From Anaerolineales bacterium (GTDB taxonomy: Bacteria > Chloroflexota > Anaerolineae > Aggregatilineales > UBA2796), in NCBI GenBank assembly GCA_015075625.1, contig JABTTZ010000001.1:2047021-2111020 (forward strand): a stretch of DNA of 64,000 bases, written 5' to 3'. Made by a program: the position numbers and the translations under genes. Below are positions 1 to 64,000 of this stretch, one piece after another. How positions within the stretch are numbered: position 1 is the stretch's first letter; every line of letters begins with the position of its first letter. The notes beneath the pieces are model-generated. The model had not been told where the DNA came from and did not search any database. It saw nothing but the letters and a program-made list of their open reading frames with translations.

Positions 1-2235
1 AACTCATACAAGTGGGGGACGGGGTTGGCGCGGTTGGCAGCATCAAGGAACAACACCCCCGGTTCGCCGTTGTGGTGGGCGCGCTGGACGATGAGATCGA
101 AGATTTCGCGGGCGCGGACGGTCTCCCAGACCTTACCATCGTGGGGGTTGATCAGATCGAACATCCCATCGGCTTGGACTTTTTCCATGAATTCATCGGT
201 AATGCCGACGCTGATGTTGAAATTGGTGATCTTGCTCTCGTCGGTTTTGGAGGTGATGAATTCTCGAATGTCAGGATGATTCACCTTCAAAACTGCCATA
301 TTCGCCCCGCGCCGAGAATTATGCGTGACAATCCCGTTGGCAAGGTAGGTGTGGTTGTCGTCCACCTCAAGATCGAGGGTCAGTGATTCCCCGGCTGGCT
401 CAACGGCGATGACGCGGACAAACCACGAATCATTGATCGGGTGGGCATACTGCGCGAATTCGGCGTGTGCCTCGCTTAAGATCGCATATCCCGAAAGGGT
501 TAATTGACGATCTCCTCGCGTGTAACGAAGCAACTTTTTGCGCAGTTTTGAATCCACAGCGCGGAAATTTCTGCCCATGCCCCTTGCCCTGTGTTCGGTT
601 TGGGGCAACGTGATTCCATCCAGAACGGGAGTGACCCAATAGGCAGGGTTCGGCAAGGAATAACTGCTTTCACGCGCCCGGTCAGGAATAAGCTCCATAC
701 TTACTTGGAAGCGGGAGCGCAAATCACACGCAATTTTTTCCTGCCATATCGCCAACCCTACAGAAGAATTGATCCGTAACATCCACATGGGATTTTCCCC
801 ATAATGGGTTTCGTTGATCGTTTGGCGGCGAATAGTGACCGGGCAACCCAAGCCGATCAAGAGCGTGGCGACCTCGTGAATTAAGGTCTTAGAACTGCTC
901 ATCAACGAGGGGTAGCCATGCGAGGGTGATCCATCTGCCTCGAATAAACCACGCAGAAAAGCGCCAACAACGTTTGGGGGGCTTTGGCGGATCAGACGCG
1001 GCACACTGGCTGTTAAACTGCGTTCTTTTGTCAAACCGTTCAGGATAAAGAAATCCTTTATGGCACGGTTATCCAAGACAAAGGTGGCAGAGGCATCATT
1101 GGGTTGTTGAAGAACGTGAACAGTCAAATGCTCTCCAAACAAGCGGTGCATCATTGCCGGCATCTCGCTAAAGAGGTAGCTTGTGTGCGCTACGGTGACG
1201 CCTATCCGGTGATCATCTTCAGCCGATGCCATGAATCCATCCCCCGCCATATAGCCGAGGAAGAAGGCAAAGTCTTGATCAAGAAGGGCTGGGAAAACTG
1301 GCATGATCTGATTGCCATGCTGTTTTTGCGGGGTGCGAAGGGGTTGATTATGCCCACGATGCTGCCCCAATTTGACCAGAATTGCGTCCCCTGCTTGGAG
1401 TTCCTCAAATGCCCGCCAAACAGGACCTGTATCCGTCATCACCTTGATTTTGTGGTTGGGCGTTCCAGTCAGTTCCAAGCCTTCATCGGTGTGAATCCGC
1501 AAAACAGGAGCAGCCCCATTGTTATAGGCTGCACCGGAGTGGCGATCCCCTTCATCAGTGGGAACGGTTATCTCATGTTCATCCCACCCAATGGCGGTAT
1601 GTGTGACGATTTCATCAAGACGGAGAAGCCCTTTTTCGGTGAAAACAAGGGTGTCGGGTGTTAGACATCCGCCTTGTGCAATCTCCCCAAATGCCTGATC
1701 GTAGACGCGGAGGAAGCCGACGGGACCGGTTGCCTCGCCGCGACTGCTGTTGACGATAGCTCCCTTTGGGCGAAGGCGGGAGAAGGCAAAGCCATTGCCG
1801 CCGCCCGTTTGTTGAATCAGGGCGGCGTTGCGCAAGGTTTGGAAAATCCCGCTGTCGGTGCGCCCCATGTCGTCATCAATAGCCAGAACGAAGCACGCCG
1901 CAAGCTGCCCCAGGGGAGTTCCTGCGCCGCTAAAGGTGGGGCTGTTGGGGAAGAACTGCAAGCCCGTCAGAAGGTCAAAGTAGCGCCGCGCTGCCGCCAT
2001 GACATCGCCATCAAATGCCTGCTCTGCCACTGCGACGTAATAGGCGACGCGCCAAAACATCTCGTGTTCGGTCTCAGCCGGTTTGCCATCGTTCCCGCGC
2101 CGCAGGTAGCGTTTCTGCAAGACTGTACGGGCGTTATCCGTCAGATGGATGGTCTGCGCACGCAGATCATCGGGGAGGGGGACGGGGGGTAAGCTGTTAG
2201 TGCCGGACAAAGCACTATCGACCTTGGCGATACGC
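1..2235 (-). CDS. nrdJ: Class II (adenosylcobalamin-dependent) ribonucleotide reductase NrdJ, intein-containing, C-terminal end beyond window start (partial)
   Basis: Reverse-strand translation from ATG at 2235 gives [13 protein letters not shown]...[16 protein letters not shown]...AQGG then intein, then [20 protein letters not shown] (the conserved QGG-RRGA-HPDI motif of class II RNR). The plus-strand ORFs 1104..1664 and 1674..2192 are its antisense. No stop before position 1. Confidence 0.85.
318..1667 (-). mobile_element. Intein (about 450 aa) with LAGLIDADG homing-endonuclease domain inserted in nrdJ
   Basis: Insertion begins with Cys immediately after extein QGG ([13 protein letters not shown]...), ends with ...NGIVTHN followed by extein Ser. 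Two LAGLIDADG-type blocks are present ([11 protein letters not shown] and [11 protein letters not shown]). The extein motif QGG|SRRGA is split exactly at a conserved RNR motif. Confidence 0.8.
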
Positions 2236-2370
2236 ATGGCTAAATCTCCCGGCTAAAAGCCAGAACACAGAACACAATGTTGATGCAGTATTGGGGTACT
2301 TTTGAAGCACCCTCACCCGTTTTTGAGCCGTCAATGACGCCCGGAGAGGGCGCTTTAGAGGCTCACCACT

Positions 2371-2994
2371 TTAGGTCTTGCGACCTCTAGGGCGTCCGCT
2401 GGCATTCGTTCGTTTGCCTTGCGTCTTGCCCTTCGCTGGAAACGCCGACGTTTTTACGGAGAGATCACGTTCCGCAACGCGATCCCCCCCGTCTGTGCGT
2501 CCCTTTTGTTCAGACCAGCGCTCGGCGGCAACTTCGGCATAGCCCTGCTGTTCAGCCAGCAGTTTATCGATCTCCGCTCGAACACTCAACAAGTTATCCA
2601 GCCCCATGTAAACAATCGCATAGCGGATATAGGCGATGGGGTCAATGTCTTTCAACCCGGCAATGACCATATCTCCAACAACACGGCTGCTTACTTCCGC
2701 CCTCCCCACCGCTTGCAGGTTCATCTCGATCTCATCGACAAGACGATCCAGTGCGGCAGCGGGTATTGGGCGCTTGGCACAGGCATTCCAAATGCCTCGT
2801 TTCAACTTATCGCGGTCAAATTCCTCACGATCCCCATTCGTTTTGATCAGAACGGGAGTCACCGCTAAGGGGCGCTCGTAGGTCGTGAAGCGTTCGTGAC
2901 AGTTCTGACACTCCCGCCGCCGCCGGATACCGTTTTTAATATCCGTCGTATCCAAGACCTTTAGGTCGCTGCTGTCACAGTAAGGGCATTGCAT
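2371..2994 (-). CDS. nrdR: Transcriptional repressor NrdR (zinc ribbon + ATP-cone), with about 50-aa basic C-terminal extension
   Basis: MQCPYCDSSDLKVLDT...CQNCHERFTTYE zinc ribbon followed by ATP-cone-like region; located directly upstream of nrdJ on the same strand. ORF track starts at 3009 (MGYVVMQCPYC); the second Met (2994) matches the canonical NrdR N-terminus. Confidence 0.8.
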   Translation of the reverse strand: MQCPYCDSSDLKVLDTTDIKNGIRRRRECQNCHERFTTYERPLAVTPVLIKTNGDREEFDRDKLKRGIWNACAKRPIPAAALDRLVDEIEMNLQAVGRAEVSSRVVGDMVIAGLKDIDPIAYIRYAIVYMGLDNLLSVRAEIDKLLAEQQGYAEVAAERWSEQKGRTDGGDRVAERDLSVKTSAFPAKGKTQGKRTNASGRPRGRKT

Positions 2995-3628
2995 AACCAC
3001 GTAGCCCATCTATGCTGTTTGTGAAAAATGACCACATCCCCAATGACGCCACGCAATTTACGTAACGTCAACGATAATACCGCCACATATGGGGTCTCAG
3101 CATTCATGCCCTCCCAGATATGGTACTATCATGCCTACACTGTAACACAGGTCGGAGGAGATTTCAAGTGATCGAGTGGTTGTCTTTTGGTTTGAAAGTA
3201 GTATGTTTTTTCCGGTAGCAGAACATCTGCTATTTAACAAGGGACGTTCCATAAAGGTTTTTCTAAAATAGGTATACGTCGTGATGATTCAGCAATCATC
3301 GGATGAATCAAGGGCATGTTATAACAGGGCTATGTATTAAATTTTGAGGAAAGGTTTTAATTTTCTAACGTGACAGAACAGGTGTACTTCAAACGAATTT
3401 GACCCCTTCAGAGGGAATGAGAGGGGTAAGGGGCGATCTTGCCACAAACCAAAAAACAATCTGTGTTTGGGAGAGCGGGATTGTGAGATGTGCATAGTGC
3501 CAGAAGGTGCTGATTTGTTTCGGCGTCACGGGCTTGAAGGGGATGATGGGCTGTCTCCGGCGCTGGCGTAGGGGGCTGACTGTAGGGTTTGCTTGGTGTG
3601 GTGTACAAGGGAGGTTATGGGGATAGGA

Positions 3629-3763
3629 CTTACGCAGTTGAACTTATTTCCCCTGTATTCATCGAAAGGGGCAGGTTGAGGGGGCTTCCCCCTCAAACCC
3701 TCTTTTTCCCTTTCTCCCTCAGGGAGATGGGGGTAGGGGGATGAGGGCAAGTCCGTAACGCCT
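3629..3763 (-). repeat. RF1 MITE-like palindromic repeat, copy A (CTTACGCAGTTG terminal inverted repeats, internal GGTTGAGGGGGCTTCCCCCTCAAACC hairpin)
   Basis: Begins cttacgcagttgaac..., contains perfect GC hairpin at 3674-3699, ends ...gatgagggcaagtccgtaacg. Same modules as the copies at 39481, 40913 and 46026. Confidence 0.6.
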
Positions 3764-3821
3764 ATGAGGAGTCGGGAGGTTCCTTTTTTGCCCCATAATT
3801 TCCCATTTTATAAGAGGGAGA

Positions 3822-3850
3822 TTGCTTGGGTTAACCCAATGCCCTACAAT
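3822..3850 (+). promoter_or_regulatory. Sigma70-like promoter of the alkD-like gene (-35 TTGCTT, 17-bp spacer containing palindrome GGGTTAACCC, -10 TACAAT)
   Basis: ttgcttgggttaacccaatgccctacaat about 30 bp upstream of ATG 3880. SD GAGAGGCAAAGGG precedes the ATG. Confidence 0.5.
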
Positions 3851-3879
3851 AGAACAAATATACTGAGAGAGGCAAAGGG

Positions 3880-4608
3880 ATGAACACAGCGGAAATTATG
3901 GCAGCGTTGGAGGCGGCAGGGACGGCACAAAACCGAAAGATTGCCAAGCGGCATGGGGTAGATGATAACGTTTTTGGCGTGCTGCGCTCTGAGGTGAATA
4001 AACTGGTGAAGCAGATCAAGATCAACCATACGGCTGCGCTTGAACTGTGGGAAACTGGTAATTTTGATGCGCGGACGGTTGCCACGATGATTGCCGATCC
4101 ACAGAAAATAGACGAGGCGACGCTCACCCATTGGGGGGAGACAACACACGACTATGGGACGGCGGGAGAGGTTTCCAACATTATTGCCAAAACACCGTAC
4201 ATACGGGCGTTTATGGAGCGCTGGACAAACGATGAGGGGGAGTGGCTAGGGCGCATCGGATGGCTTTTGTTGTCGCACCTTGCCGCTGGGGATAACAGCC
4301 TGCCTGATTCGTTTTTCCTCCCCTATCTGGCAACCATTGAGGAGGGCATTCATACGGCGAAAAACCGCACCCGCGATGCGATGAACACTGCGCTAATCAG
4401 TATTGGGACGCGAAATGCCGCGTTAGAAGGACCCGCTTATGCTGCTGCCAAACGGATCGGGAGGGTTGAGGTCGATCACGGGCAGACAGACTGCGAAACG
4501 CCGCTGGCGATCCCGTATATGGATAGGATCAAGGCACACCGTGCCAAAAGAGCGGCAGAAAAAGAGGCGAAAAGCGCTGCGGCTAAAGCGACTAAGGGAA
4601 AGAAATAA
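3880..4608 (+). CDS. DNA alkylation repair enzyme (AlkC/AlkD-type HEAT-repeat DNA glycosylase family)
   Basis: N-terminus MNTAEIMAALEAAGTAQNRKIAKRHGVDDNVFGVLRSEVNKLVKQIKINHTAALELWETGNFDARTVATMIADP matches the DNA_alkylation family signature. Strong SD. Confidence 0.75.
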   Translation: MNTAEIMAALEAAGTAQNRKIAKRHGVDDNVFGVLRSEVNKLVKQIKINHTAALELWETGNFDARTVATMIADPQKIDEATLTHWGETTHDYGTAGEVSNIIAKTPYIRAFMERWTNDEGEWLGRIGWLLLSHLAAGDNSLPDSFFLPYLATIEEGIHTAKNRTRDAMNTALISIGTRNAALEGPAYAAAKRIGRVEVDHGQTDCETPLAIPYMDRIKAHRAKRAAEKEAKSAAAKATKGKK

Positions 4609-4750
4609 CCGACAAGCAGAGATCAGACGCCTTTTCCTTGCGGCGGGTTCAGGGTGGTGAGCGCAGCGTTGCCGCAAACCCTGTTTGTGGAGGTGGGGAT
4701 ACAAGCAGTACGCCTAAGTACAACCACAATGAGCAGGCGGCATGTCGCCT

Positions 4751-4815
4751 GATCCCGCCGCTAAAGCCGCGGACTGAAAGCAGCCACCCCTTCAGGGCTT
4801 GAAAGGCATAAGCGC
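4751..4815 (+). repeat. RF2 REP-like hairpin repeat (GATCCCGCCGCTAAAGC-GCGG-CTGAAAGCAGCCACCCCTTCAGGGCTTGAAAGGC)
   Basis: Near-identical copies at 55283 and 52776, related copies at 43777-43925 and 52930-52995. Contains GAAA- and UUCG-type tetraloop hairpins. Confidence 0.55.
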
Positions 4816-4993
4816 ACAGGGGGTTTCTGCTTTCTTCATCCCAAATGATTTTTGTGGCGGTACTTAGTCGTCCACCACACAGATACATAGAGATAGACTG
4901 ATCCAACAACCTCACCCCCTCCCCGTTTACGAAGAGGGGGAAGGGGTGGGGTTTTGAAATGATGTGTAATCAGACATTTACGAGGTAGTCCCA

Positions 4994-7900
4994 ATGACTC
5001 TTACATGGCGCGATTTTGTTCAACGCTGGACGGCGAGCGCCCTCGGTGAACAACAAGCCGCCCAAAGCCATTTCAACGAACTCTGCCGCTTAGTGGGGCA
5101 TAAAACACCCACCGAACTGGACCCACTGGGTGAATTTTTCACCTTTGAGGAACAAGTGACAAAGGCAACAGGTGGGCGGGGGCGGGCAGATGTCTGGTAC
5201 AAGGGGAAATTTGCTTGGGAATACAAGGGCAAGCACAAAGACTTAGATGCCGCCTATGCCCAACTGCTGGCATATAAGGGCAGTTTAGGCAACCCACCGC
5301 TGCTGATCGTTTCGGACATGGTGGAATACCGCATTTACCCCCAGTGGGTGAACACCAGCGGGCAGCCCTTCATCTTTCGCAATGCCGATTTGTTGTTTCC
5401 AGATGCACAGCGGTACATCGTATGGCTTTTGGAAGACCCAGACCGTTTTAAAGAACTGCGCGAAGATGAGCTTCGAGTACGCGAACAACTGACCACCAAG
5501 CTGGCGCAAGAATTCGCCCATCTCAGCGATTTGGTACGCAAACACCAAGACCCTAACGATCTTTGGAGTGACTATCACATTGCCCGTTTTTTTGCGCGGC
5601 TAACCTTTTGTTTGTTTGCCGAAGATGTTCAACTCATGCCGCGCCCCTTTGACCAACCTGTTTTTCGGTATCTTACCGATGGCGCACGCAACCTTCCCGA
5701 AGATTTTGTGGCAGAGATGACGCGCTTATTTATGGCGATGGATGGGCGTCAATCTGGCTTTGTGATGCGACACGTCCCCTATTTCAATGGGGGCTTGTTT
5801 AACGTCGATGACGATCCCGCCCACCTAGTTTTTGATTTGGCGAAAGATTCCGCCATGATCGATCTCTTAGAAAAGATCAGCAAGCGTGATTGGCGTAAGG
5901 TGAACCCGACCATCTTCGGCACACTCTTTGAGGCAGCCCTTGATCCGGCAAAGCGGGCGCAGTTGGGCGCTCACTATACCAGCGAGGCAGATATTCGCCT
6001 TGTTGTTGACCCTGTGTTGATGCAGCCACTTTACGACGAATGGGCGTTGACATTGGAGGAGGCTGAACCGCTCTTTCAAACCCTTTTTGATGGCGCTTCT
6101 CCCCGCCAAGAAGAGACCATTCGCGCTCGGCTGACCCTGCTTCATGACCGGATGATGTTTCGCCTTGAGACCACACAGATTCTTGATCCGGCGTGTGGGT
6201 CGGGAAACTTTCTCTATGTCAGCCTTCGGGCGCTGAAAGACCTTGAAGCACGAGTCCGCAAGACCTTTGAGCCACTTGGCTTGCCGTTTCGCGACGTTGT
6301 CACGCCGCGCCAACTCTACGGCATCGAGAAAGACCCCTATGCGGCGAACTTGGCGTTTGTCGTTATCTGGATTGGCTACTTACAATGGCGCTACGAAGAT
6401 CAGGGCGTGTTAAGTTTTAGAACACGGGTCAGCCGCCCCAACCCTCGGCATTTGCCACACCCCATTATCCAAGACAAATACCCGGACGAAACCATCGATC
6501 ACATCCTGTGCGAGGACGCCCTCTTGCGTTACGACGCGGAGGGCAAGCCCTATGAGCCGGAGTGGGTGGCGGTGGATGTGATCATGGGCAACCCGCCTTT
6601 TTTGGGGGGCAGCCGTCAACGCAGAGAGCTGGGCGGAGCTTACCTTGACGATCTCCAGAGGCTGTATCAAGGGCGGTTGGCAAGGGATAGCGATCTTGTC
6701 TGCTATTGGTTTGAGAAAGCACGCGCCCATCTAGACCAGGGAAAGGCTAAGCGGGTTGGGTTTATCGCCACCAATTCGATTCGGGGTGGTTCAAATCGCC
6801 TTGTCTTGGATCGCATCAAAGCGACGGGCGATATTTTCATGGCATGGAGCGATAATCCATGGCTCCTCGCCGGTGCAGCGGTGCGGATTTCGATTGTCGG
6901 CTTTGATAACAAGGTGCAGACAGCACGAATGCTCGATGGGGCAGTCGTCGAGAACATCCATGCCGATTTGACCGCTGGCGCTGATCTAACCGGGGCAAAG
7001 GTGCTGGCAGAAAACGCTCGCATTTGTTTTCGCAGTGACGAAAAAGGCGGATCGTTCGATATTGACGAGGCAACGGCAAGGGCGATGTTGGCGGCGAAAA
7101 ACCGCAGTGGAAAATCGAACGCCGATGTCGTGCGTCCGTACATCAATGGGCTTGATGTGACACGCGGCAGACGGAACAGGTGGGTCATCGATTTTGGCGT
7201 AGATACTACCGAAGCCGAAGCCGCCCACTACAAAATGCCCTATGAGTATGTGAAACGGATGGTGAAGCCCGAACGCGATATGGTGAACAACGAGCGCCAC
7301 CGTACCTATTGGTGGATTCACCGTATTCCTGCTGGTGATATGCGCGAGGCAATTCGACCTCTCAAGCGCTTTATCGCGACGCCTAGTGTGGCAAAACACC
7401 GCTTGTTTGTATGGGTCGAAGGCGGGATCATTCCCGATCATCAACTCTATGTCTTCGCCCGTGACGATGATTACTTCTTCGGCGTCCTCCACAGCTATAT
7501 TCATGAACTATGGTCGCTGCAGAAGGGAACATCCCTTGAAGATCGCCCTCGTTACACGCCCACAACAACCTTTGAGACCTTCCCGCTGCCTTACCCGCCG
7601 GGCAAAGAGGACACCGCATCGCCCCTCTATCAGGCGATCAGCACGGCGGCAAAGGCGCTCCACGAGGGGCGCGAGGCATGGCTGCATCCAGTGGAATTAG
7701 CGGAATTGGGGGCGACGGCAAAGGGCAAAGCGCTTTCCGAACGGACTCTGACAAATCTTTACAATGCGTTGGCAGTTCATCGCGCTGAGCCGTCCATGGG
7801 CAAGGGGAAGGGGGGGAACGGCAAAAACGGGGATAAACCCGTGAAGGCGGCAGCGCAATTCGCCCCCCAACTGGCAGCACTCCACGAAGCATTGGATAGG

Positions 7901-8020
7901 GCTGTATTGAGCGCTTACGGGTGGACTGATCTGGCTCTCACCGCCCGCACTCCGGCAGGGCAAGAAGCAATTTTACGGCGCTTGTTGGCGTTGAATCAAG
8001 CGCGAATATCGAAAGCGTAG
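4994..8020 (+). CDS. MmeI-family Type IIL restriction-modification enzyme (N-terminal PD-ExK nuclease + gamma-class N6-adenine methyltransferase + TRD in one polypeptide)
   Basis: D-X9-EYK nuclease motif (ADVWYKGKFAWEYKGK); FCLFAED and LGAHYTSEA blocks identical to MmeI; MTase motif I DPACGSGNFL and motif IV GNPPF; TNSI block; 1008 aa. Confidence 0.85.
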   Translation: MTLTWRDFVQRWTASALGEQQAAQSHFNELCRLVGHKTPTELDPLGEFFTFEEQVTKATGGRGRADVWYKGKFAWEYKGKHKDLDAAYAQLLAYKGSLGNPPLLIVSDMVEYRIYPQWVNTSGQPFIFRNADLLFPDAQRYIVWLLEDPDRFKELREDELRVREQLTTKLAQEFAHLSDLVRKHQDPNDLWSDYHIARFFARLTFCLFAEDVQLMPRPFDQPVFRYLTDGARNLPEDFVAEMTRLFMAMDGRQSGFVMRHVPYFNGGLFNVDDDPAHLVFDLAKDSAMIDLLEKISKRDWRKVNPTIFGTLFEAALDPAKRAQLGAHYTSEADIRLVVDPVLMQPLYDEWALTLEEAEPLFQTLFDGASPRQEETIRARLTLLHDRMMFRLETTQILDPACGSGNFLYVSLRALKDLEARVRKTFEPLGLPFRDVVTPRQLYGIEKDPYAANLAFVVIWIGYLQWRYEDQGVLSFRTRVSRPNPRHLPHPIIQDKYPDETIDHILCEDALLRYDAEGKPYEPEWVAVDVIMGNPPFLGGSRQRRELGGAYLDDLQRLYQGRLARDSDLVCYWFEKARAHLDQGKAKRVGFIATNSIRGGSNRLVLDRIKATGDIFMAWSDNPWLLAGAAVRISIVGFDNKVQTARMLDGAVVENIHADLTAGADLTGAKVLAENARICFRSDEKGGSFDIDEATARAMLAAKNRSGKSNADVVRPYINGLDVTRGRRNRWVIDFGVDTTEAEAAHYKMPYEYVKRMVKPERDMVNNERHRTYWWIHRIPAGDMREAIRPLKRFIATPSVAKHRLFVWVEGGIIPDHQLYVFARDDDYFFGVLHSYIHELWSLQKGTSLEDRPRYTPTTTFETFPLPYPPGKEDTASPLYQAISTAAKALHEGREAWLHPVELAELGATAKGKALSERTLTNLYNALAVHRAEPSMGKGKGGNGKNGDKPVKAAAQFAPQLAALHEALDRAVLSAYGWTDLALTARTPAGQEAILRRLLALNQARISKA

Positions 8021-8110
8021 CAGACACGTTTTTATGCCGCTCACCTTGCGTTCCCCTTCGTTACACTATAGAATCTCTCAAAAGACGCGGATAAACGGCG
8101 GCAATTCGGC

Positions 8111-9310
8111 ATGTCCACACGACGCTTTCCCGACGACAACGCCCCCTCTCCGGCTTCTCCCCCAGACCCAACACCCGGGAGCGGGACGGCGCTGCCTACC
8201 CGCCGTCCGGTGATGCCCGGACAAACACCGGGGACGCCCGTCAGCCGCGCTCCCAAACGGACGGGCAAGAGCATCCAGCATATGCCGCGCACACTTAGCC
8301 AAGTGCTGAACGATGCCAACGAACAGGTGGTGCGTGGCGACCTCAGCGAATATGTCCCTTTGCCAACAGGCTTTGATCCCCTTGATGGTTTGATCGGCGG
8401 CGGGCTGCGCAAAACAGAACTCGTCCTGCTTGGTGGGGCGCAAGGCATTGGCAAGACAATTGCCGCCGTCCAAATGGCGCGAAACATCGCCATGCGCCCT
8501 GATCAATATGTGTTCTACCTTTCCTACGAACACACCGAAACACACCTCATGAGCCGCTTGCTCTGTTTGGAGAGCATCAACCCGCCAGAGGTTGATCTGC
8601 GCAGCGGGCTGAAATTGAAAGATTTGTTCGATACGATCATCTCCCAACGGGCGCGGGAAATCTTGGGGCGCGATAACCGTGCCGAGTCCCTTCAAAGCAT
8701 TCTGCGGGAAAATCCGCGCACCTCGATGGCGCTGGCACGGCTCTCGAAGTATGCAGACCGTTTCATCATGGTCAAGGCAAGTCCGGCGGTGACGACCCTG
8801 AGCGCCATTCGAGAGATGACCGGACGGCTGGCAGAGGCGACGGGCGGCAACCTGACCGTCTTTGTCGATTATTTGCAGAAGATCGCCATTCATCCCGAAC
8901 GGGCGGCGGACGAGAACGACAAAGTGACCATTGTTGTGGAGGGGCTGAAGGATATTGCGCTCTCGTTGGGCGTCCCCGTCTTAAGCATCGTCGCCAGTGA
9001 TCGGGATGGCTTGCGGGCGAAGCGTCTGCACCTTTTTCATCTGCGGGGGAGTTCGGCGCTCGATTATGAGTGCGATATTGCGATCATCATGAACAACAAG
9101 TATCAGATTTTGGCGAAGGATCACATCGCTTTTAATCCCTATCAGGGCAAGCAGTTCCGCGATTGGGTCGTTTTTACGGTGGAGAAAAACCGCGCTGGGC
9201 GGGCGATGATGGATATGGAATTCCAACTGCACGCCCCCTACTTTGCCTTTGACCCACGCGGACAGCAAGTCCAACAAACGTTGATCGACGATAAGATCAT
9301 CGAATCCTGA
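8111..9310 (+). CDS. DnaB-like helicase C-terminal (RecA-fold) domain ATPase lacking DnaB N-terminal domain; Pro/Ser/Thr-rich disordered N-terminus
   Basis: TGFDPLDGLIGGGLRKTELVLLGGAQGIGKTIAAVQMARNIA (DnaB linker + Walker A), DYLQKI (Walker B, as DnaB IDYLQLM), LKDIALSLGVPVLSIVASDRDG. First about 90 aa are low complexity (PSPASPPDPTPGSG...). Confidence 0.7.
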   Translation: MSTRRFPDDNAPSPASPPDPTPGSGTALPTRRPVMPGQTPGTPVSRAPKRTGKSIQHMPRTLSQVLNDANEQVVRGDLSEYVPLPTGFDPLDGLIGGGLRKTELVLLGGAQGIGKTIAAVQMARNIAMRPDQYVFYLSYEHTETHLMSRLLCLESINPPEVDLRSGLKLKDLFDTIISQRAREILGRDNRAESLQSILRENPRTSMALARLSKYADRFIMVKASPAVTTLSAIREMTGRLAEATGGNLTVFVDYLQKIAIHPERAADENDKVTIVVEGLKDIALSLGVPVLSIVASDRDGLRAKRLHLFHLRGSSALDYECDIAIIMNNKYQILAKDHIAFNPYQGKQFRDWVVFTVEKNRAGRAMMDMEFQLHAPYFAFDPRGQQVQQTLIDDKIIES

Positions 9311-9311
9311 C

Positions 9312-10220
9312 TTGAGCGCCCCGATTCAGATCGTCACCGACAGCGCGGCACAGTTCCTTCTGCCCGGCTTTGCCGCCGATCAGGGAATTACGATTATTCC
9401 CTTAGAACTGGAATTAGGCGGCAGGCGCTACCGCGATGGCGTCGATATTGACGCTGAGATGATCGCCCGCCATGTGGCGGCAACGGGCGAAGCGCCGCGC
9501 CTGCTCCCCCCCAGTGTGGAAACCATTGCAGGGGTCTATGCCAACCTCTACCGTGAGTCGAATCGGATTCTCTCCGTTCACCTCTCGCGGGCGGTGCATC
9601 CCATGTGGGAAAAGGCGAAATCTGCCGCCGAAACGCTCTTGGGGCGCTGCGATATTGCCGTCTTTGATTCGCACAGCCTTGCCGCCGGACAGGGCTGGCT
9701 TACCGAGGCAGGGGTGCGCCTGACCCGTGAGACGAATTCCCTTGACGACACCGTGCGCGAACTGCGCAAGCTGATTCCCCATATTTACTCTATTTTTTGC
9801 AGCGAACGTCTCGATTACCTTTACCGTGCCGGACTCCTGTTGGAATCTCAAGCCGTTTTGGGGAATATGTTGGCAATCAAGCCGTTTCTCACCCTAGAGG
9901 ACGGTGAATTGGTCGTCATGGAGAAGGCGCGATCCAAGCCACAGGTTGTCGATAAGCTGATCGAATTCGTCACCGAATTTGCCGCCGTAGAACAGCTTGC
10001 CGTACTGCGTGGGGCATCCGCCGCGCCGGAGGTGATGCGCTCCCTTGCCGAGCGGATGCGAGAGGAATTCAGCCCAACGCCCTACCCCATCCTCACGGCG
10101 TCATCCGTGTTGGCATCTTTGCTTGGCACAGAGGCAATTGGGATCATGATTCTTGAGCGTGAATTAGGCAACCGCGGGGGGGATTATGACGATGACTTTG
10201 ACGGTGAGGATGATGAGTAG
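9312..10220 (+). CDS. DegV family (fatty-acid binding) protein
   Basis: IQIVTDSAAQFLLPGFAADQGITIIPLELELGGRRYRDGVDIDAEM matches the DegV/EDD fold N-terminus. TTG start 2 nt after the upstream stop; its stop is 2 nt before the next ATG. Confidence 0.75.
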   Translation: MSAPIQIVTDSAAQFLLPGFAADQGITIIPLELELGGRRYRDGVDIDAEMIARHVAATGEAPRLLPPSVETIAGVYANLYRESNRILSVHLSRAVHPMWEKAKSAAETLLGRCDIAVFDSHSLAAGQGWLTEAGVRLTRETNSLDDTVRELRKLIPHIYSIFCSERLDYLYRAGLLLESQAVLGNMLAIKPFLTLEDGELVVMEKARSKPQVVDKLIEFVTEFAAVEQLAVLRGASAAPEVMRSLAERMREEFSPTPYPILTASSVLASLLGTEAIGIMILERELGNRGGDYDDDFDGEDDE

Positions 10221-10222
10221 CC

Positions 10223-12430
10223 ATGTCCGATGTTCTCGAAGCACTGGTGGGGTATGTTCTGATTGCGGGCGGACGGGCGGTGAGCGCCCCTCCCCCCGGC
10301 GCCATTGTTGAACTACCGCCCCGCAAAACCCAGCGCGGACGGGAACAAGACACATTCTTCGCGCTCATCGTGCCAGCGGGCAAAACACACCAACCCGCCC
10401 CCTTTTATGAGGGGTTGGTGCGCTATGCCGCCGATCTCTACTTTCGGGCAGGGGGGAGCGTCACCAGCGGGCTGCGCGATGTGCTGAACGCAATCAACCA
10501 GCAGCTTTTGGATCACACCGCAAACACCGGAAATAAAGCTGAAATCGGCATGGCGGCGGTAGTCTTGCGCGGGGCGGAAATTTACCTAGCGAAGGCGGGC
10601 GCGACACTGTGCGCGCTAAAACAAACCGACGATTTCACCACCCTCCCCGCCGACCTCAGCGATGCCCTCAACAGCGACCCCTTTAATCTTGGCACAAGCA
10701 CACACCCCGATGTGCGGCTTGCCCGCTATGAGGTTGCCTCTGGCGATGCGCTCTGCCTTGCCGATCTGAACCTTGCCCGCATTGAGCCAGTAGCACTGGA
10801 AGCAGCCCTTGCCAAAGGCAATCTTCCCAATGTGATCGAGGGCATTAAGGCGCTTGCCCCTGCCCAAATCCAAGCGATGATTATCGAATTTGTCTCCACA
10901 GACACGCCCGATCCGGTGCTGCCGCCCTCGCGCCCGGTCAGCACGGCTGCCCCTAGCAGCGGCGTCCTCGTCACCAGCGTCAGCAAACCGCCCAAACGTC
11001 CCACAGGGACAATCCGTATTCCGCTCACCCCCTCAACGCCCGCCAAACAGACGCTCACCCTCCCCACTCAGGAAGGGACGGTGGAGGCATCAGAGGGAGA
11101 TGAGGACACAACACCCCCAACGGAGGGAGCGCCGACCCTTCTCTCGCGGATAGGCAGCGCGGCGGGGTGGTTTGGCGGTGGGCTCAGCCGTGCGGTGGAT
11201 CGGCTGCTGCCCGAACCAACAGAAGATGGGTCGCCGCGCCTTCCGGTCATGTTCGCCGCGGCGCTGGCAATTGCCGTCCCTGTGCTGATTGTCTTTGTGA
11301 TCGTTGCCCTGCGGCTCTCGCAGTTCGATATGACGCAATTTGAACAACAGGTGCAAGAGGTGTTGAAGGCAGCCGAACAGGCGCGGGTGATCGCCCTTGC
11401 TGATGTGCCAAATGCCCGCGCCGCATGGATGGAAGTGCTGCGTCGTGTGGAGGGCGTGGAAATTGCTTCCGGGCGGACGGGCGACCCTGAACTGCTGAAA
11501 GTACGCGCCGAAGCGCAAGGGATTCTCGATCAGTTTGACAAAGTGACGCGGCGAACGCCGGTTGCCCTGCGCAATTTTGGGACAGGCGCCGTGATGAGCG
11601 ATCCGATCATACGCGGCGGGGCGGATGTCTACACGCTGGATCGGGCGTCGAGCGCCATTTACCGCGACACCTTGAATCCGAACAGTGTCGCCCTCATCAC
11701 CCGCAACGCGCAGCCAGTGGTTCAACGGGGGCAGTCGGTGGGGGCGTTCTCCGTCCGCCAGATCATCGACATGGCGTGGGTCAGCGAGGGCGGCACACAG
11801 CGGGCAAACGTCCTCGCTGCGCTCGATACACAAGGGCTGCTGATCACCTACTCGCCTACCTTTGCTCCGGCAACGGCACAGCGCTTACCAGGGGCAGATT
11901 TATGGGGCGATCCGGTGGCGATGTATGTGTGGCGCGGCAACCTTTACCTGCTTGACCCAACGGAAAACCAGATTTGGCGCTATCGTCCGGTGGGGAATAG
12001 CTATCCCAACCCGCCAGAAACCTACTTTGAGCCGGATGATCGTCCCGACCTCTCGTTAGGTGTTGATCTCGCCATTGATACGGCGGGGAATGTCTATGTT
12101 TTGTTTGCCGATGGGCTGCTTGGCAAATACAATGGGGGGACGCCGCTGAAGTTCGTCTACACGGAAATGCCCGATGGCGGCGCTCCCCGCAGCGCAGCCG
12201 CGATGTTCCTTGACGCCGATTCCCCCCTTCCAGCAATTTATGTGGTCGATCCCAAAGATCAGTCCGTCTACCAAATCACCCTATCGGGGGCGTTTCGCTA
12301 TCGGTTTCGGGCGGCAGATGGGGCGATGTTCAGCGGGGTGACCAGCGTATTTGTGACGGGGAACACCGTTTATGTGGCGGCGGGGTCGGTTTTGTACTCA
12401 TTTTCCCTTAACGACCTGACGGGGGGGTAG
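10223..12430 (+). CDS. Single-pass membrane protein: N-terminal divergent PP2C-like domain, one TM helix, C-terminal beta-propeller-like repeats
   Basis: PP2C-like blocks ALIVPAGK (DGxGG position) and MAAVVLRGAEIYLAKAGATLCAL (GDSR block with Asp replaced); TM LPVMFAAALAIAVPVLIVFVIVAL; C-terminal NVYVLFADG / TVYVAAG repeat units. ATG coupled to DegV stop. Confidence 0.55.
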   Translation: MSDVLEALVGYVLIAGGRAVSAPPPGAIVELPPRKTQRGREQDTFFALIVPAGKTHQPAPFYEGLVRYAADLYFRAGGSVTSGLRDVLNAINQQLLDHTANTGNKAEIGMAAVVLRGAEIYLAKAGATLCALKQTDDFTTLPADLSDALNSDPFNLGTSTHPDVRLARYEVASGDALCLADLNLARIEPVALEAALAKGNLPNVIEGIKALAPAQIQAMIIEFVSTDTPDPVLPPSRPVSTAAPSSGVLVTSVSKPPKRPTGTIRIPLTPSTPAKQTLTLPTQEGTVEASEGDEDTTPPTEGAPTLLSRIGSAAGWFGGGLSRAVDRLLPEPTEDGSPRLPVMFAAALAIAVPVLIVFVIVALRLSQFDMTQFEQQVQEVLKAAEQARVIALADVPNARAAWMEVLRRVEGVEIASGRTGDPELLKVRAEAQGILDQFDKVTRRTPVALRNFGTGAVMSDPIIRGGADVYTLDRASSAIYRDTLNPNSVALITRNAQPVVQRGQSVGAFSVRQIIDMAWVSEGGTQRANVLAALDTQGLLITYSPTFAPATAQRLPGADLWGDPVAMYVWRGNLYLLDPTENQIWRYRPVGNSYPNPPETYFEPDDRPDLSLGVDLAIDTAGNVYVLFADGLLGKYNGGTPLKFVYTEMPDGGAPRSAAAMFLDADSPLPAIYVVDPKDQSVYQITLSGAFRYRFRAADGAMFSGVTSVFVTGNTVYVAAGSVLYSFSLNDLTGG

Positions 12431-12458
12431 GGCGGGGCTGCGCCCCACCCGCCCCCTA
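12423..12458. terminator. GC-rich imperfect hairpin between convergent genes (possible bidirectional terminator)
   Basis: gggggtagggcggggctgcgccccacccgccccctacagg between stop of 10223..12430 (+) and stop of GH9 (-). No clear T-tract. Confidence 0.3.
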
Positions 12459-12462
12459 CAGG

Positions 12463-14787
12463 CTAACGACTGAGATAGGCAGCCAGCGCCACAAAGGTGG
12501 CGTTGGCGTCAATCGTTGGTTCGTTGGACGCCCATGAATCAAAGTCATCGGTATAGCAGAGTGCCGGCGGCGCACCCGCGCTCCACAAGCCCATGAGTGC
12601 CGCATCACCGCCCGCATTTTCACGGTTTGCCCCTTCGGTTACCACACCGGGAAGTGCCAGACGGAAGCGGTAGCTCACGTTATGATGCGGATAGAGGACG
12701 CTGTTTTCACCCATCCCGCTCAGATAGAACTTCGATACTGGGTTTTTCCCTAGCAGATAGTGCATCTGCGCCGCTGCCACATGGTGGTAATCCTCGTTGG
12801 GATCGATGTCATAGGCAAGCATCAGGTATAAGCCATGCGCCAGCGCCACCTGATTTGACCCCCAGACATAGGCAAACCCCGCTGCACTGTGGTTGAGCGC
12901 AACGCCATAGCCTGTTTTGCGAGCAACTTCGACAATTTCTCCGGCGCCGGCTAAAAATGCCTCTCGTACTGCCGCCTGCTGCTGCGGATCGGCCTTAGGG
13001 GCGGTGAGATAAGCATAAAGCCCCTGCGGAAAGGTGTTCGCCCATGTCATCGTTAGCTGCGGCGCCGCTTGGGGAAATAAAGTCGCAACCGCCCGCTCAT
13101 AGTCGGGATTGCCTGTTGTCTTGAACAACTCTGCCGCCGCCCACAGGCGGGTTGCCTCCTCACTGCCCACATAGTCATAGCCACCCTGCATGGGGTATTC
13201 GCTCTCTGGCGGGTTTTGGAAACCGCCCTCTGGGACTTGATTGGGGTGCGCCGCCAACCATGCCCAGGCCCGTTCTGCCGCCGCCAGATAGCGATCTGCG
13301 GCATCGGGATCGATGGGGCGGAAAATCCCCGCCGCTTGCGCCATTGCCGCCGCAAAAAACGCCGTGTCATTGCTGGTAATGCCGAACACATAGAGCGGGT
13401 CGCTGTCCTCGGCGGGCAAGGTGCCAAAGTTGGGGAAGGCGCGTCCGGTCACTTTATGATGGACAGCGCCATCTTCCCGCTGCATTTTCAGCAGCCAATT
13501 CAGTTCCCAGGCAACCTCATCGAGCAGATCGGGAATGCCGTTCCCGCTTTCGGGGAGCGTCAAGGTGCTATCGGCAAAGGCGGTGGGGTTCGCCGCATAT
13601 GCATAGAGCAGTTGGTTGATAGCGAAGGCGCCGGTTGGAATGTAGCGCCCATAATCGCCGGCATCATACCAACCACCACTGACATCCATCGTTTGGGTTG
13701 GATCATCCCACAAGAGGGCGGGCGCAGTGTGACCAGCCTCCCACTGGAAGGTCGGATGATCGGGGTCAGCAAGGGCAATCCCGCTCCGCTGCCAATAAAA
13801 GAAACGGGCGGCAAGGTGCGTCACGTCCCGATAGGCATCTTCGCCAATGGTAAAGGGATAGCTTTCGCCGGCGCCTTCGGCAACAACCTTGTAAGTTCCC
13901 GCTCGCCGCAGCGAGTTAAAGCGCCCCCAATACACAGTTTGGTCGGTGTCGGCATCGGGTCCCCAGCGCACAGCTTTCCCCTTAAAGACAACTTCCCCGC
14001 TGCCCACTTCGATAATTTGAAAATCACCGACGGGAACAATGGCGACAAAGGCTTTCCGTTCGTCTGGACGGTAGTATTGGCTTAGGCGTATCATGGGCAA
14101 ATCAGCAAAAAAGGTCGTGTAATCGGGCGGTGCGTTGAGGTCTTTCGTGGAAACAACCCGAATATCATCAAACCAGAGCGTCCCCGTGAGCCGCTCATCG
14201 CCCAATGCTTCCAGCGCGATCTCAAGACTTTCAATCGGGTTGGCAGCAAAGACGGTCAATCCTTCTGTTCCCATCCATGTCAGGCGCTTAAAGGCAGACC
14301 AGGGGATCATAATCTCTTGCCACCCCTGATCGGCGCCTTCGGGGGTGTGAATCAGCGCCGCAAAGGGGGTCTTGCCCGGCGACTGCGCTGAGGTTTGCGT
14401 TGGATCATTCAGGTGAAGGACGATGTTCACCGGCAGTCCGGCTTTATCGGCGCGGAGTTTGAACACAATGCCCTCACCATCGCGCCAATCGGGGGTGATC
14501 CCGAAGTCCATTCCGATTCCGGCGTAGCCTTTTGCCGCCACGTCGAGATCAAGGCGTAGCGAGCCTATCCCGTTGAAGAACGTCTCTTGATCAATCTTCG
14601 CCGAAAACGTTGTTTTTTCGGGAGAGTTATCGGTATATGTCCACCAGCGCCCCACGACGCTTCCACCCTCATAGCCCTGATCAAAGTCATCGATCAAGGT
14701 TGCCGCTTCGGGCGACTGCCCCCGTGCGCCGTGCATGGGGAATAGAAACATAAACAGCAGAACACCTGCCAAGATGAACCGGATCAT
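12463..14787 (-). CDS. Secreted glycoside hydrolase family 9 endoglucanase with N-terminal non-catalytic (CBM/Ig-like) region
   Basis: Signal peptide MIRFILAGVLLFMFLFP; GH9 signatures GGWYDAGDYGRY, HHVAAAQMHYLLGKNP, SNEPTIDANA; SD AGGAGGT 8 nt upstream. Confidence 0.85.
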   Translation of the reverse strand: MIRFILAGVLLFMFLFPMHGARGQSPEAATLIDDFDQGYEGGSVVGRWWTYTDNSPEKTTFSAKIDQETFFNGIGSLRLDLDVAAKGYAGIGMDFGITPDWRDGEGIVFKLRADKAGLPVNIVLHLNDPTQTSAQSPGKTPFAALIHTPEGADQGWQEIMIPWSAFKRLTWMGTEGLTVFAANPIESLEIALEALGDERLTGTLWFDDIRVVSTKDLNAPPDYTTFFADLPMIRLSQYYRPDERKAFVAIVPVGDFQIIEVGSGEVVFKGKAVRWGPDADTDQTVYWGRFNSLRRAGTYKVVAEGAGESYPFTIGEDAYRDVTHLAARFFYWQRSGIALADPDHPTFQWEAGHTAPALLWDDPTQTMDVSGGWYDAGDYGRYIPTGAFAINQLLYAYAANPTAFADSTLTLPESGNGIPDLLDEVAWELNWLLKMQREDGAVHHKVTGRAFPNFGTLPAEDSDPLYVFGITSNDTAFFAAAMAQAAGIFRPIDPDAADRYLAAAERAWAWLAAHPNQVPEGGFQNPPESEYPMQGGYDYVGSEEATRLWAAAELFKTTGNPDYERAVATLFPQAAPQLTMTWANTFPQGLYAYLTAPKADPQQQAAVREAFLAGAGEIVEVARKTGYGVALNHSAAGFAYVWGSNQVALAHGLYLMLAYDIDPNEDYHHVAAAQMHYLLGKNPVSKFYLSGMGENSVLYPHHNVSYRFRLALPGVVTEGANRENAGGDAALMGLWSAGAPPALCYTDDFDSWASNEPTIDANATFVALAAYLSR

Positions 14788-14803
14788 CAGAAATACCTCC
14801 TAT

Positions 14804-15667
14804 TCACGCTTTGACTGCCCCCGCCGTCATCCCTCGCAAAAATTGACGTTGGATCAAGAACACAAGGAAAATTGCCGGAATCGTGGCGAGCGCCGCGCCC
14901 GCCATCTGGATCCCCTCCACAACTGCCCCCTGCCGCACCTGCATCTGGGCAATGCCCAAAGGCAAGGTGAACATCTCTGGCTTACGGATCATCAACAGGG
15001 GCCACAAATATTCATTCCAAATGCCCAAGAACTTGATGACCAACAGGGTGCCAATTGCCGGACGGCTGAGCGGCACCACAATGTACCAAAAGGTGCGCAG
15101 CGGACCCGCCCCATCAATACGCGCCGAGTCCAACAGTTCATTGGGAATCCCTCGCATGTATTGGGTGAGCAGAAAAATGCCATAGGCATCGATAATACCG
15201 GGAATGATCAGCGCCTCATAGCGATCCAGCCAGCCGTATACCCGTGAAAACATGTAAAAGGATGGGATGAGCGTGGCATAGATAGGCAGCATCATCGTGG
15301 CGAGCATCGTCCAAAAGAGGATCGTCCGCCCCCGAAATTTGAACTTAGCGAAGGCGAACGCCGCCAATGAATCGAGGGTGGTCACCAGCAGCAGACTAAC
15401 CCCCGCCACAAAGATGCTGTTCAGGTAGTAGCGCGGATAGTCGATCTTCAGTTCAACATTGCCCACCTTTTGCCCAAACAACAGCCGTTCATATTGAATG
15501 AAGCTAGGGTTTGAGGGGAAAAACTGCCCACTGTGCAGTTCCCCATCGGGCTTGAATGAGGTGGACACCACCCACATATAAGGAATTAAATAGAGCAGCA
15601 TCGGGATGCACAACAGTGCGGCGATGATCCATTTGACCGTTTTACCCCGTCGGGTGAGTGTAACCAT
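14804..15667 (-). CDS. Carbohydrate ABC transporter permease (MalG-like)
   Basis: EAA loop LLDSARIDGAGPLRTFWYIVVPL; 6 TM; SD GGAGG. Confidence 0.85.
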   Translation of the reverse strand: MVTLTRRGKTVKWIIAALLCIPMLLYLIPYMWVVSTSFKPDGELHSGQFFPSNPSFIQYERLLFGQKVGNVELKIDYPRYYLNSIFVAGVSLLLVTTLDSLAAFAFAKFKFRGRTILFWTMLATMMLPIYATLIPSFYMFSRVYGWLDRYEALIIPGIIDAYGIFLLTQYMRGIPNELLDSARIDGAGPLRTFWYIVVPLSRPAIGTLLVIKFLGIWNEYLWPLLMIRKPEMFTLPLGIAQMQVRQGAVVEGIQMAGAALATIPAIFLVFLIQRQFLRGMTAGAVKA

Positions 15668-15693
15668 CGAACAACCTCCAACCTTCTGCGCCT

Positions 15694-16647
15694 TTAGTCG
15701 TGTGTTGTGCCGCCTTTGAAGAAGCGTGTATTGATGAAACTGGCAACGAACATCATCAGCGTTAAGGTGATGGCAATTGCCGAGGCATAGCCAAATTCCT
15801 GTTTGGAAAAGGCGCGGTCATAGAGATAGCGGGCGATGGTCTCTACCCGATGGCGGGGATCGTTGGGGACAAGCAGCGCGGGCTGAACAAAAATCCCTAA
15901 AAGGAAGATCACCCCAGTGGTCATGATGAAAAACAAGACGTTTTGCAGCAGCGGCAGGGTGATTCGGAAAAAGAGTTGATTCTCATTTGCCCCATCCAGC
16001 CGCGCTGCCTCGTAGTATTCCGTCGGGATGTTGCGCAGGGCTGAGGAAACGATGAGAACATCCCACCCCAAGCCGCTCCAGATCAGCATCACATTTAATG
16101 CCCAGATTGCGTTTGTCCCGCCGAGGAAGTCTGCGCGTTCCCCGCCCAACGCCACCAATAACCCGTTGACGGGTCCGTAATTTGTGTTGAGAAGCTGTCG
16201 CCACAAATAGGCAATGACGACGACAGAGGTCACCGCTGGCAAGAAAAAGGTGGCACGGAAAATACCCCCCAACCAATCGGGCATCCGGTCAATCAACACG
16301 GCGATGAGGACGGCTAATGCCGCGCCGATGACCGCACAAAAGAGGGTGATCCGCAGCGTGACGCCGACACTGTTCCAAAAGCGGGCATCGTTGAACAGGT
16401 TGGTAAAGTTATCAAACACGCCATCCAGCGGAATGAAACTCTTGCCCGCATCGGCGTAAGGATCCCAGCGATGAAGGCTTAAAAAAACCGAAAAGCCAAT
16501 CGGGAACAGTTGAAACGCCAAAAATGCCAAAAAAAACGGTGCAACAAAGACATAGGGCGCGTTTTTCTCCCAGAATCGCCCTGTGCGGTATGGTTTCTCG
16601 CCCGTCAGGGTTCGGGAGGCGAACAATCGAGATGCTAGTTGAGACAT
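15694..16647 (-). CDS. Carbohydrate ABC transporter permease (MalF-like)
   Basis: EAARLDGANENQLFFRITLPLL. Start chosen at MSQLASRLF (SD GGAAGG); ORF track extends to 16755. Confidence 0.8.
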   Translation of the reverse strand: MSQLASRLFASRTLTGEKPYRTGRFWEKNAPYVFVAPFFLAFLAFQLFPIGFSVFLSLHRWDPYADAGKSFIPLDGVFDNFTNLFNDARFWNSVGVTLRITLFCAVIGAALAVLIAVLIDRMPDWLGGIFRATFFLPAVTSVVVIAYLWRQLLNTNYGPVNGLLVALGGERADFLGGTNAIWALNVMLIWSGLGWDVLIVSSALRNIPTEYYEAARLDGANENQLFFRITLPLLQNVLFFIMTTGVIFLLGIFVQPALLVPNDPRHRVETIARYLYDRAFSKQEFGYASAIAITLTLMMFVASFINTRFFKGGTTHD

Positions 16648-16774
16648 GCGAACCTTCCAGTGACCCAACGCCGCACGGTATGACAAAAGGTAGGTATGAT
16701 AGAGACAGGGCGACGACACGGGCATTGGGAAGCACCGCCAAGCGCTTGGTCCCAATGCCCGCCAGAAGAAAGGC

Positions 16775-18040
16775 TTACTTCAGCGCCGGACTAGATGCCA
16801 CCGCGTTATCGAGTGATTCTTTCACGTCGCCGCCCTCTTTCGTCACGATGTAAATCGCTTCGCCAAGATGTTCGGCAACTTCCGCCGAGGGTAATTCCAT
16901 CCCGCGCACCTGCACCGCCCATTCAGAGATCAGCTTTGCCAGCGGTACACCGAGGTACTCGTTGTCTTGGCTTAGGTCAATGTGCTGCCATGCCGTCTGG
17001 AGGGCAGGGACGCCACCGACCTTCTCATAGTAGGTTGCCATGACTTCGGGCTGTTCCATATAAACCAAGAATTGGCGGGCGAGGTCTTGTGCCTTCGATG
17101 CCTTCGGAATGGAGAAGCACGCCCCACCTGTGGAGGCGTGGTATTTCCGGTCTTCAGGACCAAAGGGCATGGGCGCAACGCCCCATTTGCCTTCCAACTC
17201 TGGGGCGACGGCTGCCAGTTCGGTGGCATACCATGAGCCACGCATCACGGCGAGAACTTCGCCATTCTTCAGCGCGGCAGCCTGATCGCCATCGGAAGCA
17301 TCGTCCCACAAGCGGGCAACTTTGTAGGTGTTGGCGAGGTCGTTGTAGAGCGTCAGCGCTGCCACCGCCGCCTCGTTGTTATAGAGGTAGGTGCTGCCAT
17401 CTTCGCTGACCAAGCGCCCGTTGTAGGGCGTCAGGAAGCCCTGATAGAACCCGTAGTAGTCATTGACACCGAGCAGAATGGCATACTGCTTGTCTTTTGT
17501 GATTGCCTGCGCAACCTTCACAAAATCGGCTGTGTTAGCGGGGAAGCCATCCAGCCCTGCCGCCTTGATTGCCGGGTCATAGATATCTTTGCGGTAAAAC
17601 ACCACATTGAAATCGAGATCGGCGGGAACGCCATATTGTTTGCCGGCGTACCCGCACAGTTCCCAACCGCCCCCAGTGAAGTCTGCCGGGTTCAGTTCGT
17701 TCTCGATTCCATCCAAAGCAACCACTGCCCCATTGCGGATCAGATCGCCCGCCCACATGGGATCAAGGGTCACCACATCAGGCGCGTTTTCCCCGGCGGC
17801 AAGCGCCGTGACCACCGCATCCCGATAGGGATCGTACTCAAACCGCTCAATATTCACCGTAACGCCCGGGTGCGCCGCCTCAAAGCCGGGTTTGATGCTG
17901 TCCAGCCAATCTGCCGTCCAAACAAACCCCCACACGGTGATCGTCTGCTCTTGGGCAGCTTGTGCCGGATGTGTGCTAGGCGCAGCGGCTATCAGCAGCA
18001 GCGCCACCACCACAAAGAGTAAACCAACTTTCTTAATCAT
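16775..18040 (-). CDS. ABC transporter sugar-binding protein (solute-binding family 1), secreted
   Basis: Signal peptide MIKKVGLLFVVVALLLIAAAP; family-1 SBP fold; SD GGAGGAG. Confidence 0.85.
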   Translation of the reverse strand: MIKKVGLLFVVVALLLIAAAPSTHPAQAAQEQTITVWGFVWTADWLDSIKPGFEAAHPGVTVNIERFEYDPYRDAVVTALAAGENAPDVVTLDPMWAGDLIRNGAVVALDGIENELNPADFTGGGWELCGYAGKQYGVPADLDFNVVFYRKDIYDPAIKAAGLDGFPANTADFVKVAQAITKDKQYAILLGVNDYYGFYQGFLTPYNGRLVSEDGSTYLYNNEAAVAALTLYNDLANTYKVARLWDDASDGDQAAALKNGEVLAVMRGSWYATELAAVAPELEGKWGVAPMPFGPEDRKYHASTGGACFSIPKASKAQDLARQFLVYMEQPEVMATYYEKVGGVPALQTAWQHIDLSQDNEYLGVPLAKLISEWAVQVRGMELPSAEVAEHLGEAIYIVTKEGGDVKESLDNAVASSPALK

Positions 18041-18124
18041 CGAACAACTCCTCCAAACCTTTCGGACATTTTGGTGATCGTTTCACACAGCGCCCCATCG
18101 AAAAGCGCCATGACTCACCCAACC

Positions 18125-19150
18125 TTAGAGCGCCATCTGCTTGCGCAGTGTGGCTAAAAACCCATCCCCTGTGGGGTAGGCGCAGCGATCCGCTGCCAAA
18201 AGCGCCGCCCCAACAACGGGGGGCTGGTTTAAACGCTGCACAACAACCTGTGGTGCAGCGGAAGCAAGCTGATCTCGAATGGTGTCAGTGAGCAAGGGGT
18301 TTGCCGCCCGAAACACGCCGCCGCCGAGGACGACATCACAATCCGTCCCCAATAGATCGAGGCAGCGCAGCATCGTGAGTGCCGCCGTACTAAGTTCTAG
18401 CCCCTGTTCGCGGATGATCCCTTGCGCAAGCGCATCCCCCGCCGCCGCTGTCTCAAAGAGCAGCGGGACAAGCGCCCGCATCTGATCGGCGGAAATCGTC
18501 CCGTTTTCGTAATCGGCAGCGAGGGTCAGGTAATCAGGCTTTTGCCATAGGCGCAAAATGGCGCCTTCCAAGAGGGTTGGCGCTCCGCGTCCATCCCACG
18601 CACGAAAGGCAGCCCCAACCGCCTCTATCGCTAGATGATCGCCCCCCGCTCGATCTCCGGTGAACCCACCGAGTGCCGGAAAGCGAAGCTCGCGCCCGTG
18701 TTGATCGACACCGCCCGCATTGAAGCCCGTCCCACAGACGACGCCGACCCCATAGGGAAAGCGGCTGCCCGCCCGAAAAATGCCGATCACATCGTTATAG
18801 ACTTCAAAGGAACAGCCCAACGGCAGCGCGGTGAACGCCTCACGCAGGCGGGTAAAATCTTGGGGAAGGTCTGCCCCCGCCATGCAAAATGCGGCGCTTT
18901 CGAGGGCAAGAGACCCAGTACCAGACAGATCAGCGCCACTTGTTTGAGCCTCTGCCACCGCCTGCCCAATAGCGCTGCGGGCATTGGCGATCACTTCTGC
19001 CATGCCTGCGGTGTGGTAATTCCCGCGCCCGCTCCGCCCTTTTCCTAAGACCATGCCCCGCCCATCAAGGATGAGGGCGTCCGTTTTTGAGCCGCCGCCA
19101 TCAACGCCGAGGAAATAGGGGGGGAGAGGTGTGCCTGCCGTGCCGGTCAT
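18125..19150 (-). CDS. BadF/BadG/BcrA/BcrD-type ATPase, N-acetylglucosamine-kinase-like sugar kinase
   Basis: YFLGVDGGGSKTDALILDGRGMVLGKG... (ASKHA phosphate-1 motif). Start at MTGTAGTP gives ATGA overlap with the upstream GH4 stop. Confidence 0.75.
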   Translation of the reverse strand: MTGTAGTPLPPYFLGVDGGGSKTDALILDGRGMVLGKGRSGRGNYHTAGMAEVIANARSAIGQAVAEAQTSGADLSGTGSLALESAAFCMAGADLPQDFTRLREAFTALPLGCSFEVYNDVIGIFRAGSRFPYGVGVVCGTGFNAGGVDQHGRELRFPALGGFTGDRAGGDHLAIEAVGAAFRAWDGRGAPTLLEGAILRLWQKPDYLTLAADYENGTISADQMRALVPLLFETAAAGDALAQGIIREQGLELSTAALTMLRCLDLLGTDCDVVLGGGVFRAANPLLTDTIRDQLASAAPQVVVQRLNQPPVVGAALLAADRCAYPTGDGFLATLRKQMAL

Positions 19151-20421
19151 GACCCTTCTCCTTTGGGATGGAACTGGGGGAGATAGTCCCAATGGGCGGT
19201 CTTAATCGCCTTCCACAGGGCAACGGCTTTATCCCATGAGCCAACGAGGGGGTTGCTGAACAGCGCCATGATTGCCATATCCTCGCTGCCGGTGACTGCC
19301 GCTTGGATGGTCAGTTCTTCGTATGCCTTCACTGCACCCATCAAGCCGCGCACGGTGGGCGGTAGGCTGCCCATGGTCAAGGGGCGGGCGCCCGTTTTGC
19401 TGACGACGCAGGGGACTTCTACCGCGCAGTCCGGCGGCAGATCGGGGACGGCTGTTCCGTTGCGCGTGTTCACAATCAGCACATCACGGCGATCCAGCGC
19501 AATAGAGCGGATCAATTCCACCGCCGCCGTTGAGTAATGCGCCCCGCCACGTGTTTCCAGCAGTTTGGGCTTTTCGCGCAGGGTGGGGTCGCTGTACAGT
19601 TTTAGCAGTTCCGCTTCCACCGTCTGTAAATATTGCCCCCGACTTTGGGCGGCGTTTTTCTGCTCTTGGAGGACACGATCAGGATGCACGTAGTAGCGCA
19701 AATAGTAGTTGGGCAGCAGTCCAACGGCTTTCAAATAGCCCGCGTCCACCTGCCCGCCGCTTGTCCCCCACTCTGTTGCCAAGACGTGGGCGGTGACATC
19801 CTTGCCATCGACCCACACCCGCGTCCAACTGAGGTGATTCAGCCCCACATACTCAAGTTCAACGGCTTCTAGGGGGACATTGAGCGTCTGGGCAAGGCTG
19901 ATCCGCAAGTTGATCGGCACGTTGCACAGCCCAATGGCGCGGGTCGCGGTGTGACGCAAGATTGCCTCGGTGACGATCCCCGCTGGATTGGTAAAGTTGA
20001 TCAAGGTCGCATCGGGGGAAATGTCTGCCATGCGGCGGGCAATGGTCAGCATCACCGGAATGGTGCGCAGCGCTTTGGCAAAGCCGCCCGGTCCGACGGT
20101 TTCCTGACCCAAGACGCCGTGTGGCAAAGGGAGTTGTTCATCAAGCGCCCGTGCCGCCAAACCGCCAATGCGCATTTGGGTGAGGACAAAATCCATCCCG
20201 TCAAGGGCATCGTCAAGCTGTGTCGTCAGAGACACTTCGACGCCGCACGGCGCTAACATACGCTGCGCCAGCCCGCCAACGGTGCGCAGGCGTTCCTCGG
20301 AAATATCCATCAGCACCAGATGTTCAAGGGGGAGTTCAGCCGCATGGCGAACAAAGCCCTCCACAAGTTCGGGGGTGTAGGTGCTGCCGCCCCCCACCAC
20401 AGCAATTCGCAACGGTTTCAT
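19147..20421 (-). CDS. GH4 6-phospho-beta-glucosidase (CelF/ChbF-like)
   Basis: VVGGGSTYTPELVEGF, GQETVGPGGFAKALRTIPVM, INFTNPAGIVTEAILRHT, GLCNVPI closely match E. coli ChbF blocks. Confidence 0.85.
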   Translation of the reverse strand: MKPLRIAVVGGGSTYTPELVEGFVRHAAELPLEHLVLMDISEERLRTVGGLAQRMLAPCGVEVSLTTQLDDALDGMDFVLTQMRIGGLAARALDEQLPLPHGVLGQETVGPGGFAKALRTIPVMLTIARRMADISPDATLINFTNPAGIVTEAILRHTATRAIGLCNVPINLRISLAQTLNVPLEAVELEYVGLNHLSWTRVWVDGKDVTAHVLATEWGTSGGQVDAGYLKAVGLLPNYYLRYYVHPDRVLQEQKNAAQSRGQYLQTVEAELLKLYSDPTLREKPKLLETRGGAHYSTAAVELIRSIALDRRDVLIVNTRNGTAVPDLPPDCAVEVPCVVSKTGARPLTMGSLPPTVRGLMGAVKAYEELTIQAAVTGSEDMAIMALFSNPLVGSWDKAVALWKAIKTAHWDYLPQFHPKGEGS

Positions 20422-21710
20422 TGGGTCAGTTTCCTTGGGGCAAATTGAGGGAGATAGTCAGCATGTTCGGCGACCAACGCCGCTAAGAGGGAACGCGCCA
20501 CCGCAAACGACGGAACTAAGGGATGTGCCAGCAGAGATTGCAAGGCTATCCCTAAATTGCCCGCCACTGCCGCCTGAACAGCCAGCGCTTCCGAGGCTTT
20601 GACGGATTCCATTAACCCGCGAATGATCGTTGGTATCGGCGCGGCGGGCAGCGGGTGAGCGCCTTCGGCATCAACACGGCAGGCGGTTTCAATGACCGCA
20701 TCTGGCGGAAGGCTGCTAAACGTTCCCTGATTCAAGACATTAACAACGTTCACTGCGCCCGTATCGTGCCACAAGGCATGGATAATGCGCATTGCCGCTG
20801 TGGAGTAGTGGCGTCCGCCACGTTGGTTCAGCAGAGCGGGGCGCTCCACCGTCAGCGGGTCGGCATAGAGCCGGAACAACTCACTTTCAATTTCCATCAC
20901 GCGCTCTGTGCGCGACTGCGTGCTTTGCACCTGTTCGGTGAGCATCCGATCTCGGTTGTAATAATAGGAAAGGTAATACCCTGGGAGAAGCCCCAGGGTA
21001 TGCAGCAGATCGGGCGAAAAGAGGGGGTCTTTTTCCTGTCGGGCGGCATGGATGGTCGCTTGCAAGACGCGCTCCATCACGGACACGCCATCCAGATGAA
21101 CATCGCGCACCCATCCCAAGTGATTCAACCCAATGTAATCAAGGGTGATCCGTTCTAGGGAGACATCCAGAAGCCGCGCCGCATCAGAGTGCATATCCAT
21201 CGGAATATTGCACAAGCCAAGTGTTTTGACCTTTGTCTCGTGCAGCAGCGCCTCGGTGACCATCCCCGATGGGTTGGTAAAGTTGAGCAGCCACGCGGAA
21301 GGGCAGTACCGTTCGATATCCTCGGCAATGCCTAACATGATTGGGATCGTGCGCATTGCCTTCAGCAGTCCGCCGGGACCGATGGTCTCTTGCCCAATCA
21401 CGCCAAAGCGTGGGGGGACAGTTTCATCAATCAAGCGTGCTGCCATCCCGCCCACCCGCAGTTGGGCAATGACAAAATCCGCCCCGTCCAGCGCCCGCTC
21501 GCGGTGGGTCGTCGCGCTTAGGGTGAGCGGATAGCCGGCATGGTGAAGCATCCGGGAGACCATCCCGTGCATCACCGCCAAACGCTCTTGGTAGATATCG
21601 ACAAGGGCAAGTTCGCGGAGGGGAATCTCGTCCCGCCGTTGAATCAGCCCATCGATCACTTCGGGTGTGTAGGTGCTGCCGCCGCCAATGATTACGAGTT
21701 TTGCGCCCAT
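20418..21710 (-). CDS. GH4 6-phospho-beta-glucosidase paralog (CelF/ChbF-like)
   Basis: IIGGGSTYTPEVIDGL, GQETIGPGGLLKAMRTIPIM, LNFTNPSGMVTEALLHET, GLCNIPM; 4-nt overlap with the downstream paralog. Confidence 0.85.
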   Translation of the reverse strand: MGAKLVIIGGGSTYTPEVIDGLIQRRDEIPLRELALVDIYQERLAVMHGMVSRMLHHAGYPLTLSATTHRERALDGADFVIAQLRVGGMAARLIDETVPPRFGVIGQETIGPGGLLKAMRTIPIMLGIAEDIERYCPSAWLLNFTNPSGMVTEALLHETKVKTLGLCNIPMDMHSDAARLLDVSLERITLDYIGLNHLGWVRDVHLDGVSVMERVLQATIHAARQEKDPLFSPDLLHTLGLLPGYYLSYYYNRDRMLTEQVQSTQSRTERVMEIESELFRLYADPLTVERPALLNQRGGRHYSTAAMRIIHALWHDTGAVNVVNVLNQGTFSSLPPDAVIETACRVDAEGAHPLPAAPIPTIIRGLMESVKASEALAVQAAVAGNLGIALQSLLAHPLVPSFAVARSLLAALVAEHADYLPQFAPRKLTQ

Positions 21711-21722
21711 GACAGCCCTTCC

Positions 21723-22817
21723 TTAAACCGTTGTTTCCGCGAGGGAAATAGCCAACTTACCCGCCCCCAACAGCGCTGCATCATCCCGTTTATGTGCTGG
21801 ATGGAGCAGCAGACCGCCACTGTGCGCCCCTAACGCCGTATGCAGCAAGGGAATCAAGACATCGGCAGCGTAAATCCACGCCCCGCTCAAGACGACATGC
21901 TGAACGGCAAATAAACTGCGCATCCACAGCAGGGCGTTTGCTAGATCGTTAGCAAGATGGGTGACGGCACGCAGGGCAAGCGCATCCCGCTGCCGCGCAG
22001 CCTCAAAGATTAGGCGTGCGCTCAGCGGGCGGGTGGTGAGGACGCTCTCAGGACAGTCGGCAAATCCGGCTTGGACGTGGGCAATCAATCCCCCATCGCA
22101 TAAGCGGCTGTGCAGCGGGCTGCCGTCGGCATCAACCCCTAACCCCCCGATGCGTGTTTTTCCCTCAAGGTAGAGGCAGCAGCAGCTTTGCACCCCCAAA
22201 TAGAGCGTTAGGAAAGCAGTTTCCCCTCGCAGCAGTTCCGATTCCGTCTCGGCTAGGGCAACCGCCGCCGCCGGATGGATCGCCGCCACCGGAATTTCAA
22301 GGCGGGTTTGCAACGTATCTTGTAGGGTCTGCTGTTGAAGGAGATCACTGTCACCCGTCAGAGTCAGCGCCGAAAACTGGGAGCGATAGCTAGGGTTTGC
22401 CTCAAACAATTCCTCAATCAGCGTGAGCAAAAGCGTGGGCAGTTCAGAGGCGCTGAGGGCGGGCATGAGAAAAGGGGTGATTAACTGCGTGCGGCGGGTC
22501 AGAATCGCGCCGCTGAGGTCTGCCATAATGCCTGTAATTTGGGTCTCATCGACGCGGATCGCGGCGACCAACTGAGCGCGGTTGTTGAAGCGCAGCAAGA
22601 CGCGCTTGCGTCCAACGTTCTTGCTCTCGTCTTCGCCTTCTTCCAGAATCACCCCTTCATCAAGCAGCAGCCGCGTGATGCGGGAGATCGTGGCGGCGTT
22701 CAGGTCAAGCATCTGCGCCAACTCCACACGGGAGATAGGTCCCTGCCGCTGAATGGTCGCCAAGACCATTGCCCGGTTGTGCTGCCGCATCAATTCAGGA
22801 TGTTGCGTTTGCGACAT
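21723..22817 (-). CDS. ROK-family transcriptional regulator (NagC/Mlc/XylR-like)
   Basis: N-terminal HTH ELMRQHNRAMVLATIQRQGPISRVELAQMLDLNAATISRITRLL followed by ROK sugar-kinase-like domain. Start at MSQTQH with SD AGGTGG; ORF track extends to 22859. Confidence 0.8.
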   Translation of the reverse strand: MSQTQHPELMRQHNRAMVLATIQRQGPISRVELAQMLDLNAATISRITRLLLDEGVILEEGEDESKNVGRKRVLLRFNNRAQLVAAIRVDETQITGIMADLSGAILTRRTQLITPFLMPALSASELPTLLLTLIEELFEANPSYRSQFSALTLTGDSDLLQQQTLQDTLQTRLEIPVAAIHPAAAVALAETESELLRGETAFLTLYLGVQSCCCLYLEGKTRIGGLGVDADGSPLHSRLCDGGLIAHVQAGFADCPESVLTTRPLSARLIFEAARQRDALALRAVTHLANDLANALLWMRSLFAVQHVVLSGAWIYAADVLIPLLHTALGAHSGGLLLHPAHKRDDAALLGAGKLAISLAETTV

Positions 22818-22860
22818 TGCCCTGTAACGTCCACCTAAAAGGAAAAAAATAACGCTCATT

Positions 22861-22894
22861 CATTAATTGATTGCAAGCACGCAATCAATTAATG
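22861..22894. promoter_or_regulatory. Perfect 14-bp inverted repeat CATTAATTGATTGC-N6-GCAATCAATTAATG, candidate operator of the ROK regulator
   Basis: Lies immediately downstream of the predicted -10 and overlaps the expected transcription start of the ROK-GH4-kinase-ABC-GH9 operon. Confidence 0.55.
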
Positions 22895-22897
22895 ATC

Positions 22898-22926
22898 ATT
22901 GTATGCGGAGAAAAAACGTTTGTCAA
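22898..22926 (-). promoter_or_regulatory. Sigma70 consensus promoter for the minus-strand ROK/beta-glucoside operon (-35 TTGACA, 17 bp, -10 TACAAT)
   Basis: Minus-strand reading ttgacaaacgttttttctccgcatacaat; plus-strand tgtcaa at 22921-22926 and attgta at 22898-22903. Confidence 0.55.
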
Positions 22927-23029
22927 GCAATTGGACAAACTGAGGATAGTGATCGAAAGAAGCAAGGTGAGAAGGGTGAGGTTCTTAAGCGGTAGGGCGC
23001 GGCGCGAGTGATTCTCTGACCGTTTGCAA

Positions 23030-23100
23030 CTGAGGGCGCATTTCTCCCCCCTTTCCCTGCCTACGGGGAAAGGCGACTGCTGCGCAGTAACCGGGGGGGG
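23030..23100. repeat. RF1-related fragment (CCCTTTCCCT-N-GGGAAAGGCGA hairpin + GGGGGGATAGAGGGGTTC module)
   Basis: Shares modules with 46419-46506 and 55540-55610. Confidence 0.4.
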
Positions 23101-23169
23101 ATAGAGGGGTTCTGAACCAAAACGTCAACACAGCCTAGCAGCCCATCAGGAGGGGCGTTCGATACATCT

Positions 23170-24114
23170 CTATCCCGCCGCCGCCCGCACCGCCCGCCGA
23201 ATCGCCGCTGCCGTCACCTCGGCGGCGAACGCCCCAATCATCCCCACAAAGCCCGCGCCCAAGCCCTCCCCTTGAATCTCACCTGTTGCCGCCGCAAAAA
23301 TGGTATCCCCATCGAAGGGCATGTGCGCCGGACGCACCGCCCGCGCCAGCCCATCATGCGCCATCTGCGCCACTTTGTTCGTCCCCTCTTTATCAAGGGC
23401 AGCGTTCGTCGCCACAATCCCGATCACTGTATTCGTCGGCGCGGGGGGCTGCGTGAAGGGCATCCGCAGAATCTCTAGGGCGGGGATGATCTCAGTCGGA
23501 TTCGCGGGGTTTCGTGCGCCGACAAGGATCGATCCATCTTCGGAAAGGATTTCACCGAGCGCATTGACGACGATCAGCGCGGCGACGATCAGCCCCCCGC
23601 CGATCTCCACCGCCGCCGAGCCAACCCCGCCGAGGGCGGGTGTGCCGAACATTTTTGCCACTGTCGCCCCCGCCCCGCCGCCCACACGTCCCTCAGCGAC
23701 GGGTTCGCTGCTTGCGTTTTCGCAAGCAGCATAGCCCATTGCCGCATCGGGGCGGCGTTTGTTTCCCGTGCTGGTCAGGTCGTAGATCACAGCGGCAGGG
23801 ACAATCGGCACCACGCCCGACAGCGTTGGAAAGCCGATTCCGCGTTCCTCCAACCAACGCATGACGCCATCGGCTGCCGCCAGTCCGAAGGCGCTGCCGC
23901 CCGTCAGCACGACAGCGTTGATGTGCTGCACCAGATGGAGCGGGCGAAGCAGATCGGTTTCCCGTGTGCCGGGGGCGCCGCCGCGCTGATCCACGCCGCC
24001 CACCGTCCCGGGCGGGAGCAAAATCACGGTGCAGCCCGTTGGATGGTCGGGATCGGTGGCGTGTCCAACGCGCACACCCGAGATAGCAGTTAGCGTAGCC
24101 TGTGATGGAATCAT
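23170..24114 (-). CDS. S58 (DmpA/OAT) family peptidase, L-aminopeptidase/D-esterase-like
   Basis: GVRVGHATDPDHPTGCTVILLP..., TNTVIGIVATNAALDK typical of DmpA-type Ntn hydrolases. Confidence 0.8.
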   Translation of the reverse strand: MIPSQATLTAISGVRVGHATDPDHPTGCTVILLPPGTVGGVDQRGGAPGTRETDLLRPLHLVQHINAVVLTGGSAFGLAAADGVMRWLEERGIGFPTLSGVVPIVPAAVIYDLTSTGNKRRPDAAMGYAACENASSEPVAEGRVGGGAGATVAKMFGTPALGGVGSAAVEIGGGLIVAALIVVNALGEILSEDGSILVGARNPANPTEIIPALEILRMPFTQPPAPTNTVIGIVATNAALDKEGTNKVAQMAHDGLARAVRPAHMPFDGDTIFAAATGEIQGEGLGAGFVGMIGAFAAEVTAAAIRRAVRAAAG

Positions 24115-24128
24115 TGTTAGGGATAGAG

Positions 24129-25010
24129 TTAGGGCTTCTGAGGGGCGAAGGTCACCAGCAGTTGGTAGCGCCCTTGCGCCACACCCGCCGTTCCATACAA
24201 CTTCAGGATGTAGTTTCCGGTGGCGGGAATCACAAGGCGAATTTCGCCTTGTGTCCCTTTTGCCTTTGGGCTAATGGCAAGCGGCTTGCTATTGTCTTGG
24301 GCTTGACTGGCGTCAAAGAGTTGAAATGCCCGCCAGGGGGTTTCCCCATTGGAGGAGGCAAACCGCACAATGGCGATGAGGTTCATCCCCTTTGTGGCGC
24401 GGAAGCGGTACTCATGGGTTGCCCCAATGACGAGCGACCCCGCCCGCGTCGTCAGGTTCGGGTTATTCACCCCCTCCACCAATCCGGTATCGACAGAGGG
24501 AATGGTGACAATCGAGGGCAGATCAAACGTTCCATTGAAAAGCCCCCCAATCTGTAAGCCAAAGGTGTTCCCCGTCAGGTTGATGTAGACCAAGAGCATG
24601 GCGCTCAGGATAACCGGTATCGTCAGCAGCAGAACAATCTGAAAAGGGCGAATCCGCCGCCGTTCAGCCTTTGCCGCTTTTAGGGCAATCGGTTGATTGC
24701 TGTGATCGGGTTCAACGCCCACACTCGAAAGCGAGAGCAAGCGCTGTTGTTCCGCCAGCATGTGCTGTGCCGCCCAATGATCCGGTTTGAGGGTGAGAAC
24801 TTTCTGGCAGGCAAAAACGGCTTTCTGAACGGTAGGTGCGGCAAAGGCAGCCAACCACCACGCATCGATATTGTTCGGTTGTTGGGCAAGCAGCGGCGTG
24901 ATCACTTCCAACGCTTCTGTTTTTTGTCCAGCCTGAATCAGACGGTAGGCGCGATGAAGTTGTGTTTTCGTATGGAGCATTGGGGGTTTGGGTTGGGAAT
25001 CCCGCTGCAT
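24129..25010 (-). CDS. Membrane-anchored protein with N-terminal TPR-like region, one TM helix and extracytoplasmic domain
   Basis: TPR-like N-terminus, TM IVLLLTIPVILSAMLLVYI; 14 bp upstream of the S58 peptidase gene (operon). Confidence 0.5.
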   Translation of the reverse strand: MQRDSQPKPPMLHTKTQLHRAYRLIQAGQKTEALEVITPLLAQQPNNIDAWWLAAFAAPTVQKAVFACQKVLTLKPDHWAAQHMLAEQQRLLSLSSVGVEPDHSNQPIALKAAKAERRRIRPFQIVLLLTIPVILSAMLLVYINLTGNTFGLQIGGLFNGTFDLPSIVTIPSVDTGLVEGVNNPNLTTRAGSLVIGATHEYRFRATKGMNLIAIVRFASSNGETPWRAFQLFDASQAQDNSKPLAISPKAKGTQGEIRLVIPATGNYILKLYGTAGVAQGRYQLLVTFAPQKP

Positions 25011-25099
25011 AATCGCCTACCTCCCTGAGTCCGAACCGAGTCCGATAAGCTGCTGTGGTGTGGTAGTATAACATCACTTCATTTCAGGATTTTCAGGCA

Positions 25100-26119
25100 A
25101 TGGGTATGACACGTTTTCGTTTTCTTCTGCTCATGCTGCTGTGCGCCTGCTTGCTAAGCGGGGGGAAACCAAGCCGCGCCCAAGAGGGAACACGCGCCAT
25201 CGTTTATTGGGATATTGGGTTGCGCCTTGCGATTCCGGCATCGTGGAAAGCGCCCATCTTCACCGCTGGCGAGATGGTGATCACCCCCTCTGGCTCGTTT
25301 GATCCGGCGGCGGTGGATCGTGTCATTTCGCTGCGCATTGTAGACCCCGTGCGCGATTTGCGCCTTGCCAAAGATACCTCTCTCGAAATGATTGCCGCCT
25401 CGGTGAGCATTGCTCCCGACTCCGGCGTCATTGGCTCGGAACGGGGTGTAAGCTATGTGGCGGGGCTGCGGGCGGGGTATATCAATGTCGATGATCCGAA
25501 AAACGGCTTGATGGGGCAGTCCACCGCCTTTCGGATTCCCGATGGGCGCGTCGTTGTCATGATCGCCGTTGCCGCCGATGCGCAGTGGGCGGAGTTCGCC
25601 CTCGTCTACGATGCCATTCGCACTTCGGCGGCGCTTGTCCTGCCAACCGTTTACAGCCTGCCCGATCTGCGCCAAACGCCAATCACCTTTCCCGCTGGCG
25701 GGGTGGGCTTAGAACTCCCGCTTGGCTGGAAAGAAATTCCTCTCGCCCCCAATGCGGCGCTCTATCGAGATGCCTCGCTAAGCGATTATCGAGATGATAC
25801 AGGCTTTGTGAATGGCGTTCAGTTGGTCATTATCGCCGAGGAATTGGACACAACATTAACCGCCGCTGAAGCGGTAGGGCGGGTGATTCAGGCGCGGAAA
25901 ACGGACGTGCTAACCCCGCTGACCATCGGCGGGCGAGAGGGGGCGGTCTATACGGAGATTGATCGTGCCAGCGGGCAGATCATCTCCTTTATTGGGGTGA
26001 AATCCGATGTTGCTTTGATCGTCTTTCGCTGGACGACGCCCGGTCACCTTGCCGAAGTCACCCAACCCCTGCTCGATTCGATCCTTGCTTCAGTCACCTT
26101 CACCCCACTCACGCGGTAA
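25100..26119 (+). CDS. Secreted hypothetical protein (signal peptide, two repeated domains)
   Basis: MGMTRFRFLLLMLLCACLLSGGKPSRAQ signal peptide; no recognisable catalytic motif. Confidence 0.55.
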   Translation: MGMTRFRFLLLMLLCACLLSGGKPSRAQEGTRAIVYWDIGLRLAIPASWKAPIFTAGEMVITPSGSFDPAAVDRVISLRIVDPVRDLRLAKDTSLEMIAASVSIAPDSGVIGSERGVSYVAGLRAGYINVDDPKNGLMGQSTAFRIPDGRVVVMIAVAADAQWAEFALVYDAIRTSAALVLPTVYSLPDLRQTPITFPAGGVGLELPLGWKEIPLAPNAALYRDASLSDYRDDTGFVNGVQLVIIAEELDTTLTAAEAVGRVIQARKTDVLTPLTIGGREGAVYTEIDRASGQIISFIGVKSDVALIVFRWTTPGHLAEVTQPLLDSILASVTFTPLTR

Positions 26120-26147
26120 GTAGGTTTAGGCAATGATCAGGCGATAA

Positions 26148-26477
26148 TCAGCCCATCGTGATGACCAACGGTGTTCCCGTCAGCCACTCTGTCGCGCCCT
26201 CGCCTGTGGGCAAAAGATGGACGATCTCTGCCGAAAGGGTGAGTGTCCCTCCCGTCACGTGGCTCAACTCCGCCTCGCTCAGTTCGTCCGAGGTGTCGCG
26301 GCGGGCGCGGTTCACACCTTCGCGGAGAACACTGCGCATATCGTCTTCCGTGTACGGCAGACCAATTTCCGCGGCAATCCGCAGCCGTCCACTCTGGCTG
26401 GCGGATTTACAACGGGTGACCAGTGTTCGATCCACAATCAAACGCTGGAGAAAGGCGCGGGCATTTTCTTTGGACAT
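26148..26477 (-). CDS. Nif11-type leader peptide precursor (RiPP-like) with double-glycine cleavage motif and 32-aa Cys-free core
   Basis: MSKENARAFLQRLIVDRTL...IAAEIGLPYTEDDMRS...ELSEAELSHVTGG matches Nif11/N11P leader consensus. Core TLTLSAEIVHLLPTGEGATEWLTGTPLVITMG. SD GGAGG 9 nt upstream. Confidence 0.7.
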   Translation of the reverse strand: MSKENARAFLQRLIVDRTLVTRCKSASQSGRLRIAAEIGLPYTEDDMRSVLREGVNRARRDTSDELSEAELSHVTGGTLTLSAEIVHLLPTGEGATEWLTGTPLVITMG

Positions 26478-26506
26478 TCCCTACCCTCCTGAAAGTTGAT
26501 CTAATT

Positions 26507-27619
26507 ATGGTCAGTTTTGAAATCGAATCAACCAACGAACGGCGGACGATCCTCCACTCCCTCGGAATTGTCGGTGATGTGGCGGAGGAAGTCCTTCTTT
26601 ACAACAAAAATCCGTTTCAGCCAAGCGCTTTCCCCCTCCCTCTACCCGATGAGCCGTTCGTCCCTTTTTGGGAAGGGATTGCCACAGCAAAGAGCGGTAT
26701 CTATGCCGCGCTGCGGGAAGCGCTCAGCCAGTTTGCCTTTCCCGTTCGGGCGGGAATCAGCGCCACACGGGAGTATCAGGCGGCAATGCGTCAGGGGGAT
26801 GCCTCTGCCCATCGTTCCGAGGCAGAACGGCTTAGCCTGAACGCCCCCGCTGCGCTCACCGTGACTCTCTACCCCACCCTTGCCGGGCGCATCCCGGTTT
26901 TGTTCACCCCAGATCGGGAAGATTTCGTCACCCTGGTGCGGGCGCTCTCCATGCGCCATGAGCCAAAGCCCGTCCCCTCCTCAATGGGCGCGTGCCTGAT
27001 CACCGGCATGATCAATTGGGGGCGGGTTCGGGAACAGTTTGCGGCGTTGGGGGGTGAGACCCCAACACTGACATGGGCAGCCTTCAAAAAACAGCTTTCC
27101 AGCAGCCCCGAACGCTATCAAGATCGGCTGATGCTGCTCAGCGGCGGCGATTATAGTGCCATTCCCGCCGAGGCGATGGGCTTGACAGCAGAGCAATGGC
27201 GCACCCTCTCGCAAACGATCCGCCGCGCCCACGAGGGGACACATTACGTCACCCTACGGGCGTTTGGGGCGATGCGCAACAACCTTTTGGACGAGGTGAT
27301 CGCGGATTATCAGGGCATTGTCGCAGCAGCAGGGCGTTACCGCGCTGATTGGTGGCTGCGCTTTATGGGCTTGGAACAGTACCCCGCCTACCGTGCTGGT
27401 GGGCGCTTTGAAAATTACTGGGGGACGCCGCCCCTTTCCGAAGGAGCTATCGAGGCACTTAAAGTCTTGGTCTGGCGGGCAGGGATCACCCTAGAGGCGT
27501 TTCACGATGTCTATGCTGAGCGCCCGCCAGCAGAGCGCCTGATCGCCCTCATCGGCTCAACCCTAGAGACGCTTGCCGCCAACGACGGGGCAGCCCGTTT
27601 AGCGCGATATATGGGGTGA
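26507..27619 (+). CDS. Hypothetical HExxH-motif protein (possible zinc metallopeptidase), divergent from the Nif11 precursor
   Basis: Single HEGTH motif with Glu 18 residues downstream (NNLLDE). Start at MVSFEIES chosen to avoid overlap with the precursor gene; ORF track starts at 26423. Confidence 0.45.
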   Translation: MVSFEIESTNERRTILHSLGIVGDVAEEVLLYNKNPFQPSAFPLPLPDEPFVPFWEGIATAKSGIYAALREALSQFAFPVRAGISATREYQAAMRQGDASAHRSEAERLSLNAPAALTVTLYPTLAGRIPVLFTPDREDFVTLVRALSMRHEPKPVPSSMGACLITGMINWGRVREQFAALGGETPTLTWAAFKKQLSSSPERYQDRLMLLSGGDYSAIPAEAMGLTAEQWRTLSQTIRRAHEGTHYVTLRAFGAMRNNLLDEVIADYQGIVAAAGRYRADWWLRFMGLEQYPAYRAGGRFENYWGTPPLSEGAIEALKVLVWRAGITLEAFHDVYAERPPAERLIALIGSTLETLAANDGAARLARYMG

Positions 27620-27662
27620 GCGCAAAAGAGCGCATCGAATGATTCACAACCAGCAATTCCGC

Positions 27663-27959
27663 TCAATCCCGTTCCGTCAGCAGCCACCCCCAACAGCGCC
27701 AGGTGACAACAACGGCAATTCCCACGCCGAGGAAAACAGGCAGATCGTAGACAAGGGCGCGATCCCCAATCAAAACCGCGTTGGCATCCCCCCACAGCAC
27801 CCGTAAGAGTCCGCCTAAGGCGACGAATGCCCCCCCCACATAGTAGCCGCGATAGATAGGCGGGCGGTTGGAGACCTCTCCCAAACGTTTGCTCAACAGA
27901 GCAAGGGCGGCAAAAACAACGATGAGCGCTACAGGGGAGATGAGCGCCACGAGGATCAT
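27663..27959 (-). CDS. Small membrane protein (3 predicted TM), unknown function
   Basis: Hydrophobic 98-aa ORF; ATGA overlap with the upstream small membrane ORF; downstream of secA on the same strand. Confidence 0.5.
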   Translation of the reverse strand: MILVALISPVALIVVFAALALLSKRLGEVSNRPPIYRGYYVGGAFVALGGLLRVLWGDANAVLIGDRALVYDLPVFLGVGIAVVVTWRCWGWLLTERD

Positions 27960-28273
27960 TCCGCCGCATCTTTCGAGCGGAGCATTTGGGCGGTAAGAAG
28001 ACAGGAAAAGATGGCAAAGAGGAACAATCCTACGCCAGAGGTGAGATCACCGAGGGGATCGCCACCGGCTTGGTCGGTGAAGGCATAACGTGCCGCCCCA
28101 ATGCCAATAAGAACGGGGGGAAGGGCGAACGCCCAAAAGAAGGTGCGTTCGCCAAACTCGCGTTGATATTGGCGGGCAATCAAGAGCAGAAAGCCCGCCA
28201 GCGCGGTGAGGAAAAACCACGTTAGGATGGTGATTGCTTGATGCGCGGAAGCACCACTACCAGCGCTTTCCAT
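27956..28273 (-). CDS. Small membrane protein (3 predicted TM), unknown function
   Basis: 105-aa hydrophobic ORF starting 15 bp after the secA stop. Confidence 0.5.
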   Translation of the reverse strand: MESAGSGASAHQAITILTWFFLTALAGFLLLIARQYQREFGERTFFWAFALPPVLIGIGAARYAFTDQAGGDPLGDLTSGVGLFLFAIFSCLLTAQMLRSKDAAE

Positions 28274-28288
28274 AGGGTCATGCCACGC

Positions 28289-31273
28289 TTATTTCCGGCG
28301 TTTTCCAACGGCGCGTTTCACCTCGTCATGGTTGACGAGTACTTTTTTCTCTTGAATTTCCCGATAGTGGCAGTATTTGTACTTTTTGCCACTCCCACAC
28401 GGACATGGATCGTTGGGTTTTGTCTTTGCCCACACATCAGCGCGGATCGGTTCGGGGGCGGCGTCACGGTTGGTTTGCGGCTGCGGCTGGCGGGCTGCCC
28501 CGCCGTTCTGCCCGCCGCTGTTTCCAGCATACGTGTTCACCGAGGCTTGCACCGCCCGGATGTTCTTTGCTCCAATGGTGTTCGATGTCCCCGCTGCCGC
28601 TGGCTTGGCGGCGCTCCCCGCCCCGGCTGCGGCGGGCTGAACTACCGGTTGGGCGTCAATGCGGAAAACCGTCTGGGCGATGTTGTGTTTGATTTGGGTT
28701 TTCAGGTCTTCCCACATCATGAACGCCTCGCGCTTGTACTCTACAAGTGGGTCACGCTGCGCATAGGCAACCAACCCAATGCCCTCGCGCAGCACATCGA
28801 GATCGGTCAGATGGCGCATCCACAGTTGATCAATGGCGCGGAGCATGACCTCGCGCTCCACCTGACGCATCATCGCCTCATTGTTGAAAACGCTGTTGAC
28901 CTTCTGCTCAATCCCATCATAGACAGTCAGCGCTGTTTTTGTCAGTTCAACGGTGATTGTTTCTTCATCGGCAGTTTGCCAATGGGCGGGGTGGGCGTGA
29001 AAGGGGACAGGGAAGAGCCTCAGGGCATCCCGATAGAGTTCTTCAGGACGCCACGCATTTTCTGGATCGGTTTCTGCTGTCGTCTCTACATAATGCTCAT
29101 CGACAAGGGCGGTGATCTCCTCCGCGATGATCTTTTCAATCTGGTCGCGGGGGTTCTCACTTTGCAATATCTCCCGCCGCTGTTTGTAGATCACCTCGCG
29201 CTGCTTGTTCACCACATCATCATATTCGAGGACGCGCTTCCGAATATCAAAGTTATAGCCTTCGATGCGCGTCTGCGCTTGGTGAATTGTCCCGCTGACC
29301 AGCCGCGCCTCTAGGGGGACATCCTCATCCATGCGGAAGGTTTTCATCAAGCCCTTCACCCGATCCCCGCCAAAGCGCCGCATCAGGTCATCTTCAAGGG
29401 AGAGGTAAAAGCGCGATTCGCCAGGGTCGCCCTGCCGCCCCGCCCGCCCGCGCAGTTGGTTATCGATACGCCGCGCCTCGTGGCGCTCTGTGCCGAGGAC
29501 ATACAGCCCGCCAGCAGCAAGCACGGTTTCGCGGTCACGCTGGCAGGCAGCTTTCGCTTTTTCCAAAGCCACCTGCCACTGTTCGGGGGTGGCTTCGGTC
29601 ACCTCAATGTTCTCATCACGCAGCCCCACCCGCGCCAACCCTTCGGGGTTGCCACCCAAAAGGATATCCACCCCACGCCCTGCCATGTTCGTGGCGATGG
29701 TCACCGCGCCGGGACGTCCCGCTTGGGCAATGACCTGCGCCTCGCGTTCGTGCTGCTTGGCGTTCAGGACAATATGCGGAATTTTGGCGTCCTTCAGGAG
29801 TTTGGCAAGCCGTTCGCTCGTCTCAATGGCTACCGTCCCAATCAGCACCGGCTGCTGACGGGCGTGGCGCTCTTGAATATCCCCGATAATCGCCCGCCAT
29901 TTTGCCCCTTCGGTCATGTAAATCAGGTCTTCCTGATCGGTACGGATGTTTTCAAGGTGGGTCGGAATGGCAATGACATCCAGCTTGTAGATTTTGAGGA
30001 ACTCATCCGCCTCGGTCATTGCCGTCCCCGTCATGCCGGCAAGTTTTTTGTACATGCGGAAGTAGTTTTGGAAGGTGATCGTCGCCAGCGTCAGGTTTTC
30101 GCGCTGGATGGTGACCCCTTCTTTTGCCTCAATCGCCTGATGCAGCCCTTCCGAAAAGCGCCGCCCATACATCGGGCGTCCGGTGAACTCGTCAACGATG
30201 ATCACCTGCCCCTTTTCGACCATGTATTCCTTATCGCGGTGAAAGACCACCAGCGCCCGAAGGCTGTTATCGAGGTACGGAATCATGTCGGAGTTTTCCG
30301 GGCTGTAGAGGTTTTCGCCCTCCATCAACCCCTGACGGCGAAGGCGCTGTTCGATCTTCTCAATGCCCGCCTCGGTGAGGTAGACATTTTTCGATTTGAC
30401 ATCTTCAACGTAATCGCCGTCCGGCTCTTTGTCATCGATGCTGTCTTGGCTGCTTGGCTTCAGATCGCGCACGATGCGGGCGAATTTCTCGTAAAGATCG
30501 CTGGCTTGGTCGGCAACGCCGGAGATGATCAACGGAGTACGCGCCTCATCGATCAGGATGTTGTCTACCTCGTCCACAATGCCAAAATAGTGTTCGCGCT
30601 GCACGGTTTCTTCCAGCGCCCGCACCATGTTGTCGCGCAGGTAGTCAAAGCCGAATTCGTTGTTCGTCCCGTAGGTAATGTCCGCGTAGTAGGCATCGCG
30701 GCGGCTGCACGGGCGAAGGTTCTGGTAGCGATCATCGTCGCTGCTAAAGGTGGGGTCGTAAAGGAAAGAGCCTTTGGAGGGATCATTGGCATAGTTCTGG
30801 ATCACCGCTGCCCGCAGCCCCAAAAGGTGATAGACCTTCCCCATCTGTTGCAAGCCAAATTTGGAGAGGTAATCGTTGGGGGTGATCAGGTGCGCCCCGC
30901 CCCCGCTGAGCGCGTTCAAGTAGAGGGGGAGGGTGGCGACAAGGGTTTTCCCCTCGCCCGTTTTCATCTCGGCAATTTTGCCATCGTGCAGCACCATTCC
31001 GCCGATCAATTGAACATCGTAATGGCGCAGTCCAATCGTGCGGCGGGCGGCTTCGCGGACGAGGGCAAATGCCTCGATCAACAGATCGTCAAGCGTCTCG
31101 CCTTCTTGCAGGCGGGCGCGGAATGCCTCGGTTTTGCGGGGAAAGTCTTCATCACGGAGCGCTCGCATCTCCGTATCAAGGGCGTTGATCGCCTCTAAGC
31201 GTGTGCGATAGGGTTTTAGGTCGCGCTCGTTTGGGTCGCCAAACATAGCGCGGGCGATTTTCTTAAACACCAT
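28289..31273 (-). CDS. secA: Preprotein translocase ATPase SecA
   Basis: MVFKKIARAMFGDPNERDL N-terminus, DEAD-like motor, C-terminal zinc-binding CPCGSGKKYKYCH. SD GGGAG. ORF track extends to 31381. Confidence 0.9.
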   Translation of the reverse strand: MVFKKIARAMFGDPNERDLKPYRTRLEAINALDTEMRALRDEDFPRKTEAFRARLQEGETLDDLLIEAFALVREAARRTIGLRHYDVQLIGGMVLHDGKIAEMKTGEGKTLVATLPLYLNALSGGGAHLITPNDYLSKFGLQQMGKVYHLLGLRAAVIQNYANDPSKGSFLYDPTFSSDDDRYQNLRPCSRRDAYYADITYGTNNEFGFDYLRDNMVRALEETVQREHYFGIVDEVDNILIDEARTPLIISGVADQASDLYEKFARIVRDLKPSSQDSIDDKEPDGDYVEDVKSKNVYLTEAGIEKIEQRLRRQGLMEGENLYSPENSDMIPYLDNSLRALVVFHRDKEYMVEKGQVIIVDEFTGRPMYGRRFSEGLHQAIEAKEGVTIQRENLTLATITFQNYFRMYKKLAGMTGTAMTEADEFLKIYKLDVIAIPTHLENIRTDQEDLIYMTEGAKWRAIIGDIQERHARQQPVLIGTVAIETSERLAKLLKDAKIPHIVLNAKQHEREAQVIAQAGRPGAVTIATNMAGRGVDILLGGNPEGLARVGLRDENIEVTEATPEQWQVALEKAKAACQRDRETVLAAGGLYVLGTERHEARRIDNQLRGRAGRQGDPGESRFYLSLEDDLMRRFGGDRVKGLMKTFRMDEDVPLEARLVSGTIHQAQTRIEGYNFDIRKRVLEYDDVVNKQREVIYKQRREILQSENPRDQIEKIIAEEITALVDEHYVETTAETDPENAWRPEELYRDALRLFPVPFHAHPAHWQTADEETITVELTKTALTVYDGIEQKVNSVFNNEAMMRQVEREVMLRAIDQLWMRHLTDLDVLREGIGLVAYAQRDPLVEYKREAFMMWEDLKTQIKHNIAQTVFRIDAQPVVQPAAAGAGSAAKPAAAGTSNTIGAKNIRAVQASVNTYAGNSGGQNGGAARQPQPQTNRDAAPEPIRADVWAKTKPNDPCPCGSGKKYKYCHYREIQEKKVLVNHDEVKRAVGKRRK

Positions 31274-31410
31274 AGTCGTTTCTGTCTCCCGAATGATCAA
31301 GCGCCTATTATAGCATAGCGGGAGGGCAGAGAATGTTGGCGTTGTGTTGGATTGCTGTGCGGGGGGGCGCCCAGGGGGCACCCCTACCGGCGCAGACTGA
31401 GAGGATGGGG

Positions 31411-32217
31411 TTAGATGCCGATCTCACGCCGTTGGAAGCGCCATACCGTGAGGGCGGTGAGCAGCGCCGCAGCGCCTAACAAAAGACCCACATTCCCCAC
31501 GTTCAACCCATGCTGCATGACCGTTGCGCTGTCGTAATAGTTGAAGTACGAAAGCGCCCGCAAGCCACCACCCGTATCAAGGTTGCGCCCTAGCGTTTCC
31601 ACAAGGAAGCTGGCGACGACGAAGAATGTCCCGACCATCATTGCCGTATTGCGGCGGCGGAAAACAACCCCCGCCAACGCCGTGAACGCCAAGACCAAGA
31701 TCGCTGAGGGAAGCATATTGATCGCGCTCACTACCAACTGCCCTGGGGTGACCTGATCGCGCAGGACGCTAGATAGGCTGACCGCCACAACCATTCCCAT
31801 TGCACTAATCAGGACGATCCCCACCAAAACGAGGATGTGCGCCGCGAGCTTTTCGGCAAGGACACGCCAACGGGGGAGCGGAGCGCTCAAGACGACATCC
31901 AGAATCCCACGTTCTTCTTCATTGGCGGTGATGTTCAGCCCCGCCGCCACCGCATACCCAGAGAGCATCCACATAACCCAGCCGAAAAAGCTGTAGTTCA
32001 ACAGTCCGGCGGGCGACGCCATGAACGCTGCATCCCCACCGCCAAAGGTTTTCAGCAGGAAGGGAACACTCGCCAACAAGGTCGTCATCTGCTCTACCAG
32101 TTTGGAGTCGTTCAACAGCACGGCAACATAGACCGCCAAAACGATCATGAAACTGCCACAGATGAAGATCATCCGCCAATTGCGACGGAAGGTTTCCTTA
32201 AAGACGACGGTGTTCAT
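31411..32217 (-). CDS. ABC-2 type transporter permease
   Basis: 6-TM hydrophobic protein; 4-nt overlap with the upstream ABC ATPase. Confidence 0.75.
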   Translation of the reverse strand: MNTVVFKETFRRNWRMIFICGSFMIVLAVYVAVLLNDSKLVEQMTTLLASVPFLLKTFGGGDAAFMASPAGLLNYSFFGWVMWMLSGYAVAAGLNITANEEERGILDVVLSAPLPRWRVLAEKLAAHILVLVGIVLISAMGMVVAVSLSSVLRDQVTPGQLVVSAINMLPSAILVLAFTALAGVVFRRRNTAMMVGTFFVVASFLVETLGRNLDTGGGLRALSYFNYYDSATVMQHGLNVGNVGLLLGAAALLTALTVWRFQRREIGI

Positions 32218-33164
32218 CGGACTGCCTCCTTCCCGGCGGTCATGGCTGTCTCGGCGGCATTGCCATAGTATTTGAGGAAGATTTCCTCCAGCGATGCTTC
32301 TTGTGTCCGAATATCAGCGATGTATTCGCCGGAAAATGCCTTCAATACGGGGTCAATATCGCCCGTCAGACGGAACTTAAGCGTGGTTGGGTCGCCATTT
32401 ACGCTGACATCCGCCACGCCCGGGACGCCAGCCAGCCGCGCCGCAGGGACGGGCGACGCCGTGCGGACGCTGACCCAACGGAAATTGACATGGGTCAGGG
32501 CATCAACACGATCCACCGTCTGAAGCTGCCCATTGCGGATAATCGCCACCCGATCACAGATCGCCTGTACCTCGCTGAGGACATGGGACGAGAGAAACAC
32601 CGTTCGCCCTTCGCGCCGCACTTCCATCATCAGGTCAAGGAAGATTTGCTGCATGAGCGGATCAAGCCCGTTCGTTGGCTCATCCAAAATCAGCAAATCG
32701 GCTTTGTGCATCAGCGCAACGATCAAGCCCAATTTGCGCTTGTTCCCAGATGAATAGCTGCGGACTTTTTTCGTCGGGTCAAATTGCAGCCGTTCGGCAA
32801 GGGCATTGACATATGACCAATCGACCTTGCCGCGCAGCCCACCCAAATAGGCGATCACCTGCCGCGCCGTTAGACCGTCCCATAGGTTAAGTTCACCGGG
32901 CAGAAAACCAATTCGCCGCCGTGCCTCAACGCCTTGCTTTTGGGAATCCATGCCTAGCACAGAAGCACTCCCCCGCGTGGGGCGAATCAGATCAAGCAAG
33001 AGTTTGATCGTCGTTGTTTTGCCCGCGCCGTTCGGTCCGAGGTAGCCGAAAATCTCACCCTGATTCACCGTTAGGGTCAGGTCGGTCAACGCCGGCGGTT
33101 TGCCGGGCGTGTAGAATTTTGTCAGTCCAGTTGTGTGAATGGCTGATGAAGATTGCTGTGTCAT
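32214..33164 (-). CDS. ABC transporter ATP-binding protein (ABC-2/DrrA-like)
   Basis: Walker A GPNGAGKTT, signature SGNKRKL, Walker B LLILDEPT; SD GGAGG. Confidence 0.85.
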   Translation of the reverse strand: MTQQSSSAIHTTGLTKFYTPGKPPALTDLTLTVNQGEIFGYLGPNGAGKTTTIKLLLDLIRPTRGSASVLGMDSQKQGVEARRRIGFLPGELNLWDGLTARQVIAYLGGLRGKVDWSYVNALAERLQFDPTKKVRSYSSGNKRKLGLIVALMHKADLLILDEPTNGLDPLMQQIFLDLMMEVRREGRTVFLSSHVLSEVQAICDRVAIIRNGQLQTVDRVDALTHVNFRWVSVRTASPVPAARLAGVPGVADVSVNGDPTTLKFRLTGDIDPVLKAFSGEYIADIRTQEASLEEIFLKYYGNAAETAMTAGKEAVR

Positions 33165-33426
33165 ACCTATGCCTCCATAGATAAGGGAGACGTGAAACCA
33201 CGCAACATCCTACACCCATTCTAGAGATTCGTTCAATCCCCCAACTATGAGGGGGTAGATGAGCAAGGTCTCATTTAGCACCGCACCAGAGAGACCCTAC
33301 CCCTCTCGCACGTCTACCCCTGTAAAGGCAACCATTCTGAGCAAAGATGGTTAAAACGGGAATCAAACTTTACGGTACAATGGAGGGGGCGAGGGATAAG
33401 CACACATCAAAACCTATCGAGGGAAC

Positions 33427-35412
33427 TTGACCATGACCGATCCGCTCATTGGGAAACACATTGCAGGCTACGAGGTTGTTTCGCTGATCGGGCATGGAGG
33501 CATGGCGGATGTGTACCGTGCGCACCAAACGGCAATGAAGCGCGATATTGCCCTAAAAGTGCTTTCCGCTCAATTAGCCAACTCCCCAGATTTTGTGGAT
33601 CGCTTTCACCGCGAAGTGGAGATGGCAGCCGGGCTGGAACATGCTCATATTGTCCCCGTCTATGATCATGGGCGCACCCCAGAGGGGCAAATTTACCTTG
33701 CCATGCGCATCATTCGCGGCGGCACGTTGGCAGACCGCATCACGCAGGGCGCCATGCCGCTGGATAAGGTCAGCACCATTCTGAAGCAGCTTGCCGGCGC
33801 ATTGGATTACGCGCATGGCAAGGGCATCGTCCACCGCGATATTAAGCCGAGCAATGTTTTGATCGATGATCAGGACGATATTTACCTTGCCGATTTTGGC
33901 TTGGCACAGTTAAGCGAGCAGCCCAACCAAAACAACCTGACCAAAACCGGCGCCCTGGTCGGGACGCCCACCTACATTTCCCCCGAACAGGCGCTCACCA
34001 GCAAAGGCGACTACCGCTCTGACCTCTACAGCCTCGGCGTTGTCCTCTACGAGATGGTCACGGGGAAGCCCCCTTTCAGCGGGGATTCGATGTTTTCGGT
34101 GATGAAGGCGCACGTGGGCGAGCCGCCGCCCCCCGCCTCAAAATTCCGCCCAGACCTTCCCGCCTCGGTGAACGCCGTCTTACTCCGCGCACTGGCAAAG
34201 AAACCCGAAGATCGCTACCCCAACGCAACGGAATTGGCGCGGGATTTTGGCTTGGCGGTGCAAGGGCTGCTCGTCACGCAGCAGCGGACGCTGATTATGA
34301 CCTCCGTCTCGTTGACGAATTTGCGCAGTTTGAATTCTGTCCGCACGCGGAACATCGCCGCCATTGGCTTGCTGACGATTGTTTTGCTCACGCTAGGGTT
34401 GTTTCTTGTCTCGCGGCTGAACCCCTCGGCAACAACGGGGGTGGCTGCCACTGTTGATGAGGCACAGCGCCCCGAAAGCGGTCCGCCGGAGTCGGTTATC
34501 CCCACAGCGGCAGAGATTGAGACTGCCCGTGCGATCTTAAAGACCTCCTTCATTGGTGTTATGGCGTGTACCACAGAGACGGAATACCACGCCTCGTTGG
34601 TGCGCTCCATGCGCCTACGGGCGGAAAGTTACGGGTTTGCCGTGCGGGTGGAAGACGGCAAAGCGGAAAAATCGCGCCAGACGACGATCTTGAATAAGTT
34701 CCTTGCCGATGGGGCAAAGGTGATCCTTATGTGTCCGCTTGATGAGGGACTCATTGCGCCGCTTGTCAAAGCAGCCCAAGATGGTGGCGTGGTTGTTGTG
34801 AGTGCTGGCGAAAAGGTTTGGGGCAAAAACGCCGTCAGCCTCACCCTGACGAACGAGACCATGGGGCGCAAGGTTGGCGAATACACGGTAGCGATGATCA
34901 ATGAGGAAATGGGGGGAAAGGCGAATGTGGTCATCCTTGAATACCCCGACGTGCCGACAGTTACCATCCGCGCCAACGCAATGGAAGCGGCGCTGAAAGC
35001 GGGCGCTCCTGACGCTGTTCTGTTAGGGCGCTACATAGGCGGCTTGTCGGAGGAAGGCAAAAAGAGCATGACGCGCATCCTTGCCGAACACCCCGAAGTG
35101 AATGTCATCATGAGCATCAATGATAATGGGGCGCTTGGGGCAGTCAGTGTCCTACGGGAGGCAGGCAAAGGCTTTGACGAGGTGCGCATTGTCAGTGTCG
35201 ATGCCGAATTGGAAGTGCGACGGTTGATCACCGCTGGCGAGTATTTCCGTGCCACACTCGATAATGATCCGGTGGGGGCGGGGGTGCTTGCCGTTGATGC
35301 CGCCGTCCGCTTGTTGGGCGGGGCAGTAGTCCCTAAATTGGTGCTGATTGAGGGGCGGATGATGACCAAAGAGACGCTCCAAGTGACGCCCACCGCAGTG
35401 GCAACGCCCTAG
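33427..35412 (+). CDS. Hanks-type Ser/Thr protein kinase fused via a TM segment to a periplasmic sugar-binding (LacI/RbsB-type) domain
   Basis: GHGGMADVYRA, ALKVL, HRDIKPSNVL, DFG, GTPTYISPE; TM IAAIGLLTIVLLTLGLFLV; C-terminal periplasmic-binding-fold domain. Confidence 0.8.
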   Translation: MTMTDPLIGKHIAGYEVVSLIGHGGMADVYRAHQTAMKRDIALKVLSAQLANSPDFVDRFHREVEMAAGLEHAHIVPVYDHGRTPEGQIYLAMRIIRGGTLADRITQGAMPLDKVSTILKQLAGALDYAHGKGIVHRDIKPSNVLIDDQDDIYLADFGLAQLSEQPNQNNLTKTGALVGTPTYISPEQALTSKGDYRSDLYSLGVVLYEMVTGKPPFSGDSMFSVMKAHVGEPPPPASKFRPDLPASVNAVLLRALAKKPEDRYPNATELARDFGLAVQGLLVTQQRTLIMTSVSLTNLRSLNSVRTRNIAAIGLLTIVLLTLGLFLVSRLNPSATTGVAATVDEAQRPESGPPESVIPTAAEIETARAILKTSFIGVMACTTETEYHASLVRSMRLRAESYGFAVRVEDGKAEKSRQTTILNKFLADGAKVILMCPLDEGLIAPLVKAAQDGGVVVVSAGEKVWGKNAVSLTLTNETMGRKVGEYTVAMINEEMGGKANVVILEYPDVPTVTIRANAMEAALKAGAPDAVLLGRYIGGLSEEGKKSMTRILAEHPEVNVIMSINDNGALGAVSVLREAGKGFDEVRIVSVDAELEVRRLITAGEYFRATLDNDPVGAGVLAVDAAVRLLGGAVVPKLVLIEGRMMTKETLQVTPTAVATP

Positions 35413-35628
35413 ACGGATCGTTTAGCAGCGGGCGCACACAGACGCCGAACAGGATTCCCCCTACTTCCACAAGGAGGCGGGGCAGAGAGTGCGCGCGTCT
35501 TGCCCTGATCTCAGCCCCGTGCTTTAGCACGGGGGGAACACATTCAAGCCCCACCCTCCAATTTCCGTCAAGTCGCGGTACAATCTTTCCCCTGAATTGA
35601 AACCGTGAAGGAATCATTGAAACCCCTT

Positions 35629-36948
35629 ATGAGCAAAACACAGGCGTTGGAACGCCTCCATGACCGCAGCGGGGTTGTGGGCATTATCGGGCTTGGCTAT
35701 GTTGGGCTGCCCCTTGCCGTCGCCTTTGCCGAGGCAGGCTACCGTGTCATCGGTTTGGATTTAGACACCCGCAAGGTGGACGCCCTGAACCGAGGCGAAA
35801 GCTATATTCCCGACATCCCGACGGCACAAGTCGCCCCCCTCACCCAATCGGGCAAACTTAGCGCCACCGACGATTATGGGGCGCTGCGCGAGGTAGACGC
35901 GGTGAGCATCTGCGTGCCAACGCCGCTGCTCAAGACAAAAGACCCCGATATGAGCTATGTGAACAGCGCCGTTGAATCGCTGGTGCAGGTCGTTCACGCC
36001 GGCATGTTGATCGTCCTCGAAAGCACCACTTATCCGGGGACGACGAACGAAATTGTCATCCCCAAACTGACGGCGGGCGGGCTAACCCCCGGCGAGGACA
36101 TCTTCATCGGCTTCTCGCCAGAACGGATTGATCCCGGCAACAAGACCTACGGCGTCCGCAACACGCCGAAAGTGATCGGCGGTGTCACCGCTGCCTGTCA
36201 GGAAGTTGCTTGCGCCTATTACGGGAGCATCGTGGATACCGTTGTCGCCGTCTCCTCCCCCACCGTTGCTGAACTGGTCAAACTGCTGGAAAACACCTTT
36301 CGCGCGGTGAACATCGGGCTGGTCAACGAACTCGCCCTCATGTGCGATAAACTGGGCGTCGATGTTTGGGAGGTGATTCGGGCGGCGAGTACGAAACCCT
36401 TTGGCTTCATGCCTTTCTACCCCGGTCCCGGCTTGGGCGGACACTGTATCCCGATTGATCCGCTCTACCTCAGTTGGAAGATGAAAACGCTCAACTACAC
36501 GGCGCGGTTCATCGAACTCGCCAGCGAGATCAACACCTCCATGCCGATCTACGTCGTGAACAAGGTGGCGACGGCGCTCAACGATGATGTGAAATCGATC
36601 AAACGATCAAAGGTGGCGATCTTGGGCGTCGCCTATAAGAAAGATATTGACGATGTGCGCGAGAGTCCGGCGCTAGATATCATCCAACTCCTCATCGAAC
36701 GGGGTGCGGAGGTCAGCTATCACGATCCCTTTGTCCCCTCCATTCGCCTAGATCATGGTCATGGCGGGCATCTCGAATCCGTGCCCTTCACGACAGAGTG
36801 GCTGCAAGCGGCGGATTGCGTCGTCATTGTCACGAATCACAGTATCACCGATTATTCGGCGGTGATCGCCAATGCCCAATTGATTGTCGATACGCGCAAC
36901 GCCACCGCCGGAATGCGCACGAACGGCGCACGAATCGTCGGCTTGTAA
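35629..36948 (+). CDS. Nucleotide-sugar dehydrogenase (UDP-glucose/GDP-mannose dehydrogenase family; WecC/TviB-like)
   Basis: GIIGLGYVGLPLAVAFA Rossmann motif, catalytic GGHCIPIDP. Start ambiguous: ORF track begins at GTG 35605; ATG 35629 chosen. Confidence 0.75.
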   Translation: MSKTQALERLHDRSGVVGIIGLGYVGLPLAVAFAEAGYRVIGLDLDTRKVDALNRGESYIPDIPTAQVAPLTQSGKLSATDDYGALREVDAVSICVPTPLLKTKDPDMSYVNSAVESLVQVVHAGMLIVLESTTYPGTTNEIVIPKLTAGGLTPGEDIFIGFSPERIDPGNKTYGVRNTPKVIGGVTAACQEVACAYYGSIVDTVVAVSSPTVAELVKLLENTFRAVNIGLVNELALMCDKLGVDVWEVIRAASTKPFGFMPFYPGPGLGGHCIPIDPLYLSWKMKTLNYTARFIELASEINTSMPIYVVNKVATALNDDVKSIKRSKVAILGVAYKKDIDDVRESPALDIIQLLIERGAEVSYHDPFVPSIRLDHGHGGHLESVPFTTEWLQAADCVVIVTNHSITDYSAVIANAQLIVDTRNATAGMRTNGARIVGL

Positions 36949-36983
36949 ACTTTCCTGTGCGGCTTAAACGAGAAGGAGATTTT

Positions 36984-37673
36984 GTGTCTGATCTAACATC
37001 CACCGTGATCGCTGTCATTGGCGGGACGGGCAAAGAGGGAGCAGGCTTGGCGTTCCGTTGGGCAAACGCGGGGATGCCCATCCTCATCGGCTCGCGGGAT
37101 GGGGCGCGGGCAGCTGAAAAAGCCGCCGAACTCAATGCTGAACTCGCTGCTCAGGGCAGTCCCACCCATAAGCCGCTGCAAGGGATGGGCAACGCCGATG
37201 CCGCCCGCGCCGCTCAGGTCGTTGTGATCAGCGTCCCTTATGACGCCCACACATCCACCCTTAGCGCCCTTCACGATGTGCTGCAAGGGAAGGTCGTCAT
37301 TGATGTGACTGTCCCCATGCAGCCGCCAGACATTCGCAAGGTCTATGTTCCAGAGGGGAAATCCGCCTGTGTCGAGGCGCAGACAATCCTCGGCAGGGGG
37401 GCAAAGGTCGTCGCCGCTTTTCAAAATGTGAGCGCCGCCCACCTGATGCACCTTGACCACGCCCCCGCCTGCGATGTCTTGGTCTGTGGCGATGACGAGG
37501 CGGCGAAAAATACGGCGATCACGCTCGTCATGGCGGCGGGGATGCGCGGCATTGACGCCGGAGCGCTGATCAACGCTGTGGCGGTGGAAGCGCTGACGCC
37601 CGTCTTGCTCTACATCAACAAAAAGTACAAGGTGAAGGGCGCGGGGATCACGATTACAGGGTTTGCCGGGTGA
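36984..37673 (+). CDS. npdG: NADPH-dependent F420 reductase (F420H2:NADP+ oxidoreductase)
   Basis: VIAVIGGTGKEGAGLAFRWANAGMPILIGSRD...; GTG start with SD GAAGGAG. The long plus ORF 36798..37673 is a frame artefact upstream of 36984. Confidence 0.75.
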   Translation: MSDLTSTVIAVIGGTGKEGAGLAFRWANAGMPILIGSRDGARAAEKAAELNAELAAQGSPTHKPLQGMGNADAARAAQVVVISVPYDAHTSTLSALHDVLQGKVVIDVTVPMQPPDIRKVYVPEGKSACVEAQTILGRGAKVVAAFQNVSAAHLMHLDHAPACDVLVCGDDEAAKNTAITLVMAAGMRGIDAGALINAVAVEALTPVLLYINKKYKVKGAGITITGFAG

Positions 37674-37689
37674 GCCGCCCGACGTGGCG

Positions 37690-39285
37690 CTACCCCCCAT
37701 AGCGCCATACCCCGCCGGTCATCGTCCCCACCACCTTCACCGTCAACAAGTCATCCGGCGGAATGGCATACGGATCGCGCTCTAAAATCGTCAGATCGGC
37801 AAGGAAGCCCGGCGCGATCCGCCCCAAGCGATCCTCCATCCCCGCCGCGTATGCCGCCCCCTCGGTATAACCGCGAATCGCCTCATCAACGCTCAGGCGC
37901 AGCGCCGGATACCACCCCGCCTCGCCCGGTGTGCCATCGGCGCGGCGGCGCGTGACGGCGGCGTGAATCCCCACCAGCGGGGCGAACGGCTCAACGGGCG
38001 CATCCGATCCAAAGGCGACGCGCACGCCTTGATCAATCTGGACACGGGCGTTATAGGCAAGCGCCGAGCGCCCCCCCCAATAACGATCCGCCATCTCGTA
38101 ATCGGCGGTGGCATGAATCGGCTGCATTGAGGCAATAATCTCCAGCGCCGCCAAACGCCCCACATCGGCGGGGTGAATCACCTGCACATGTTCAATGCGG
38201 TGACGCCGTGCTGCGCGGGGAATGCCCGCCGCTGCTTCCTCCCCGCGCACCGCCTCATAGACATCCAGCACATCATGAACGGCTTTATCGCCAATGGCGT
38301 GAATCGTCGCCGGAAATCCAGCGCGGCTGGCACGCGAGACAAGGGCATACATCGTCTCTTTGTCGGTGACGATCACCCCTCGGTTGTACGGTTCGCCCTC
38401 ATAGGGGTCGATCATCGCCGCCGTCCGCGCCCCCAACGCCCCATCAGCAAAGATTTTCAGCCCGCCAAGCCGCAGCCAATCATCGCCAAAGCCCCACCGC
38501 AGCCCCAACCCAATTGCCTGATCAATGTACGGATCGTTGATGTTCTTCACGATGCGCAGCCCCAACGCGCCCCGTTCGTGGAGGATTTGCAGCGCTTCAA
38601 AGGCGCGGGGCGGGTCGTAATCGTGCAGTCCAGTCAAGCCCGCCCGCCAAGCGTGCTGCTGTGCCTCTGCCATCAAATCGGCAAGCTCCGCCGGAGTGGG
38701 GCGCGGCACAATCCGATCCACCATGTCCATTGCCGTTTCAAAGAGGATTCCGGTGGGGCGTCCCTTGTCGTCGCGCTCAATCACACCGCCTTCGGGGTCG
38801 GGCGTCGCCGCGCTGATTCCAGCAAGGTGCAGGGCGGCGCTGTTCGCCCACCCCGCGTGACCGCTCCGCGCCTTCAGAAAGACGGGGTGGTTGGGCGTCA
38901 CGGCGTCCAGATCGGCGGCGGCGGGAAAAGCGCGATCCGCCCACAGGTCTTGCGCCCACCCGCGCCCGGTGAGCCAAACGCCCTTCGGCGTCAGCGCCGC
39001 CCGCGCCGCCACCCGCGCCACTGCCTCCGCCTTGCTTGGCACGGCAAAAAGCTCAATCTCGCGCAGCCCTTGCGCCGTCCATGCCCAGTGAATGTGGGCA
39101 TCCACCAAGCCCGGGATGACCGTCGCCCCCGCCAAATCATCGATCACCGTTTCTTTCGTTCGCAAGGCAAGCAGGTCTTCCCCGCCAACGGCGACGATCC
39201 GCCCGCCGCGCACGGCGATCACCGAGGCGCGGGGCTGCTCCGGCTGAAGGGTGTGAACGGTGGCGTTTGTCAAAAGGCGATCCAT
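37690..39285 (-). CDS. Amidohydrolase-family metal-dependent hydrolase (Amidohydro_3, YtcJ-like)
   Basis: [14 protein letters not shown]...[22 protein letters not shown]-terminal TIM-barrel motifs. Alternative start at 39404 (SD GGAG) or ORF-track 39462. Confidence 0.7.
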
Positions 39286-39480
39286 AAGTGTAATAAAACT
39301 CCCTGTCCTGAATGACCGGTCAATGTTCGGTTGTGTTGATAGTGTAACCCCAGTGACCCCACCGCTAAAAGGCTTGTCTGGTAAGGAAAAGAAGGTATCG
39401 CCCATGGACACTCCAAGACAACAACGAAAGGATTGAACAATGGATAGGAATACCTTCTTCACCGAATTATAGGTGTAGAC

Positions 39481-39737
39481 GTTACACCGTTGCCCTCACC
39501 CCCTACCTCCTTCTCCCTCAGGGAGAAGGAGGAAAAGAGGTTTTGAGGGGCTTCCCCTCAAACATCCCCTTTGGATGAATACAGAGGAAACACGTTCAAC
39601 TGCGTAACTCACCTTACGCACAGACCCTCACCCCTAACCCCTCTCCCGCCACGCGGGAGAGGGGGAATGCACTTTTTTGAGGGGCCTCAAACTGCCCCTT
39701 TCGACGAATACGGGGTGAACAAACCCAACTGCGTAAG
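39481..39737 (+). repeat. RF1 MITE-like repeat, two tandem units (B1 39481-39607, B2 39608-39737)
   Basis: B1: gttacaccgttgccctcacc...ttttgaggggcttcccctcaaa...gttcaactgcgtaa. B2 flanked by 13-bp perfect TIR CTCACCTTACGCA...TGCGTAAGGTGAG with truncated TTTTTTGAGGGGCCTCAAA hairpin. Confidence 0.6.
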
Positions 39738-39859
39738 GTGAGCTGTGTAAGTCCTTCTATCGTATGGTTTTGTTGTGTCGTTCGATCACTACCATTCCTA
39801 AATTAACCATGCCACGCTTTATTGACACGGGCGACCACGTGGTCGCGCCCCTCCGAGGA

Positions 39860-40825
39860 TTATCCCCCCGCCGCCATCCTCTCGGTGGGAGTCATGAACT
39901 GCGCCCGCGCCCAATCGAACGTCTCCCGAATCGCCTGTGGGAAGGGTGTCGGTTTCAGACCAAAGGTGCGTTCCGCCTTCGCGCTGCTGATGATATACGG
40001 CTTCTCGAACTCGTACATCATCTCCACCGTCTCCCGCGCACCCGGGTTGAACAGCCCAAAGACGCTCATCATCAGGCGGTTGGCATAGCTCGCCTTCAGC
40101 GGCTTGCCCACCTCAGCGCTGATTAAGGTCAAGAACGCCTCTTGGGTAAGGGCGGGATTCGAGGGGGCGATCCATGCCTCCCCTAGCGCTTCCTCACGAG
40201 TCCCCAACGCTGCCAGCAATCGCCCGTAATCGGGGATATAGGTGAAGGTGTGGGGGACGTTCCCCTTGCCGAAGAACTGCACCCGCTTCCCCAAGAGCGC
40301 CGCCTTGTAGACCATCTCCGCGATCACGTCGTATTCCCCACCAAAGAAGGTGGAGGCACGTCCGATTGCCGCCCGCACTTCGCCGCGCCCGTGTGCCGCC
40401 ATAACCGCCGCCGCCATATCCCGCCGGATGATTCCCTTCTTCGAGATCGGCTTGATTGGGGACTCCTCGGTGATCGTCTGCCCACCGCCATCCCCGTACA
40501 GGTAGAGGTTATCCCCGACGATGAATTTTGCCCCGTTTGCCGCCGCCCCTTGCATAATCGAGGCTTGCAGCGCGGGGAATTTCCCTGCCCAGTCGTGGTA
40601 TTCCGGTTGGGCGCATTGGTAGATCGTCTCCGCATGGCGGGTGATCTGGATCACCGCTGTCGGATTGTAAGCATCCGCCGCCACAACCTCAACCTCGGCG
40701 GGCATCCCCGCCAGTTTCCCGCTGCGGTTGACCATCCGCACTTGTTTTCCCATGCCGATCAATGCCCGCGCCGTGTTCTTTCCTAGCGGTCCCGTCCCAA
40801 AAACGATGTGTAGCGTGCCAGCCAT
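39860..40825 (-). CDS. NAD(P)-dependent epimerase/dehydratase (SDR/NmrA-like)
   Basis: MAGTLHIVFGTGPLGKNTARAL Rossmann motif; SD AAGGA. Confidence 0.75.
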   Translation of the reverse strand: MAGTLHIVFGTGPLGKNTARALIGMGKQVRMVNRSGKLAGMPAEVEVVAADAYNPTAVIQITRHAETIYQCAQPEYHDWAGKFPALQASIMQGAAANGAKFIVGDNLYLYGDGGGQTITEESPIKPISKKGIIRRDMAAAVMAAHGRGEVRAAIGRASTFFGGEYDVIAEMVYKAALLGKRVQFFGKGNVPHTFTYIPDYGRLLAALGTREEALGEAWIAPSNPALTQEAFLTLISAEVGKPLKASYANRLMMSVFGLFNPGARETVEMMYEFEKPYIISSAKAERTFGLKPTPFPQAIRETFDWARAQFMTPTERMAAGG

Positions 40826-40912
40826 TGGTTACTGTCCTTTGTTTTCTCTGTTACGCTGCTTACTGTGTAGGTGTTCACGAGTCGCTCGTCAACAAGATAC
40901 GAAGAATCTCGC

Positions 40913-41037
40913 CTTATACAGTTGGATTTATTTCCCCTGTGTTTTGGCAAAGGGGCAGCTTGAGGGGGAAGCCCCCTCAAAACTAGGATTCCCCCTCTCC
41001 CCTTGTGAGGGTTAGGGAGTGAGGGCAACTGCGTAAT
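40913..41037 (-). repeat. RF1 MITE-like repeat, copy C
   Basis: cttatacagttgg...cttgagggggaagccccctcaaaac...gtgagggcaactgcgtaa; same orientation and modules as copy A. Confidence 0.6.
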
Positions 41038-41082
41038 CTCTGTAAGGATTAGTCCCCTTCACAAGCCCACTCCCTACATGCC

Positions 41083-41814
41083 CTATTCGTTGTCCCGCAC
41101 GATAATCCCGAAGGATTGGATCATGAAGCGCATTTGGGTGTCAAAATGGTGTGCCGTGTTCGCCACCACCCCTTGCAAATGGTTCAAGACCTCTAGGGTG
41201 ATCAGCCCGTGCATCTGACTCCAGCCGACAATGCCCAAGTAAAACGCCATGTCCGAAACCGGCTCGGCGTCTGGTTCGGCGGCGGCGTAATCTTGCCGCA
41301 GTTGGGCAATGCGCCCCGTCAGCGCCTGCGGCACGCGATCATAAGGGGGCTGCGGCTGATACCGTTCGGTCTTTAGCACATCCTCGATGGTGCGGATGAT
41401 CACCGCGAAGCCCCGCGCCACCGCCGGCACCGTCACCTCACGCGGGGCGACATAACCCGGAATCGGATTCCCATAGATCAACTGAAAATCCATTGGGTGA
41501 TCCACCGCCCATTGGCGGTATGCCCGCAGCACCCCCCGCAGGCGGAGGACGGGCGTTTCCTTCTTCATCTGTGCCGCCGCCGCCAGCGCATCGGAGAGCG
41601 CCGTAAAATCCTCAACAATCAGGGCGGTGATCAGATCGTCCACACTGTGAACGTAGGTGTAGAGTGCGGGGGGCGTCACCGCTAGTCTCTTGGCAATCCC
41701 CCGAATGGTGACTCCCGCTGTCCCTTTCTCTACCATCAGGGCGCGGGCGGCTTGCTTAATCGTGATGCTCATCGTTTCATGGGCAGCATCGCTGCGAACA
41801 CGGGGCATAACCAA
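41083..41814 (-). CDS. TetR/AcrR family transcriptional regulator
   Basis: HTH region AARALMVEKGTAGVTIRGIAKRLAVTPPALYTYV; SD AGGAAGGG. Confidence 0.8.
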   Translation of the reverse strand: MVMPRVRSDAAHETMSITIKQAARALMVEKGTAGVTIRGIAKRLAVTPPALYTYVHSVDDLITALIVEDFTALSDALAAAAQMKKETPVLRLRGVLRAYRQWAVDHPMDFQLIYGNPIPGYVAPREVTVPAVARGFAVIIRTIEDVLKTERYQPQPPYDRVPQALTGRIAQLRQDYAAAEPDAEPVSDMAFYLGIVGWSQMHGLITLEVLNHLQGVVANTAHHFDTQMRFMIQSFGIIVRDNE

Positions 41815-41842
41815 CCCTTCCTTTCGTTTCCTTTACGGCGTT

Positions 41843-41900
41843 AACTTTACACCGTTAACTTTTAAATAACTTTACACCGTTAACTTAACAATGTAAAGCG
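41843..41900. promoter_or_regulatory. Direct repeat 2x AACTTTACACCGTTAAC (25-bp period) plus CTTTACA-N-TGTAAAG inverted repeat; candidate TetR operator in the TetR/mutase divergent promoter region
   Basis: ttaactttacaccgttaacttttaaataactttacaccgttaacttaacaatgtaaagcg between the divergent TetR (41814) and mutase (42066) starts. Confidence 0.45.
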
Positions 41901-42065
41901 AATGATTGTTAGAGAATTGTCTATACAGTCAAAAAGGGTGTTAAAGGCACGGTGTTGGGGTGAGGCGTGGTTTTGTTGACGGGCTGTGTCATAATTTGTG
42001 CATCACGCACAAACAAGACCATGCCCAATCACTGCCCGATCATTTTTTGATAAGGAGCGCCTTTT

Positions 42066-43748
42066 ATGTACGACGCGAAACGCTTAGAAGAACTTGAATC
42101 CGCCCTTGATTCGTGGGAGCGGGAGACGCTCCAACCGACACTGGGGAAAATGCCCGAACGCCGGAAAACGTTCATCACAACGAGCGGCAAGGCGATCAAG
42201 CGGCTCTACACACCTGCCGATCTGGGCGAATTCGACTACCTGCGCGATCTCGGTCTGCCCGGCGAGTATCCCTACACGCGGGGCGTCCATGCGACGGGGC
42301 ATCGGGGCAAGCTGTGGACGATGCGCATGTTTGCCGGCTTTGGCACGGCGGAGGAGACAAACGCCCGCTACAAGTACCTGCTCTCGCAAGGGAATATGGG
42401 GCTTTCCGTCGCCTTTGACCTACCCACCCTGATGGGCTACGACTCGGATGCGCCAGAAGCGCTAGGCGAGTTTGGGAAATGCGGCGTTGCCGTTGCCTCG
42501 CTGCGGGATATGGAGCGCCTTTTCGAGGGGATTCCTCTTGGAGAGATCAGCACAAGCATGACGATCAATAGTCCCGCCGCCGTGATCTGGGCGTTTTACA
42601 TTGCCGCCGCCGAAAAACAGGGCGTCCCCATGTCTGCGCTGCGGGGGACGCTCCAAAACGACATTTTGAAGGAATACATCGCCCAAAAGGAATACATCTT
42701 CCCGCCAGAACCGTCGATGCGCCTTGTCACCGATACGATTGAGTTTGGGGCAAAGCATATGCCGCTGTGGAACACGATCAGCATCAGCGGGTATCACATT
42801 CGGGAGGCAGGTAGCACAGCCATTCAGGAGCTTGCTTTCACCCTTGCCGATGGCATTGAGTATGTGAAGTGGGCGCGGCAGCGGGGACTGGAGATTGACG
42901 ACTTCGCCCCGCGCCTGTCATTTTTCTTCAACGTTCACAACGATTTCTTTGAGGAGATCGCTAAGCTGCGGGCGGCGCGGCGTATTTGGGCGCGGGAGAT
43001 GCGCGAGACGTTCGGGGCAAAAGACCCCCGCTCGTGGCTGATGCGCTTCCACTGTCAAACGGCGGGAGTCAGCCTGACGGCGCAGCAGCCGGAGATCAAC
43101 ATCGTGCGGGTGGCGATTCAGGCGTTGGGGGCTGTCCTCGGCGGGGCGCAGTCGCTCCACACGAACAGCATGGACGAGGCGCTGGCGCTGCCGAGCGAAA
43201 AAGCGGTGACGATTGCCCTCCGCACGCAGCAGATTATCGCTGCCGAAAGTGGCGTGACGAACACACTTGACCCGCTCGGAGGATCCTACTTCCTAGAGAC
43301 ACTGACGAACGAGACGGAAGCTGCTGTGTACGATTACTTCCGTCGCATTGAGGCGTATGGGGGGCTGCTGCCGGCGCTGGATGCCGGATTTATGCAGCAA
43401 GAGATCGCTGACGCCGCCTTCCGCTATCAACGGGAGATGGAAGCGGGCGAACAGATCATGATCGGGGTGAATCAGTACGCGGAGACGAACGGAAAGATTG
43501 ACATTCCGATTTTGGTGATGGACCCGAAGGGATATGAGAAGCAGGCGGCGGGCTTAGCCGAACTGCGCCAGACGCGGGACAACGAGAAGGTTGGAACGGC
43601 GCTGAGCGCCCTCCACGCGGCGGCGGGGGGGACGGAAAACCTGATGCCACACCTCTTAGACTGCGCCCGCGCCTATTGCACCCTTCAAGAGATCATGGAC
43701 GTGCTGCGGGTGCAGTTCGGACTCCATGTGGAAAAAGAGGTGCTGTAG
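42066..43748 (+). CDS. Acyl-CoA mutase large subunit, catalytic (substrate-binding TIM barrel) domain only (methylmalonyl-/isobutyryl-CoA mutase family)
   Basis: [64 protein letters not shown]; 560 aa with no C-terminal B12-binding domain; SD AAGGAG. Confidence 0.85.
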
Positions 43749-43776
43749 GGGGCAATAGCAGATGCCTAGACAAAGC

Positions 43777-43925
43777 GGACGCCCCAAGAGGGCGTCCCTA
43801 CGGGGATGCGGGGAGGCACGGGGCTAAAGCCTGCGTGCTGAAAGCAGATTTTGGGTCTTTCCCTGCTTTCAGCCCCGTCCTTTAGGGCGGGACGGTCAAT
43901 CCTAACCGTCCGGCGCAAACCCGGG
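43777..43925. repeat. Hairpin-dense intergenic block with two RF2-related units in inverted orientation between convergent genes
   Basis: Successive perfect stems: GACGCCC-caagag-GGCGTC; GGGCTAAAGCC; GCTGAAAGCAG and its inverted partner CCCTGCTTTCAGCCCC; GGACGG-tcaatcctaa-CCGTCC. Confidence 0.5.
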
Positions 43926-43941
43926 CGCATACAATGCGCCC

Positions 43942-45972
43942 CTACTTTGAGTCTGGCTCTGCCGTTCCACCGGGCGTGCCGACACCGCTTTCCGGTTTGC
44001 GGGCAAGATTTTGCATGATGTCGTCGCGCAGGCGCTTGATTTCCTCTGGCATTTGCCCGCCGTTTTGGGTAGGGGTAACGCCCAAGTTTAGTTTTTCGGA
44101 GAGCAAGAGCATCATCAGCCCTTCAAAGGCGCTGTATGAGCCGCCCTGCCCGTTCGTGCCGCCGCCGCCATTGCCGACGACCATGCGCGGCACGATGTCC
44201 ACGCCGGAGGTCTCCACCGCTTGGGCGAACCGATCAATCGATTCCTGCAAAACTTGGTACTGCGGTCCGCCATAGGCACGGACTTGTTCTTCGATGGCAA
44301 GGGCTTTGGCAATACCGATACGCGCCTCGCGCTCTGCCTCTGCCTCTGCCAGCGCCTTGATCTTCGCCGCATCTTGGAGCGAACGTTGGTAAGCCGCCTT
44401 CCCGACGTTGCTTTCGACGTTGATGTTGATTTGCGATTCGGTCAGCGCCGTTTGCGATTTCGCCACCGATTCTGCCTCACGCAGTTCGCGCTCTTTTTCG
44501 GCGGCAGTCTGCTTGCGGCTGTAGGTTTCAACCTGCTCAATGGCGATCTGGCGATCCCGCAGTTGGGCGAGGATTTCCTCGATTTTGCGGTCTTGCGCCG
44601 AGGACGAGGGCGTGCCGATCAGAACTTCCTCCAATTCGAGGTTGTAATGCTCAAAGCGTTCCTTCATTTCCTCGGAGGACTGCTTCTGGATTTGCGAACG
44701 CTCTTGGATCAGTTGGATCAGCGTGCGTGTTTGCCCAATGTTCTTGAAGTAGGCGGCAACCATGGGGTCAAGCGTTTGCTCGACAAGACGCTTGATGTCG
44801 CCAAAGCGCTGGATGACGAGGGGCGCTTTGCGGTAGTCGATATGCATGACGACGGAGAGGGGCAGCAGCGGTTCAAAAGCATCTTTGGTGATCAGTTCAA
44901 TGGCGGAGAGGTTCTCATCGAAGCGGTGAGAGCCAATTTCGTCCCTGTTCCATTTGAGGATGATGTTTGTGGTGGGGACGGTGATCACCTTACCGGCATA
45001 GGTGTTGAAGGCATATTTGCCCGGCATAAGTGCCTCACTCCAAACACCTTTTTGCCCCCGTGCCACCATCTCACCGTGTTTGTATTCCTCACCGGAGAGG
45101 TCGCCGCCGCGTTCGCCAATGTAGGAAACGACAACGCCCACATAGCCGACTTCGATGGTTGTTTTATCAATCATCTCAACGGTAGCGAACAAGCGGTTGA
45201 TGTAATACGTGCCTTCGACAAGGGTATGGTATTGGCGTCCGCGCCGCCCGCCCGCTTTGAGGAACTTTTCGGTGTCTTGGAAGTTGTTGTGATAGGTGGC
45301 TGGTTGTGCCGGATCGTTGCCGACGGTGGGAGCGATGATCTCCTCTTGATCAAGGGAGGGTCCGTCATGAACGGTGACAATGCCCACTTTGTCATCCGAG
45401 CCGCGAATGACGACGGGGCGAAAGCCATCACGCTCTTGGATGAGCGCCGCCATACGCTTGAACACGGCTTCTTCATCGCGGCTGATGGGCAGGTAATAAA
45501 TGCCCTCTTGGGTGAAGACGATGAACTGGACGAGGTTAAGGGCATACGTCCCTTCACGGAGGATTTCCCGCTGCGGTCCGCGCTGCCCGCTGCCGCGTAG
45601 GAATGCCTCCATATTTTGGAAGGTTTTTGCCTCTGGGACGACATTTGCCAGTGTTTGGGTGGGCGCCATCGGCACACCGTCACGGGCAAACACGTAGCCA
45701 ATTTGCCCCTGGGGGATGGTCACCAGCGGGGCGAGATGGACTTTGTATTGGAAGGGCATCAGCCAGCGCAGACCGCCGCGCAAGACTTCGGGTTGATAGC
45801 CGGCTTCTTTGTTGAGCGCGATGAAACTATCCGATTTCACCGAGCCTTTGGTGGCAAAACGTTTTTCGACAATCCCCACCTTGTTGTTGGGGACATAACG
45901 AATACCCATCAACACGAAGATGAGTATGGCAAGAATAATCAGTGGGACGACAATTGCAACGAGGGCGCCCAT
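43942..45972 (-). CDS. Flotillin-like SPFH/band-7 protein (YqiK/FloA-like) with long coiled-coil and Gly-rich C-terminal extension
   Basis: N-terminal TM MGALVAIVVPLIILAILIFVLMG, SPFH-domain blocks, long EA-rich coiled coil. ORF track extends to 46017. Confidence 0.8.
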   Translation of the reverse strand: MGALVAIVVPLIILAILIFVLMGIRYVPNNKVGIVEKRFATKGSVKSDSFIALNKEAGYQPEVLRGGLRWLMPFQYKVHLAPLVTIPQGQIGYVFARDGVPMAPTQTLANVVPEAKTFQNMEAFLRGSGQRGPQREILREGTYALNLVQFIVFTQEGIYYLPISRDEEAVFKRMAALIQERDGFRPVVIRGSDDKVGIVTVHDGPSLDQEEIIAPTVGNDPAQPATYHNNFQDTEKFLKAGGRRGRQYHTLVEGTYYINRLFATVEMIDKTTIEVGYVGVVVSYIGERGGDLSGEEYKHGEMVARGQKGVWSEALMPGKYAFNTYAGKVITVPTTNIILKWNRDEIGSHRFDENLSAIELITKDAFEPLLPLSVVMHIDYRKAPLVIQRFGDIKRLVEQTLDPMVAAYFKNIGQTRTLIQLIQERSQIQKQSSEEMKERFEHYNLELEEVLIGTPSSSAQDRKIEEILAQLRDRQIAIEQVETYSRKQTAAEKERELREAESVAKSQTALTESQININVESNVGKAAYQRSLQDAAKIKALAEAEAEREARIGIAKALAIEEQVRAYGGPQYQVLQESIDRFAQAVETSGVDIVPRMVVGNGGGGTNGQGGSYSAFEGLMMLLLSEKLNLGVTPTQNGGQMPEEIKRLRDDIMQNLARKPESGVGTPGGTAEPDSK

Positions 45973-46025
45973 AAATTGCCTAAATCCCTTTCTTATGCTC
46001 AGGGGTGAGCATGACATAGGTAGAC

Positions 46026-46506
46026 GTTACACAGTTGCCCTTATCCCCCTGCCTCCCTCTGCCTCCCTCTGCCTCCCTTCTCCCAGTGGGAGAAGGAGGA
46101 ATCCATTGTTTGAGGGGGAAGCCCCCTCAAACTTCCCCTTTCGATGAATACAGGGTAAACAGGCGCAACTGCGTAAGCCGTAATAGGATCACACCAATGA
46201 ATCGTACACCCGATCAGAGATTAAGATATACCCCCAATGGTTAGGGGGGAAGAACATCTCCTAGTTCACCAGAAAAATTTCTAACTCACTCACCTTACGC
46301 ACAGCCCCTCACCCCCTCGCCCGTGTAGTGGGGGATTCTCTTTGGGAGGGGTGCTGCCCCTCCCCACCCTTTTATACAGCTAATCTCAGGGAGAATCACA
46401 TTGTTTGCGTAAGGTGAGCTTATCCCCCCGCCCCTTTCCCTATAGACAGGGAAAGGCGAGAAATTCTGCGGGCGAGGAGGATGAGGGCAACTGCGCAACG
46501 TCTGTG
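46026..46506 (+). repeat. RF1 repeat array: unit D1 46026-46176 (canonical), D2 46286-46418 (variant with GGAGGGGTGCTGCCCCTCC hairpin, 16-bp TIR), D3 46419-46506 (CCCTTTCCCT...GGGAAAGG module)
   Basis: D1 gttacacagttgccc...tttgagggggaagccccctcaaac...gcgcaactgcgtaag. D2 ctcaccttacgcacag...ttgtttgcgtaaggtgagc. D3 ends gagggcaactgcgcaac. Confidence 0.6.
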
Positions 46507-46636
46507 AATTAGAAAAAATGTCGGAAGGTTTGGATAGAAAATGGTTAAGATCGTATTACCTGCAATGTTCCATGATAGAATGGCGTTTGATGAAGGATGT
46601 TTTTAACTGAGAACAATTGTTTAGAAAGGCGGAGGG

Positions 46637-46996
46637 ATGTACACGAAGAATGAGTTGCTCTTTCCCCATTACGTCATCGCCAGTCTGCGTAATTTACGCG
46701 GCGAGGAATGGCAGCAGCTTGTCGCCCGTGTCTTAGCTGTTCCCGAAGGGGATGAGATGAGCCTCGCCTTCGTGCTGATGATGATCCGGCTGGATGGTTG
46801 TCTTGCCTGCGAGACGGATAGCTATCGTGCCATGCGGGGTTGTGCCGCCTGTGCCACGCAAACCTTGCGGCGCTATAAAGGGTCGGATCGGGAATTGACA
46901 CGCCTATTTCAAGCGGCATTAGAAGATATTCGCCGCCACCTGCACGGACGTTCGCTGGAAAACGATGACGATGTAGCCGCCGTGAACGTCTCTTAG
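46637..46996 (+). CDS. Hypothetical 119-aa cytoplasmic protein with two Cys pairs (CLACE...CAAC)
   Basis: ORF with SD GGCGGAGGG; preceded by an AT-rich 130-bp segment; no recognisable family. Confidence 0.4.
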   Translation: MYTKNELLFPHYVIASLRNLRGEEWQQLVARVLAVPEGDEMSLAFVLMMIRLDGCLACETDSYRAMRGCAACATQTLRRYKGSDRELTRLFQAALEDIRRHLHGRSLENDDDVAAVNVS

Positions 46997-47003
46997 TCTA
47001 GGG

Positions 47004-48644
47004 TTATTTCTGTGCGGCGGCGGTGGGCGTCGCTTGGGGGTCTAGCCGGAGCGGGTCGGCATCCCGAAGGTATTCTGCCCGAATGGGGGCAATGCCCCGA
47101 TAGGCGTTTTCGCCCAACGCCTGCCACAAATCCGCCGGAGTGAGAATGCTGCCGCGCCCTCTCTCTAGGTAGCGCCGCAGCCAAGCAAAAAAGAGCGTAT
47201 CGCCTAGCCCCTCCCGAATCGCCTGAACCATTTGCGCCCCACGCAAATAAACAGCATTGATGTAGCTCCGTGTGTCGGAAAAATCGTAGATGCTGGCATC
47301 GACATAGCCGCGAGGCTGGTATTGTTTGACGCGGAACGTCCACCACCAGGCCACATCCTCTGCCGATTTCGTCTCCAAATAGAGCGCCTCGCAATAGAGC
47401 GCCAATGCCTCGTCCAAGAAGGGGGACAGGCTCTGATCATTGGTGACAAGGGCATAAAACCATTGATGAGCAACCTCGTGCGCCGTGATCAGCGTCAGCC
47501 ATGAATCCAACTGCCCCCGATAGAGATCAAACCACTGTGTGCCAACGTAGACAATGCCGCTGTATTCCATCCCATCGAAGAAATCACCCTCGACAATGGC
47601 AAGGCGCGGGGCAGGAATCGCCCCGAACAGGGCGGTATAGCGTTCGGCTGCCTCGCGTGCCGTTTGGAGGGCATGTTTTGCCCCTTCGGAGGGGGCATCG
47701 TCTTTGCGGCGGGGGAAGTAGTAGAGATCAATCGCAAGCCCATCCGCCGTTGTCGCGGAGAGGGTGCGCATGGCGTCTGTCACGGTGAGCGTGAACGAGC
47801 GCCCACCGTTCAGGGTGAACTGCCAACCGCCATCGGCAGTACGTTCGGCAATGCCTGGGGCAATCACATCAACGTTAGGGGCGTTTTGGACGCTGACGCG
47901 AAGGCGAAAATGTGCCATCTCCGAATAGGTGTATTCGCCCACCCGCCCAGCCTCTGGGGTAAGCCACTGCCCCTTACGGAAGGGGGCGATCTCTGGGAGG
48001 AGATAGCCCATGTTCATCTGACGGGCGGTGTAGGCGAAGGCACGCATCCGCGCCGCCTCTAATTTGGGGACAGTCAGGGTAAAGCGAACATCAAGGGCGA
48101 TTAGGCAATCGGGGCGGAGCGGTTCATCAAGGCGTATGGTGAGCCGCCCCCCCTCAAGGGTATAGCCAACAATGGCATTTTTGCCCGTACTTACGGCGCT
48201 TGCTAAGGTGAGGTTATCCAGCAAAAAGACACCCGCCGAACGGTTTGGATCGACGTTGAGAACGAGGTTAGAGAGATCGCGTCCGGTGGGGTTGCGGTAG
48301 GTAATGCGCAAGGCGGCAGCGGCGGTTTTTTCGGCGTAATTGACGCGAATATCCCCTTCGTAAAGGGCGGCTGGCTCGCCAAGCGCAAGGGGAATACAGG
48401 GGGCGGCGGGCAGCGCGGCGGGAGCGGTGGGAACGAGGGCAGCGGCGGCAGCGGTATTCGTCGTCAGGGCGGGGCGCGTCGCCGTGATTACCGGAGCGGG
48501 GGTGGCGAAAGCGCTCTCCCCTGAGGGAGAGGCGGCAGGCGGTTCTGTTGCACTTAGGTTGCAGGCAAGAAGGGCGAATAGCACGGCACAAAGGCGCACG
48601 GTGAAGTCACCCTTAGAAAGTTTAACCCGCATAGAAGATTCCAT
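47004..48644 (-). CDS. M1-family zinc metallopeptidase (aminopeptidase N-like), probable lipoprotein
   Basis: HEVAHQWFYALV...E gluzincin motif with DEALALYCE; signal peptide with lipobox LLAC. Confidence 0.75.
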   Translation of the reverse strand: MESSMRVKLSKGDFTVRLCAVLFALLACNLSATEPPAASPSGESAFATPAPVITATRPALTTNTAAAAALVPTAPAALPAAPCIPLALGEPAALYEGDIRVNYAEKTAAAALRITYRNPTGRDLSNLVLNVDPNRSAGVFLLDNLTLASAVSTGKNAIVGYTLEGGRLTIRLDEPLRPDCLIALDVRFTLTVPKLEAARMRAFAYTARQMNMGYLLPEIAPFRKGQWLTPEAGRVGEYTYSEMAHFRLRVSVQNAPNVDVIAPGIAERTADGGWQFTLNGGRSFTLTVTDAMRTLSATTADGLAIDLYYFPRRKDDAPSEGAKHALQTAREAAERYTALFGAIPAPRLAIVEGDFFDGMEYSGIVYVGTQWFDLYRGQLDSWLTLITAHEVAHQWFYALVTNDQSLSPFLDEALALYCEALYLETKSAEDVAWWWTFRVKQYQPRGYVDASIYDFSDTRSYINAVYLRGAQMVQAIREGLGDTLFFAWLRRYLERGRGSILTPADLWQALGENAYRGIAPIRAEYLRDADPLRLDPQATPTAAAQK

Positions 48645-48824
48645 TTTGCCCCATAAAAAATGAACGCAACTCCCATGATAGACAATGACAACCCTACTTC
48701 AGTATTGTTAAGGAAATGGGTGAGACAAACTATTCAGCCGCCTGATTGACGCCGTACCGAGCGTTCCTGTAGGCTTATGCCCGTCAAGGTTGGAAATCAT
48801 ACCGAAAGAAAGGCTAAAGACAAC

Positions 48825-49853
48825 ATGACGGTTAAACAACGTTCGCTCTGCGTGATCATGGCGCTGGCTGTCCTTCTGACAACACTTGGCGCGGCAGGGT
48901 TTACAGCAACCGCCCGCGCTTCTGAGGAAACGCTCACCCTGTATTCGGGACGCAATGAGAAATTGATGTCCCCCATATTGGAAGAATTCACGAAAGATAC
49001 GGGCATTAAACTGGCAATTCGCTACGGGGATACGGCGGAGATGGCAGCGACCATCCTTGAGGAAGGCGATAACAGCCCGGCGGATGTCTTTTTGGCACAG
49101 GATGCCGGAGCGCTTGGGGCGTTGGCGGCGGAAGAACGCCTGACGGTGATCCCCGACACCCTCTTAGAGCGTGTCCCGGCAGAATTTCAATCGCCCGATG
49201 GTGTGTGGGTGGGGGTGTCGGGACGCGCCCGCGTATTGGCATACAACACGAAGGCGCTCAAAGCCGATCAACTGCCGACCTCGATCCTTGATTTGGTGAA
49301 GCCGGAATACAAGGGGCGTGTGGCATGGGCGCCAACGAATGCTTCCCTGCAAAGCCAGGTGACGGCGCTGCGCGTTTTGCTTGGCGAGGAAAAAACAGCC
49401 GAATGGCTGAAGGGAATGGTAGCCAACGAGACGAAAGTCTATTCGGGAAATGTCCCGATGGTGAAGGATGTTGCCGATGGCGTTGTGGAGATGGCGATCA
49501 CAAACCACTACTACATTTGGCAGCTTCGCGCCACAACGCCGGATACAGCGGTGGCGGCAGCGTTCTTCCCGAAAGGTGATCCAGGGGCGCTGGTGAACGT
49601 TGCCGGCGCGGGCATTTTGACGACGAGCAAAAAGCGCGAGACAGCGGCGAAGTTGATCGATTATCTGCTCTCAGAGAAGGCGCAAAAATACTTTGCCGAG
49701 ACAACCTTCGAGTATCCCTTGATCGAAGGGGTGGCGCTTGCCGACGGGCTGACGCCCCTTGCCGATCTGGAGATGCCAGAGATTGACCTGAGCGACCTTG
49801 CCGATTTGCGCGGCACACTGGCGCTGCTGCAAGAGACTGGCGTCCTTCCGTAA
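48825..49853 (+). CDS. Fe(III) ABC transporter periplasmic binding protein (FbpA/AfuA-like)
   Basis: GRARVLAYNT, ITNHYYIWQL, signal peptide. ATG 48825 chosen (SD GAAAGG); ORF track starts at 48777. Confidence 0.8.
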   Translation: MTVKQRSLCVIMALAVLLTTLGAAGFTATARASEETLTLYSGRNEKLMSPILEEFTKDTGIKLAIRYGDTAEMAATILEEGDNSPADVFLAQDAGALGALAAEERLTVIPDTLLERVPAEFQSPDGVWVGVSGRARVLAYNTKALKADQLPTSILDLVKPEYKGRVAWAPTNASLQSQVTALRVLLGEEKTAEWLKGMVANETKVYSGNVPMVKDVADGVVEMAITNHYYIWQLRATTPDTAVAAAFFPKGDPGALVNVAGAGILTTSKKRETAAKLIDYLLSEKAQKYFAETTFEYPLIEGVALADGLTPLADLEMPEIDLSDLADLRGTLALLQETGVLP

Positions 49854-50138
49854 AGGGAGAGGCGGGCAATTCGAGAGGATTGCCCGCCAGCAAACCTATG
49901 CACCATAGAATAGACACATGACGAAAAGCAGACAATTTACAGATCGTTCGTCATAGAAAAATAACCCGTTAACGTTTATAACGAATAGTAAGCCGAGAGC
50001 GAGAACAGGACGAAAGATAGCCCGATGCAGATTGCCCGCAGCACATCGCCCGCCCGCCCCATCGCCCCCAACGCGCTGCCCCCCCTGCGGGGGGGAATCA
50101 TCTTGCCTCGTTTTCGCCTTCCGCAAACGACGGGGGGA

Positions 50139-51689
50139 ATGGCGCTCCATCTGTTTGGGCTGATCGTCGCAGCGGCGGTGCTGATCCCCGTTGGGTATTT
50201 GGTCTTTCGGGCGGCAAGTGGCGGGGAGGCAGCGATCCGCTATCTCTTTAGTGGGCGGGTGATGGCGATCATTGGGAACACAGTGGTGTTGGTGGGGGCG
50301 GTAGTCGGCGCGGCGACGGTGCTTGCCGTCCTGTTTGCTTGGCTGACGACGCGGACAGATGTCCCCTTCCGGCGGGCGTGGCTGATCCTCGGCTTGCTGC
50401 CACTCGTAATCCCCTCGTACATTGGGGCGATGACGTTTGCCGCCGCGTTTGGGGCAAAGGGCTACCTTCAGCAGATGCTCCTCCCGTTGGGGGTTGAGCG
50501 CCTACCCTCCATCTATGGTTTTTTCGGGGCGTGGCTGGTGATCACCCTCTTCACCTACCCCTACGTCGCCTTGCCGCTGCGTGCCGCGCTATTGAACACC
50601 GATCCGGCGTTGGAAGAATCAGGGCGAAGCATGGGCTTGAGCGCCTTCGCCACCTTTCGGCGGGTGACGTTTCCCCAACTGCGCCCGGCGTTGGGGGTGG
50701 GGATGATCCTCGCCGCGCTCTATACCCTGAGCGATTTTGGGGCAGTGGCAATCATGCAGTATGACAGCTTCACCCGCGTGATCTTCGTCCAATACACCAG
50801 TTCGTTCAATCGCGGGATTGCCGCCACACTTTCGTTGGTGTTGGTTGTTTTCGCTTTTGGGCTGATTTTTCTTGAGCGGCGCATCGCCAGCCAGAAAAAG
50901 AACTATCGGGCAGGGGTGGGGGCGTGCCGCAAACATCGGGTTGTCGCCTTGCGGGGATGGAAAGTGCCAGCGCTTCTGTTTTGTGGGGGACTGGTGTGCT
51001 TGGGGGTGGGCGTGCCCGGGATGGTCTTGGCGGCGTGGTTGGCTGAGGGGGCGGCAGCAGGGGTGACGCTGCCGCTATTGGATGGGGCGCTACTGAACAC
51101 GGTGACGGTCAGCGGGGCTGCGGCTCTTGTCGTCGGGGTGGTGGCGCTGCCGATGGCGCTGCTTGCGGTGCGTTCAAACGGGCGTTGGGGACGGTGGATC
51201 GTTCAGATCACCTTTTTGGGGCATGGCTTGCCCGGCTTGGTCATTGCGCTCGCCCTCGTCTTTGTGGCGGCGAACGCCCTCCCCGCGCTGTATCAGACGC
51301 TCCCTATTTTGATTTTCGGGTACGGGGTGCGCTTTTTGCCCCTGAGCATCGGGGCGACACGGAGCGCCCTCACCCAGATCAACCCCCGATTGGGAGATGC
51401 CTCGCGCAGCTTGGGGCTTTCGGCATGGCAGACAACGCGGCGGGTGACGCTCCCTCTGATGCGGGCGGGTGTGCTTGGCGGGATGGCGCTTGTTTTCCTG
51501 AACACGATGAAAGAACTCCCCACAACCTTGATGCTCTCCCCGACAGGTTTCCGCACGCTGACAACCCACCTGTGGACAGCGCAAACAAACGGCGATTGGG
51601 CGCTTGCCGCCGCCCCTGCCCTGGTCATTGTGGCGGTTTCGGCGCTCTCGCTTGTGTTCATCCTGCGGGATGGCGCTGGCAACCATTAA
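50139..51689 (+). CDS. Fe(III) ABC transporter permease, fused two-domain (FbpB-like)
   Basis: Two repeated 6-TM halves each with an EAA loop (ESGRSMGLSAFATFRRVTFP and GDASRSLGLSAWQTTRRVTLP). ORF track starts at 50025. Confidence 0.8.
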   Translation: MALHLFGLIVAAAVLIPVGYLVFRAASGGEAAIRYLFSGRVMAIIGNTVVLVGAVVGAATVLAVLFAWLTTRTDVPFRRAWLILGLLPLVIPSYIGAMTFAAAFGAKGYLQQMLLPLGVERLPSIYGFFGAWLVITLFTYPYVALPLRAALLNTDPALEESGRSMGLSAFATFRRVTFPQLRPALGVGMILAALYTLSDFGAVAIMQYDSFTRVIFVQYTSSFNRGIAATLSLVLVVFAFGLIFLERRIASQKKNYRAGVGACRKHRVVALRGWKVPALLFCGGLVCLGVGVPGMVLAAWLAEGAAAGVTLPLLDGALLNTVTVSGAAALVVGVVALPMALLAVRSNGRWGRWIVQITFLGHGLPGLVIALALVFVAANALPALYQTLPILIFGYGVRFLPLSIGATRSALTQINPRLGDASRSLGLSAWQTTRRVTLPLMRAGVLGGMALVFLNTMKELPTTLMLSPTGFRTLTTHLWTAQTNGDWALAAAPALVIVAVSALSLVFILRDGAGNH

Positions 51690-51714
51690 CACCCCTAACA
51701 TTTCCTCAGCGCTG

Positions 51715-52770
51715 ATGGATTCTCCGGCACTCATCGTCGCCCAACTGCATAAAACGTTTGGCAGCCAACCCGCCTTGCGCGGCGTTTCGCTGACGGTTTA
51801 CGCTGGCGAGATCATGGCGCTTTTGGGCGCAAGCGGCTGCGGAAAAACAACGCTCTTGCGGGTGATTGCCGGCTTTGAGCAGCCGGATACCCCACAGGGC
51901 GGGACGATCTCGATTGGCGGGCGGGTGGTTGCCGGAGATGGTGTGCAAACCCCACCGGAATTGCGGCGGGTGGGAATGGTCTTTCAAGATTACGCGCTTT
52001 TTCCCCATCTGAATGTGGCGGAGAACATCGCCTTTGGGGTGAAAGGCAACGCCACCGCCAAAGCGAGCCGCACTACCGAACTGTTGGATTTGGTTGGGCT
52101 GGAGGGGTTTCGCCAACGGATGCCCCATGAGTTATCCGGCGGGCAGCAGCAGCGCGTTGCCCTTGCACGCGCCCTCGCTCCGCAGCCGGATATGCTGCTT
52201 TTGGACGAGCCATTCTCGAACCTAGATGCCGCGCTGCGGGGAATGATGCGCGTTGAAATACGGGCGATCTTGCGACGGGTGGGGATAACAGGTGTTTTCG
52301 TCACCCACGATCAAGAGGAAGCGCTGAGCCTTGCAGATCGGGTGGCGGTCATGGCAGAGGGGCATATCGTCCAGTGTGATACGCCGGAGGTCATTTACAA
52401 TGCGCCGATCAACCGAAAGGTGGCGTCCTTCATTGGTGAGGCGTCGTTCTTGGCGGGGATAGGGCGAGGGGAAACGGTGCGCTGTGCGCTAGGCGATTTG
52501 CCCTTAGACGAACCGAGAACGGGCGCGGTGGCGGTTATGATTCGCCCGGAGATGGTGCGCCTGACGCCCGCTGCGGAGTGGGCAGATGGCGACACCTCTG
52601 GCGAGGGGCGCGTTTTGTGGCGGGAGTATTACGGGCGCGATCAACGGGTGGGGGTGGCGCTTGGGGAAAGCGTGATCATCGCCCGCGTAGAGGCGTCGCC
52701 GCCCTACACGGCGGGGATGGGGGTGCGGGTAGCAGTGCGCGGCAAGGTGCGGGCATTTGCGGGCGGGTGA
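51715..52770 (+). CDS. ABC transporter ATP-binding protein (FbpC/PotA-like)
   Basis: Walker A GASGCGKTT, signature LSGGQQQRVALARAL, Walker B LLLLDEPFS. Alternative starts 51670 or 51604. Confidence 0.8.
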   Translation: MDSPALIVAQLHKTFGSQPALRGVSLTVYAGEIMALLGASGCGKTTLLRVIAGFEQPDTPQGGTISIGGRVVAGDGVQTPPELRRVGMVFQDYALFPHLNVAENIAFGVKGNATAKASRTTELLDLVGLEGFRQRMPHELSGGQQQRVALARALAPQPDMLLLDEPFSNLDAALRGMMRVEIRAILRRVGITGVFVTHDQEEALSLADRVAVMAEGHIVQCDTPEVIYNAPINRKVASFIGEASFLAGIGRGETVRCALGDLPLDEPRTGAVAVMIRPEMVRLTPAAEWADGDTSGEGRVLWREYYGRDQRVGVALGESVIIARVEASPPYTAGMGVRVAVRGKVRAFAGG

Positions 52771-52775
52771 GACAT

Positions 52776-52995
52776 CGCCCGCCGCTAAAGCAGCGGGCGA
52801 AGAACGCCCCCCCTACGGGGCTTGGAATGCGCCCTCACCCCCTAGCCCCCTCCCCCGCAAGGGGAGGGGGAATCCATGCGCCGCACCAAGAAAGGGATGC
52901 CGCCTGGGGTGTCCGCGCTTGACCGGCGCACCCATCTTCCGTTTTAAGCCCCAACGGGGTGATTCGTCCTAGCGCGAGGGCTTTAGCCCCGCACC
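52776..52995. repeat. RF2 REP-like units in inverted orientation (52776-52838 forward, about 52930-52995 reverse) flanking a GNRA hairpin CCCCCTCCCC-GCAA-GGGGAGGGGG, between convergent fbpC and trpA
   Basis: cgcccgccgctaaagcagcgggcgaagaacgcccccctacggggcttgg; reverse copy gcggggctaaagccc...caccccgttggggcttaaaacgg. Confidence 0.5.
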
Positions 52996-53035
52996 AACGC
53001 ATGTTCGTACCTCGGAGGGGTGCATCGTGTGCGCG

Positions 53036-53839
53036 CTATCCACAAGCAGCCCGCAGCGCAGCCGCCAATGATCGCACAGCCGGAAGCCCTTCCTTTTCAT
53101 ACAGACGAATCAAGGCACTAGCGACGATCACGCCATCGGCGTGGGCGGCAACCCCCCGCGCCTGTTCTGGCGTGCTGATCCCAAAGCCCACAGCAAGGGG
53201 AAGCGGCGTTTCCGCCCGGACGCGCCTCACATAACTGACCAGATCGGGTGGGAGCGCTGCCCGTGCGCCAGTGACGCCCGTCACCGAGACAAGGTAGATG
53301 AAGCCGCGTGCCATCGCCGCGATGTGGCGGATGCGCTCCGGCGTGGTGTTGGGGGCGACGAGCGGAATCTGACCGACGCCCGCCCGCTCTGTGTAGGTCG
53401 TTAGATCGGCGGATTCCTCTGGGGGGAGGTCGGGAAGAATCAAGCCGCTAACACCGGCTTCCGCAGCCTCGCTGACGAAACGTTCTAACCCATAATTGAG
53501 GACAGGGTTCACATAGCCCATCAGGATGAGGGGGATGGTGACGCCCCGCGCCCGCAGAGTGCGAATGGCAGCCAGGCAATCACGGAGTTTTGTCCCCTGA
53601 GCCAGCGCCACATTGGAGGCGTGCTGAATCACGGGACCATCGGCAAGCGGATCAGAAAAGGGCATCCCCACTTCCAGGGCATCAGCACCGGATTCGGCAA
53701 GGGCAACCAGCGCCTCAATCGAATCGGGAAGGGTTGGGTAGCCAACGGTGAAAAAGGGCATGAAGGCAGCCCGCCCTTCGGCTTTGGCACGGGCGAAGGT
53801 GGCTTGAATAGACCCTAAGCCGCTGTGAGTTGAGATCAT
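53036..53839 (-). CDS. trpA: Tryptophan synthase alpha subunit
   Basis: Full-length TrpA homology ([24 protein letters not shown]). Confidence 0.9.
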
Positions 53840-55080
53840 TTGCCTGCCACCACTTTCTGGGCATCAAGCGCCTTGATTACGGTGTCAAGGTCTTTATCCC
53901 CCCGCCCGGAGAGGTTGACCAAGAGGATCGCCGTGCGGGGCAGTGTGGGGGCAAGGCGGATCGCCTCAGCAACGGCATGGGAGGATTCGAGGGCGGGGAT
54001 GATTCCTTCGTATCGGCAGAGCATTTGGAAGGCATGAAGCGCTTCGGCATCATCGGCAAGGGTGTATTCTGCCCGTCCGCTATCGCGCAGAAAACTGTGT
54101 TCGGGTCCGACGCTGGCGTAATCCAGCCCGGCGCTAATGCTGTGCGTTTCAGCGATCTGCCCGTCGTCGTCTTGCATGACGTAGGAGCGGGTCCCGTGAA
54201 GGACTCCCAAACGCCCGATGGTAGGGTCGGCAAAGCGGGCGGCATGTTTGCCGCTGGCAATGCCATAGCCGCCCGCCTCAACGCCGATCAAGCGCACCGC
54301 CGGATCGTCGCGGAAGGCATGAAACATGCCAATGGCGTTACTTCCGCCGCCCACACAGGCGATCACGGCATCGGGCAAGCGCCGTGCGAGGTCGAGGATT
54401 TGCGCCCGCGCCTCAATGCCGATCACCGATTGAAAATCGCGGACGATCCGCGGGTAAGGGTGGGGTCCGAGCGCTGAGCCAAGAAGGTAGTAGGTGGTGT
54501 GGACGTTCGTCACCCAATCGCGGATTGCCTCGTTGATCGCATCTTTGAGGGTTTTACTGCCGCTTTCCACCGCCCGTACCTCGGCGCCCAACAAACGCAT
54601 CCGAAAGACGTTCGGCGCCTGCCGCGCCATATCGACGCTGCCCATGTAAACGATACATTCCAAGCCAAGCAAAGCGCAGACGGTGGCGCTGGCAACGCCG
54701 TGCTGCCCGGCGCCGGTCTCGGCAATGATGCGCTGTTTGCCCATCCGCTTGGCAATGAGCGCCTGCCCTAGCGCGTTGTTGATCTTATGCGCCCCACTGT
54801 GGGCAAGGTCTTCGCGCTTCAGATAAATCTGCGCCCCGCCGAGGTGATCGCTAAGCCGCTTGGCATGGCTGATAGGCGTCGGGCGTCCGGTGTAGGTACG
54901 GTGAAGGTGGGCGAGTTCGGCGGTGAATTCGGGGTCATCCTTCAGGCGGGCGTAAGCGTCCGTCAGTTCATCCAGGGCGGGGACGAGGGTTTCGGGGACA
55001 AAACGTCCGCCAAATTTGCCAAAATAGCCGCGCTCATCGGGGAGGGGCGGCGTATCGGGGAGGTGGTTGGGGGTGTTCAT
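53836..55080 (-). CDS. trpB: Tryptophan synthase beta subunit
   Basis: [24 protein letters not shown]-lysine region; 4-nt overlap with trpA; start at MNTPNHL with SD AGGATG. Confidence 0.9.
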
Positions 55081-55282
55081 GGCACATCCTGTAAACCGCA
55101 TTTGGGTTTATTTTTTTGCAGTAGGCGACCCGCCAATCTTACCAGAGGGGCGCATTGTCCGCACCGATTCGTTGTGATGACGGTGGCGGAAAGTCTTTGC
55201 CCGCGCCCCCGCACTAAGGGACGAGGCTGAGAGGAGGGAAAGGCGCCCTAAGTACCACCACAGTGAAAAGGCGGGCTGACGT

Positions 55283-55345
55283 ATGATCCCGCCGCTAAAG
55301 CAGCGGGCTGAAAACAGCCACCCCTTCGGGGCTTAAGAGGCATAT
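55283..55345 (+). repeat. RF2 REP-like repeat upstream of trpB
   Basis: gatcccgccgctaaagcagcgggctgaaaacagccaccccttcggggcttaagaggcat. Confidence 0.55.
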
Positions 55346-55429
55346 CCGTATGGGCTTTCCCGTCGTCCCCACCCCAAAGGGCTTTTTTGTTTGTACTTAG
55401 TAGACCATCAGAAAGGTACCCCTAGAATC

Positions 55430-55610
55430 AGACAGCCCTCATCCCCTGGGACTCGCCTTCGCGTGTACGCGCTCTCCCTATGGCGAGGGGGAAACCATCC
55501 ATACCTGTAGGGGCGATCACACAGGGGCGCCCGCTTACGCCGCAGCATGTCTCCCCTTTCCCTGTGTGCAGGAAAAGGGGGCGGGGGGATAGGGGTTCGT
55601 TAGAAATCAC
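55430..55610. repeat. RF1-related hairpin block (CCCCTTTCCCTGTGTGCAGGAAAAGGGGG + GGGGGGATAGGGGTTC modules)
   Basis: Module-level similarity to 23030-23100 and 46419-46506. Confidence 0.4.
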
Positions 55611-55709
55611 GGTGGTGGACGGCTAGCCCCCTATGAAACCCCAATAGGCAATTCTCAGTTTTGTTAGAGTATGGTATGCTTGCGCTATGCGTTGTGGAGA
55701 GGGTTTGAT

Positions 55710-56369
55710 ATGGACGCTGATCAATTTGTTCGCCGCCGCCCCGTCTATTTGCTGTTGGATGTCTCTGGCTCAATGCAAGGTGCGCCTATCCAAGCCGTAC
55801 AGCAAGGGGTGATCATGATTCACAATGAATTGATGAACAACCCCCATTCCATTGAGACGGTCTACCTTAGTGTGATTGTTTTCGGAAACTCGGCACGGCA
55901 GATTGTTACGCTTACCTCTGTAGAGAGTTTCACCCCCCCGATTCTGACGGCGGGAGGGAGTACGGCGCTTGGGGCATCCTTGACGCTGCTGGATCAGGCG
56001 CTTGAGCGGGAAATTCGCTCGGCAGGAGAAGGGCGTAAAGGGGATTACCGTCCGCTTATTTTCCTTTTCACCGACGGCGCACCTACCGATGAATGGCGTG
56101 CGCCCCTAGCTACCTTGAAAACCCGCAAACTGGGGTCTTTTGTGGCGCTTGGCTGTGGCAACAACGTGAATGTCAATGTCTTGAAGGAAATTACCCCCGT
56201 TTGCTTGCTGATGTCGGATACAAGCGGAGATGCCATTCGGCAGTTCTTCCGTTGGGTGTCTTCCAGTATCCAAAAAACGAGCCAGCGCATCAACACAAAA
56301 GCAGAGGAAAACGGGTTGGAGATTGTCCCCCTCCCCCCAATCATCAAACGAATTGGGGATGGGTCGTAA
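55710..56369 (+). CDS. von Willebrand factor A domain protein (TerY-like vWA)
   Basis: MIDAS motif VYLLLDVSGSM, conserved Thr/Asp positions, FLFTDGAPTD. ATG 55710 with SD GGAGAGGG; ORF track starts at 55671. Confidence 0.8.
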   Translation: MDADQFVRRRPVYLLLDVSGSMQGAPIQAVQQGVIMIHNELMNNPHSIETVYLSVIVFGNSARQIVTLTSVESFTPPILTAGGSTALGASLTLLDQALEREIRSAGEGRKGDYRPLIFLFTDGAPTDEWRAPLATLKTRKLGSFVALGCGNNVNVNVLKEITPVCLLMSDTSGDAIRQFFRWVSSSIQKTSQRINTKAEENGLEIVPLPPIIKRIGDGS

Positions 56370-56386
56370 CCATGCCTGGGTGAGCC

Positions 56387-57817
56387 ATGAACATCTACTT
56401 TCTTGCCGATATGCGGAATTGGGCAGAGCGCCCTGACCCAGAGGTTATCCTTTCGGTGGTTCAGGCGCGGCTTCGCTTTTCGGTGGGAATGCAGGCGCGG
56501 AGCATGGACGGGCGGTGGGCGGATCGCCTTCCGGCTGACTCTGATGCCTTTGTCTTTTTGTTGATCACCGCCGCCCCCGCCTCGAATTGGGTGGAACGCC
56601 TTCGGGTATGGCTGAATGGACCTGACGGGCGGGGGCGCCGCCTTTATGTTACTTATACGGATTCCATTCCTTACACGGTGATCCGCGAGATTACCTCCCT
56701 GACGAAAGATCAACCTCTCGCCCGCTCTCCCTATCGAATCGTCCAACAATCGGCTGCCGGCTTGGAACACGCCGCCCGCTGGATGGCGGAAGTTATTGAG
56801 GATAACCTTTCCGAATACTATACCGAGCGCGGCGGACGACAGCGAGAGACGCCCACACAGCGCTACGACGCCTATCAGCCCGCGCATGATGAGTATGCCC
56901 TTGATGGTGTAGGGACGAGGCATGTGCCGCCGCTTTCCCCCCTTCCACAAGCGCCGCACCCCGTCCGTGTGACGCCGACGCGCTGGCGCAACCTGCCGAG
57001 CAACCAGGGGGACTTGAACGCCTATCCCGATCAGTTCACCCTTTCCCTGCGCGGCACAGAGGATTACCAGATCGCTGCCGCCAGCCACCGTGGAAAAACG
57101 CACGCCCATCAGGGGACGTTTCGTGAGGATGCCGTTGCCGCCGTCGCCACTCGCTATTGGAACATCCTCGCCGTTGCCGATGGGGCGGGGTCAGCGCCAT
57201 TGGCACGGATCGGCTCGAACCTTGCCGTGCGGGAAGCGGTAGCCGCGATGCGTAAGGCAATGCCCAACCCGCCCTCTCCCGATGATGTGGCACGCGCCAT
57301 TTGGGAAGGCATTGATGCCGCTCACGACGCCGTAGAGGACTTTGCCCGTGCGCGGAACTTGCCCGTGAGCGATTTGCATACGACCCTACAATTGGTGATC
57401 CACGCCCCGCAGCGGCGCGGCTGCCTGATTGGGGTTGTTCATGTGGGGGATGGAATCATTGTCGCCGAGGATGTCGTTGGCACATACTACAACCTCACCG
57501 AACCGGACACCGACCCTGAGGACAGCGGACGGACGCTGTTCCTCACCAGCGCGAAGGTGAATGTGTGGAAGCGGCGGACAATCGTCTATGACTTTGAACA
57601 GCCGATTCGCCTCTTAGCGATGATGACCGACGGACTCTCTGGCGATTTGGAGGCAAGCGGGGAAGCCTTCTCTACGCAGTTGTTTGAGCCGCTGCGCCAG
57701 CGGGTGTTGTGTTACCCCCTGCGAGATCGGGAACGGGCGCTGCTCGAATTTATTAGCTATGAACGGCGGGGAAGTTTCGATGACCGGACGCTGCTCGTCC
57801 TCTCGTTGGGCGACTGA
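56387..57817 (+). CDS. PP2C-family Ser/Thr protein phosphatase with about 200-aa N-terminal domain of unknown function
   Basis: NILAVADGAGSAPLA and LLAMMTDGLSGDLE metal-binding PP2C motifs. Confidence 0.8.
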   Translation: MNIYFLADMRNWAERPDPEVILSVVQARLRFSVGMQARSMDGRWADRLPADSDAFVFLLITAAPASNWVERLRVWLNGPDGRGRRLYVTYTDSIPYTVIREITSLTKDQPLARSPYRIVQQSAAGLEHAARWMAEVIEDNLSEYYTERGGRQRETPTQRYDAYQPAHDEYALDGVGTRHVPPLSPLPQAPHPVRVTPTRWRNLPSNQGDLNAYPDQFTLSLRGTEDYQIAAASHRGKTHAHQGTFREDAVAAVATRYWNILAVADGAGSAPLARIGSNLAVREAVAAMRKAMPNPPSPDDVARAIWEGIDAAHDAVEDFARARNLPVSDLHTTLQLVIHAPQRRGCLIGVVHVGDGIIVAEDVVGTYYNLTEPDTDPEDSGRTLFLTSAKVNVWKRRTIVYDFEQPIRLLAMMTDGLSGDLEASGEAFSTQLFEPLRQRVLCYPLRDRERALLEFISYERRGSFDDRTLLVLSLGD

Positions 57818-58030
57818 TCAGGATGCATGGGATGAGATCGTCCTCTCCGGGGGCGTCAAACGCTGGTGGGATAAGGCTATTCAGCGCGAATTGCAGCGGC
57901 AGGGCACTTATGCCCCGCTGTCTTCGACCAGAGAGAACCCCAAAGGGCAGCAGACCCTTCACCTGAGCGAGGATGGTGAACTCGATATGATTGAGGACTC
58001 AACGCCTGTTGTTGAGGGCAAAGGGAAACG

Positions 58031-59446
58031 ATGATTGTCACCTTCACCGATGGCACAACGGAAATTTATGAGGATGACCCGTTCGCTTCCGGCGGGCAGG
58101 GAAATCTCTATCATTCACGCGATAAGCGCTCTGTTGTCAAACTTTATACGACGCCGGATCGCTTAAAGACGGAGCGGTTGAAGAAAATCATCACCGAATT
58201 CAACGTCACGCGCACCAGTCCAGGTGATTCCGCGCTGCGCCGCCCCGACCACACGATCAAAGACCTCTTTGCCTGGCCCAATGGCATTTCTGAAAAGCCC
58301 CAAGTGGGCGTGCGGATGCGCAATGTAACCTATGGTGGCGATTACAAGCCGCTGCATTGGTGGCTTTCCCCAAAACTGTTACAAAAGATGCCCGACGCGA
58401 TGCGTGGGACATGGCTGGATCGGACGCGGGTTGCCAGCGATATGGCACGCATTGCCTCGAAACTGCACAACTCAGGGCTTTGCCATTCGGATTTTTCCTC
58501 AAACAATTTTTTGGCAAATGTCGCCCTTCAGAGGGTTGTTCTCATCGACCTAGATAGTTTGGTGGTGCCGGGTGTGCTGCCACCGGAAATCCTCGGCACG
58601 GGCGATTACATTGCTCCAGAGATCGTCGCTGCCAGTTTTCGCGGCGATAACACGGCAAAACCGTCCATTGATGCCGATTTGCATTCGCTTGCCGTACTCA
58701 TCTACCAACTGCTGCTGATGCGCCACCCCTTACGCGGACCGAAAAATTACGATCTGAATGACCCTAGCCGCGATGATGCGCTCATGTTTGGAGAGAGAGC
58801 GCTTTACATTGAAGACCCCAACGACACCTCCAATCGCCCCGCAAAAGACTTCCCCGGCGCATGGGCGCTTGGCGATGAGGTTGAGGGAATCATGCGCAAG
58901 GCGTTCACCATTGGCTTGCGAACACCCACACAGCGCCCGCGTGCTTCCGAATGGGATGAGGCGCTGCTTCGCCTTTTTGACCAAATCATCCCTTGTTCCC
59001 ATGAGGCATGTGTGGGAAAGTTCTTCGTCCTGCTGCGGGATCGTCCGGCGGTTTGCCCCTGGTGTGGGACGGCGGTGAAGTTTCCCCAAACTGTCCCCGT
59101 CTTGCGCCTTTATCGTGGGGTTGGGCAAAATGGTCATTTCCAAGTGGATAAGGGGCGGATTGTTGGGTGGCAGGGGCGGACGCTGCACAAATGGCATATT
59201 CAGGCGGATATGGCGGAACGGGGAATTTTGAAAGAGGAAGACAAACAACCGTTTGCCGAGGTTACCTATACCCGTGAACATGGCTGGCAGCTTAGGAATC
59301 TGAACATTTCCGATTTGCGCCTTGCCGAAAAAGGGACCGTACAGCCCATTCAGGTGGGGCAGCCGATCAGCCTAGAGCATGGGCAAACCCTCTTAATTGG
59401 CACGGGGGGGCGTTTGGCACAGGTGACGATGCAAGGCATACGATAA
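58031..59446 (+). CDS. Hanks-type Ser/Thr protein kinase with C-terminal zinc-ribbon (CxxC...CPWC) and FHA-like tail
   Basis: SGGQGNLY (Gly loop), VVKLY (VAIK), CHSDFSSNNFL (catalytic loop), IDLDS (DFG), DYIAPE (APE); CSHEAC...CPWCG. Confidence 0.75.
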   Translation: MIVTFTDGTTEIYEDDPFASGGQGNLYHSRDKRSVVKLYTTPDRLKTERLKKIITEFNVTRTSPGDSALRRPDHTIKDLFAWPNGISEKPQVGVRMRNVTYGGDYKPLHWWLSPKLLQKMPDAMRGTWLDRTRVASDMARIASKLHNSGLCHSDFSSNNFLANVALQRVVLIDLDSLVVPGVLPPEILGTGDYIAPEIVAASFRGDNTAKPSIDADLHSLAVLIYQLLLMRHPLRGPKNYDLNDPSRDDALMFGERALYIEDPNDTSNRPAKDFPGAWALGDEVEGIMRKAFTIGLRTPTQRPRASEWDEALLRLFDQIIPCSHEACVGKFFVLLRDRPAVCPWCGTAVKFPQTVPVLRLYRGVGQNGHFQVDKGRIVGWQGRTLHKWHIQADMAERGILKEEDKQPFAEVTYTREHGWQLRNLNISDLRLAEKGTVQPIQVGQPISLEHGQTLLIGTGGRLAQVTMQGIR

Positions 59447-59510
59447 AGCATACCGTGACGCGCTGCACCCCTTGCCCACCCTAAACCGGTAAGGGGAAAG
59501 GGACTGGGCT

Positions 59511-62345
59511 ATGCATGTTTCAACCGCCGCCGAACTCCGCGAGGCACTGCGTACCGCCACATCCGGCACAGAGATCGACCTTGCGCCGGGAGAATATGCC
59601 GGACCGTTTTTTGTCGATGTCCCGCTTCATCTGCGTGGGCAGGGGCGACAAACGGTCTTGTGGCGGCGGGCGGGTGCTGTTCTGGTTGTCCGCTCTGGCG
59701 GGGTGCGCTGTGATAATCTTTTCCTTGAACGAACGATACGGGCGGGCGTCCTTGTCGCCGCTCATAATGGATGGCAGCCAGTAGGGGTGGATTCTGTGTC
59801 TTTTGACGACAACGCACTCATTGATCTGGGCGAACTTGCCCCCACTTTGCCCTTTTCTCTGCCGCTGCTCATTGAAACAACGGCTGCGGCAACCGTTGAT
59901 CCTGCCGGATTGTACGGGGCGCAGATCACCCCCGATCATGTTCCGGCGGCAGGAGCGCACCACCTGACGCTGCACCTTGAAGGGGATGCCCTCCGGCGGG
60001 GCGAACTGCTCTTTGGGGAGATACTCATCCGCGAAGGGGAGACTACCCGCCGCCTATGGGTGAGCGGCGTCGTTGGGGAGAGCGCCGCCCCTTCCTTGCC
60101 GCTTGCCCTGCATACTGGGAAACATCTCATCCATGTTGGCGCACAAGGCTTGAGGTTGGATCGCCCCCGTGCCAAAGCGGTTGGGTTGGAAAGCCTTCGC
60201 CACATGCTTGTGATCCTCAATGAAGGGGGGATGCTCTCCCTCTTTCTGCCCGAAGATCACAATGGGGCGGTGACCTTGAATGGCATCTTTGTGCCGCCGC
60301 GTGCGCGGCGTCCGCTTAAACTTGGCGATTCGCTCGTCATCGGAGAAGATACGCTCACCCTTCAAGCCGAGGCAGAGCGCCCCTTCACCCTAGACCGCGA
60401 GGTGATTACCTTTCCAGAATTTCGTGCGGGCATACCCGATCCCGTTACCTTGACCATCACTGCCGGAAAAAACGGGTGGCGGGGAGAGGTTCTTGCCCCC
60501 CTCGCGTGGGTGACTGTTACCCCGGAGGGGGCTGTTCGCCTTCCGGCGGGACGCTCTGCCCAATGGACATTGACCCTCAACGAATCTGCCCTCGCCTTGC
60601 CCAACGGAACACAAACCATTGGCAATGGGGTGTTGATCATAGGGGGCGGTCACGCCTGTGATTTGGGCGTCACCCTCACCATTGCCCGCCCGCCCATTGC
60701 CCTTGACGCCCAACCCGTTGATTTTGGTGAGGTTGAGGCGGGCTTGAACGCCAGCCCTACGGCACGGGTGGGAATCATCAATTATGGGGTTGCCGCATGG
60801 AAGGGACGCCTGCAAAGTGCTGTCTCATGGCTGGAGGTTGTCCCTCCCACCGCCTTAGAGGGCGGGGCATGGTCGGCGGTAGAGGGGAGCGTTCGCCTTC
60901 TCCCTGATTGGAAAACGCTCACGGTGGGGACTCATACGTTTAAAAATGCCCTCACGGTGATTCCCCACGAGGGTTCCCCACTGGCAATTCCCATTCACGT
61001 TGTCGTCACGCCGGCACGCGGACATCTGACCCTTCCGAACGCCCAGATTGGCTTTCAGGAGGTGGAGCGAAACATCGTTCTGCCTAGCCAAGCCTTCACC
61101 TTATGGAATGAAGGCGGTGCCGCTTGGGAAGGGACGCTAACGGCGCGGCAAGGATGGGTGAGCGTTGATCCAGAGGAGGTGATCGTACCGCCGCATGGCA
61201 CGCTGGAGGTGCGGATCAACCTGCTTTCCGTTCCTGAGGAGGCAGCCCTTGATCAACCCTTTTTGGTGGACGAACTGATCTTCACGCCAAAAGGCGATTC
61301 ACTCCCCTATCCAGAGGTCGTCCCCGTCTCCCTAACGGTGGTTGAGCGTCCGCCCTTTCTGGCTGTGCAGCCCGTTCGCTTTCCACCTTTCGTGCGTGGG
61401 GAATTACCGGAGGGCAGCCTGACGATCTATAACCTCGGTCCAACGTGGTGGGAGGGGACAATCCGTGCGGCGCACTCGTGGCTGGTTGTCCCAGAGCGGC
61501 GCTTTACCTGCCCGCCGGAAGAAACGATCACCATCCCGATCAGCCTCAGCGATAAGGCGCAAACGGTGTTGAAGGTGGGCATCAGCACCTTTGAGAAGGC
61601 AATTGCGGTGCAAGGCGGGCGCGAACCTCTCGTTGTCAGCGCCTATTTTGATGTGCGCGATGAACCGGAAGGGGTGATCCTTGAAACGCCCACCTTGAAT
61701 TTTGGGCAGATCGGGGACAGCATAACAAATACCAATCCCCAAGTGATTCGCCTGCTAAATGCCGGTGCCGCCACCTGGACGGGGATGATCACGCTCAATC
61801 TGGACTGGCTTTCCTTCGAGCATCCCACACGGACGCTCCCTATCGAAATTCCCAAAGGAAGCACCGCCGAAATCAAAATCTTCCTTGCCGATAAAGCGCT
61901 CCGCCAACTACCGGGCATTATCAGTGAGAATGAGGCGATTACGATCAGTGGTGGGGGACAAGAAATCGTGGTACGGGTGATGCTGGTGTTGAGTGAGTCG
62001 GCGCCATGGGTCGCCATCAACCCGCCAGCGATCAGCCTTCGCAGTGGTGAGGAAACGACCTTCAAAGTGACGAATGAAGGGGGGCGGGCATGGACGCTAA
62101 GCACCCACCCCGCCCCCTATTTGCTCGCCGAACCAGCGGAATTCACCCTTGACCCCGGTAAGGCGCAAGTGATCACCATCCGCGTCGATCCGGCTTATGC
62201 TGATTTGCCTTCGGAATCGTTCAGCGATCCTCGCGGGGTGGTCATTATTGGACCCTCCCGCGAGAGCGATCTAACGGTGAACGTGGTAAGCGACACACCC
62301 CTTGCGACAGAGCGCGTCGCTGCACACTCGCCCAAACTATCCTAA
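59511..62345 (+). CDS. Large multidomain protein: N-terminal beta-helix-like cap, FHA domain, then 6 or more Ig-like/ASH-type repeats
   Basis: FHA signature [15 protein letters not shown]...[13 protein letters not shown]...[12 protein letters not shown]...[16 protein letters not shown]; repeated L-x-FG-x-V-x-G...I-x-N-x-G-x-A-x-W-x-G...SWL units; SD AAGGGGAAAGGGA. Confidence 0.7.
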
Positions 62346-63475
62346 GACAATACATGCCCCACCCGCCGCGCAAACTCATCGAACAAATCCACCGCATCGT
62401 GCGGGCCCGGCGCTGCTTCTGGGTGGTATTGGACGCTGAAGGCGTTCAGATGGTCGGCACGTATCCCTTCGATACACTCGTCGTTCAAGTTGATGCGCGT
62501 CACAACCACCCCTTCGGGGAGGGAGCCGGGCGTGATGGCAAAGCCGTGATTATGGACAGTGATGGTCACTGCCCCGCTTTCGGGGTCAATCACGGGTTGG
62601 TTGCCGCCGCGATGCCCAAAGAGCAGTTTATGTGTTTTCCCCCCTAACGCCAAACCCAAAATTTGATGCCCCAAGCAAATTCCGAAAATTGGGATACGCC
62701 CAAGCAGCGCTCGTGTTGCCTCAATTGCGTAAGTCACGGCGGCAGGGTCGCCGGGTCCATTGGAGAGGAACACGCCATGGGGGTTAAGCGCCAAAACGTC
62801 CTCAGCGGTTGTTTGTGCCGGAACAACCGTGACGCGAAACCCTCGCGAGGTGAGCAGCCGTAATTGGTTGTGTTTGATCCCGAAATCGTAGGCGACGATA
62901 TGCCCACATGCTTCGTTGGGGGCTGCCTCCCCCGCCACATACCATGCTGGATCAGCCGCTTCTTCGTAGGTGTAGGGCGTTTGGCAGGTCACTTCCCTTG
63001 CTAGATCGAGGTCGTTCATCCCCGACCATTCCCGCGCTTGGGCGATCAGCGCAGTTGTATCCGCCGCCGCCGCGCCGTGCGCAATGACCCCCCGCATGAC
63101 GCCCTGTGTTCGCAAGCGCCGCACAAGGGAGCGCGTCTCCACGCCGCTGATGCCGATTACGCCCGCGTTTTTGAGATAGGCATCCAGCGTTGCGCTGCTG
63201 CGGTAATTGCTCACCGTTGGGCTGAGGTCACGCACAGCAAAGCCCGCCACCCACACCCGCTCCGATTCGGGATCATCAGCGTTAATGCCCACGTTCCCGA
63301 CATGGGGGACGGTGCAGACGACGATCTGGCGGTGGTAGGACGGATCGGTGAGTAATTCCTGATAGCCCGTCATGGACGTATTAAAAACAACCTCGCCCAC
63401 TTGGATACCCTCTGCCCCGAATCCTTGTCCTGGGTAGAGACTCCCATCTTCAAGTGCAATCACAGCCTGTGGCAC
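62342..63475 (-). CDS. carA: Carbamoyl-phosphate synthase small (glutaminase) subunit
   Basis: GICLGHQ catalytic Cys motif, class I GATase domain; GTG start with SD AAGGGAAA. Confidence 0.9.
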
Positions 63476-63855
63476 AGCGCGTTTCCCTTTTCATTTTCGC
63501 TTGGTCAATAATCCGCAGCAACTCTAGCCGAAAAGGGAATAGGAATCAATCGTGGGGATGGACTACTCATCCAGCATAGCTATGCGCATAAGTGTACTGA
63601 TCCAACACCCCTAGCCCCCTCTTGGTTTACAGAAAAGGGGTTAGCGGTGGGGTGCGGAATGTTCGGTATCTTCTTGAGAGACTACTCGCCTACAGTATTT
63701 TTCAACGAGATTGACCCCGCAGTGGTTGACAGCCCGCTTATCACGATATACTTACCGATGGGTAGGCGGTGGCGATCAAGGGAAAACGAACGACGCCCGT
63801 CCTTCTTGTAAGAAGGCTGGTTGCAGTCCAACCAGTGAGGGTACTGCAATACACT

Positions 63856-63884
63856 TGACATTGGGCTGACCACCGCCTACAATA
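63856..63884 (+). promoter_or_regulatory. Sigma70 consensus promoter for tRNA-Leu (-35 TTGACA, 17-bp spacer, -10 TACAAT)
   Basis: ttgacattgggctgaccaccgcctacaat ending about 12 bp upstream of the tRNA 5' end. Coordinates may be off by 1. Confidence 0.55.
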
Positions 63885-63896
63885 GGTGAATACTTG

Positions 63897-63980
63897 CCGA
63901 AGTGGCGGAATTGGCAGACGCGCTACGTTCAGGGCGTAGTTCCCCAAAGGAGTGTGGGTTCGACTCCCACCTTCGGCACA
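63897..63980 (+). tRNA. tRNA-Leu (anticodon CAG), class II with 14-nt variable arm; CCA not encoded
   Basis: GCCGAAG acceptor stem pairing with CTTCGGC + discriminator A; D-arm GCGG/AATTGGCAG; anticodon stem CTACG/CGTAG with loop TTCAGGG; T-arm GTGGG-TTCGACT-CCCAC. Coordinates may be off by 1. Confidence 0.85.
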
Positions 63981-64000
63981 CAAGAAAACACCGCCTTTAG

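Follow-up and report, generated by a model that had tools for sequence, protein, structure and literature searches.

A family of short palindromic repeats, here called RF1, occurs in a 64,000-nucleotide stretch of DNA (the window) from an uncultured Chloroflexota bacterium, an Aggregatilineales MAG. RF1 is best explained as a family of ISMesi2/IS701-type MITEs that depend on a DDE transposase acting in trans; the probability of this reading is put at about 0.88. The initial annotation had proposed a MITE or other non-autonomous mobile element, and target-site duplications and a matching type of autonomous insertion sequence (IS) now support this proposal. RF1 belongs to an ordinary kind of element, found here in a new host, and raises no new biological question; a name and a mechanism become available for about 2% of the window and probably for hundreds of sites in the uncultured Aggregatilineales genome.

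RF1 units in the window

Seven units could be recognised in the window by repeat detection and an nhmmer profile, at four intergenic loci (3624-3764, 39476-39759, 40908-41042 and 46021-46504), plus short fragments; the E-values of the seven units in nhmmer ranged from 1e-43 to 9e-13. About 23 bp past the end of the window there is an eighth unit, so that about 80 kb from the same organism contain eight units, distributed over five loci. At the four main loci the repeat had been described before, with coordinates within about 5 nt of those given here; the family is real and has sharp boundaries, but the earlier count of at least nine units at five loci is reduced to seven units at four loci plus fragments. 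All copies are intergenic, as had been stated, and units are found on both strands. A 26-nt module pattern matched four times in the window and not at all in 100 shuffles. Two copies from different loci are 96% identical, which points to recent spread.

An intact unit has a length of 141 bp, or of 162 bp where 21 bp are added by an internal expansion (130-162 bp for units overall), is bounded by TAGAACTTACGCAGTTG and carries at both ends a 17-bp terminal inverted repeat, TAGRMSTTACGCAGTTG; the terminal repeat proposed originally, CTTACGCAGTTG, is genuine, but represents the inner 12 nt of these 17. No open reading frame of at least 100 aa is present inside the units. The interior consists of GC-rich hairpins, followed by a G-rich tail (GGGAGAAGGGGGGTAGGGGGATGAGGG). 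The perfect GC hairpin TTGAGGGGG-loop-CCCCCTCAA was found as described, together with both states of its loop, which read CTT and AAG in unit orientation. The flipped loops would be no functional switch but what template switching or recombination is expected to leave behind at a perfect palindrome. Besides these type II units there is a second subtype (type I) with CTCACC...GGTGAG tips. The features of the window are as follows.

3624-3764, + strand: intact type II unit, 141 bp (nhmmer and end analysis); left end TAGGACTTACGCAGTTG at 3624-3640, identical to the ISMesi2 end (17/17); right end CAAGTCCGTAACGCCTA at 3748-3764
4898-4967, no strand: weak module-level fragment CCTCACCCCCTCCCC..GGGGGAAGGGGTGGGG (weak nhmmer match)
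23030-23100, no strand: very weak module-level fragment with CCCCTTTCCC..GGGGAAAGG hairpin (repeat detection and weak nhmmer match)
39476-39607, - strand: type II unit, left end interrupted by type I unit (nhmmer and reading); right-end repeat TAGACGTTACACCGTTG at 39476-39492; left end breaks off at ...CAACTGCGTAA (39607), where the type I unit begins
39608-39742, - strand: type I unit, 16-bp inverted ends CTCACCTTACGCASAG / CTSTGCGTAAGGTGAG (nhmmer and reading)
39743-39759, - strand: displaced outer tip CTGTGTAAGTCCTTCTA of the left terminal repeat of unit 39476-39607 (direct reading)
40908-41042, + strand: degenerate unit; left tip CTCGCCTTATACAGTTG resembles type I, right end CAACTGCGTAATCTCTG resembles type II (nhmmer)
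46016-46020, no strand: target-site duplication ATAGG, left copy, of unit 46021-46182 (flank comparison)
46021-46182, - strand: intact type II unit of 162 bp, 21 bp longer than the 141-bp form through tandem expansion of GGGAGGCAGAG; ends TAGACGTTACACAGTTG and CAACTGCGTAAGCCGTA (nhmmer and end analysis)
46183-46187, no strand: target-site duplication ATAGG, right copy, of unit 46021-46182 (flank comparison)
46289-46418, - strand: divergent type I unit, CTCACCTTACGCACAG ... TTGCGTAAGGTGAG (nhmmer)
46419-46504, + strand: right half only of a type II unit (hairpin, G-rich tail, GATGAGGGCAACTGCGCAACGTCTG), abutting the type I unit 46289-46418 (repeat detection and nhmmer)
52825-52896, - strand: internal unit fragment GCCCTCACCCCCTAGCCCCCTCCCCCGCAAGGGGAGGGGGAATCCAT, no terminal repeats (weak nhmmer match)
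55430-55607, no strand: two weak module-level fragments, CCCTCATCCCC and GC hairpins (repeat detection and weak nhmmer match)

The module relatives which had been listed at 23030-23100 and 55430-55610 amount to weak fragment matches only (nhmmer E 0.009-0.16). Those at 55430-55607 are probably decayed RF1 copies; the membership of the fragment at 23030-23100 is doubtful.

Target-site duplications and comparison of assemblies

A check for target-site duplications had been suggested, and perfect 5-bp direct repeats were found around three of four intact units, namely ATAGG at 46021-46182 in the window, CCACA at 9310-9450 of L092 and TCACT at 11331-11471 of L001; the chance of each such perfect flank duplication is 1/1024. 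The dinucleotide TA was rejected as target-site duplication, since it belongs to the ends of the element.

Some units deviate from this pattern. The flanks of units 40908-41042 and 46289-46418 show no recognisable duplication; the lack of a duplication at the former and at both type I units, together with tips unlike those of the IS, speaks against an IS701-type MITE, as does the imperfect 6-bp flank match at unit 3624-3764 (TGGGGA / TGAGGA).

RF1 copies are present in all assemblies of the source organism. Three assemblies diverge exactly at unit boundaries, where chimeric assembly is possible; RF1 offers an explanation for the breaks and rearrangements of short-read assemblies of this organism at such sites. 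The central hairpin of the type I unit 39608-39742 is collapsed in the window copy and intact in four other assemblies. In the closest other organism the TetR-epimerase spacer is without a unit, although the ortholog there is just 63% identical and thus too distant for a true empty site.

The duplications bear on the question of whether RF1 could be a REP/BIME-like family, i.e., palindromes that are recognised in single-stranded hairpin form and mobilised by a RAYT (a tyrosine transposase of the IS200/IS605 type) with no target duplication. REPs are single stem-loops of 20-40 bp with a GTAG/CGTC tetranucleotide tag, a RAYT partner and no target duplication (PMC3733652). Both kinds of repeat are GC-rich, palindromic and intergenic, and both cluster in mixed orientation; RF1 is BIME-like in being hairpin-rich, in occurring in both orientations and in its mosaic modules, and GTAGACG on the opposite strand at some right ends recalls the GTAG tag (PMC3733652). 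However, RF1 has 141-bp units with 17-bp terminal repeats, which equal the ends of a DDE-type IS701-family element; no 20-40-bp stem-loop comes directly after its GTAG, a tetranucleotide that is not conserved (ATAG and TTAG occur as well), and no RAYT gene was seen. The perfect 5-bp duplications around intact units largely refute this explanation, which is regarded as very improbable.

The type I units could perhaps constitute a separate MITE family, defined by the CTCACCTTACGCASAG ends, moved by a different transposase and having just a 9-nt core in common with type II. Both type I copies possess identical 16-bp inverted ends, and both tips were altered together relative to type II, as would be expected for ends recognised by a transposase (a point that also favours the MITE reading as such); strain assemblies part exactly at the GGTGAG boundary, and the unit 39608-39742 appears, from its junctions, to be nested in the left end of its type II neighbour (CGTAA / unit / TGTAA). 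On the other hand, the type I interior, with hairpins 1-3 and the G-rich tail, is clearly homologous to that of type II, no duplication is recognisable at type I units, and the type I end had only unpaired chance matches in viral contigs. A separate family is a tentative possibility, somewhat unlikely in our opinion.

Relationship to ISMesi2 and the IS701 family

The 17-mer of RF1 also bounds ISMesi2 of Allomeiothermus silvanus, an IS of 1092 bp on pMESIL01 (159076-160167) with the terminal inverted repeats TAGGACTTACGCAGTTG / TAGGAGTTACGCAGTTG and the 5-bp duplication AGCCT. Its gene is labelled ISMesi2 family transposase by PGAP, and the protein scored 405 bits (cut-off 250 bits) against NCBIfam NF049921, transpos_IS701_2 (IS701 family). 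Relatives of ISMesi2 with RF1-type ends and 5-bp duplications were found on a contig from an uncultured organism (ACAGT), in Gloeocapsa PCC 7428 (ATGCT) and in Methanosarcina barkeri (ATGGT); four of five IS copies are flanked by a 5-bp duplication, which the fifth copy, L142, lacks. Compared with TAGGA(C/G)TTACGCAGTTG, the ends of four IS copies (one metagenomic, the others from Deinococcota, Cyanobacteriota and Archaea), the RF1 ends are identical at 15-17 of 17 positions; most RF1 tips read TAGAAC or TAGACG, those of the IS TAGGAC or TAGGAG. Since the ISMesi2 clade and RF1 have in common the 17-bp repeat (T/C)AGGA(C/G)TTACGCAGTTG and a 5-bp target-site duplication, RF1 is read as an ISMesi2/IS701-type MITE.

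The IS of this clade are 1.05-1.14 kb long and encode a DDE transposase of 331-343 aa, whereas RF1 has 141 bp and encodes nothing. Inside the 17-bp ends, local alignments of RF1 with three IS copies were close to the level of shuffles, apart from a single 12-nt G-rich match; because there is no convincing similarity beyond the ends, RF1 is not a simple deletion derivative of the IS copies examined. The absence of a nearby transposase was confirmed for the window, which encodes none, and about 26 kb of additional sequence from the same organism contained no ISMesi2-type transposase gene either; among the 120 best transposase homologs, none could be tied to the source genome. The lack of such a gene in these sequences and the dissimilar interior speak against an ISMesi2/IS701-type MITE.

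An ISMesi2-clade DDE transposase, with its gene in another part of the genome or since lost, would bind both ends of a unit and shift it into staggered cuts 5 bp apart, the repair of which would produce the 5-bp duplication. Units would pile up in intergenic DNA, insert beside and into each other and act as recombination substrates; such insertion and recombination would explain why the loci are clustered and mosaic. A highly conserved IS701-family clade, with members in Deinococcota, Cyanobacteriota, Chloroflexota and Archaea, is hereby tied to non-autonomous passengers, and the signature TAGGASTTACGCAGTTG plus a 5-bp duplication should be usable for annotating similar elements elsewhere.

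Secondary structure

RF1 might instead be primarily a functional structured RNA or cis-regulatory element (mRNA stabiliser, attenuator, or G-quadruplex/hairpin switch), kept for the benefit of the host, with mobility being secondary. Single-strand folds of the units are stabler than those of shuffles (z -1.8 to -6.6); this would fit an RNA, but is expected of any inverted-repeat element. Four of five intact units, and a relative from Pseudanabaena (see below), contain a canonical G4 motif that overlaps hairpin 3 at its 3' arm, each of the four loci is upstream of at least one gene start, and the internal architecture is common to two phyla. Yet no Rfam family matched RF1: at the gathering score the sole match was tRNA-Leu, and sub-threshold matches over units were eukaryotic miRNA models (E at least 0.005). 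The covariation term was negligible (-0.25 kcal/mol), with compensatory changes clustering in the terminal repeats; relative to adjoining genes, units point either way, and promoter-like or terminator-like sites are not in excess. A primary RNA function is judged improbable. The structured-RNA or REP-like alternative of the initial annotation finds no support, in view of the missing Rfam match, the 5-bp duplications and the ends of a DDE-transposase IS.

Similar elements

Tn3-derived inverted-repeat miniature elements (TIMEs) resemble RF1 in being non-autonomous and in their 5-bp target duplication. Tn3-family ends are about 38 bp long and begin with GGGG, whereas those of RF1 have 17 bp and begin with TAG. 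Nezha, a MITE of Anabaena/Nostoc (Zhou et al. 2008), is 130-170 bp long and shares its terminal inverted repeats with ISNpu3 (PMC3184786); like RF1, it is non-coding, of similar size, folds strongly and has terminal inverted repeats shared with an IS (PMC3184786). The direct repeat of Nezha was reported as 10 bp, CATTATCTAC (PMC6042816), in contrast to 5 bp for RF1, and the partner IS differs; Nezha and ISNpu3 were compared from their published descriptions.

The exact RF1 interior was absent from 185,579 species-representative genomes, the source genome not being among them. To this extent the family is lineage-specific, as had been assumed, but it shares its ends with an IS clade that spans domains, and a relative exists on cyanobacterial plasmids. 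This relative, of 151 bp, is located on plasmid NZ_AP017561.1 of Pseudanabaena sp. ABRG5-3 (120366-120516); no description of it was found in the literature. Other Pseudanabaena plasmids carry related copies. The ABRG5-3 element has RF1-like ends (TAGGACTTACGCAG ... TGCGTAAGTCCTA), a 5-bp duplication (ATTTA) and, as in RF1, a CCCCTTCTCCC-loop-GGGAGAAGGGG hairpin with a GGGGATGAGGGCAA tail, and is colinear with RF1 (z about 16 versus shuffles). Its left interior contains a second CCCTCACCCC-plus-hairpin module, where RF1 has hairpins 1 and 2. The host phylum is Cyanobacteriota, that of RF1 Chloroflexota.

It is rather unlikely, but conceivable, that the element itself crossed between the two phyla, that its interior (GC hairpin and GGGAGAAGGGG..GGGGATGAGGG tail, as hairpin or G-quadruplex) was conserved for a function, and that the co-changed tips of type I reflect a second transposase specificity. 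The interior could then possibly serve as a subterminal binding site for the transposase or a host factor, or as a structural switch acting on neighbouring genes. RF1-type ends with duplications of 5-6 bp were also found on other small elements, from Pseudanabaena, Nostoc and viral contigs.

Copies and unit boundaries

RF1, the repeat family under study, is a MITE family with the end sequence and the duplication signature of the ISMesi2 clade, which belongs to the IS701 family of insertion sequences. Direct reading showed the shared modules of the initial annotation at all four main loci, together with the perfect GC hairpin and both states of its loop (CTT and AAG, in unit orientation); the intergenic position holds for all copies. 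The flipped loops of the perfect palindrome probably arose by template switching or recombination. By repeat detection, the copies at 3624–3731, 39523–39610, 40910–40996 and 46075–46182 were 71–81% identical and present in both orientations, and the 26-nt module pattern gave four matches in the window, versus none in 100 shuffles. A profile of seven hand-cut units recovered seven units in the window (E = 1e-43 to 9e-13); its other matches were weak fragments only (4898–4967, 23030–23091, 52825–52896 and 55430–55607), which probably represent decayed copies. The presence of several units is therefore confirmed, but the count of at least nine at five loci becomes seven units, located at four loci, in addition to fragments. 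Beyond the window, about 23 bp from its end and directly after tRNA-Leu, lies an eighth unit.

The unit alignment yielded a 141-bp consensus, TAGAACTTACGCAGTTGAACTTGTTTACCCTGTATTCATCGAAAGGGGAAGTTTGAGGGGGA(AG)CCCCCTCAAAAAATGGATTCCCCCTTCTCCCACTGGGAGAAGGGGGGTAGGGGGATGAGGGCAACTGCGTAACGTCTA, and the tail of the unit reads GGGAGAAGGGGGGTAGGGGGATGAGGG. A contig from another sample matched the tRNA-Leu copy over one flank and the entire unit, then diverged exactly after ...GTAAC(A/G)TCTA. In an end-anchored search, TAGRMSTTACGCAGTTG in inverted orientation bounded every intact unit; the intact units were exactly 141 bp long, except one of 162 bp, due to an internal tandem expansion of 21 bp. Perfect 5-bp direct repeats were found directly outside the ends of three of the four intact units, which is not plausibly chance, since each perfect 5-mer has a probability of 1/1024.

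Direct repeats around intact RF1 units (window positions, unless a contig is named)
46021–46182: ATAGG
L092 (right-hand extension of the window) 9310–9450: CCACA
L001 (matching assembly) 11331–11471: TCACT
3624–3764: imperfect flank, TGGGGA/TGAGGA

Unit boundaries, terminal repeats and 5-bp duplications are thereby established. A TA duplication of the IS630 or Correia type was rejected, since TA belongs to the ends and the true duplication consists of the adjacent 5 bp. The most similar pair of copies from different loci was 96% identical, which indicates a fairly recent spread.

Folded as single strands, the units form one long stem that is closed by their terminal repeats and has 2–3 hairpins inside (z between -1.8 and -6.6). 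Most intact units, like the cyanobacterial relative, have a canonical G-quadruplex motif which overlaps the 3' arm of hairpin 3. A dedicated structured RNA is nevertheless unsupported as an explanation: covariation in the unit alignment was practically absent (-0.25 kcal/mol), with the compensatory changes located at the terminal repeats themselves, Rfam gave no match even at permissive thresholds, the units occur in both orientations, and a scan found no enrichment of promoter-like or terminator-like sites. Individual RF1 copies may have been exapted.

Type of the partner insertion sequence

A scan of viral contigs with the 17-mer of the ends gave 22 matches, mostly due to chance. Two were small elements, each with a pair of ends and a duplication, one of 72 bp (AACAAC) and one on a circular contig (AGTGA); in two others, the 3' end of a gene follows the 17-mer. 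This gene encodes a 333-aa protein which matched NF049921, the NCBIfam profile for IS701 family transposases, with 405 bits (cut-off 250), as well as Pfam DDE_Tnp_1 and DDE_5. It corresponds to Mesil_3485 from Allomeiothermus silvanus DSM 9946, for which the PGAP annotation is "IS701-like element ISMesi2 family transposase". The full IS copy of A. silvanus comprises 1092 bp, with the ends TAGGACTTACGCAGTTG and TAGGAGTTACGCAGTTG and the duplication AGCCT; the stop codon of the transposase is a TAA within the IS end. The left end of the unit at 3624 was identical to the A. silvanus IS end in 17 of 17 positions. Three further IS copies, with transposases of 56–83% identity, possess the same ends and 5-bp duplications.

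Further IS copies
Metagenome contig: duplication ACAGT
Gloeocapsa PCC 7428: CAGGAGTTACGCAGTTG, duplication ATGCT
Methanosarcina barkeri plasmid: duplication ATGGT

RF1 thus shares its ends with a clade of autonomous insertion sequences which encode a DDE transposase and make 5-bp duplications, and the initial interpretation as a non-autonomous mobile element was correct. A transposase of the ISMesi2 clade would move RF1 units in trans in this host. A REP or BIME family mobilized by a REP-associated transposase (RAYT) is contradicted by the 5-bp duplications, the unit length and the DDE-type ends. Beyond the ends, no convincing similarity was found between RF1 and the IS copies examined, so RF1 did not arise from these by simple internal deletion. 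The transposase family is large (6959 proteins at E ≤ 1e-30); among the top matches are Meiothermus and hot-spring Synechococcus as well as MAGs of actinobacteria and archaea, and the contigs are often about 1.1 kb long. RF1 is an ordinary kind of element in a new host, with the type of partner IS now identified.

Related small elements

BLAST of whole units against plasmids did not find the partner IS and yielded cyanobacterial MITE-like relatives only, in which the right-hand module of RF1 and also its ends were found again. A plasmid of Pseudanabaena sp. ABRG5-3 contains a 151-bp element, colinear with RF1 (z of about 16 versus shuffles), whose ends are TAGGACTTACGCAG...TGCGTAAGTCCTA and whose duplication is ATTTA. 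Shorter AT-rich elements in Pseudanabaena galeata and Nostoc edaphicum had the same ends too, with AGATT and TTATT as their 5-bp duplications. Homologous small elements thus exist in another phylum. The cyanobacterial end variant TAGGACTTACGCAAAAG had no match in viral contigs, and a literature search for the end sequences returned primers only.

Miniature elements derived from Tn3 (TIMEs) make a 5-bp duplication, as does RF1, but their ends are different, and this reading was dropped because of the end sequence. An integron attC reading was dropped on grounds of orientation and arrangement. Nezha, a described cyanobacterial MITE, is set apart from RF1 by its description, since a direct repeat of 10 bp (PMC6042816), in contrast to the 5-bp duplication, and another partner IS were reported.

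Modules of GCCCTCATCCCC plus a hairpin, without terminal repeats, occur at 15–19 places per plasmid in Pseudanabaena, e.g., in the P. galeata plasmid NZ_CP112876.1 (L101 21946–26811). Some are situated in BREX loci, inside very long CDSs annotated as "DUF559 domain-containing protein" or "DNA methyltransferase", possibly as in-frame insertions or through mis-annotation. Similar short modules were matched in replicons of Cupriavidus, Azospirillum and Methylobacterium.

Subtypes, nesting and assembly breaks

Two units, 39608–39742 and 46289–46418, designated type I, have the tips CTCACCTTACGCASAG ... CTSTGCGTAAGGTGAG, both sides being altered together; a scan of viral contigs with this end gave chance matches only, all unpaired. 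The first sits within the left terminal repeat of a neighbouring unit, which reads ...CAACTG-CGTAA-[type I unit]-TGTAA-GTCCTTCTA, so that removal of the insert restores a normal end; the GGTGAG boundary is also the exact point of divergence between the window and other assemblies. At locus 46021–46504, an independent insertion that has a duplication of its own lies next to a type I unit; the latter abuts the right half of another unit. Such clustered, nested and mosaic loci are the expected outcome of repeated insertion and inter-copy recombination. The apparent rearrangements may be real or due to chimeric assembly.

At 39677–39692 the central palindrome of the type I unit is TTTGAGGCCCCTCAAA in the window and an intact TTTGAGGGGGAAGCCCCCTCAAA in four other assemblies of the locus, owing either to a deletion of the centre or to an assembly or polishing error. 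In the matching assemblies L001 (11233–20966), L007 (2222–2443) and L011 (1–2104), new sequence begins exactly at an RF1 unit boundary; one side is 99–100% identical to the window (L001, L007) or to its extension L092 (L011). These breaks arose either by real recombination of RF1 copies with one another or through chimeric joining of repeats during assembly.

Host genome and relatives

The genes flanking the units are housekeeping genes, coding for NrdR, an alkylation-repair protein, an MmeI-type restriction enzyme, sugar ABC transport, an amidohydrolase, an epimerase, TetR, methylmalonyl-CoA mutase, a Band 7 protein, CarA and others; as had been noted, there is no transposase among them. The window begins within a gene for a 2168-aa ribonucleotide reductase (contig L104 1852–8358, continuing into window 1–2237), which adjoins nrdR and holds several intein/LAGLIDADG insertions.

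Many metagenome assemblies, as well as the MAGs GCA_035440525.1 and GCA_021463245.1, contain the sequence of the window at 99.9–100% identity. The best relative of the mutase among species-representative genomes was from Aggregatilineales SYSU G02658 (73% identity) and that of the epimerase anywhere was 63% identical; the organism is thus without a close sequenced relative. The exact module pattern had no match in species-representative genomes and one in metagenome contigs, and RF1 was absent from 80 methylmalonyl-CoA mutase loci of other species. Lineage specificity, as initially proposed, applies to the exact interior sequence only, since the ends are those of the IS clade and homologues occur in another phylum.

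The contig of the nearest other organism (that with the 63% identical epimerase) bears degenerate RF1-like ends, AAGAGGTTACGCACTTGCCCTC... and TAGGACTCACACAGTTGAAC..., at 7825–7867, 9588–9654 and 9788–9821, and terminates inside one; its TetR-epimerase spacer is without a unit.

Other repeats

A second repeat family, RF2, has a conserved core of two hairpins, TGATCCCGCCGCTAAAGCAGCGGGCTGAAAACAGCCACCCCTTCGGGGCTTGAAAG, enclosed by CCTAAGTAC...GTACTTAG in three copies. It had no match in Rfam.

Copies of RF2
4713–4878, upstream of the MmeI-type gene
52778–52830
55247–55401
L001 18793–18888
L092 4041–4096

Every copy is followed, within about 30–100 nt, by a fragment of CCCTCAYCCCC plus a GC hairpin resembling the right part of RF1. 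In the assembly ERZ27309505 (L092 20410–21134), window positions 53066–52794 are repeated directly after 52615 (compared region 52615–53066), a polymorphic tandem duplication (about 450 bp) around the RF2/RF1 fragment.

The 170 bp at 63690–63859, just upstream of tRNA-Leu, had no match in Rfam and were 90% identical to L001 16308–16478, which is situated upstream of a gene for a molybdopterin oxidoreductase; numerous short-read contigs stop at 63803–63838, as at a repeat.

Follow-up and report, generated by a model that had tools for sequence, protein, structure and literature searches.

The genome of an Anaerolineales bacterium contains, in a stretch of 64,000 nucleotides (hereafter the window), a short hairpin-forming sequence that recurs between genes, and the question raised by this locus is whether the hairpins act in RNA, at the ends of transcripts, or spread as DNA. 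A preliminary description of the same stretch had argued for function at the RNA level, while the evidence presented here points to mobility at the DNA level and a link to Y1 transposases, in preference to a function in RNA.

The hairpin family in the window

The hairpin repeats constitute a real family, which is defined by a hairpin of 20 nt (H1, CCCGCCGC-TAAA-GCAGCGGG) with the sequence CTGA located directly 3' of it. The exact core, CGCCGCTAAAGCNGCGG, is found three times, on the + strand only, starting at positions 4756, 52780, and 55290, whereas a search for this core with up to three mismatches yields just 1.38 matches in shuffled sequence. A covariance model of H1 and its tail, run unfiltered, returned seven matches of 28-42 bits, at 4751 (+), 35508 (-), 43814 (+), 43866 (-), 52775 (+), 52966 (-), and 55285 (+), and the next-best match, of 16.7 bits, is the opposite strand of a true unit; as the seven window units were included in the training set of the model, it is the gap in the scores that is informative. 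The recurring unit that had been proposed at 4751, 52776, and 55283 is thus real, and its supposed partners at 43777-43925 and 52930-52995 are, according to the covariance model, genuine members of the family. The seven H1-defined units of the window are distributed over five loci, all of them intergenic, in the non-coding sequence that makes up approximately 10% of the window (coding fraction of about 0.90). One further intergenic unit (u8) is found in an extension of approximately 9.5 kb (L127), for a total of eight units at six loci.

The first unit (u1, 4751-4800, + strand, 37.9 bits) is composed of H1 in the form CCCGCCGC-TAAA-GCCGCGGA (4754-4773), a mini-hairpin, CTG-AAAG-CAG (4774-4783), and a second hairpin, H2, with the sequence ACCCC-TTCA-GGGCT (4786-4799). 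In the best copy (u2, 55285-55334, +, 41.6 bits), the H1 arms CCCGCCGC and GCAGCGGG enclose the TAAA loop, and are followed by GCTG-AAAA-CAGC, CCCC-TTCG-GGGG, and CTT; the unit of approximately 50 nt is near-identical in these two copies, which share 85% identity across 98 nt. The third unit (u3, 52775-52823, +, 36.7 bits) has an H1 identical to that of the other exact copies, and a diverged second hairpin, GCCCCCCC-TACG-GGGGCTT. Its inverted partner (u4, 52946-52995, -, 28.3 bits) is itself diverged, with GCGGGGC-TAAA-GCCCTCGC, a linker, and CACCCC-GTT-GGGGCTT. A REPIN-like inverted pair is formed by u7 on the left (43816-43847, +, 34.1 bits; GCACGGGGC-TAAA-GCCTGCGTGC, TGAAAGCAG) and u6 on the right (43862-43893, -, 33.1 bits; GTCCCGCCC-TAAA-GGACGGGGC, TGAAAGCAGG). 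The remaining unit of the window (u5, 35504-35534, -, 38.0 bits; CCCCGTGC-TAAA-GCACGGGG, CTGAGATCAGG), which was absent from the preliminary description, combines a different stem sequence with an unchanged loop and tail.

Between u3 and u4 lies a piece of a second family of repeats (52831-52870, +), which consists of GCCCTCACCCCCTA and a poly-C/poly-G hairpin closed by a GCAA loop. The members of this second family are found at 3693, 39492, and 52831, with further evidence at 4913-4942. The hairpin CCCCCTCCCC-GCAA-GGGGAGGGGG (52846-52870) was considered as a part of the H1 family and rejected, given that it belongs to this other family.

The H1 hairpin is a short imperfect palindrome capable of forming a stem-loop, within the range of 20-40 nt that is typical of REPs, and has a stem of 8 bp with one mismatch and an invariant TAAA loop, which belongs to neither the UNCG nor the GNRA class. 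Across 102 different H1 sequences, the paired cells amount to 88%, both sides change at five of the eight pairs, and the third pair from the loop is C.A in 91 sequences, although the H1 sequence was fixed by the pattern-based retrieval, and the covariation therefore rests on few variants (14 cells). The compensatory base changes that had been proposed as a check are thus present in the H1 stem. Two of the units, u5 and u6, swap stem pairs and keep both TAAA and the tail, and in u6 the third pair also keeps its C.A mismatch, with the adjacent pairs swapped. The tails of the window units are CTGA, CGAA, or GCTA.

The conservation of the sequence-specific core (TAAAGSA and CTGA) beyond the needs of pairing, together with the strictly intergenic location, is what would be expected of sites that serve the host, bound by gyrase, a nucleoid protein, or a regulator, and maintained by selection on the double-stranded DNA, just as the BIMEs of E. 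coli bind gyrase and IHF. Such a role is nevertheless very unlikely here, given that both the stem covariation and the retained mismatch argue for a hairpin that is extruded or single-stranded, and that the recent insertion and the transposase neighbourhoods described below fit selfish spread better.

Gene context and the case for a function in RNA

The two inverted pairs (43816-43893 and 52775-52995) are each located between convergent genes, MM_CoA_mutase/Band_7 and ABC ATPase/TrpA, respectively, as the preliminary description had observed. In the first pair, u7 lies 68 nt beyond the stop codon of the mutase and u6, 49 nt beyond that of the Band_7 gene, while in the second, u3 starts 5 nt past the stop codon of the ABC ATPase (fbpC-like) and u4 lies 41 nt beyond that of trpA. 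Overall, five of the eight units (u1, u3, u4, u6, and u7) are in the sense orientation, 5-143 nt past a stop codon. This arrangement is compatible with an element that acts in RNA, in which the transcribed hairpins would be bidirectional terminators devoid of a U-tract, or barriers to 3'-end exonucleases that stabilise the upstream mRNA. Some REP/BIME sequences of E. coli have been reported to act as terminators or to stabilise the 3' end of the mRNA. The compensatory changes in the stem are also compatible with this explanation, as are a SNP between alleles of u4, which converts a G.U pair to G-C, and the recurrence, albeit sub-threshold, of the Rfam "sRNA" motif RF01687.

A function in RNA is, however, rather unlikely, for a number of reasons. 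No run of T follows any of the units, as had been noted previously, and this sets all of them apart from intrinsic terminators. A terminator scan recovered 19 sites, in comparison with 14.2 in shuffled sequences, which is close to the background, and none of these sites follows a unit in the sense orientation. The RNA folding z-scores, of -0.02 to -3.2, reflect ordinary stability, and the main H1 has its conserved C.A mismatch on the strand that would be transcribed. The ultra-stable tetraloops that had been invoked in favour of the RNA survive only in part: a UUCG loop does cap the H2 of the copy at 55285, but it is not conserved, with UUCA, UACG, and GUU in the other window copies, UUUG outside the window, and no H2 at all in three units. 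The mini-hairpin loops (AAAG, AAAA, and AGAU) include the AAAG of the original claim, which falls outside the GNRA class, and the hairpin with the GCAA loop is that of the second family. Across the copies, then, there is no conserved tetraloop class (UNCG or GNRA), and only the TAAA loop of H1 is constant.

The placement of the units also argues against this function. The six loci (five in the window and one in L127) include two convergent, one divergent, and three tandem arrangements. The divergent locus is that of u2, between trpB and a VWA gene, with a promoter-like site alongside, and two of the three tandem copies (u5 and u8) are antisense to both of their neighbours, which, in the case of u5, are the + strand genes of a Ser/Thr kinase-PBP and a UDP-glucose dehydrogenase. 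No preference for convergent genes is seen among 95 non-redundant relatives from other genomes, with 45 tandem, 12 divergent, and 10 convergent sites, based on crude ORF calls, and copies are also found within mobile elements and around transposase genes. The bias toward gene ends that the preliminary description had set as its own test is not apparent, and placement is random as far as the sample tells. These findings provide weak support for a dedicated RNA terminator, and the proposed action of the units as bidirectional terminators is not supported, although their assignment to a REP-like or BIME-like intergenic class, often in inverted pairs, is correct as a class.

The only Rfam family that recurs, always below the threshold, is RF01687 (Acido-Lenti-1). 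In a search of 251 nt, this motif has a full-length match in u2 (55288-55333) of 28.8 bits (E 5.9e-5), while the match at 4754-4799 has 12.0 bits, in comparison with a gathering score of 37 bits, and this threshold is reached nowhere in the window, nor in any of 20 related loci. Acido-Lenti-1 was described as an sRNA candidate of the Acidobacteria and Lentisphaerae, with 89 representatives, multiple copies per genome, no known function, and published support from covariation only (Weinberg et al. 2010, PMC2864571). The likeness lies in a hairpin of 8 bp with a 4-nt loop, a CU(A/G)N tail, a linker of approximately 12 nt, and a second hairpin of 5 bp ending in U, and the seed alignment has the same architecture, although the seed loops are UCAC or UGAC, rather than UAAA. 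The two-hairpin layout and CU(R) tail of the u2 match would be consistent with membership of this family as a trans-acting small RNA. This is extremely improbable, however, with both scores below the threshold, no framing by a promoter and terminator, a mixed orientation, and multi-copy inverted pairs that are unlike the arrangement of an sRNA gene, in a context of DNA repeats, and with the covariation-only support of the motif itself. Annotation of the units as either terminators or sRNAs is unwarranted without evidence from RNA.

Terminal inverted repeats around two of the copies

Two of the eight units are enclosed in a shell of approximately 150 bp with terminal inverted repeats (TIRs). 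The first full copy, around u1 (4715-4866, +), begins with TA (4715-4716) and the left TIR, AGTACAACCACA (4717-4728), and ends with the right TIR, TGTGGCGGTACT (4853-4864), and TA (4865-4866). The second, around u2 (55249-55399, +), between the divergent trpB and VWA genes, has TA (55249-55250) and AGTACCACCACA (55251-55262) on the left, and TTTGTTTGTACT (55386-55397) and TA (55398-55399) on the right, where it is abutted by the promoter-like site (55401-55428). In the terminator scan, two low-ranking matches were found over the second hairpin of u2, on the opposite strand. In both full copies, the TIRs are 12 nt long and correctly inverted with respect to each other, with TA on either side and C...G beyond it, and these outer flanks, together with the TA, would reconstruct a CTAG target.

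Elements of the IS630/Tc1 type duplicate TA at a CTAG target, and the bacterial MITEs of this type include, for example, Correia, RUP, and Nezha. The two full copies resemble these MITEs in their size, TIRs, TA flanks within a CTAG-like site, and long hairpin. Given this, the mobile unit may be a plain DDE-type MITE of approximately 150 bp, in which H1 and H2 are cargo, the solo units are decayed or truncated remnants, and no Y1 enzyme takes part. In L209, from the Chloroflexi, an IS of the IS630 family adjoins an H1-type hairpin, and in L032, a Chloroflexota MAG, a Y1 ORF is interrupted by a comparable TIR element of approximately 204 bp that contains a pair of H1 hairpins. An intact allele of this ORF (L208, 142 aa, 99% identical) provides the empty site of this recent insertion, and the overlap of the two alignment blocks, CTAAG, indicates a target-site duplication of 3-5 bp. 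The TIRs and the duplication in L032 point to a DDE-type enzyme, rather than Y1 chemistry.

As an account of the whole family, the plain MITE is unlikely. The shell is present on only two of the eight units, and the other six have no TIR remnants; no further matches to the shell TIRs were found in the window or its extensions, and no autonomous IS with the AGTACNACCACA TIRs was found in the window or extensions, or in a scan of viral contigs (0 matches). Most members of the family elsewhere are inverted pairs without a shell, and the part conserved here is the internal H1 module, and not the ends. The shell of L032 has TIRs unrelated to those of the window and a different duplication, and yet carries the same H1, which is therefore independent of any one shell; the empty site applies only to this unrelated shell, while the two window copies offer TIRs, small size, and the C-TA-G context.

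Relatives, Y1 transposases, and known repeat systems

The sequence CCCGCCGCTAAAGCAGCGGGCTGA is also found at many loci of an Abditibacteriaceae MAG, where the copies are mostly inverted pairs of approximately 115 bp, and in two other Chloroflexota MAGs and Terriglobia, so that the same H1 occurs in other phyla. At these loci, H1 keeps the C.A mismatch, and often forms REPIN-like inverted pairs; the Chloroflexi relatives L103 and L106 have a CTAC tail.

At six metagenome loci, which have one chromosomal neighbourhood in common, H1 precedes an IS200-like Y1 gene by approximately 95 nt, and wherever both flanks are covered, a mirrored module of three hairpins is found downstream. The Y1 protein of these loci has close database homologues that are 82-89% identical. 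Hairpins with the TAAA loop also flank the Y1 genes of L201 and L206, whose proteins are homologues at 56-60% identity, and the gene of a Chloroflexi homologue, in L209. In L201 and L206, the third pair of these hairpins is a mismatch that includes an A, and the tail reads CTGA or CTAA, while in L209 the third pair is T-A and CTGG follows. The Y1 proteins adjacent to H1 score as IS200/IS605, and their best PDB match is the ISDra2 TnpA, with the E. coli RAYT structure unmatched; the NCBIfam RAYT model either has no match or scores 35.7 bits, against a cutoff of 80. A tblastn search found no Y1 gene in the window or in approximately 20 kb of extensions. The hairpin clusters could, alternatively, be insertion targets for the Y1 genes, rather than a substrate of the enzyme.

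The units are, however, probably non-autonomous REP-like DNA repeats recognised by a Y1 transposase, as in the RAYT/REP and TIRYT systems, with any effect on termination being a by-product. The defining module is H1, with its invariant TAAA loop and the CTGA tail, followed by smaller, variable hairpins, and an A in the 3' arm, usual at the third pair from the loop, gives the C.A mismatch of the main variant. H1 would most likely be recognised as single-stranded DNA by an IS200-like Y1 (HUH) transposase encoded elsewhere in the source genome, which would both propagate and preserve the copies, in the form of singles and of REPIN-like inverted pairs, by analogy with the presumed workings of the RAYT/REP and TIRYT/TIR-repeat systems. 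The window copies would, in this case, have moved through the action of this enzyme, while the MITE-like shell of two of them may carry the module by a second, DDE-type route, and effects on the 3' end of the mRNA at the two convergent loci would be incidental.

The best reading of the family is as an addition to the RAYT/TIRYT-type systems, a kind that is already known. Elements of the REP/REPIN type reportedly occur together with RAYT transposases, according to Nunvar et al. These elements are imperfect palindromes of 20-40 nt, extragenic and multi-copy, which often form inverted doublets and have a short tag, and the Y1 transposase associated with them is single-copy, with the repeats on its flanks (Bertels and Rainey 2011, PMC3116915). 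The window units are similarly extragenic and multi-copy (seven in 64 kb and one in the extension), with inverted doublets and a conserved short tag beside the stem, although this tag reads CTGA, or TCAG in the opposite strand, rather than GTAG or CGTC (classically GTAG/CTAC), and the associated proteins score as IS200-type, rather than RAYT. The REPs are also mostly lineage-specific, whereas a single H1 sequence is common to several phyla.

In the TIRYTs, or TIRtrons, described by Di Nocera et al. (2013, PMC3733652), a Y1 gene is enclosed by long inverted repeats that include self-complementary tracts, and these repeats are also dispersed as singles, dimers, and clusters; the Acidobacteria harbour a well-defined group. 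The H1-flanked Y1 genes of L136 (and L179), L176, L169, L196, and L201 have this exact layout, and H1 is dispersed at many loci across the genomes covered. The shared TIRYT motif given there, GGGGWSAS, sets these repeats apart from the TAAA/CTGA signature. In the window and its extensions, by contrast, the dispersed repeats are seen without the gene, and two window copies have the additional TIR shell.

It is possible, and is proposed here tentatively, that the H1 hairpin with its CTGA tail is the substrate of one clade of IS200-like Y1 enzymes, and that the system has spread horizontally over at least three phyla (Chloroflexota, Abditibacteriota, and Acidobacteriota). If so, the horizontal spread of hairpin and enzyme would run counter to the view that REPINs and RAYTs are inherited vertically, and Acido-Lenti-1 would, in turn, be the DNA footprint of a hairpin-Y1 system. 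If the more general interpretation of the units as Y1-linked REP-like repeats is correct, one clade of Y1 transposases would have a testable recognition signature, composed of the TAAA loop, an A at the third position of the stem, and the CTGA tail. In that case, RF01687 may represent a DNA repeat instead of an RNA gene, and a poorly studied Anaerolineae-like Chloroflexota MAG would join the map of REP-type systems.

The repeats also have practical consequences, given that they break metagenome assemblies, with contigs from other samples ending within them, and concentrate polymorphism at the level of the strain. All the recovered assemblies of the organism carry the window copies, with neither presence/absence polymorphism nor an empty site among them, and their periphery evolves fast, as three of the five SNPs that separate the window from a 99.7%-identical assembly are located in the u2 and u3 elements.

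Structure and copies of the hairpin unit

The stretch contains repeated intergenic units, as the preliminary description had claimed. Exact copies of the core CGCCGCTAAAGCNGCGG are found at 4756, 52780, and 55290, always on the + strand (1.38 matches expected in shuffled sequence, even with three mismatches permitted), and the copies at 4751 (u1) and 55285 (u2) are nearly identical across the unit of approximately 50 nt, with 85% identity across 98 nt. The first hairpin and its tail were cast as a covariance model, which, applied to the window with filters off, gave seven matches of 28–42 bits (4751+, 35508−, 43814+, 43866−, 52775+, 52966−, and 55285+), well above the eighth in rank, at 16.7 bits, which is the opposite strand of a genuine match; given that all seven units formed part of the training alignment, the informative results are the gap in the scores and the lack of any extra match. 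The inverted or divergent partners described at 43777–43925 and 52930–52995 are, as matches of this model, genuine members, and an additional unit, u5 (35504–35534, − strand), had not been listed previously. The window was lengthened by approximately 9.5 kb on each side by exact-protein look-ups, which yielded one new unit, u8, at 4045–4064 of L127, a contig from another assembly of the organism, approximately 5.4 kb past the right end of the window.

The defining hairpin, H1, has an 8-bp stem and a TAAA loop (CCCGCCGC-TAAA-GCAGCGGG), and is followed directly by the tail CTGA, with which the mini-hairpin CTG-AAAR-CAG is built in this lineage. H1 is often accompanied by a further small hairpin, H2 (CCCC-TTCG-GGGG, then CTT). 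In the variants u4 (GCGGGGC/GCCCTCGC), u5 (CCCCGTGC/GCACGGGG), u6 (GTCCCGCCC/GGACGGGGC), and u7 (GCACGGGGC/GCCTGCGTGC), the stem has changed, and the loop and tail have been retained. Over all loci (102 distinct H1 sequences), 88% of the cells are paired, with two-sided changes at five of the eight pairs, a covariation that rests on few variants, the alignment being model-fitted and the H1 sequence fixed by the database search patterns. In 91 of the 102 sequences, pair three, counted from the loop, is a C.A mismatch, and a strand-asymmetry test of G.T versus C.A gave mixed signals.

Both u1 and u2 are enclosed by an element of approximately 150 bp (4715–4866 and 55249–55399), which ends in 12-nt inverted repeats (AGTACNACCACA), that is, AGTACAACCACA...TGTGGCGGTACT at 4717–4864 and AGTACCACCACA...TTTGTTTGTACT at 55251–55397. 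Both elements are bordered by TA, in a C-TA...TA-G context, and the remaining units have no such terminal repeats. This shell resembles a MITE with a putative TA duplication in a CTAG site, a reading based on two copies and no empty site; the relatives of TrpA, with at most 71% identity, are too distant for an orthologous empty-site comparison. Beyond the right terminal repeat, the two full copies agree at 12 of 19 flanking bases. The 55249–55399 element is directly adjoined at its right end by a match to a sigma-70-like promoter (TAGACC-16-TAGAAT, 55401–55428), and a 1008-aa MmeI-like type IIG restriction-modification enzyme (4994–8020) is encoded immediately 3' of the first full copy.

Genomic placement and the proposed function at the RNA level

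All five loci of the window are intergenic, at a coding density of approximately 0.90. The proposed head-to-head pairs at convergent genes hold for u3/u4 (52775 and 52966; ABC ATPase and trpA) and u7/u6 (43814 and 43866; MM_CoA_mutase and Band_7). Two + strand genes (DNA_alkylation and the MmeI-like enzyme) flank u1, the divergent trpB and VWA flank u2, with the promoter-like site adjoining, and u5 and u8 are antisense, between a kinase and a UDP-glucose dehydrogenase gene, and between NeuB and an ABC gene, respectively. These six contexts (two convergent, one divergent, and three tandem) are roughly those expected from random intergenic placement, and the 95 non-redundant units found elsewhere, of which crude ORF calling placed 45 between tandem, 12 between divergent, and 10 between convergent genes, reveal no convergent bias.

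The interpretation of the units as bidirectional terminators or stabilizers of mRNA 3' ends draws on these convergent pairs and on the supposedly ultra-stable tetraloops. As already observed in the preliminary description, a T-tract follows no unit, and a terminator scan of the window returned sites at approximately the background rate, none of them 3' of a unit in the sense orientation. The loop of H2 varies (UUCG, UUCA, UACG, GUU, and UUUG), and three units lack this hairpin altogether; neither AAAG nor AAAA is of the GNRA type, and UAAA, the one loop shared by all units, falls into no special RNA class. With loop classes that differ between copies, and ordinary folding energies (z-scores of −0.02 to −3.2), the tetraloop argument is not sustained, and the terminator mechanism is left unsupported by the absence of T-tracts, the variable H2 loops, and the mixed placement. 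At the Rfam gathering thresholds, the window contains a single tRNA, and 20 related loci only tRNAs. At the convergent loci, the paired hairpins may impede read-through or exonucleases, an effect that would be an incidental by-product.

The hairpin with a GCAA loop at 52846–52870, formerly counted in the family, belongs to a separate one, which consists of GCCCTCACCCCCTA and a poly-C/poly-G hairpin, with other copies at 3693 and 39492, and a similar hairpin at approximately 4913–4942. Such poly-C/poly-G hairpins, with variable stems, are found at 3693–3730, 39492–39529, 52831–52870, and 4898–4945, and also at 23048, 46431, and 55553, either behind the GCCCTCACCCCCTA leader or as CCCCTTTCCC...GGGAAAGG, and tend to adjoin H1 units. 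A larger intergenic family (3624–3767, 39477–39737, 40913–41049, and 46075–46189; 75–87% identity, both orientations) has the ends CTTACGCAGTTG... and the palindrome TTGAGGGGG-N-CCCCCTCAA. A 2168-aa ribonucleotide reductase gene with several intein and LAGLIDADG domains (1–2237, − strand; 7300–13806 of the contig L131) adjoins nrdR (2371–3009), and extends past the left end of the window.

Relatives in other genomes and the Y1 transposase

Among the matches listed in the genome and metagenome scans, the 24-mer CCCGCCGCTAAAGCAGCGGGCTGA, mismatch included, is identical in an Abditibacteriaceae MAG, two other Chloroflexota MAGs, and Terriglobia. The Abditibacteriaceae MAG has at least dozens of loci with the 24-mer, which, among those listed, are mostly inverted pairs of approximately 115 bp (H1>, hairpin, hairpin, <H1), an order that is REPIN-like. 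A scan of genome contigs with the 17-base core of H1 recovered at least 120 loci, those listed being mostly chance matches in coding DNA, with none from the source genome, and two scans of viral contigs recovered only chance coding matches, or none. The 28-mer specific to u1 and u2 found no match in the first metagenome scan, which implies that this collection does not include the source lineage. In contrast with the inverted pairs, sediment metagenomes (L140, L142, L147, L165, L167, and L168) contain head-to-tail arrays with a 98-bp period (11 or more units in L142), in which one H1, CTGA, and a GCCCTGCGGGC hairpin are present per unit. In an uncultured Chloroflexi MAG (L103, 3484–3651; L106, 3017–3327), the tail of the same H1 reads CTAC, complementary to the classical REP tag GTAG, and the hairpin is paired with AGCCGCC-TAAA-GGCGGCT and AGCCTGC-TAAA-GCAGGCT, an arrangement that bridges the H1 family of the window and the GTAG-type REPs.

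At six metagenome loci, an IS200-like Y1 gene is preceded, at a distance of approximately 95 nt, by H1; where both flanks are known, the gene lies between mirrored modules of three hairpins, reading outward as hairpin A, H1 with CTGA, and hairpin B. These loci share a single chromosomal neighborhood, and the protein has close homologues in the databases at 82–89% identity, which is the behavior of a retained single-copy gene. HUH and Tyr motifs are both present in the protein (154 aa in L136), which is scored as IS200/IS605 (71.8 bits) rather than RAYT, and has ISDra2 TnpA as its nearest solved structure. Around the more distant homologues (56–60% identity), the flanking hairpins read CCAGCCC-TAAA-GGACTGG-CCTGAA (L201) and CCAGGCG-TAAA-CGACTGG-ACTAAG (L206), in which the stems are new, the loop is the same, an A-containing mismatch remains at the third pair, and the tail is similar, while the modules of a Chloroflexi homologue, L209, are CCTGC-TAAA-GCAGG. 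The conserved part is thus TAAAGSA with a CTGA-like tail, which exceeds the needs of pairing, and fits the recognition of the hairpin by a protein.

The homologues P0139 and P0147, retrieved from many sources and considered as the Y1 gene of the source organism itself, belong to other organisms. In one case (L169, reverse strand, approximately 11950–12080), the H1-flanked gene is interrupted by an insert of approximately 120 bp, which is bounded by inverted sequences (TGTGAAAA...TTTTCACA) and has no relation to the H1 family. In the Chloroflexi MAG GCA_012513725.1 (L209, approximately 770–2010; L210, approximately 860–2110), an IS630-family element (DDE_3 and HTH; terminal repeat GAGAGTTGACTAATTATGCGCACC) lies inside the TAAA loop of an H1-type hairpin downstream of the Y1 gene, with an adjoining deletion in L210.

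Mobility, proposed mechanism, and classification

One insertion event is documented. In the Chloroflexota contig L032, a Y1 ORF is split by an element of approximately 204 bp that has inverted ends of its own (GTGGTCCGTCC...) and encloses an H1 pair, and its in-silico excision restores a full-length Y1_Tnp match; the ENA contig L208 is the intact allele (99% identity). What might be taken for a RAYT-style arrangement of H1 around this gene is actually an insertion into it. The alignment blocks of the two alleles overlap by CTAAG, which gives a target-site duplication of 3–5 bp, and a second copy, L034, is flanked by this 5-mer too, with the alternative central base as seen from the element, so that the 5-mer is target DNA, outside the element. 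The terminal repeats and the duplication indicate a DDE-type enzyme for this insertion step. The comparison of alleles shows that H1-carrying composites move, at least in this genome, and the copies in the window are presumably mobile as well. For the source organism, other samples yielded contigs that terminate inside the repeats, where SNPs are also concentrated. In other assemblies (L121, L122, L123, and L127), the 452 bp of 52615–53066, with u3/u4 and both gene ends, is present twice in tandem, with 11 SNPs in the second copy and approximately 20 kb of identical flanks, and a single-copy contig, L124, carries the variant allele. Rather than a tandem duplication, the repeated stretch probably reflects the assembly of two strain alleles one after the other, and the region would then be a local hot spot of polymorphism.

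In the proposed mechanism, H1 would be extruded as single-stranded DNA, at replication forks, for example, and bound through its loop, mismatch, and tail by a Y1/HUH transposase, presumably encoded in the source genome, which would cut, rejoin close by, and place copies of units and pairs in intergenic DNA. Such copying resembles the proposals for REP/RAYT and IS200/IS605 elements. The shells of approximately 150 bp may supply a second, MITE-type route.

The assignment to a REP/BIME-like class was right, in that the family works like REP, although the lack of the GTAG tag in the window units and the RAYT protein model for the Y1 proteins of other genomes separate it from classical REPs, and it is filed under the broader category of hairpin repeats tied to Y1 transposases. 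The closest described kind, ahead of classical REP/REPIN-RAYT, is the TIRYT/TIRtron class (Di Nocera et al. 2013, PMC3733652), which comprises Y1 genes between long inverted repeats and families of dispersed repeats, with a group in Acidobacteria among them.

At a relaxed threshold, the Rfam family RF01687 (Acido-Lenti-1) matches u2 over its full length at 28.8 bits and u1 at 12 bits; as the gathering score is 37, the scores place the units outside the family. Its seed alignment, which includes loci of Lentisphaera araneosa and Koribacter versatilis, has its parts in the order of the window units (a hairpin, a CUAC/CUGA/CUAA tail, a linker, another hairpin, and U), and the family was described with many copies per genome and no function given by the authors (PMC2864571). 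The likely reinterpretation of Acido-Lenti-1 and the identity of H1 across phyla are the leads of greatest interest.

Follow-up and report, generated by a model that had tools for sequence, protein, structure and literature searches.

A DnaB-type ATPase without the N-terminal domain and its DegV and PP2C-fold/NHL membrane protein neighbours in an Anaerolineae genome

Hexameric motors of the SF4/RecA type that consist of a single domain and lack the N-terminal domain of DnaB include RSF1010 RepA, the helicase half of T7 gp4, and the KaiC/ArlH-type ATPases. A separate architecture, in which a cytoplasmic PP2C domain is followed by one transmembrane (TM) helix and an extracytoplasmic domain, is that of PstP of M. 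tuberculosis. The literature search found no description of a DnaB paralogue devoid of the N-terminal domain (NTD) in Chloroflexi or Anaerolineae. The window considered here, i.e. the whole 64-kb stretch of DNA that was analysed, contains a gene for such a protein, a 399-aa ATPase of the SF4/RecA fold (8111-9310, + strand). With RSF1010 RepA, the T7 gp4 helicase half, and the KaiC/ArlH type it shares the form of a RecA-fold NTPase standing by itself, about 340 aa in size, and the AAA_25 and KaiC Pfam models match it; unlike these minimal motors, it is chromosomal and housekeeping-like rather than carried by plasmids or phages, and at its N-terminus a conserved peptide precedes a disordered tether.

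Layout of the three genes

Three ORFs follow each other on the + strand at 8111-9310, 9312-10220, and 10223-12430, exactly as first noted, and code for the ATPase, a DegV-family protein, and a membrane protein, respectively. Read from the sequence, the stop codon of the ATPase gene (TGA, 9308-9310) is separated by a single c from the TTG start at 9312, so that the spacer is 1 nt long and not 2 nt as the earlier note had it, while the 2-nt distance given for the second junction is correct (TAG at 10218-10220, cc, ATG at 10223). These 1-nt and 2-nt spacers suggest that the trio is probably co-transcribed, and possibly translationally coupled, in this organism. Promoter and terminator scans from 7800 to 12700 were uninformative and detected no internal terminator between the trio genes; a GC-rich hairpin 3' of the membrane protein gene does not stand out from shuffled sequence (z = -1.1), and Rfam and tRNA scans of the trio region returned no matches. 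In this species the same arrangement recurs on 23 contigs, which come from many samples. Outside the trio, the window carries nrdR at 2371-3009 and an MmeI-like type IIG restriction-modification gene at 4994-8020 on the + strand (PADLOC REase_MTase_IIG, 5.7e-224; Pfam MmeI_N, MmeI_hel, MmeI_Mtase, and MmeI_TRD).

A constrained DnaB-type motor on a tether

The ATPase matches Pfam DnaB_C over residues 84-372 (86 bits, 3.2e-24) and gives no match to PF00772, the N-terminal domain of DnaB. Its alignment to the NCBIfam DnaB models is confined to the C-terminal two-thirds (TIGR00665 positions 145-423 correspond to residues 49-371), and its TIGR00665 score of 78.5 bits amounts to about 20% of the equivalog cut-off of 385.25. 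The best PDB matches are the DnaB proteins of G. stearothermophilus and G. kaustophilus, with residues 48-155 and 227-324 aligned by profile search to residues 151-260 and 298-396 of the former. The description of the protein as a DnaB linker helix and motor with a Pro/Ser/Thr-rich segment in place of the N-terminal domain is therefore well founded. The AlphaFold2 model of the ATPase reached a pLDDT of 35.6 with an alignment of 14 sequences, all of them more than 70% identical.

The near-invariant core (8282-9307, + strand) comprises, as in DnaB (PF00772 plus PF03796; TIGR00665), the linker helix (approximately residues 61-76) and the RecA-type C-terminal domain, including the R312-G313 loop. 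Walker A GGAQGIGKT (K115), E140, Walker B VDYLQK (D253), LRGSS (R312), and EKNRAG (K359/R361) are invariant in the family alignment, as is the Ser-Ser pair of HLRGSSALDYE, and the protein thus has the Walker motifs, the catalytic Glu, and the arginine finger of a RecA-type C-terminal domain. With respect to DnaB, Walker A is kept, SYEH replaces SLEM at the catalytic Glu and DYLQK replaces DYLQL at Walker B, while the DNA-loop motif LR(G/E)S and the K-x-R arginine finger are common to both; in contrast, the ATPase has no N-terminal helical domain and hence no primase-binding collar, and the "SQ" sensor of the DnaB H3 motif has become A-[AS]-D, so that coupling to DNA may differ from that of DnaB.

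The N-terminus starts with the conserved peptide MSTRRFPDD (8111-8137, + strand), which belongs to a family motif, M-[SA]-T-[RK]-R-F-x-D-[DE], present in 73 of the 80 related loci, with M1, T3, and R5 invariant and F6 retained in 67 of the 73. The peptide is followed by a variable Pro/Ala/Arg/Ser-rich linker (residues 10-57; 8138-8281, + strand) that replaces the N-terminal domain of DnaB; counted directly on the translation, Pro, Ser, and Thr make up 46% of residues 1-57, and across the family the segment before (M/L)PRTL spans 40-83 aa, contains 20% Pro, and does not align between members. Because no SF4 catalytic residue has been lost and the linker helix is kept, the ATPase would be expected to form RecA-type hexamers, to hydrolyse NTP, and, most likely, to translocate on single-stranded nucleic acid, and the N-terminal peptide on its flexible Pro-rich tether may serve to dock it to a partner. 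The best guess from the sequence is a hexameric NTP-driven nucleic-acid motor that would be recruited via this peptide.

The family counts 2876 homologues (the best 120 of the 2876 show 71-100% identity) and has members in 315 species-level Chloroflexota genomes. The family is found across Anaerolineae and Chloroflexota, and its gene is usually monocistronic; ORF clustering of the 80 loci placed a divergent sigma-70 gene upstream in 23 and ppk1 in 14, and a convergent lipA downstream in 25, while Limnocylindria-type relatives have a tilS-ftsH-X-HAD-LigT context. The identity of the ATPase core equals or exceeds that of these neighbours over the same genome pairs, with medians of 81.9 vs 81.5 for LipA, 88.3 vs 83.8 for sigma-70, and 93.9 vs 77.8 for PPK. 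A phage or plasmid origin was rejected, as IMG/VR contains no close relatives (best identity 21-28%) and the PHROG matches are restricted to generic DnaB-like and primase-helicase families. SOS regulation was likewise discarded, since the GAACN4GTTC box is upstream of the gene in none of 72 loci.

The DegV protein and the membrane protein

The second gene (9312-10220, + strand; TTG start) codes for a FakB-like member of the DegV family with an acidic C-terminal tail. Residues 5-282 match Pfam DegV (PF02645; 9.1e-55, 186.4 bits, cut-off 27), and the TIGR00762 score of 190.6 bits (cut-off 99.7) places the protein within the DegV family, whereas 77.1 bits against the FakB1 equivalog (NF038249) lie below the threshold of 350. 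No FakA was seen near the gene. The protein shares the full-length family match of DegV/FakB proteins and is an ordinary DegV/FakB-type fatty-acid-binding protein.

The third gene (10223-12430, + strand) codes for a 735-aa protein that has no match of its own in Pfam, NCBIfam, or PADLOC, although weak Pfam matches to SpoIIE and NHL occur in 11 and 6 of 29 members of its family. In the AlphaFold2 model (pLDDT 82.8), a cytoplasmic PP2C-fold domain (residues 1-227; 10223-10903) is followed by a disordered Pro/Ser/Thr-rich linker (residues 228-340; 10904-11242; pLDDT below 50), a single predicted TM helix that appears as a hydrophobic helix (approximately residues 342-367, LPVMFAAALAIAVPVLIVFVIVALRL; 11246-11323), an extracytoplasmic helical domain (residues 372-439), and an NHL-type beta-propeller (residues 441-735), the last two occupying 11336-12430 together with the stop codon, all on the + strand. 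Foldseek assigned residues 1-227 to the PPM fold with probability 1.0 and target TM-scores of 0.58-0.73, the matches being PppA, tPphA, PstP, and Stp1 (6jkv, 2j86, 1txo, and 5f1m). The propeller, modelled with pLDDT above 90, is of the six-bladed NHL type and matches the NHL domains of Thin (6d69) and TRIM2 (7qrv) as well as DFPase. The PP2C fold is thus shared with PstP, Stp1, and PppA, and the TM helix and extracytoplasmic layout also with M. tuberculosis PstP; the membrane protein is PstP-like, with one TM helix between its cytoplasmic PP2C-fold domain and its extracellular NHL propeller.

Unlike these phosphatases, the membrane protein carries a helical domain and an NHL propeller outside the cell and has lost part of the PP2C motifs (RxxxED, DGxGG, DG, and DN). 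In the alignment with PstP, D43 and the Asp of "D-x-G-L" are the only metal-binding Asp residues kept, and neither the DGxGG Asp nor the C-terminal DN motif is conserved across the family. Because of these losses, the protein has probably lost phosphatase activity and is probably a pseudophosphatase. The degenerate PP2C-like domain and the extracytoplasmic propeller proposed in the earlier note are both borne out, as are its domain calls for all three proteins of the trio, by HMM searches and, for the membrane protein, by Foldseek on the AlphaFold2 model. The membrane protein is narrowly distributed, its approximately 66 homologues being restricted to Aggregatilineales and Thermofonsia.

Gene order in relatives and competing explanations

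The proteins of the window were compared by tblastn with 80 ATPase-gene loci of related species, including 10-kb flanks. DegV adjoins the ATPase gene in one of the 80, that of the closest relative (L001, 86% identity), and the membrane protein in none. Moreover, the four homologues of the membrane protein that were placed in context (49-63% identity) are all solitary and lie among housekeeping genes (pheS/nrdR, metG/icd, and two other contexts). The trio is therefore not a conserved operon in related genomes, and the proposal of a novel coupled operon fails in this comparison. Given nrdR at 2371-3009 and the pheS/nrdR context of one homologue, the membrane protein gene is still near its ancestral neighbour nrdR, and an AlkD-MmeI-ATPase-DegV block now lies between the two. 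The trio is thus likely a set of functionally unrelated chromosomal genes packed by lineage-specific rearrangement, in which the ATPase is an old and strongly constrained DnaB paralogue without the N-terminal, primase-binding domain.

A genuine but young lineage-specific operon, in which the PP2C/NHL sensor and DegV regulate the ATPase or are regulated by it, for instance in a phospho-switch of the KaiC kind coupled to the state of the envelope or of lipids, appears improbable. It would account for the short spacers without internal terminator, for the recurrence of the arrangement on the 23 contigs, and for the ATPase-DegV junction of the closest relative, a 4-nt overlap, whose tightness leaves room for a young functional link in this lineage. 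On the other hand, conservation ends at the two closest relatives, the closest relative has DegV-DegV-RecG where the membrane protein would be, the four placed homologues of the membrane protein are solitary, and in age and spread the ATPase family far exceeds that of the membrane protein (2876 vs 66 homologues). Still harder to credit is the trio as an accessory module of the MmeI-like enzyme within a defence island. Adjacency to a type IIG enzyme and a PADLOC mad8 match of the ATPase (1.4e-5) speak for it, but the match is weak and due to a generic P-loop, DegV and the membrane protein have no PADLOC match, and no system was called; the ATPase gene always sits among housekeeping genes, its family has no close viral relatives, and none of the 80 related loci has the MmeI-like gene. 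A defence association of the trio was rejected on these grounds, and the restriction-modification neighbour is a lineage-specific insertion without link to the trio.

As regards the ATPase itself, many family members carry the JGI annotation "replicative DNA helicase", which, with the kept catalytic residues and linker helix and the lack of a second dnaB in the 64-kb window (tblastn with E. coli DnaB as query), would fit a replicative helicase that has shed its N-terminal domain and is the only DnaB of the organism. This is very improbable. Two Anaerolineae genomes (L002 and L006) carry a canonical full-length DnaB alongside the family, that of L002 scoring 543.2 bits against TIGR00665 (cut-off 385), with PF00772 present and with genes for a DnaD-domain protein and then a DnaC/IstB-like loader on its 3' side. 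Because the canonical DnaB coexists with it, the ATPase is a DnaB paralogue and not the fork helicase in these two genomes, which indirectly backs the view of the earlier note that the 399-aa protein is unlikely to be the replicative helicase. In a neighbour-joining tree, one clade (100% bootstrap) apart from canonical DnaB unites the NTD-less forms with a few NTD-bearing ones, the family is set off by a long branch, and the L002 DnaB groups with that of E. coli and not with the NTD-less protein. A metagenome scan with the L002 DnaB yielded 22 loci, none tied to this organism and none having the paralogue at a distance of up to 3 kb. The position of canonical dnaB next to the paralogue was rejected as a functional hint, since it is confined to one closely related pair (L002 and L006) and L178, with a DnaB of 85% identity, does not keep it. 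A role as a signalling hub instead of a nucleic-acid motor, in the manner of regulatory ATPases or autokinases of the KaiC/ArlH type, is unlikely for the ATPase. It would be consistent with the weak KaiC matches at the P-loop (Pfam, NCBIfam, and PDB), the loss of the DnaB H3 glutamine, the invariant Ser-Ser pair, and a very high conservation of the kind typical for proteins with many partners. Nevertheless, DnaB is clearly the closest family by sequence (PDB 2e-15 vs 3e-7; 86 vs 30.9 bits); the match to KaiC (PF06745) covers residues 85-151 only, about 65 residues and not the full length, and the protein has a single domain instead of the duplicated CI/CII arrangement; some relatives (P0195 and P0196) retain PF00772, i.e. 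a true DnaB N-terminal domain; and neither the DNA-loop motif nor the KxR arginine finger has been lost.

Taken as a system, the trio appears to be a local accident of gene order beside an inserted restriction enzyme, and the lasting point of interest is a DnaB relative of one domain whose identity stays at approximately 70-94% throughout a whole bacterial class, as tight as that of sigma-70. A bolder reading, in which the family is an unrecognised, essential hexameric motor of Chloroflexota acting outside fork unwinding and possibly also wired locally to a pseudophosphatase sensor and a lipid-binding protein, is a long shot. Were such a motor real, its roles might lie in restart, in recombination, or in RNA- or transcription-linked processes, related forms in other phyla would come into question, and recruitment might proceed via the M-S-T-R-R-F-x-D-D peptide. 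The ATPase routinely receives the wrong annotation, "replicative DNA helicase", and wherever DnaB_C is used in Chloroflexota MAGs as a single-copy marker or for inferring the replication machinery, the paralogue must be considered. Its constraint and its tethered N-terminal peptide offer a defined target in the search for new partners or pathways, in a phylum almost without genetics.

Organization of the locus

The region comprises three forward-strand ORFs (8111-12430), namely gene 1 (8111-9310; 399 aa, ATG start), which encodes the DnaB-like ATPase, gene 2 (9312-10220; 302 aa, TTG start), which encodes a DegV protein, and gene 3 (10223-12430; 735 aa, ATG start), which encodes a membrane protein. 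The junctions read TGA-c-TTG (1-nt spacer) between genes 1 and 2 and TAG-cc-ATG (2-nt spacer) between genes 2 and 3, so that the 2 nt assigned to both in the earlier note is right for the second and one too many for the first; in ORFs, domains and restriction-modification neighbor its description is otherwise accurate, as the ORFs, the second junction and the MmeI match agree with it.

Upstream of the trio lie an MmeI-like type IIG restriction-modification gene (4994-8020; PADLOC 5.7e-224; Pfam MmeI_N, MmeI_hel, MmeI_Mtase and MmeI_TRD) and, preceding it, an AlkD-like DNA-alkylation repair gene (3880-4608). Both are missing from all 80 related loci that carry the ATPase gene, the GC content of their DNA (0.51-0.56) is slightly below that downstream (0.57-0.62), and they were probably inserted recently next to a housekeeping gene. 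Downstream, on the reverse strand, a polysaccharide-use cluster (12463-22859) encodes a GH9 cellulase that also carries CBM11 and CelD_N domains, the two permeases and the binding protein of an ABC sugar transporter, a BadF/BcrAD-type ATPase, a pair of GH4 glycosidases and a regulator of the ROK/MarR type. Scans for RNA families and tRNAs found none in the trio region. A GC-rich hairpin (12425-12456, -22.4 kcal/mol) between the convergent genes at 10223-12430 and 12463-14787 is no better than shuffled sequence (z = -1.1), with no T-run after it.

Conservation of the trio and its second and third genes

Gene 2 encodes an ordinary DegV protein, which matches Pfam DegV (9.1e-55) and, above cut-off, TIGR00762, but falls short of the FakB1 equivalog score. 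Its C-terminus (10175-10217) forms a strongly acidic tail, GGDYDDDFDGEDDE, and the tblastn alignment to the DegV of L001, the closest related locus, ends ahead of this tail.

Gene 3 has no direct HMM match, and its relatives give weak matches to SpoIIE (11/29) and NHL (6/29). The AlphaFold2 model (pLDDT 82.8) consists of a PP2C fold at residues 1-227 (Foldseek: PppA, tPphA, PstP and Stp1, probability 1.0), a disordered linker at residues 228-340 (pLDDT < 50), one hydrophobic transmembrane helix at about residues 342-367, a helical domain at residues 372-439 and an NHL-type propeller at residues 441-735 (Foldseek: Thin and TRIM2 NHL domains, DFPase). Alignment of the family to the PstP sequence indicates that the first aspartate (D43) is kept, while the DGxGG aspartate and the C-terminal DN motif are absent; the term "degenerate PP2C-like" is therefore apt, and gene 3 likely encodes a pseudophosphatase. 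All 66 detectable homologs belong to Aggregatilineales or Thermofonsia.

The earlier note had read the three genes as a coupled set beside the restriction-modification gene. When the proteins of the window were compared by tblastn with the 80 related loci and their 10-kb flanks, DegV adjoined the ATPase gene only in L001 (86% identity), where the order is ATPase, DegV, DegV, RecG, and the membrane protein occurred in 0/80. Moreover, four gene 3 homologs at 49-63% identity are each solitary, with housekeeping genes around them (pheS...nrdR-RNR, metG...icd and two further contexts), and the 23 contigs, drawn from many samples, on which the trio arrangement recurs belong to this one species. The trio is thus not kept as a unit in related genomes, which contradicts the earlier reading; its members are ordinary genes whose placement side by side, next to a restriction-modification enzyme, is specific to the lineage, and its interpretation as a coupled trio is of low interest. 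Given nrdR at 2371-3009, gene 3 appears to lie close to its ancestral neighbor, with the AlkD-MmeI-ATPase-DegV block now in between. In one locus with a gene 3 homolog, downstream of nrdR, the adjacent gene (L081:11869-16989) encodes a class I/II ribonucleotide reductase large subunit of 1706 aa with several intein and LAGLIDADG insertions.

The usual neighbors of the ATPase gene are, upstream, a divergent gene for sigma-70 (23 loci) or ppk1 (14 loci) and, downstream, a convergent lipA (25 loci), and extended -10-like words, TGTAGAAT and AGTACAAT, recur upstream of the ATPase gene; these flanking orientations and recurring words argue that it is normally monocistronic. In Limnocylindria-type relatives it is X in tilS-ftsH-X-HAD-LigT-LOG, a same-strand string (tilS, ftsH, the paralog, HAD hydrolase, the 2',5' RNA ligase LigT, LOG-like) conserved in L086, L173, L174 and L175 (match from 6001 or 8001).

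A DnaB-like ATPase family without the N-terminal domain

The sole strong Pfam domain of gene 1 is DnaB_C (3.2e-24, residues 84-372), with no Pfam match to the DnaB N-terminal domain. The NCBIfam DnaB models match only from the linker region on (TIGR00665 positions 145-423 against residues 49-371), at 78.5 bits versus a cut-off of 385. Invariant in the family alignment are the Walker A lysine K115, the H1a glutamate E140 (in SYEH, where DnaB has SLEM), the Walker B D253 (VDYLQK), R312 and G313 of the LRGSS loop, and K359 and R361 of the EKNRAG motif, the counterpart of the G. stearothermophilus DnaB arginine-finger motif KQRNG (K418/R420). Unlike DnaB, with its H3 "SQ", the family has A-[AS]-D. 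Residues 1-57 of gene 1 are 46% Pro/Ser/Thr; across the family, the first nine residues follow the motif M-[SA]-T-[RK]-R-F-x-D-[DE] in 73/80 related loci, succeeded by a variable linker of 40-83 aa with 20% Pro. The AlphaFold2 model of gene 1 is of low confidence (pLDDT 35.6).

A protein-database search returned 2876 homologs, the best 120 of which (71-100% identity) belong to MAGs of Anaerolineae, Aggregatilineales and other Chloroflexota, with many annotated as "replicative DNA helicase"; when each species was represented by a single genome, 315 genomes contained relatives. In IMG/VR there are no close relatives (best match 21-28% identity). An exhaustive phmmer search yielded 160 clusters at 50% identity (E < 1e-30), most of 325-365 aa and lacking the N-terminal domain. 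Remoter members without this domain are named as Caldilineae, Limnocylindria, Zixibacteria and Actinomycetes. A true DnaB N-terminal domain (PF00772, down to 1.3e-14) precedes a gene 1-type C-terminal domain in a few longer homologs, P0195 (519 aa) and P0196 (491 aa). Such members, of about 490-590 aa (for instance L084:8001-9551), occur in unclassified "bacterium" MAGs, including GCA_022072165.1 (1.88-Mb contig), and could reveal the ancestral state of the family. A 70%-identical Anaerolineae-type gene with the typical upstream sigma-70 lies in a MAG labeled "uncultured Pleurocapsa sp.", a cyanobacterium (L061, contig CAYTME010000009.1), probably through mis-binning of the contig or mislabeling of the MAG.

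Relation to the replicative helicase and predicted activity

The inference of the earlier note that gene 1 is unlikely to be the fork helicase finds support in relatives. With the E. coli DnaB sequence as query, tblastn across all the DNA analyzed detected a canonical full-length DnaB in two loci, L002 (from Chloroflexi bacterium CFX3; matching at 41% identity over residues 6-460; TIGR00665 543 bits versus the cut-off of 385; PF00772 and PF03796 both present) and L006 (the same gene, split by an intein), about 1 kb from the ATPase gene and on the opposite strand; the 64-kb window contained none, and a metagenome scan yielded no canonical DnaB contig attributable to its organism. In a neighbor-joining tree of C-terminal domains, the forms without the N-terminal domain and the few that bear it form one clade (100% bootstrap), separated by a long branch from E. 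coli and CFX3 canonical DnaB. The canonical genes and the separate clade together argue that, in these relatives, the family does not serve as the fork helicase. The N-terminal domain-bearing forms take a weakly supported basal or paraphyletic position, which is compatible with domain loss in an old paralog.

Downstream of the L002 dnaB lie genes for a DnaD-domain protein and a tandem DnaC/DnaI/IstB-like loader. This canonical Anaerolineae replication operon (L002:5382-8912 and L006:4690-9089, both reverse strand) has as its third product a protein of 470-516 aa whose N-terminus bears a Cys-rich motif and which contains two AAA+ modules in tandem; it would be a duplicated helicase loader. The L006 intein sits in the RESG/SIEQD motif of a 753-aa DnaB.

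The retained linker helix, catalytic residues, nucleic-acid loop and K-x-R finger, together with the N-terminal domain-bearing relatives, suggest with modest confidence that the ATPase is a homohexameric SF4-type motor, which would be powered by NTP hydrolysis, work on single-stranded nucleic acid with no need for primase and be brought to its site of action by the tethered N-terminal peptide. The chief alternative is that it is a regulatory ATPase resembling KaiC. In Pfam, gene 1 also has weaker AAA_25 and KaiC P-loop matches; in a PDB profile search, Geobacillus DnaB ranks at the top (2e-15), with KaiC far behind (~3e-7, P-loop only). No LexA box was found upstream of the ATPase gene, and its gene neighborhoods point to no conserved functional partner.

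The 343-aa ATPase core was compared with neighboring housekeeping proteins in the same genome pairs, giving median identities of 81.9% against 81.5% for LipA, 88.3% against 83.8% for sigma-70 and 93.9% against 77.8% for PPK1. The literature searched contained no description of this family. The residual interest of the locus lies in an uncharacterized family of DnaB paralogs devoid of the N-terminal domain, whose annotations are generic or wrong and whose constraint is unusually strong.

Follow-up and report, generated by a model that had tools for sequence, protein, structure and literature searches.

We propose, tentatively and at somewhat less than even likelihood, that eight genes of the window (the whole 64-kb stretch of DNA that was analysed) constitute a complete PTS-independent route by which beta-linked, gluco-configured oligosaccharides would be imported, phosphorylated and then cleaved; on account of the GH9/CBM11 enzyme, the feed that we favour is cellodextrins or mixed-linkage beta-glucan. 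The general mechanism, in which the BadF-family kinase feeds the GH4 enzymes, we consider quite likely; with glucose as the sugar, it is possible but falls a little short of probable. Gene content, enzyme classes, operon signals and the conservation of both the kinase-GH4 cassette and the whole operon were established by computation. The list of eight genes given in a preliminary description proved correct, since the ORFs and Pfam searches confirmed the coordinates, the minus strand and the domain content (Table 1). Identical or near-identical copies of the block were found on 23 public contigs, which belong to one Aggregatilineales (Chloroflexota) MAG lineage.

Table 1. Genes and predicted signals of the operon, in window coordinates
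Feature	Position	Strand	Description
Promoter	22898..22926	-	sigma-70-like, TTGACA-17 nt-TACAAT; 11/12 matches, best site in 12000-23400
Candidate ROK operator	22860..22895	.	perfect 15-nt inverted repeat TCATTAATTGATTGC-N6-GCAATCAATTAATGA
ROK	21723..22817	-	ROK-family regulator, wHTH + divergent ROK sugar-binding domain; first operon gene
GH4a	20418..21710	-	NAD+/Mn2+-dependent 6-phospho-beta-glycosidase-type, motif GLCNIP
GH4b	19147..20421	-	6-phospho-beta-glycosidase-type, motif GLCNVPIN as in BglT
Kinase	18125..19150	-	predicted BadF/BcrAD-family ASKHA sugar 6-kinase, PF01869 91 bits (cutoff 31.5)
Binding protein	16775..18040	-	CUT1-type extracellular solute-binding protein, SBP_bac_1 125 bits
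Permease 1	15694..16647	-	ABC permease, MalF/UgpA-like, BPD_transp_1; start uncertain (ATG 16647 or 16725)
Permease 2	14804..15667	-	ABC permease, MalG/UgpE-like, BPD_transp_1
GH9	12463..14787	-	predicted secreted CBM11 + Ig-like (CelD_N) + GH9 beta-1,4-glucanase-type, 774 aa
Hairpin	12414..12463	-	GC-rich, directly after GH9 stop, between convergent genes

From 5' to 3', the gene order is ROK, GH4a, GH4b, kinase, binding protein, permease 1, permease 2 and GH9, and the successive junctions measure 12, -4, -4, 84, 49-127, 26 and 16 nt. Short or overlapping junctions had been described earlier and were indeed observed, but the "several" ATGA overlaps are only two, where the GH4b start overlaps the GH4a stop and the kinase start overlaps the GH4b stop. 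A Shine-Dalgarno-like GGAGG or AGGA precedes the gene at each junction. The -35/-10 layout of the promoter is also present upstream of the ROK genes of two related loci, L008 and L100. The candidate operator starts 3 nt downstream of the -10 hexamer; its palindrome is unique in the window and was matched in none of 100 shuffles, and L008 and L100 both have its core AATTnnTTGCnTnCnTGCAATCAATTAA in the equivalent place, despite a ROK identity of only about 41-42%. The hairpin that follows GH9 folds at -43.4 kcal/mol (z = -2.7; 0/200 shuffles fold equally well); it has no U-tract and probably marks the end of the operon. Taken together, the junctions with their Shine-Dalgarno-like sites, the one strong promoter, the unique palindrome and the terminal hairpin indicate that the eight genes are one operon, predicted to be autoregulated. 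The region as first described, 12463-22926, runs exactly from the final base of the stop codon of GH9 to the first base of the promoter-like site.

Could the regulator-GH4-kinase and ABC-GH9 blocks be separate units with unrelated roles that merely lie side by side? The 84-nt gap between the kinase and binding-protein genes would allow it, as would the L100 locus of a second organism, whose transporter genes are non-orthologous (no detectable match for the binding protein, permeases about 32% identical), which shows that the blocks are exchangeable. However, we found no promoter-like or terminator-like site in this gap, one strong promoter/operator and one terminal hairpin are present, and L100 keeps the same eight-gene order, GH9 included, despite its swapped transporter (identities of 53% for GH9 over its full length, 59% for GH4a, 65% for GH4b, 51% for the kinase and 41% for ROK). 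We regard such a chance neighbourhood as very improbable.

The regulator gives Pfam matches to HTH_24, MarR and ROK (41.6 bits) and weak matches to NagC/Mlc, and its best PDB matches are ROK regulators and Mlc; the canonical CxCGxxGC zinc motif is absent from the protein. An alternative ATG of its gene, at 22859, lies inside the candidate operator.

We then compared the GH4 pair with characterised enzymes. GH4b shares 39% identity with E. coli ChbF, 37% with Thermotoga BglT and 29% with MelA. The CN[V/I]P motif is present in both GH4s, ChbF and BglT, whereas MelA has CHS instead, and the Arg residues of QxRxGG and RGGxxYS are kept in the same four proteins and missing from MelA. The best PDB matches of the pair are 6-phospho-beta-glucosidases, at 1e-117 versus 1e-14 for alpha-glucosidase. 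As the preliminary description had stated, both proteins are thus ChbF-like, and on these motifs and matches we assign both to the 6-phospho-beta-glycosidase class. The CN[V/I]P motif, shared with ChbF and BglT, places them outside the alpha-glycosidase class. Each copy has its own orthologues, for GH4a at L008:3770-5071 (56%) and L100:6422-7726 (59%), and for GH4b at L008:5068-6327 (61%) and L100:7736-8992 (65%); we regard the duplication as old, with both copies retained. The preliminary description took the tandem copies as a hint of two substrates, which might be cellobiose and chitobiose.

A kinase gene of this family and a GH4 gene are directly adjacent (within 300 nt) in 51 of the 80 genome loci, and these come from Chloroflexota, Bacillota, Dictyoglomota, Armatimonadota, Actinomycetota and others. 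Many gene junctions of this cassette overlap by 1-16 nt, and CNxP was found in 39 of the 40 kinase-adjacent GH4s with a readable motif. Two CUT1 permeases, a binding protein and a regulator are recurrent neighbours, and no ChbA/B/C-type PTS was detected within about 10 kb of the cassette in the 97 sequences, nor any PTS gene in the 64-kb window. In Thermotoga, the counterpart of the kinase gene, likewise of the BadF family, overlaps bglT. The adjacency, the ABC neighbours, the lack of a Chb-type PTS, the Thermotoga overlap and the L100 locus make it well supported by synteny that ABC uptake and a kinase would stand in for a PTS. The same adjacency, the CUT1 genes, the lack of a Chb-type PTS and the Thermotoga pair also support the earlier proposal, in which the phosphate comes from the kinase once the ABC system has taken up the sugar.

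The window kinase carries the invariant motifs DGGGSKT, ND, CGTGFN and GD. Among solved structures, MurK, the S. tokodaii hexokinase and human NAGK come closest to it, and all its structurally characterised relatives are monosaccharide 6-kinases. It shares 28% identity over the full length with the Thermotoga kinase encoded next to BglT, and a NJ tree puts the two in one clade. TM1280 ("bglK") of Thermotoga, the sole assayed member of that clade, is listed as a "novel glucosamine kinase" with the monosaccharide as its substrate. Since MurK, NAGK, the archaeal hexokinase and TM1280 are all described with monosaccharide substrates, the kinase might instead capture a hydrolysis product (glucose or glucosamine), the GH4 substrates being phosphorylated otherwise, for example by an unlinked PTS, or staying unphosphorylated; the PDB entry 6wbt, a moderately close GH4 relative named "cellulase IBT99", would fit the latter case. 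We find this improbable. The GH4s retain all the residues that are common to ChbF and BglT and missing from the non-phospho enzyme MelA, and BglT reportedly requires the 6-phosphate on its substrate (PMC10628242). Moreover, the Thermotogales have no sugar PTS except a fructose system in two strains (PMC3750489), which would leave their pair without a source of substrate, and a generic hexokinase is hard to square with the tight linkage in 51/80 loci, the ABC importers nearby and the absence of PTS genes.

Turning to uptake and the secreted enzyme, the binding protein has a signal peptide but no N-terminal (lipobox) Cys, and its best PDB match is Lin1841 (5ysb, 1.4e-25). The GH9 protein appears to be secreted, with an N-terminus MIRFILAGVLLFMFLFPMHGA|RGQ judged by eye. 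Pfam recognises CBM_11 (28 bits), CelD_N (33.5 bits) and Glyco_hydro_9 (262 bits) in it. A true CBM11 forms the N-terminal domain (about 14140-14721), and the catalytic motifs DAGD and NEPTID are present in the catalytic domain (about 12484-13833). The 18 PDB matches comprise only endoglucanases, cellobiohydrolases and a xyloglucanase; 3x17 scores best, at 1e-92. Elsewhere, CBM11 accompanies GH9 in seven proteins, GH5 in two, and GH26, GH92, GH114 and a polysaccharide lyase in one each. Linkage of GH9 to the cassette was observed solely in the lineage of the window and in L100.

This enzyme is the one element that speaks for the beta-glucoside/cellodextrin assignment made previously; TM1280 as a glucosamine kinase and the informative neighbours of the pair in other genomes point to amino sugars. 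About 14 other loci carry amino-sugar genes at the kinase-GH4 pair. A PIG-L/LmbE deacetylase gene lies beside it in L007 (where it follows the pair, and which is the closest relative of the GH4b-kinase pair in the genome collection, GH4 64%), L039, L042 and L056, a ChbG-like gene in L044 and L061, a GlmU-like gene in L012 and L015, GH20 in L031 and GntR/UTRA regulators in several loci; NagB lies within the pair or next to it in L066 and L082, and NagB-II is near it in L014, L016 and L100. The same ABC/kinase/GH4 mechanism may thus serve glucosamine, from chitosan-type or partly deacetylated chito-oligosaccharides. In that case the kinase would act on a non-reducing GlcN residue and also on free GlcN, the ChbF-like GH4s would yield GlcN-6-P, a deaminase encoded elsewhere would convert it to fructose-6-P, and GH9 would be a glucosaminide-tolerant endo-enzyme. 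In favour of this reading, E. coli ChbF carries the annotation monoacetylchitobiose-6-phosphate hydrolase, the best NCBIfam match of the window ROK, itself weak, is NagC, and in the GH9 clade of the window Asn replaces the Arg of the "H-x-R" signature. However, an Arg-to-Asn/Gln change occurs in 23 of 76 GH9 homologues and is therefore not diagnostic, no deacetylase or deaminase gene is present in the window, and in L100 a terminator-like hairpin with a T-tract cuts the NagB-II gene off from the GH9 gene. The solved GH9 relatives are all glucanases, the 25 most frequent CBM11 partner families listed include no family of chitinases or chitosanases, and GH9 is not known to contain an endo-chitosanase. 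We consider glucosamine rather unlikely.

For the glucan route that we favour, we infer all activities, the action of the kinase before the GH4 enzymes and the identity of the sugar. GH9, aimed by its CBM11, would cleave the glucan (beta-1,4 or mixed-linkage) extracellularly, and the oligomers would enter via the CUT1 system, its ATPase being encoded elsewhere. The kinase would phosphorylate O6 of the non-reducing-end residue with ATP, and GH4a and GH4b would free that residue as a sugar 6-phosphate by NAD+/Mn2+ redox-elimination, leaving a chain one unit shorter and open to renewed phosphorylation. ROK, bound to the palindrome that covers the transcription start, would keep the operon repressed until an oligosaccharide or sugar phosphate builds up.

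The beta-glucoside kinase BglK of Klebsiella pneumoniae, which goes with phospho-beta-glucosidases, converts free beta-glucosides with ATP to 6-phospho-beta-glucosides (Thompson et al. 2002, as summarised in PMC10628242). The kinase step that we propose thereby has a documented precedent independent of a PTS, which resembles the window kinase by function, not by family. Klebsiella BglK belongs to the ROK family, whereas the window kinase is BadF/BcrAD (PF01869) and the sole ROK protein of the window is the wHTH regulator. The Thermotoga bglK(TM1280)-bglT(TM1281) pair is, like that of the window, an overlapping cassette of a BadF-family kinase and a CNVP-type GH4. It sits by itself amid housekeeping genes, has a single GH4, lacks a transporter, a regulator and a secreted enzyme, and is filed as "hypothetical sugar utilisation"; in the window the cassette comes together with another GH4, an ABC importer, a ROK repressor and the secreted GH9.

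E. coli chbBCARFG shares with the window a GH4 phospho-beta-glycosidase (ChbF, with CNIP) and the logic proposed here, O6-phosphorylation of the non-reducing residue followed by GH4 cleavage of the disaccharide. In chb, however, the phosphate comes from the PTS (ChbBCA) instead of ABC uptake and a kinase, the regulator is ChbR instead of a ROK protein, the deacetylase ChbG is present, and there is only one GH4 and no secreted polysaccharidase. In Bacillus subtilis licRBCAH, the GH4 6-phospho-beta-glucosidase LicH completes the breakdown of beta-glucan oligosaccharides released by a secreted glucanase, as we propose for the window, but uptake and phosphorylation proceed via a lichenan-specific PTS under the regulator LicR, with no kinase and no ABC system. 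In the Vibrio cholerae (GlcNAc)2 operon VC0611-VC0620, the Ig-like+GH9 enzyme is a cytoplasmic exo-glucosaminidase without signal peptide or CBM, there is no GH4, and the BadF-family kinase GspK, a glucosamine kinase, acts on free GlcN; like the window, this operon unites an ABC importer, a GH9 enzyme and a BadF kinase for one sugar.

The eight genes named in the preliminary description were recovered as eight consecutive minus-strand open reading frames with exactly the Pfam content given there; its "several" ATGA overlaps come down to two. From the ROK gene to the GH9 gene, the junctions measure 12, -4, -4, 84, 49-127, 26 and 16 nt, and a GGAGG-like site is present ahead of the gene at every junction. 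In the 84-nt gap between the kinase and binding-protein genes, we found neither a promoter-like nor a terminator-like site. An Aggregatilineales (Chloroflexota, Anaerolineae) MAG lineage has the same block, without change, on 23 contigs.

Positions of the operon genes, of the signals around them and of other features of the window
Feature	Position	Strand	Remarks
Ribonucleotide reductase gene (part)	1-2240	-	2168 aa; repeated intein-splicing and LAGLIDADG domains (Pfam; comparison locus L092:1852-9115)
NrdR gene	2371-3009	-	after the ribonucleotide reductase gene
MmeI-family (type IIL) restriction-modification enzyme	4994-8020	+	1008 aa; MmeI_hel, MmeI_Mtase, MmeI_TRD
ORF without Pfam match	10223-12430	+	735 aa; convergent with GH9
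Hairpin			starts at the GH9 stop codon; -43 kcal/mol, z = -2.7
GH9	12463-14787	-	774 aa
Permease	14804-15667	-
Permease	15694-16647/16725	-
Binding protein	16775-18040	-
BadF-type kinase	18125-19150	-
GH4b	19147-20421	-
GH4a	20418-21710	-
ROK regulator	21723-22817	-
Inverted repeat	22860-22895		perfect, 15 nt, TCATTAATTGATTGC-N6-GCAATCAATTAATGA; 3 nt 3' of the -10 hexamer
Promoter-like site	22926-22898	-	TTGACA-17-TACAAT; 11/12 matches, best in 12000-23400
ABC ATPase	51604-52770		belongs to another transporter
VWA, PP2C phosphatase, 84-aa ORF, Ser/Thr protein kinase, 944-aa protein	55671-62345	+	faint Ig-like match in the 944-aa protein

The interval assigned to the operon in that description ends at the promoter-like site. 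The inverted repeat next to it has no other copy in the window and is absent from shuffled sequences. We observed that the -35 and -10 hexamers followed by AATTnnTTGCnTnCnTGCAATCAATTAA form a common layout 5' of the ROK genes in the window and in L008 and L100, two loci of other organisms carrying a related operon, and the ROK proteins of these two loci are just 41-42% identical to that of the window. We read the palindrome as a candidate operator of an autoregulated ROK repressor. The regulator has wHTH and ROK domains (Pfam; ROK 41.6 bits). Its C-terminal domain is very divergent, and the canonical CxCGxxGC zinc motif, searched for in the window protein, was not found; CCC stands at residues 212-214 in its stead. 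At the other end of the operon, the gene beyond the terminal hairpin is convergent; this ORF is conserved on all contigs of the lineage and its 3' end overlaps the hairpin.

The two GH4 proteins match PF02056 (182 and 195 bits) and PF11975 (180 and 162 bits), and both carry GGGSTYTPE, with the NAD+-binding GxGS motif, at residues 10-18. We aligned the pair with E. coli ChbF and MelA and with Thermotoga BglT, a set of references without a CDMP-class enzyme. At the metal-binding Cys motif, GH4b reads GLCNVP and GH4a GLCNIP, next to GVCNIP in ChbF, GLCNVP in BglT and GLCHS in MelA. Hall, Pikis and Thompson are said to have assigned, in 2009, CNxP to 6-phospho-beta enzymes, CH(S/E/G) to non-phospho alpha enzymes and CDMP to 6-phospho-alpha-glucosidases. 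GLNHL, with the His metal ligand of GLNH, is invariant in the alignment, and in a Tyr-rich segment LPNYYLRYY and LPGYYLSYY of the window enzymes align with LVNPYLRYY of BglT. The Arg residues of QxRxGG and RGGxxYS are present in GH4a, GH4b, ChbF and BglT and missing from MelA; we infer that these two residues bind phosphate. Among PDB relatives, the Geobacillus 6-phospho-beta-glucosidases 5c3m/1s6y come first (E about 1e-117), followed by T. maritima BglT (1e-68 to 1e-73), 6-phospho-alpha-glucosidases (1e-44 to 1e-59) and non-phospho alpha-glucosidases (1e-10 to 1e-15). Since both motifs and ranking side with the 6-phospho-beta enzymes, GH4a and GH4b are predicted to belong to the 6-phospho-beta-glycosidase class (BglT/ChbF/LicH), and as such would hydrolyse beta-glycosides only in 6-phosphorylated form, with NAD+ and Mn2+. 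The ChbF-like character first attributed to them thus stands, and the alternative raised with it, activity on non-phosphorylated alpha-glycosides, finds no support in the ranking or the motifs. The label "alpha-galactosidase / AglA", a sub-threshold NCBIfam match, was ruled out on the same two grounds.

By sequence, the kinase is a BadF/BcrAD-family ASKHA kinase with its motifs intact. It matches BcrAD_BadFG (PF01869) with 91.2 bits, for a cutoff of 31.5, and DGGGSKT, ND, CGTGFN and GD are invariant in 27 homologues (D17-G19-K22-T23, N119-D120, C139-G140...N144, G165-D166). Relatives matched in profile comparisons are MurK (1.4e-44), a hexokinase (3.5e-36) and NAGK (2.5e-20); the solved ones, namely the MurNAc/GlcNAc kinase MurK, the S. 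tokodaii hexokinase and human NAGK, all phosphorylate O6 of gluco-configured monosaccharides. Kinase-made 6-phospho-beta-glucosides are known from Klebsiella BglK. This beta-glucoside kinase (EC 2.7.1.85) is a ROK-family protein, whereas the window kinase matches PF01869 and not PF00480; the latter may work like BglK, as an analogue and not as a family member. In the full-text literature searched, we found no BadF-family beta-glucoside or disaccharide kinase named. We also considered RAWDGRG as the mark of a disaccharide-specific subfamily and dropped it, MurK having a related SFDKRG at the same place.

A scan with a kinase profile, taking one genome per species, gave 80 loci. A GH4 gene lies less than 300 nt from the kinase gene in 51 of them and 0.6-3.5 kb away in five more; the two genes overlap by 1-16 nt in many loci, and all but one of the 40 adjacent GH4s with a readable motif have CNxP. 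Among the hosts are Anaerolineae, Caldilineae, Chloroflexia, Paenibacillus, Cohnella, Clostridia and Ruminiclostridium, as well as Dictyoglomota, Armatimonadota, Actinomycetota and Deinococcales. Around these loci, the genes most often seen in the same orientation encode two CUT1 permeases and a binding protein, along with a regulator of the AraC, LacI, ROK or GntR type. The survey shows that the kinase-GH4 cassette is widely distributed and is accompanied by ABC importers. No ChbA/B/C-type PTS protein was found within about 10 kb of the surveyed kinase loci, and the Pfam tables of four overlapping stretches spanning all of the window contain no PTS component. In a neighbour-joining tree (no bootstrap values), the GH4-linked kinases form one clade, to which MurK and a group of kinases without the linkage do not belong; the linkage was secondarily lost in a few cases, for example in Hydrogenedentota.

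The sequence of BglT was rebuilt from the PDB alignment, its genomic copies were located and their contexts read. In Thermotoga sp. RQ7 and Mc24, a BcrAD_BadFG gene of 319-325 aa overlaps the start of bglT; the Mc24 BglT is 97% identical to that of T. maritima. A full-length comparison of the kinase encoded there with that of the window gives 28% identity (E = 5e-25). Of the assayed relatives of the window GH4s, BglT is the nearest. It needs a 6-phospho substrate (PMC10628242), and Thermotogales have no sugar PTS, save for one fructose PTS type present in two strains (PMC3750489). Given this overlap, this requirement and this lack of PTS, no source of the BglT substrate other than the kinase is visible. 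In the PMC3750489 supplement, TM1280 (bglK) is listed beside TM1281 (bglT), both under "hypothetical sugar utilisation"; TM1280 is entered as a "novel glucosamine kinase", experimentally assayed with glucosamine as substrate (PMID 22885293). The gene name bglK in that entry indicates that the context-based kinase-GH4 idea was already implicit. The cassette of the window thus recurs in the Thermotoga pair, there as a stand-alone unit.

The activity measured for TM1280, as recorded in this supplement entry, is on a monosaccharide amino sugar, as would be expected if these kinases acted on monosaccharides only. Such a kinase would leave the GH4 enzymes of PTS-less hosts with no source of substrate and gives no account of the tight kinase-GH4 linkage, and we consider this explanation improbable. 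The linkage argues indirectly for a glycoside as acceptor, next to the glucosamine activity in the TM1280 record. We lean slightly towards the view that GH4-linked BadF kinases are distinct oligosaccharide 6-kinases, widespread over at least seven phyla, which would make 6'-phospho-beta-disaccharides in place of a PTS, one such kinase serving both GH4s of the window, paralogues that diverged long ago.

Close relatives of the window kinase (47-54% identity) mostly have the GH4-kinase pair alone, in varied surroundings (L096-L099). The complete gene order, ROK-GH4-GH4-kinase-binding protein-permease-permease-GH9, was found on one contig, L100. In comparison with the window, its GH9 is 53% identical over 772 residues, signal peptide and CBM included, and the values are 59% for GH4a, 65% for GH4b, 51% for the kinase and 41% for ROK. 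That the operon consists of two unrelated blocks which merely happen to be adjacent is very improbable in our opinion. The L100 permeases are about 32% identical to those of the window, and no similarity could be detected between its binding protein (464 aa, no Pfam match) and that of the window; between the two operons the transporter (L100:10202-13826, window 14804-18040) was exchanged, while the enzymes and the regulator were kept. In L008, ROK-GH4a-GH4b-kinase is retained with the paralogues in the same order as in the window. When metagenomes were scanned with the GH9 clade, no more copies of the operon came up, and the only close orthologue lay at the end of a contig. Open reading frames in the fetched comparison loci were simple ORF picks. 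The NagB-II gene of L100 was considered as a ninth operon gene and rejected, a hairpin with a 13-bp stem and a T-tract lying between it and GH9.

GH4a and GH4b are 46% identical, and each has a separate orthologue in L008 and L100. In a neighbour-joining tree without support values, they fall in two Chloroflexi clades, both of which also hold single kinase-paired GH4s, and in the kinase tree, likewise without support values, the kinase of the window sits among partners of GH4b-lineage enzymes. On the simplest reading, a GH4b-kinase cassette would have gained a second GH4 lacking its former kinase, with one kinase for both. That three lineages have kept both copies speaks for different substrates of GH4a and GH4b; the difference might be one of linkage, of chain length or of Glc against GlcN.

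The GH9 protein comprises a CBM_11 domain (28.1 bits, marginal for a cutoff of 27), CelD_N ahead of the catalytic part, and Glyco_hydro_9 (262 bits), with intact catalytic motifs GGWYDAGDYG (DAGD, two catalytic Asp) and SNEPTIDAN (NEP(T/A)ID, catalytic Glu). By these features it falls among the GH9 endo-beta-1,4-glucanases that have an Ig-like domain at the N-terminus. Endoglucanases, cellobiohydrolases and a xyloglucanase make up all 18 of its PDB relatives; the compost endoglucanase 3x17 ranks first (1e-92). With the CBM domain as query, a word-index search returned one protein and an exhaustive search 154 relatives; 32 of the 60 multidomain relatives of the GH9 N-terminal domain match PF03425 (best E-value 6e-74). 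The catalytic partners of these domains are GH9 in seven proteins, GH5 in two, and GH26, GH92, GH114 and a polysaccharide lyase in one each, and neither chitinase nor chitosanase families are among the 25 most frequent partner families listed. In the GH9 signature, PHHR is replaced by PHHN at about residue 703 in the window protein and its CBM11-GH9 clade (L100, P0242, P0243, P0246, P0320). This was dropped as a sign of glucosaminide specificity, being non-diagnostic: the Arg is missing in 23 of 76 more distant homologues (13 PHHQ, 2 PYHQ, 3 PHHN, others). GH9 genes 30-35% identical to that of the window were also seen 3-6 kb from a ChbC-like PTS EIIC gene (L108-L112, L115, L116, L119, L138, L139, L142), several of these contigs being labelled human-gut metagenome; they are a PTS-linked counterpart of the window arrangement.

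The transporter is made of an SBP_bac_1 binding protein and two BPD_transp_1 permeases of the MalF/MalG type. There is no ATPase gene in the operon, and the sole ABC ATPase of the window is the one listed in the table; CUT1 systems usually share an ATPase (MalK/MsiK type) whose gene lies at another locus. A signal peptide that looks cleavable (…HPAQA|AQEQ) was recognised in the binding protein by eye, as were all signal peptides here. It has no lipobox Cys, which would be unusual in a single-membrane cell.

In the mechanism that we propose, the secreted GH9 would release oligomers, the ABC system would import them, the kinase would phosphorylate O6 of the non-reducing residue and GH4a and GH4b would release sugar-6-phosphate, the ROK protein repressing at the start-site palindrome. 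We regard the general scheme of ABC uptake, phosphorylation and GH4 cleavage as likely; with beta-glucan as the feed, it is tentative, at not quite an even chance. The balance is tipped towards beta-glucan in the window operon by the GH9/CBM11 enzyme, which is not decisive.

The same mechanism could instead serve a glucosaminide, which we consider rather unlikely here. TM1280 is recorded as a glucosamine kinase in the supplement entry of PMC3750489, E. coli ChbF carries the annotation monoacetylchitobiose-6-phosphate hydrolase, and the informative neighbours of the pair in other genomes are amino-sugar genes. A PIG-L/LmbE deacetylase gene directly flanks the pair in L007, L039, L042 and L056, the GH4 of L007 being 64% identical to GH4b; NagB lies inside or beside it in L066 and L082; and near it we found ChbG-like genes (L044, L061), NagB-II (L014, L016, L100), GlmU-like genes (L012, L015), GH20 (L031) and, in six loci, GntR/UTRA regulators. 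However, deacetylase and deaminase are both absent from the window, and in L100 the terminator-like hairpin separates NagB-II from GH9. We conclude that the cassette probably handles Glc- or GlcN-terminated beta-disaccharides, depending on its context. In L012 and L015, two unclassified MAGs, the GlmU-like gene (NTP_transferase and Hexapep, 453 aa; L012:10996-12322, L015:11002-12363) is directly 3' of the pair, which hints that GlcN-6-P from the pair may feed UDP-GlcNAc synthesis in these hosts.

GH4 phospho-beta-glycosidases are normally explained by phosphorylated disaccharides delivered by a PTS. In the E. coli chb operon, GH4 likewise cleaves 6'-phospho-disaccharides but is fed by a PTS, and the same is true of the lic operon. 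What is new, as judged from gene content, is a complete, self-contained polysaccharide operon built on the kinase-GH4 cassette, with two GH4s. It is not surprising in principle, and it makes the source of the BglT substrate directly testable; BadF-family kinase supplies them instead, after ABC uptake, the annotation of sugar pathways would change in PTS-poor Chloroflexota, Thermotogota and Dictyoglomota, where "N-acetylglucosamine kinase" and "6-phospho-beta-glucosidase" presently stand unconnected; BglT of PTS-less Thermotoga would have its substrate source and lose its orphan status; and a simple enzyme pair would be at hand for making and cleaving 6'-phospho-oligosaccharides. If these kinases are oligosaccharide 6-kinases, there would be a third cytoplasmic route for beta-oligosaccharides beside hydrolysis and phosphorolysis, in which the GH4 pair would dismantle beta-glucan or chitosan-type oligomers residue by residue to sugar 6-phosphate.

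Elsewhere in the window, the gene run that includes VWA, PP2C phosphatase and Ser/Thr protein kinase genes looks like a signalling module. The 60 multidomain CBM11-like proteins (relatives of 14140-14721, alignment A5) include 12 Ser/Thr protein kinases, and CIA30 and TPR_19 are matched by seven proteins each; this suggests a reuse of the glucan-binding CBM11 fold as a sensor domain.
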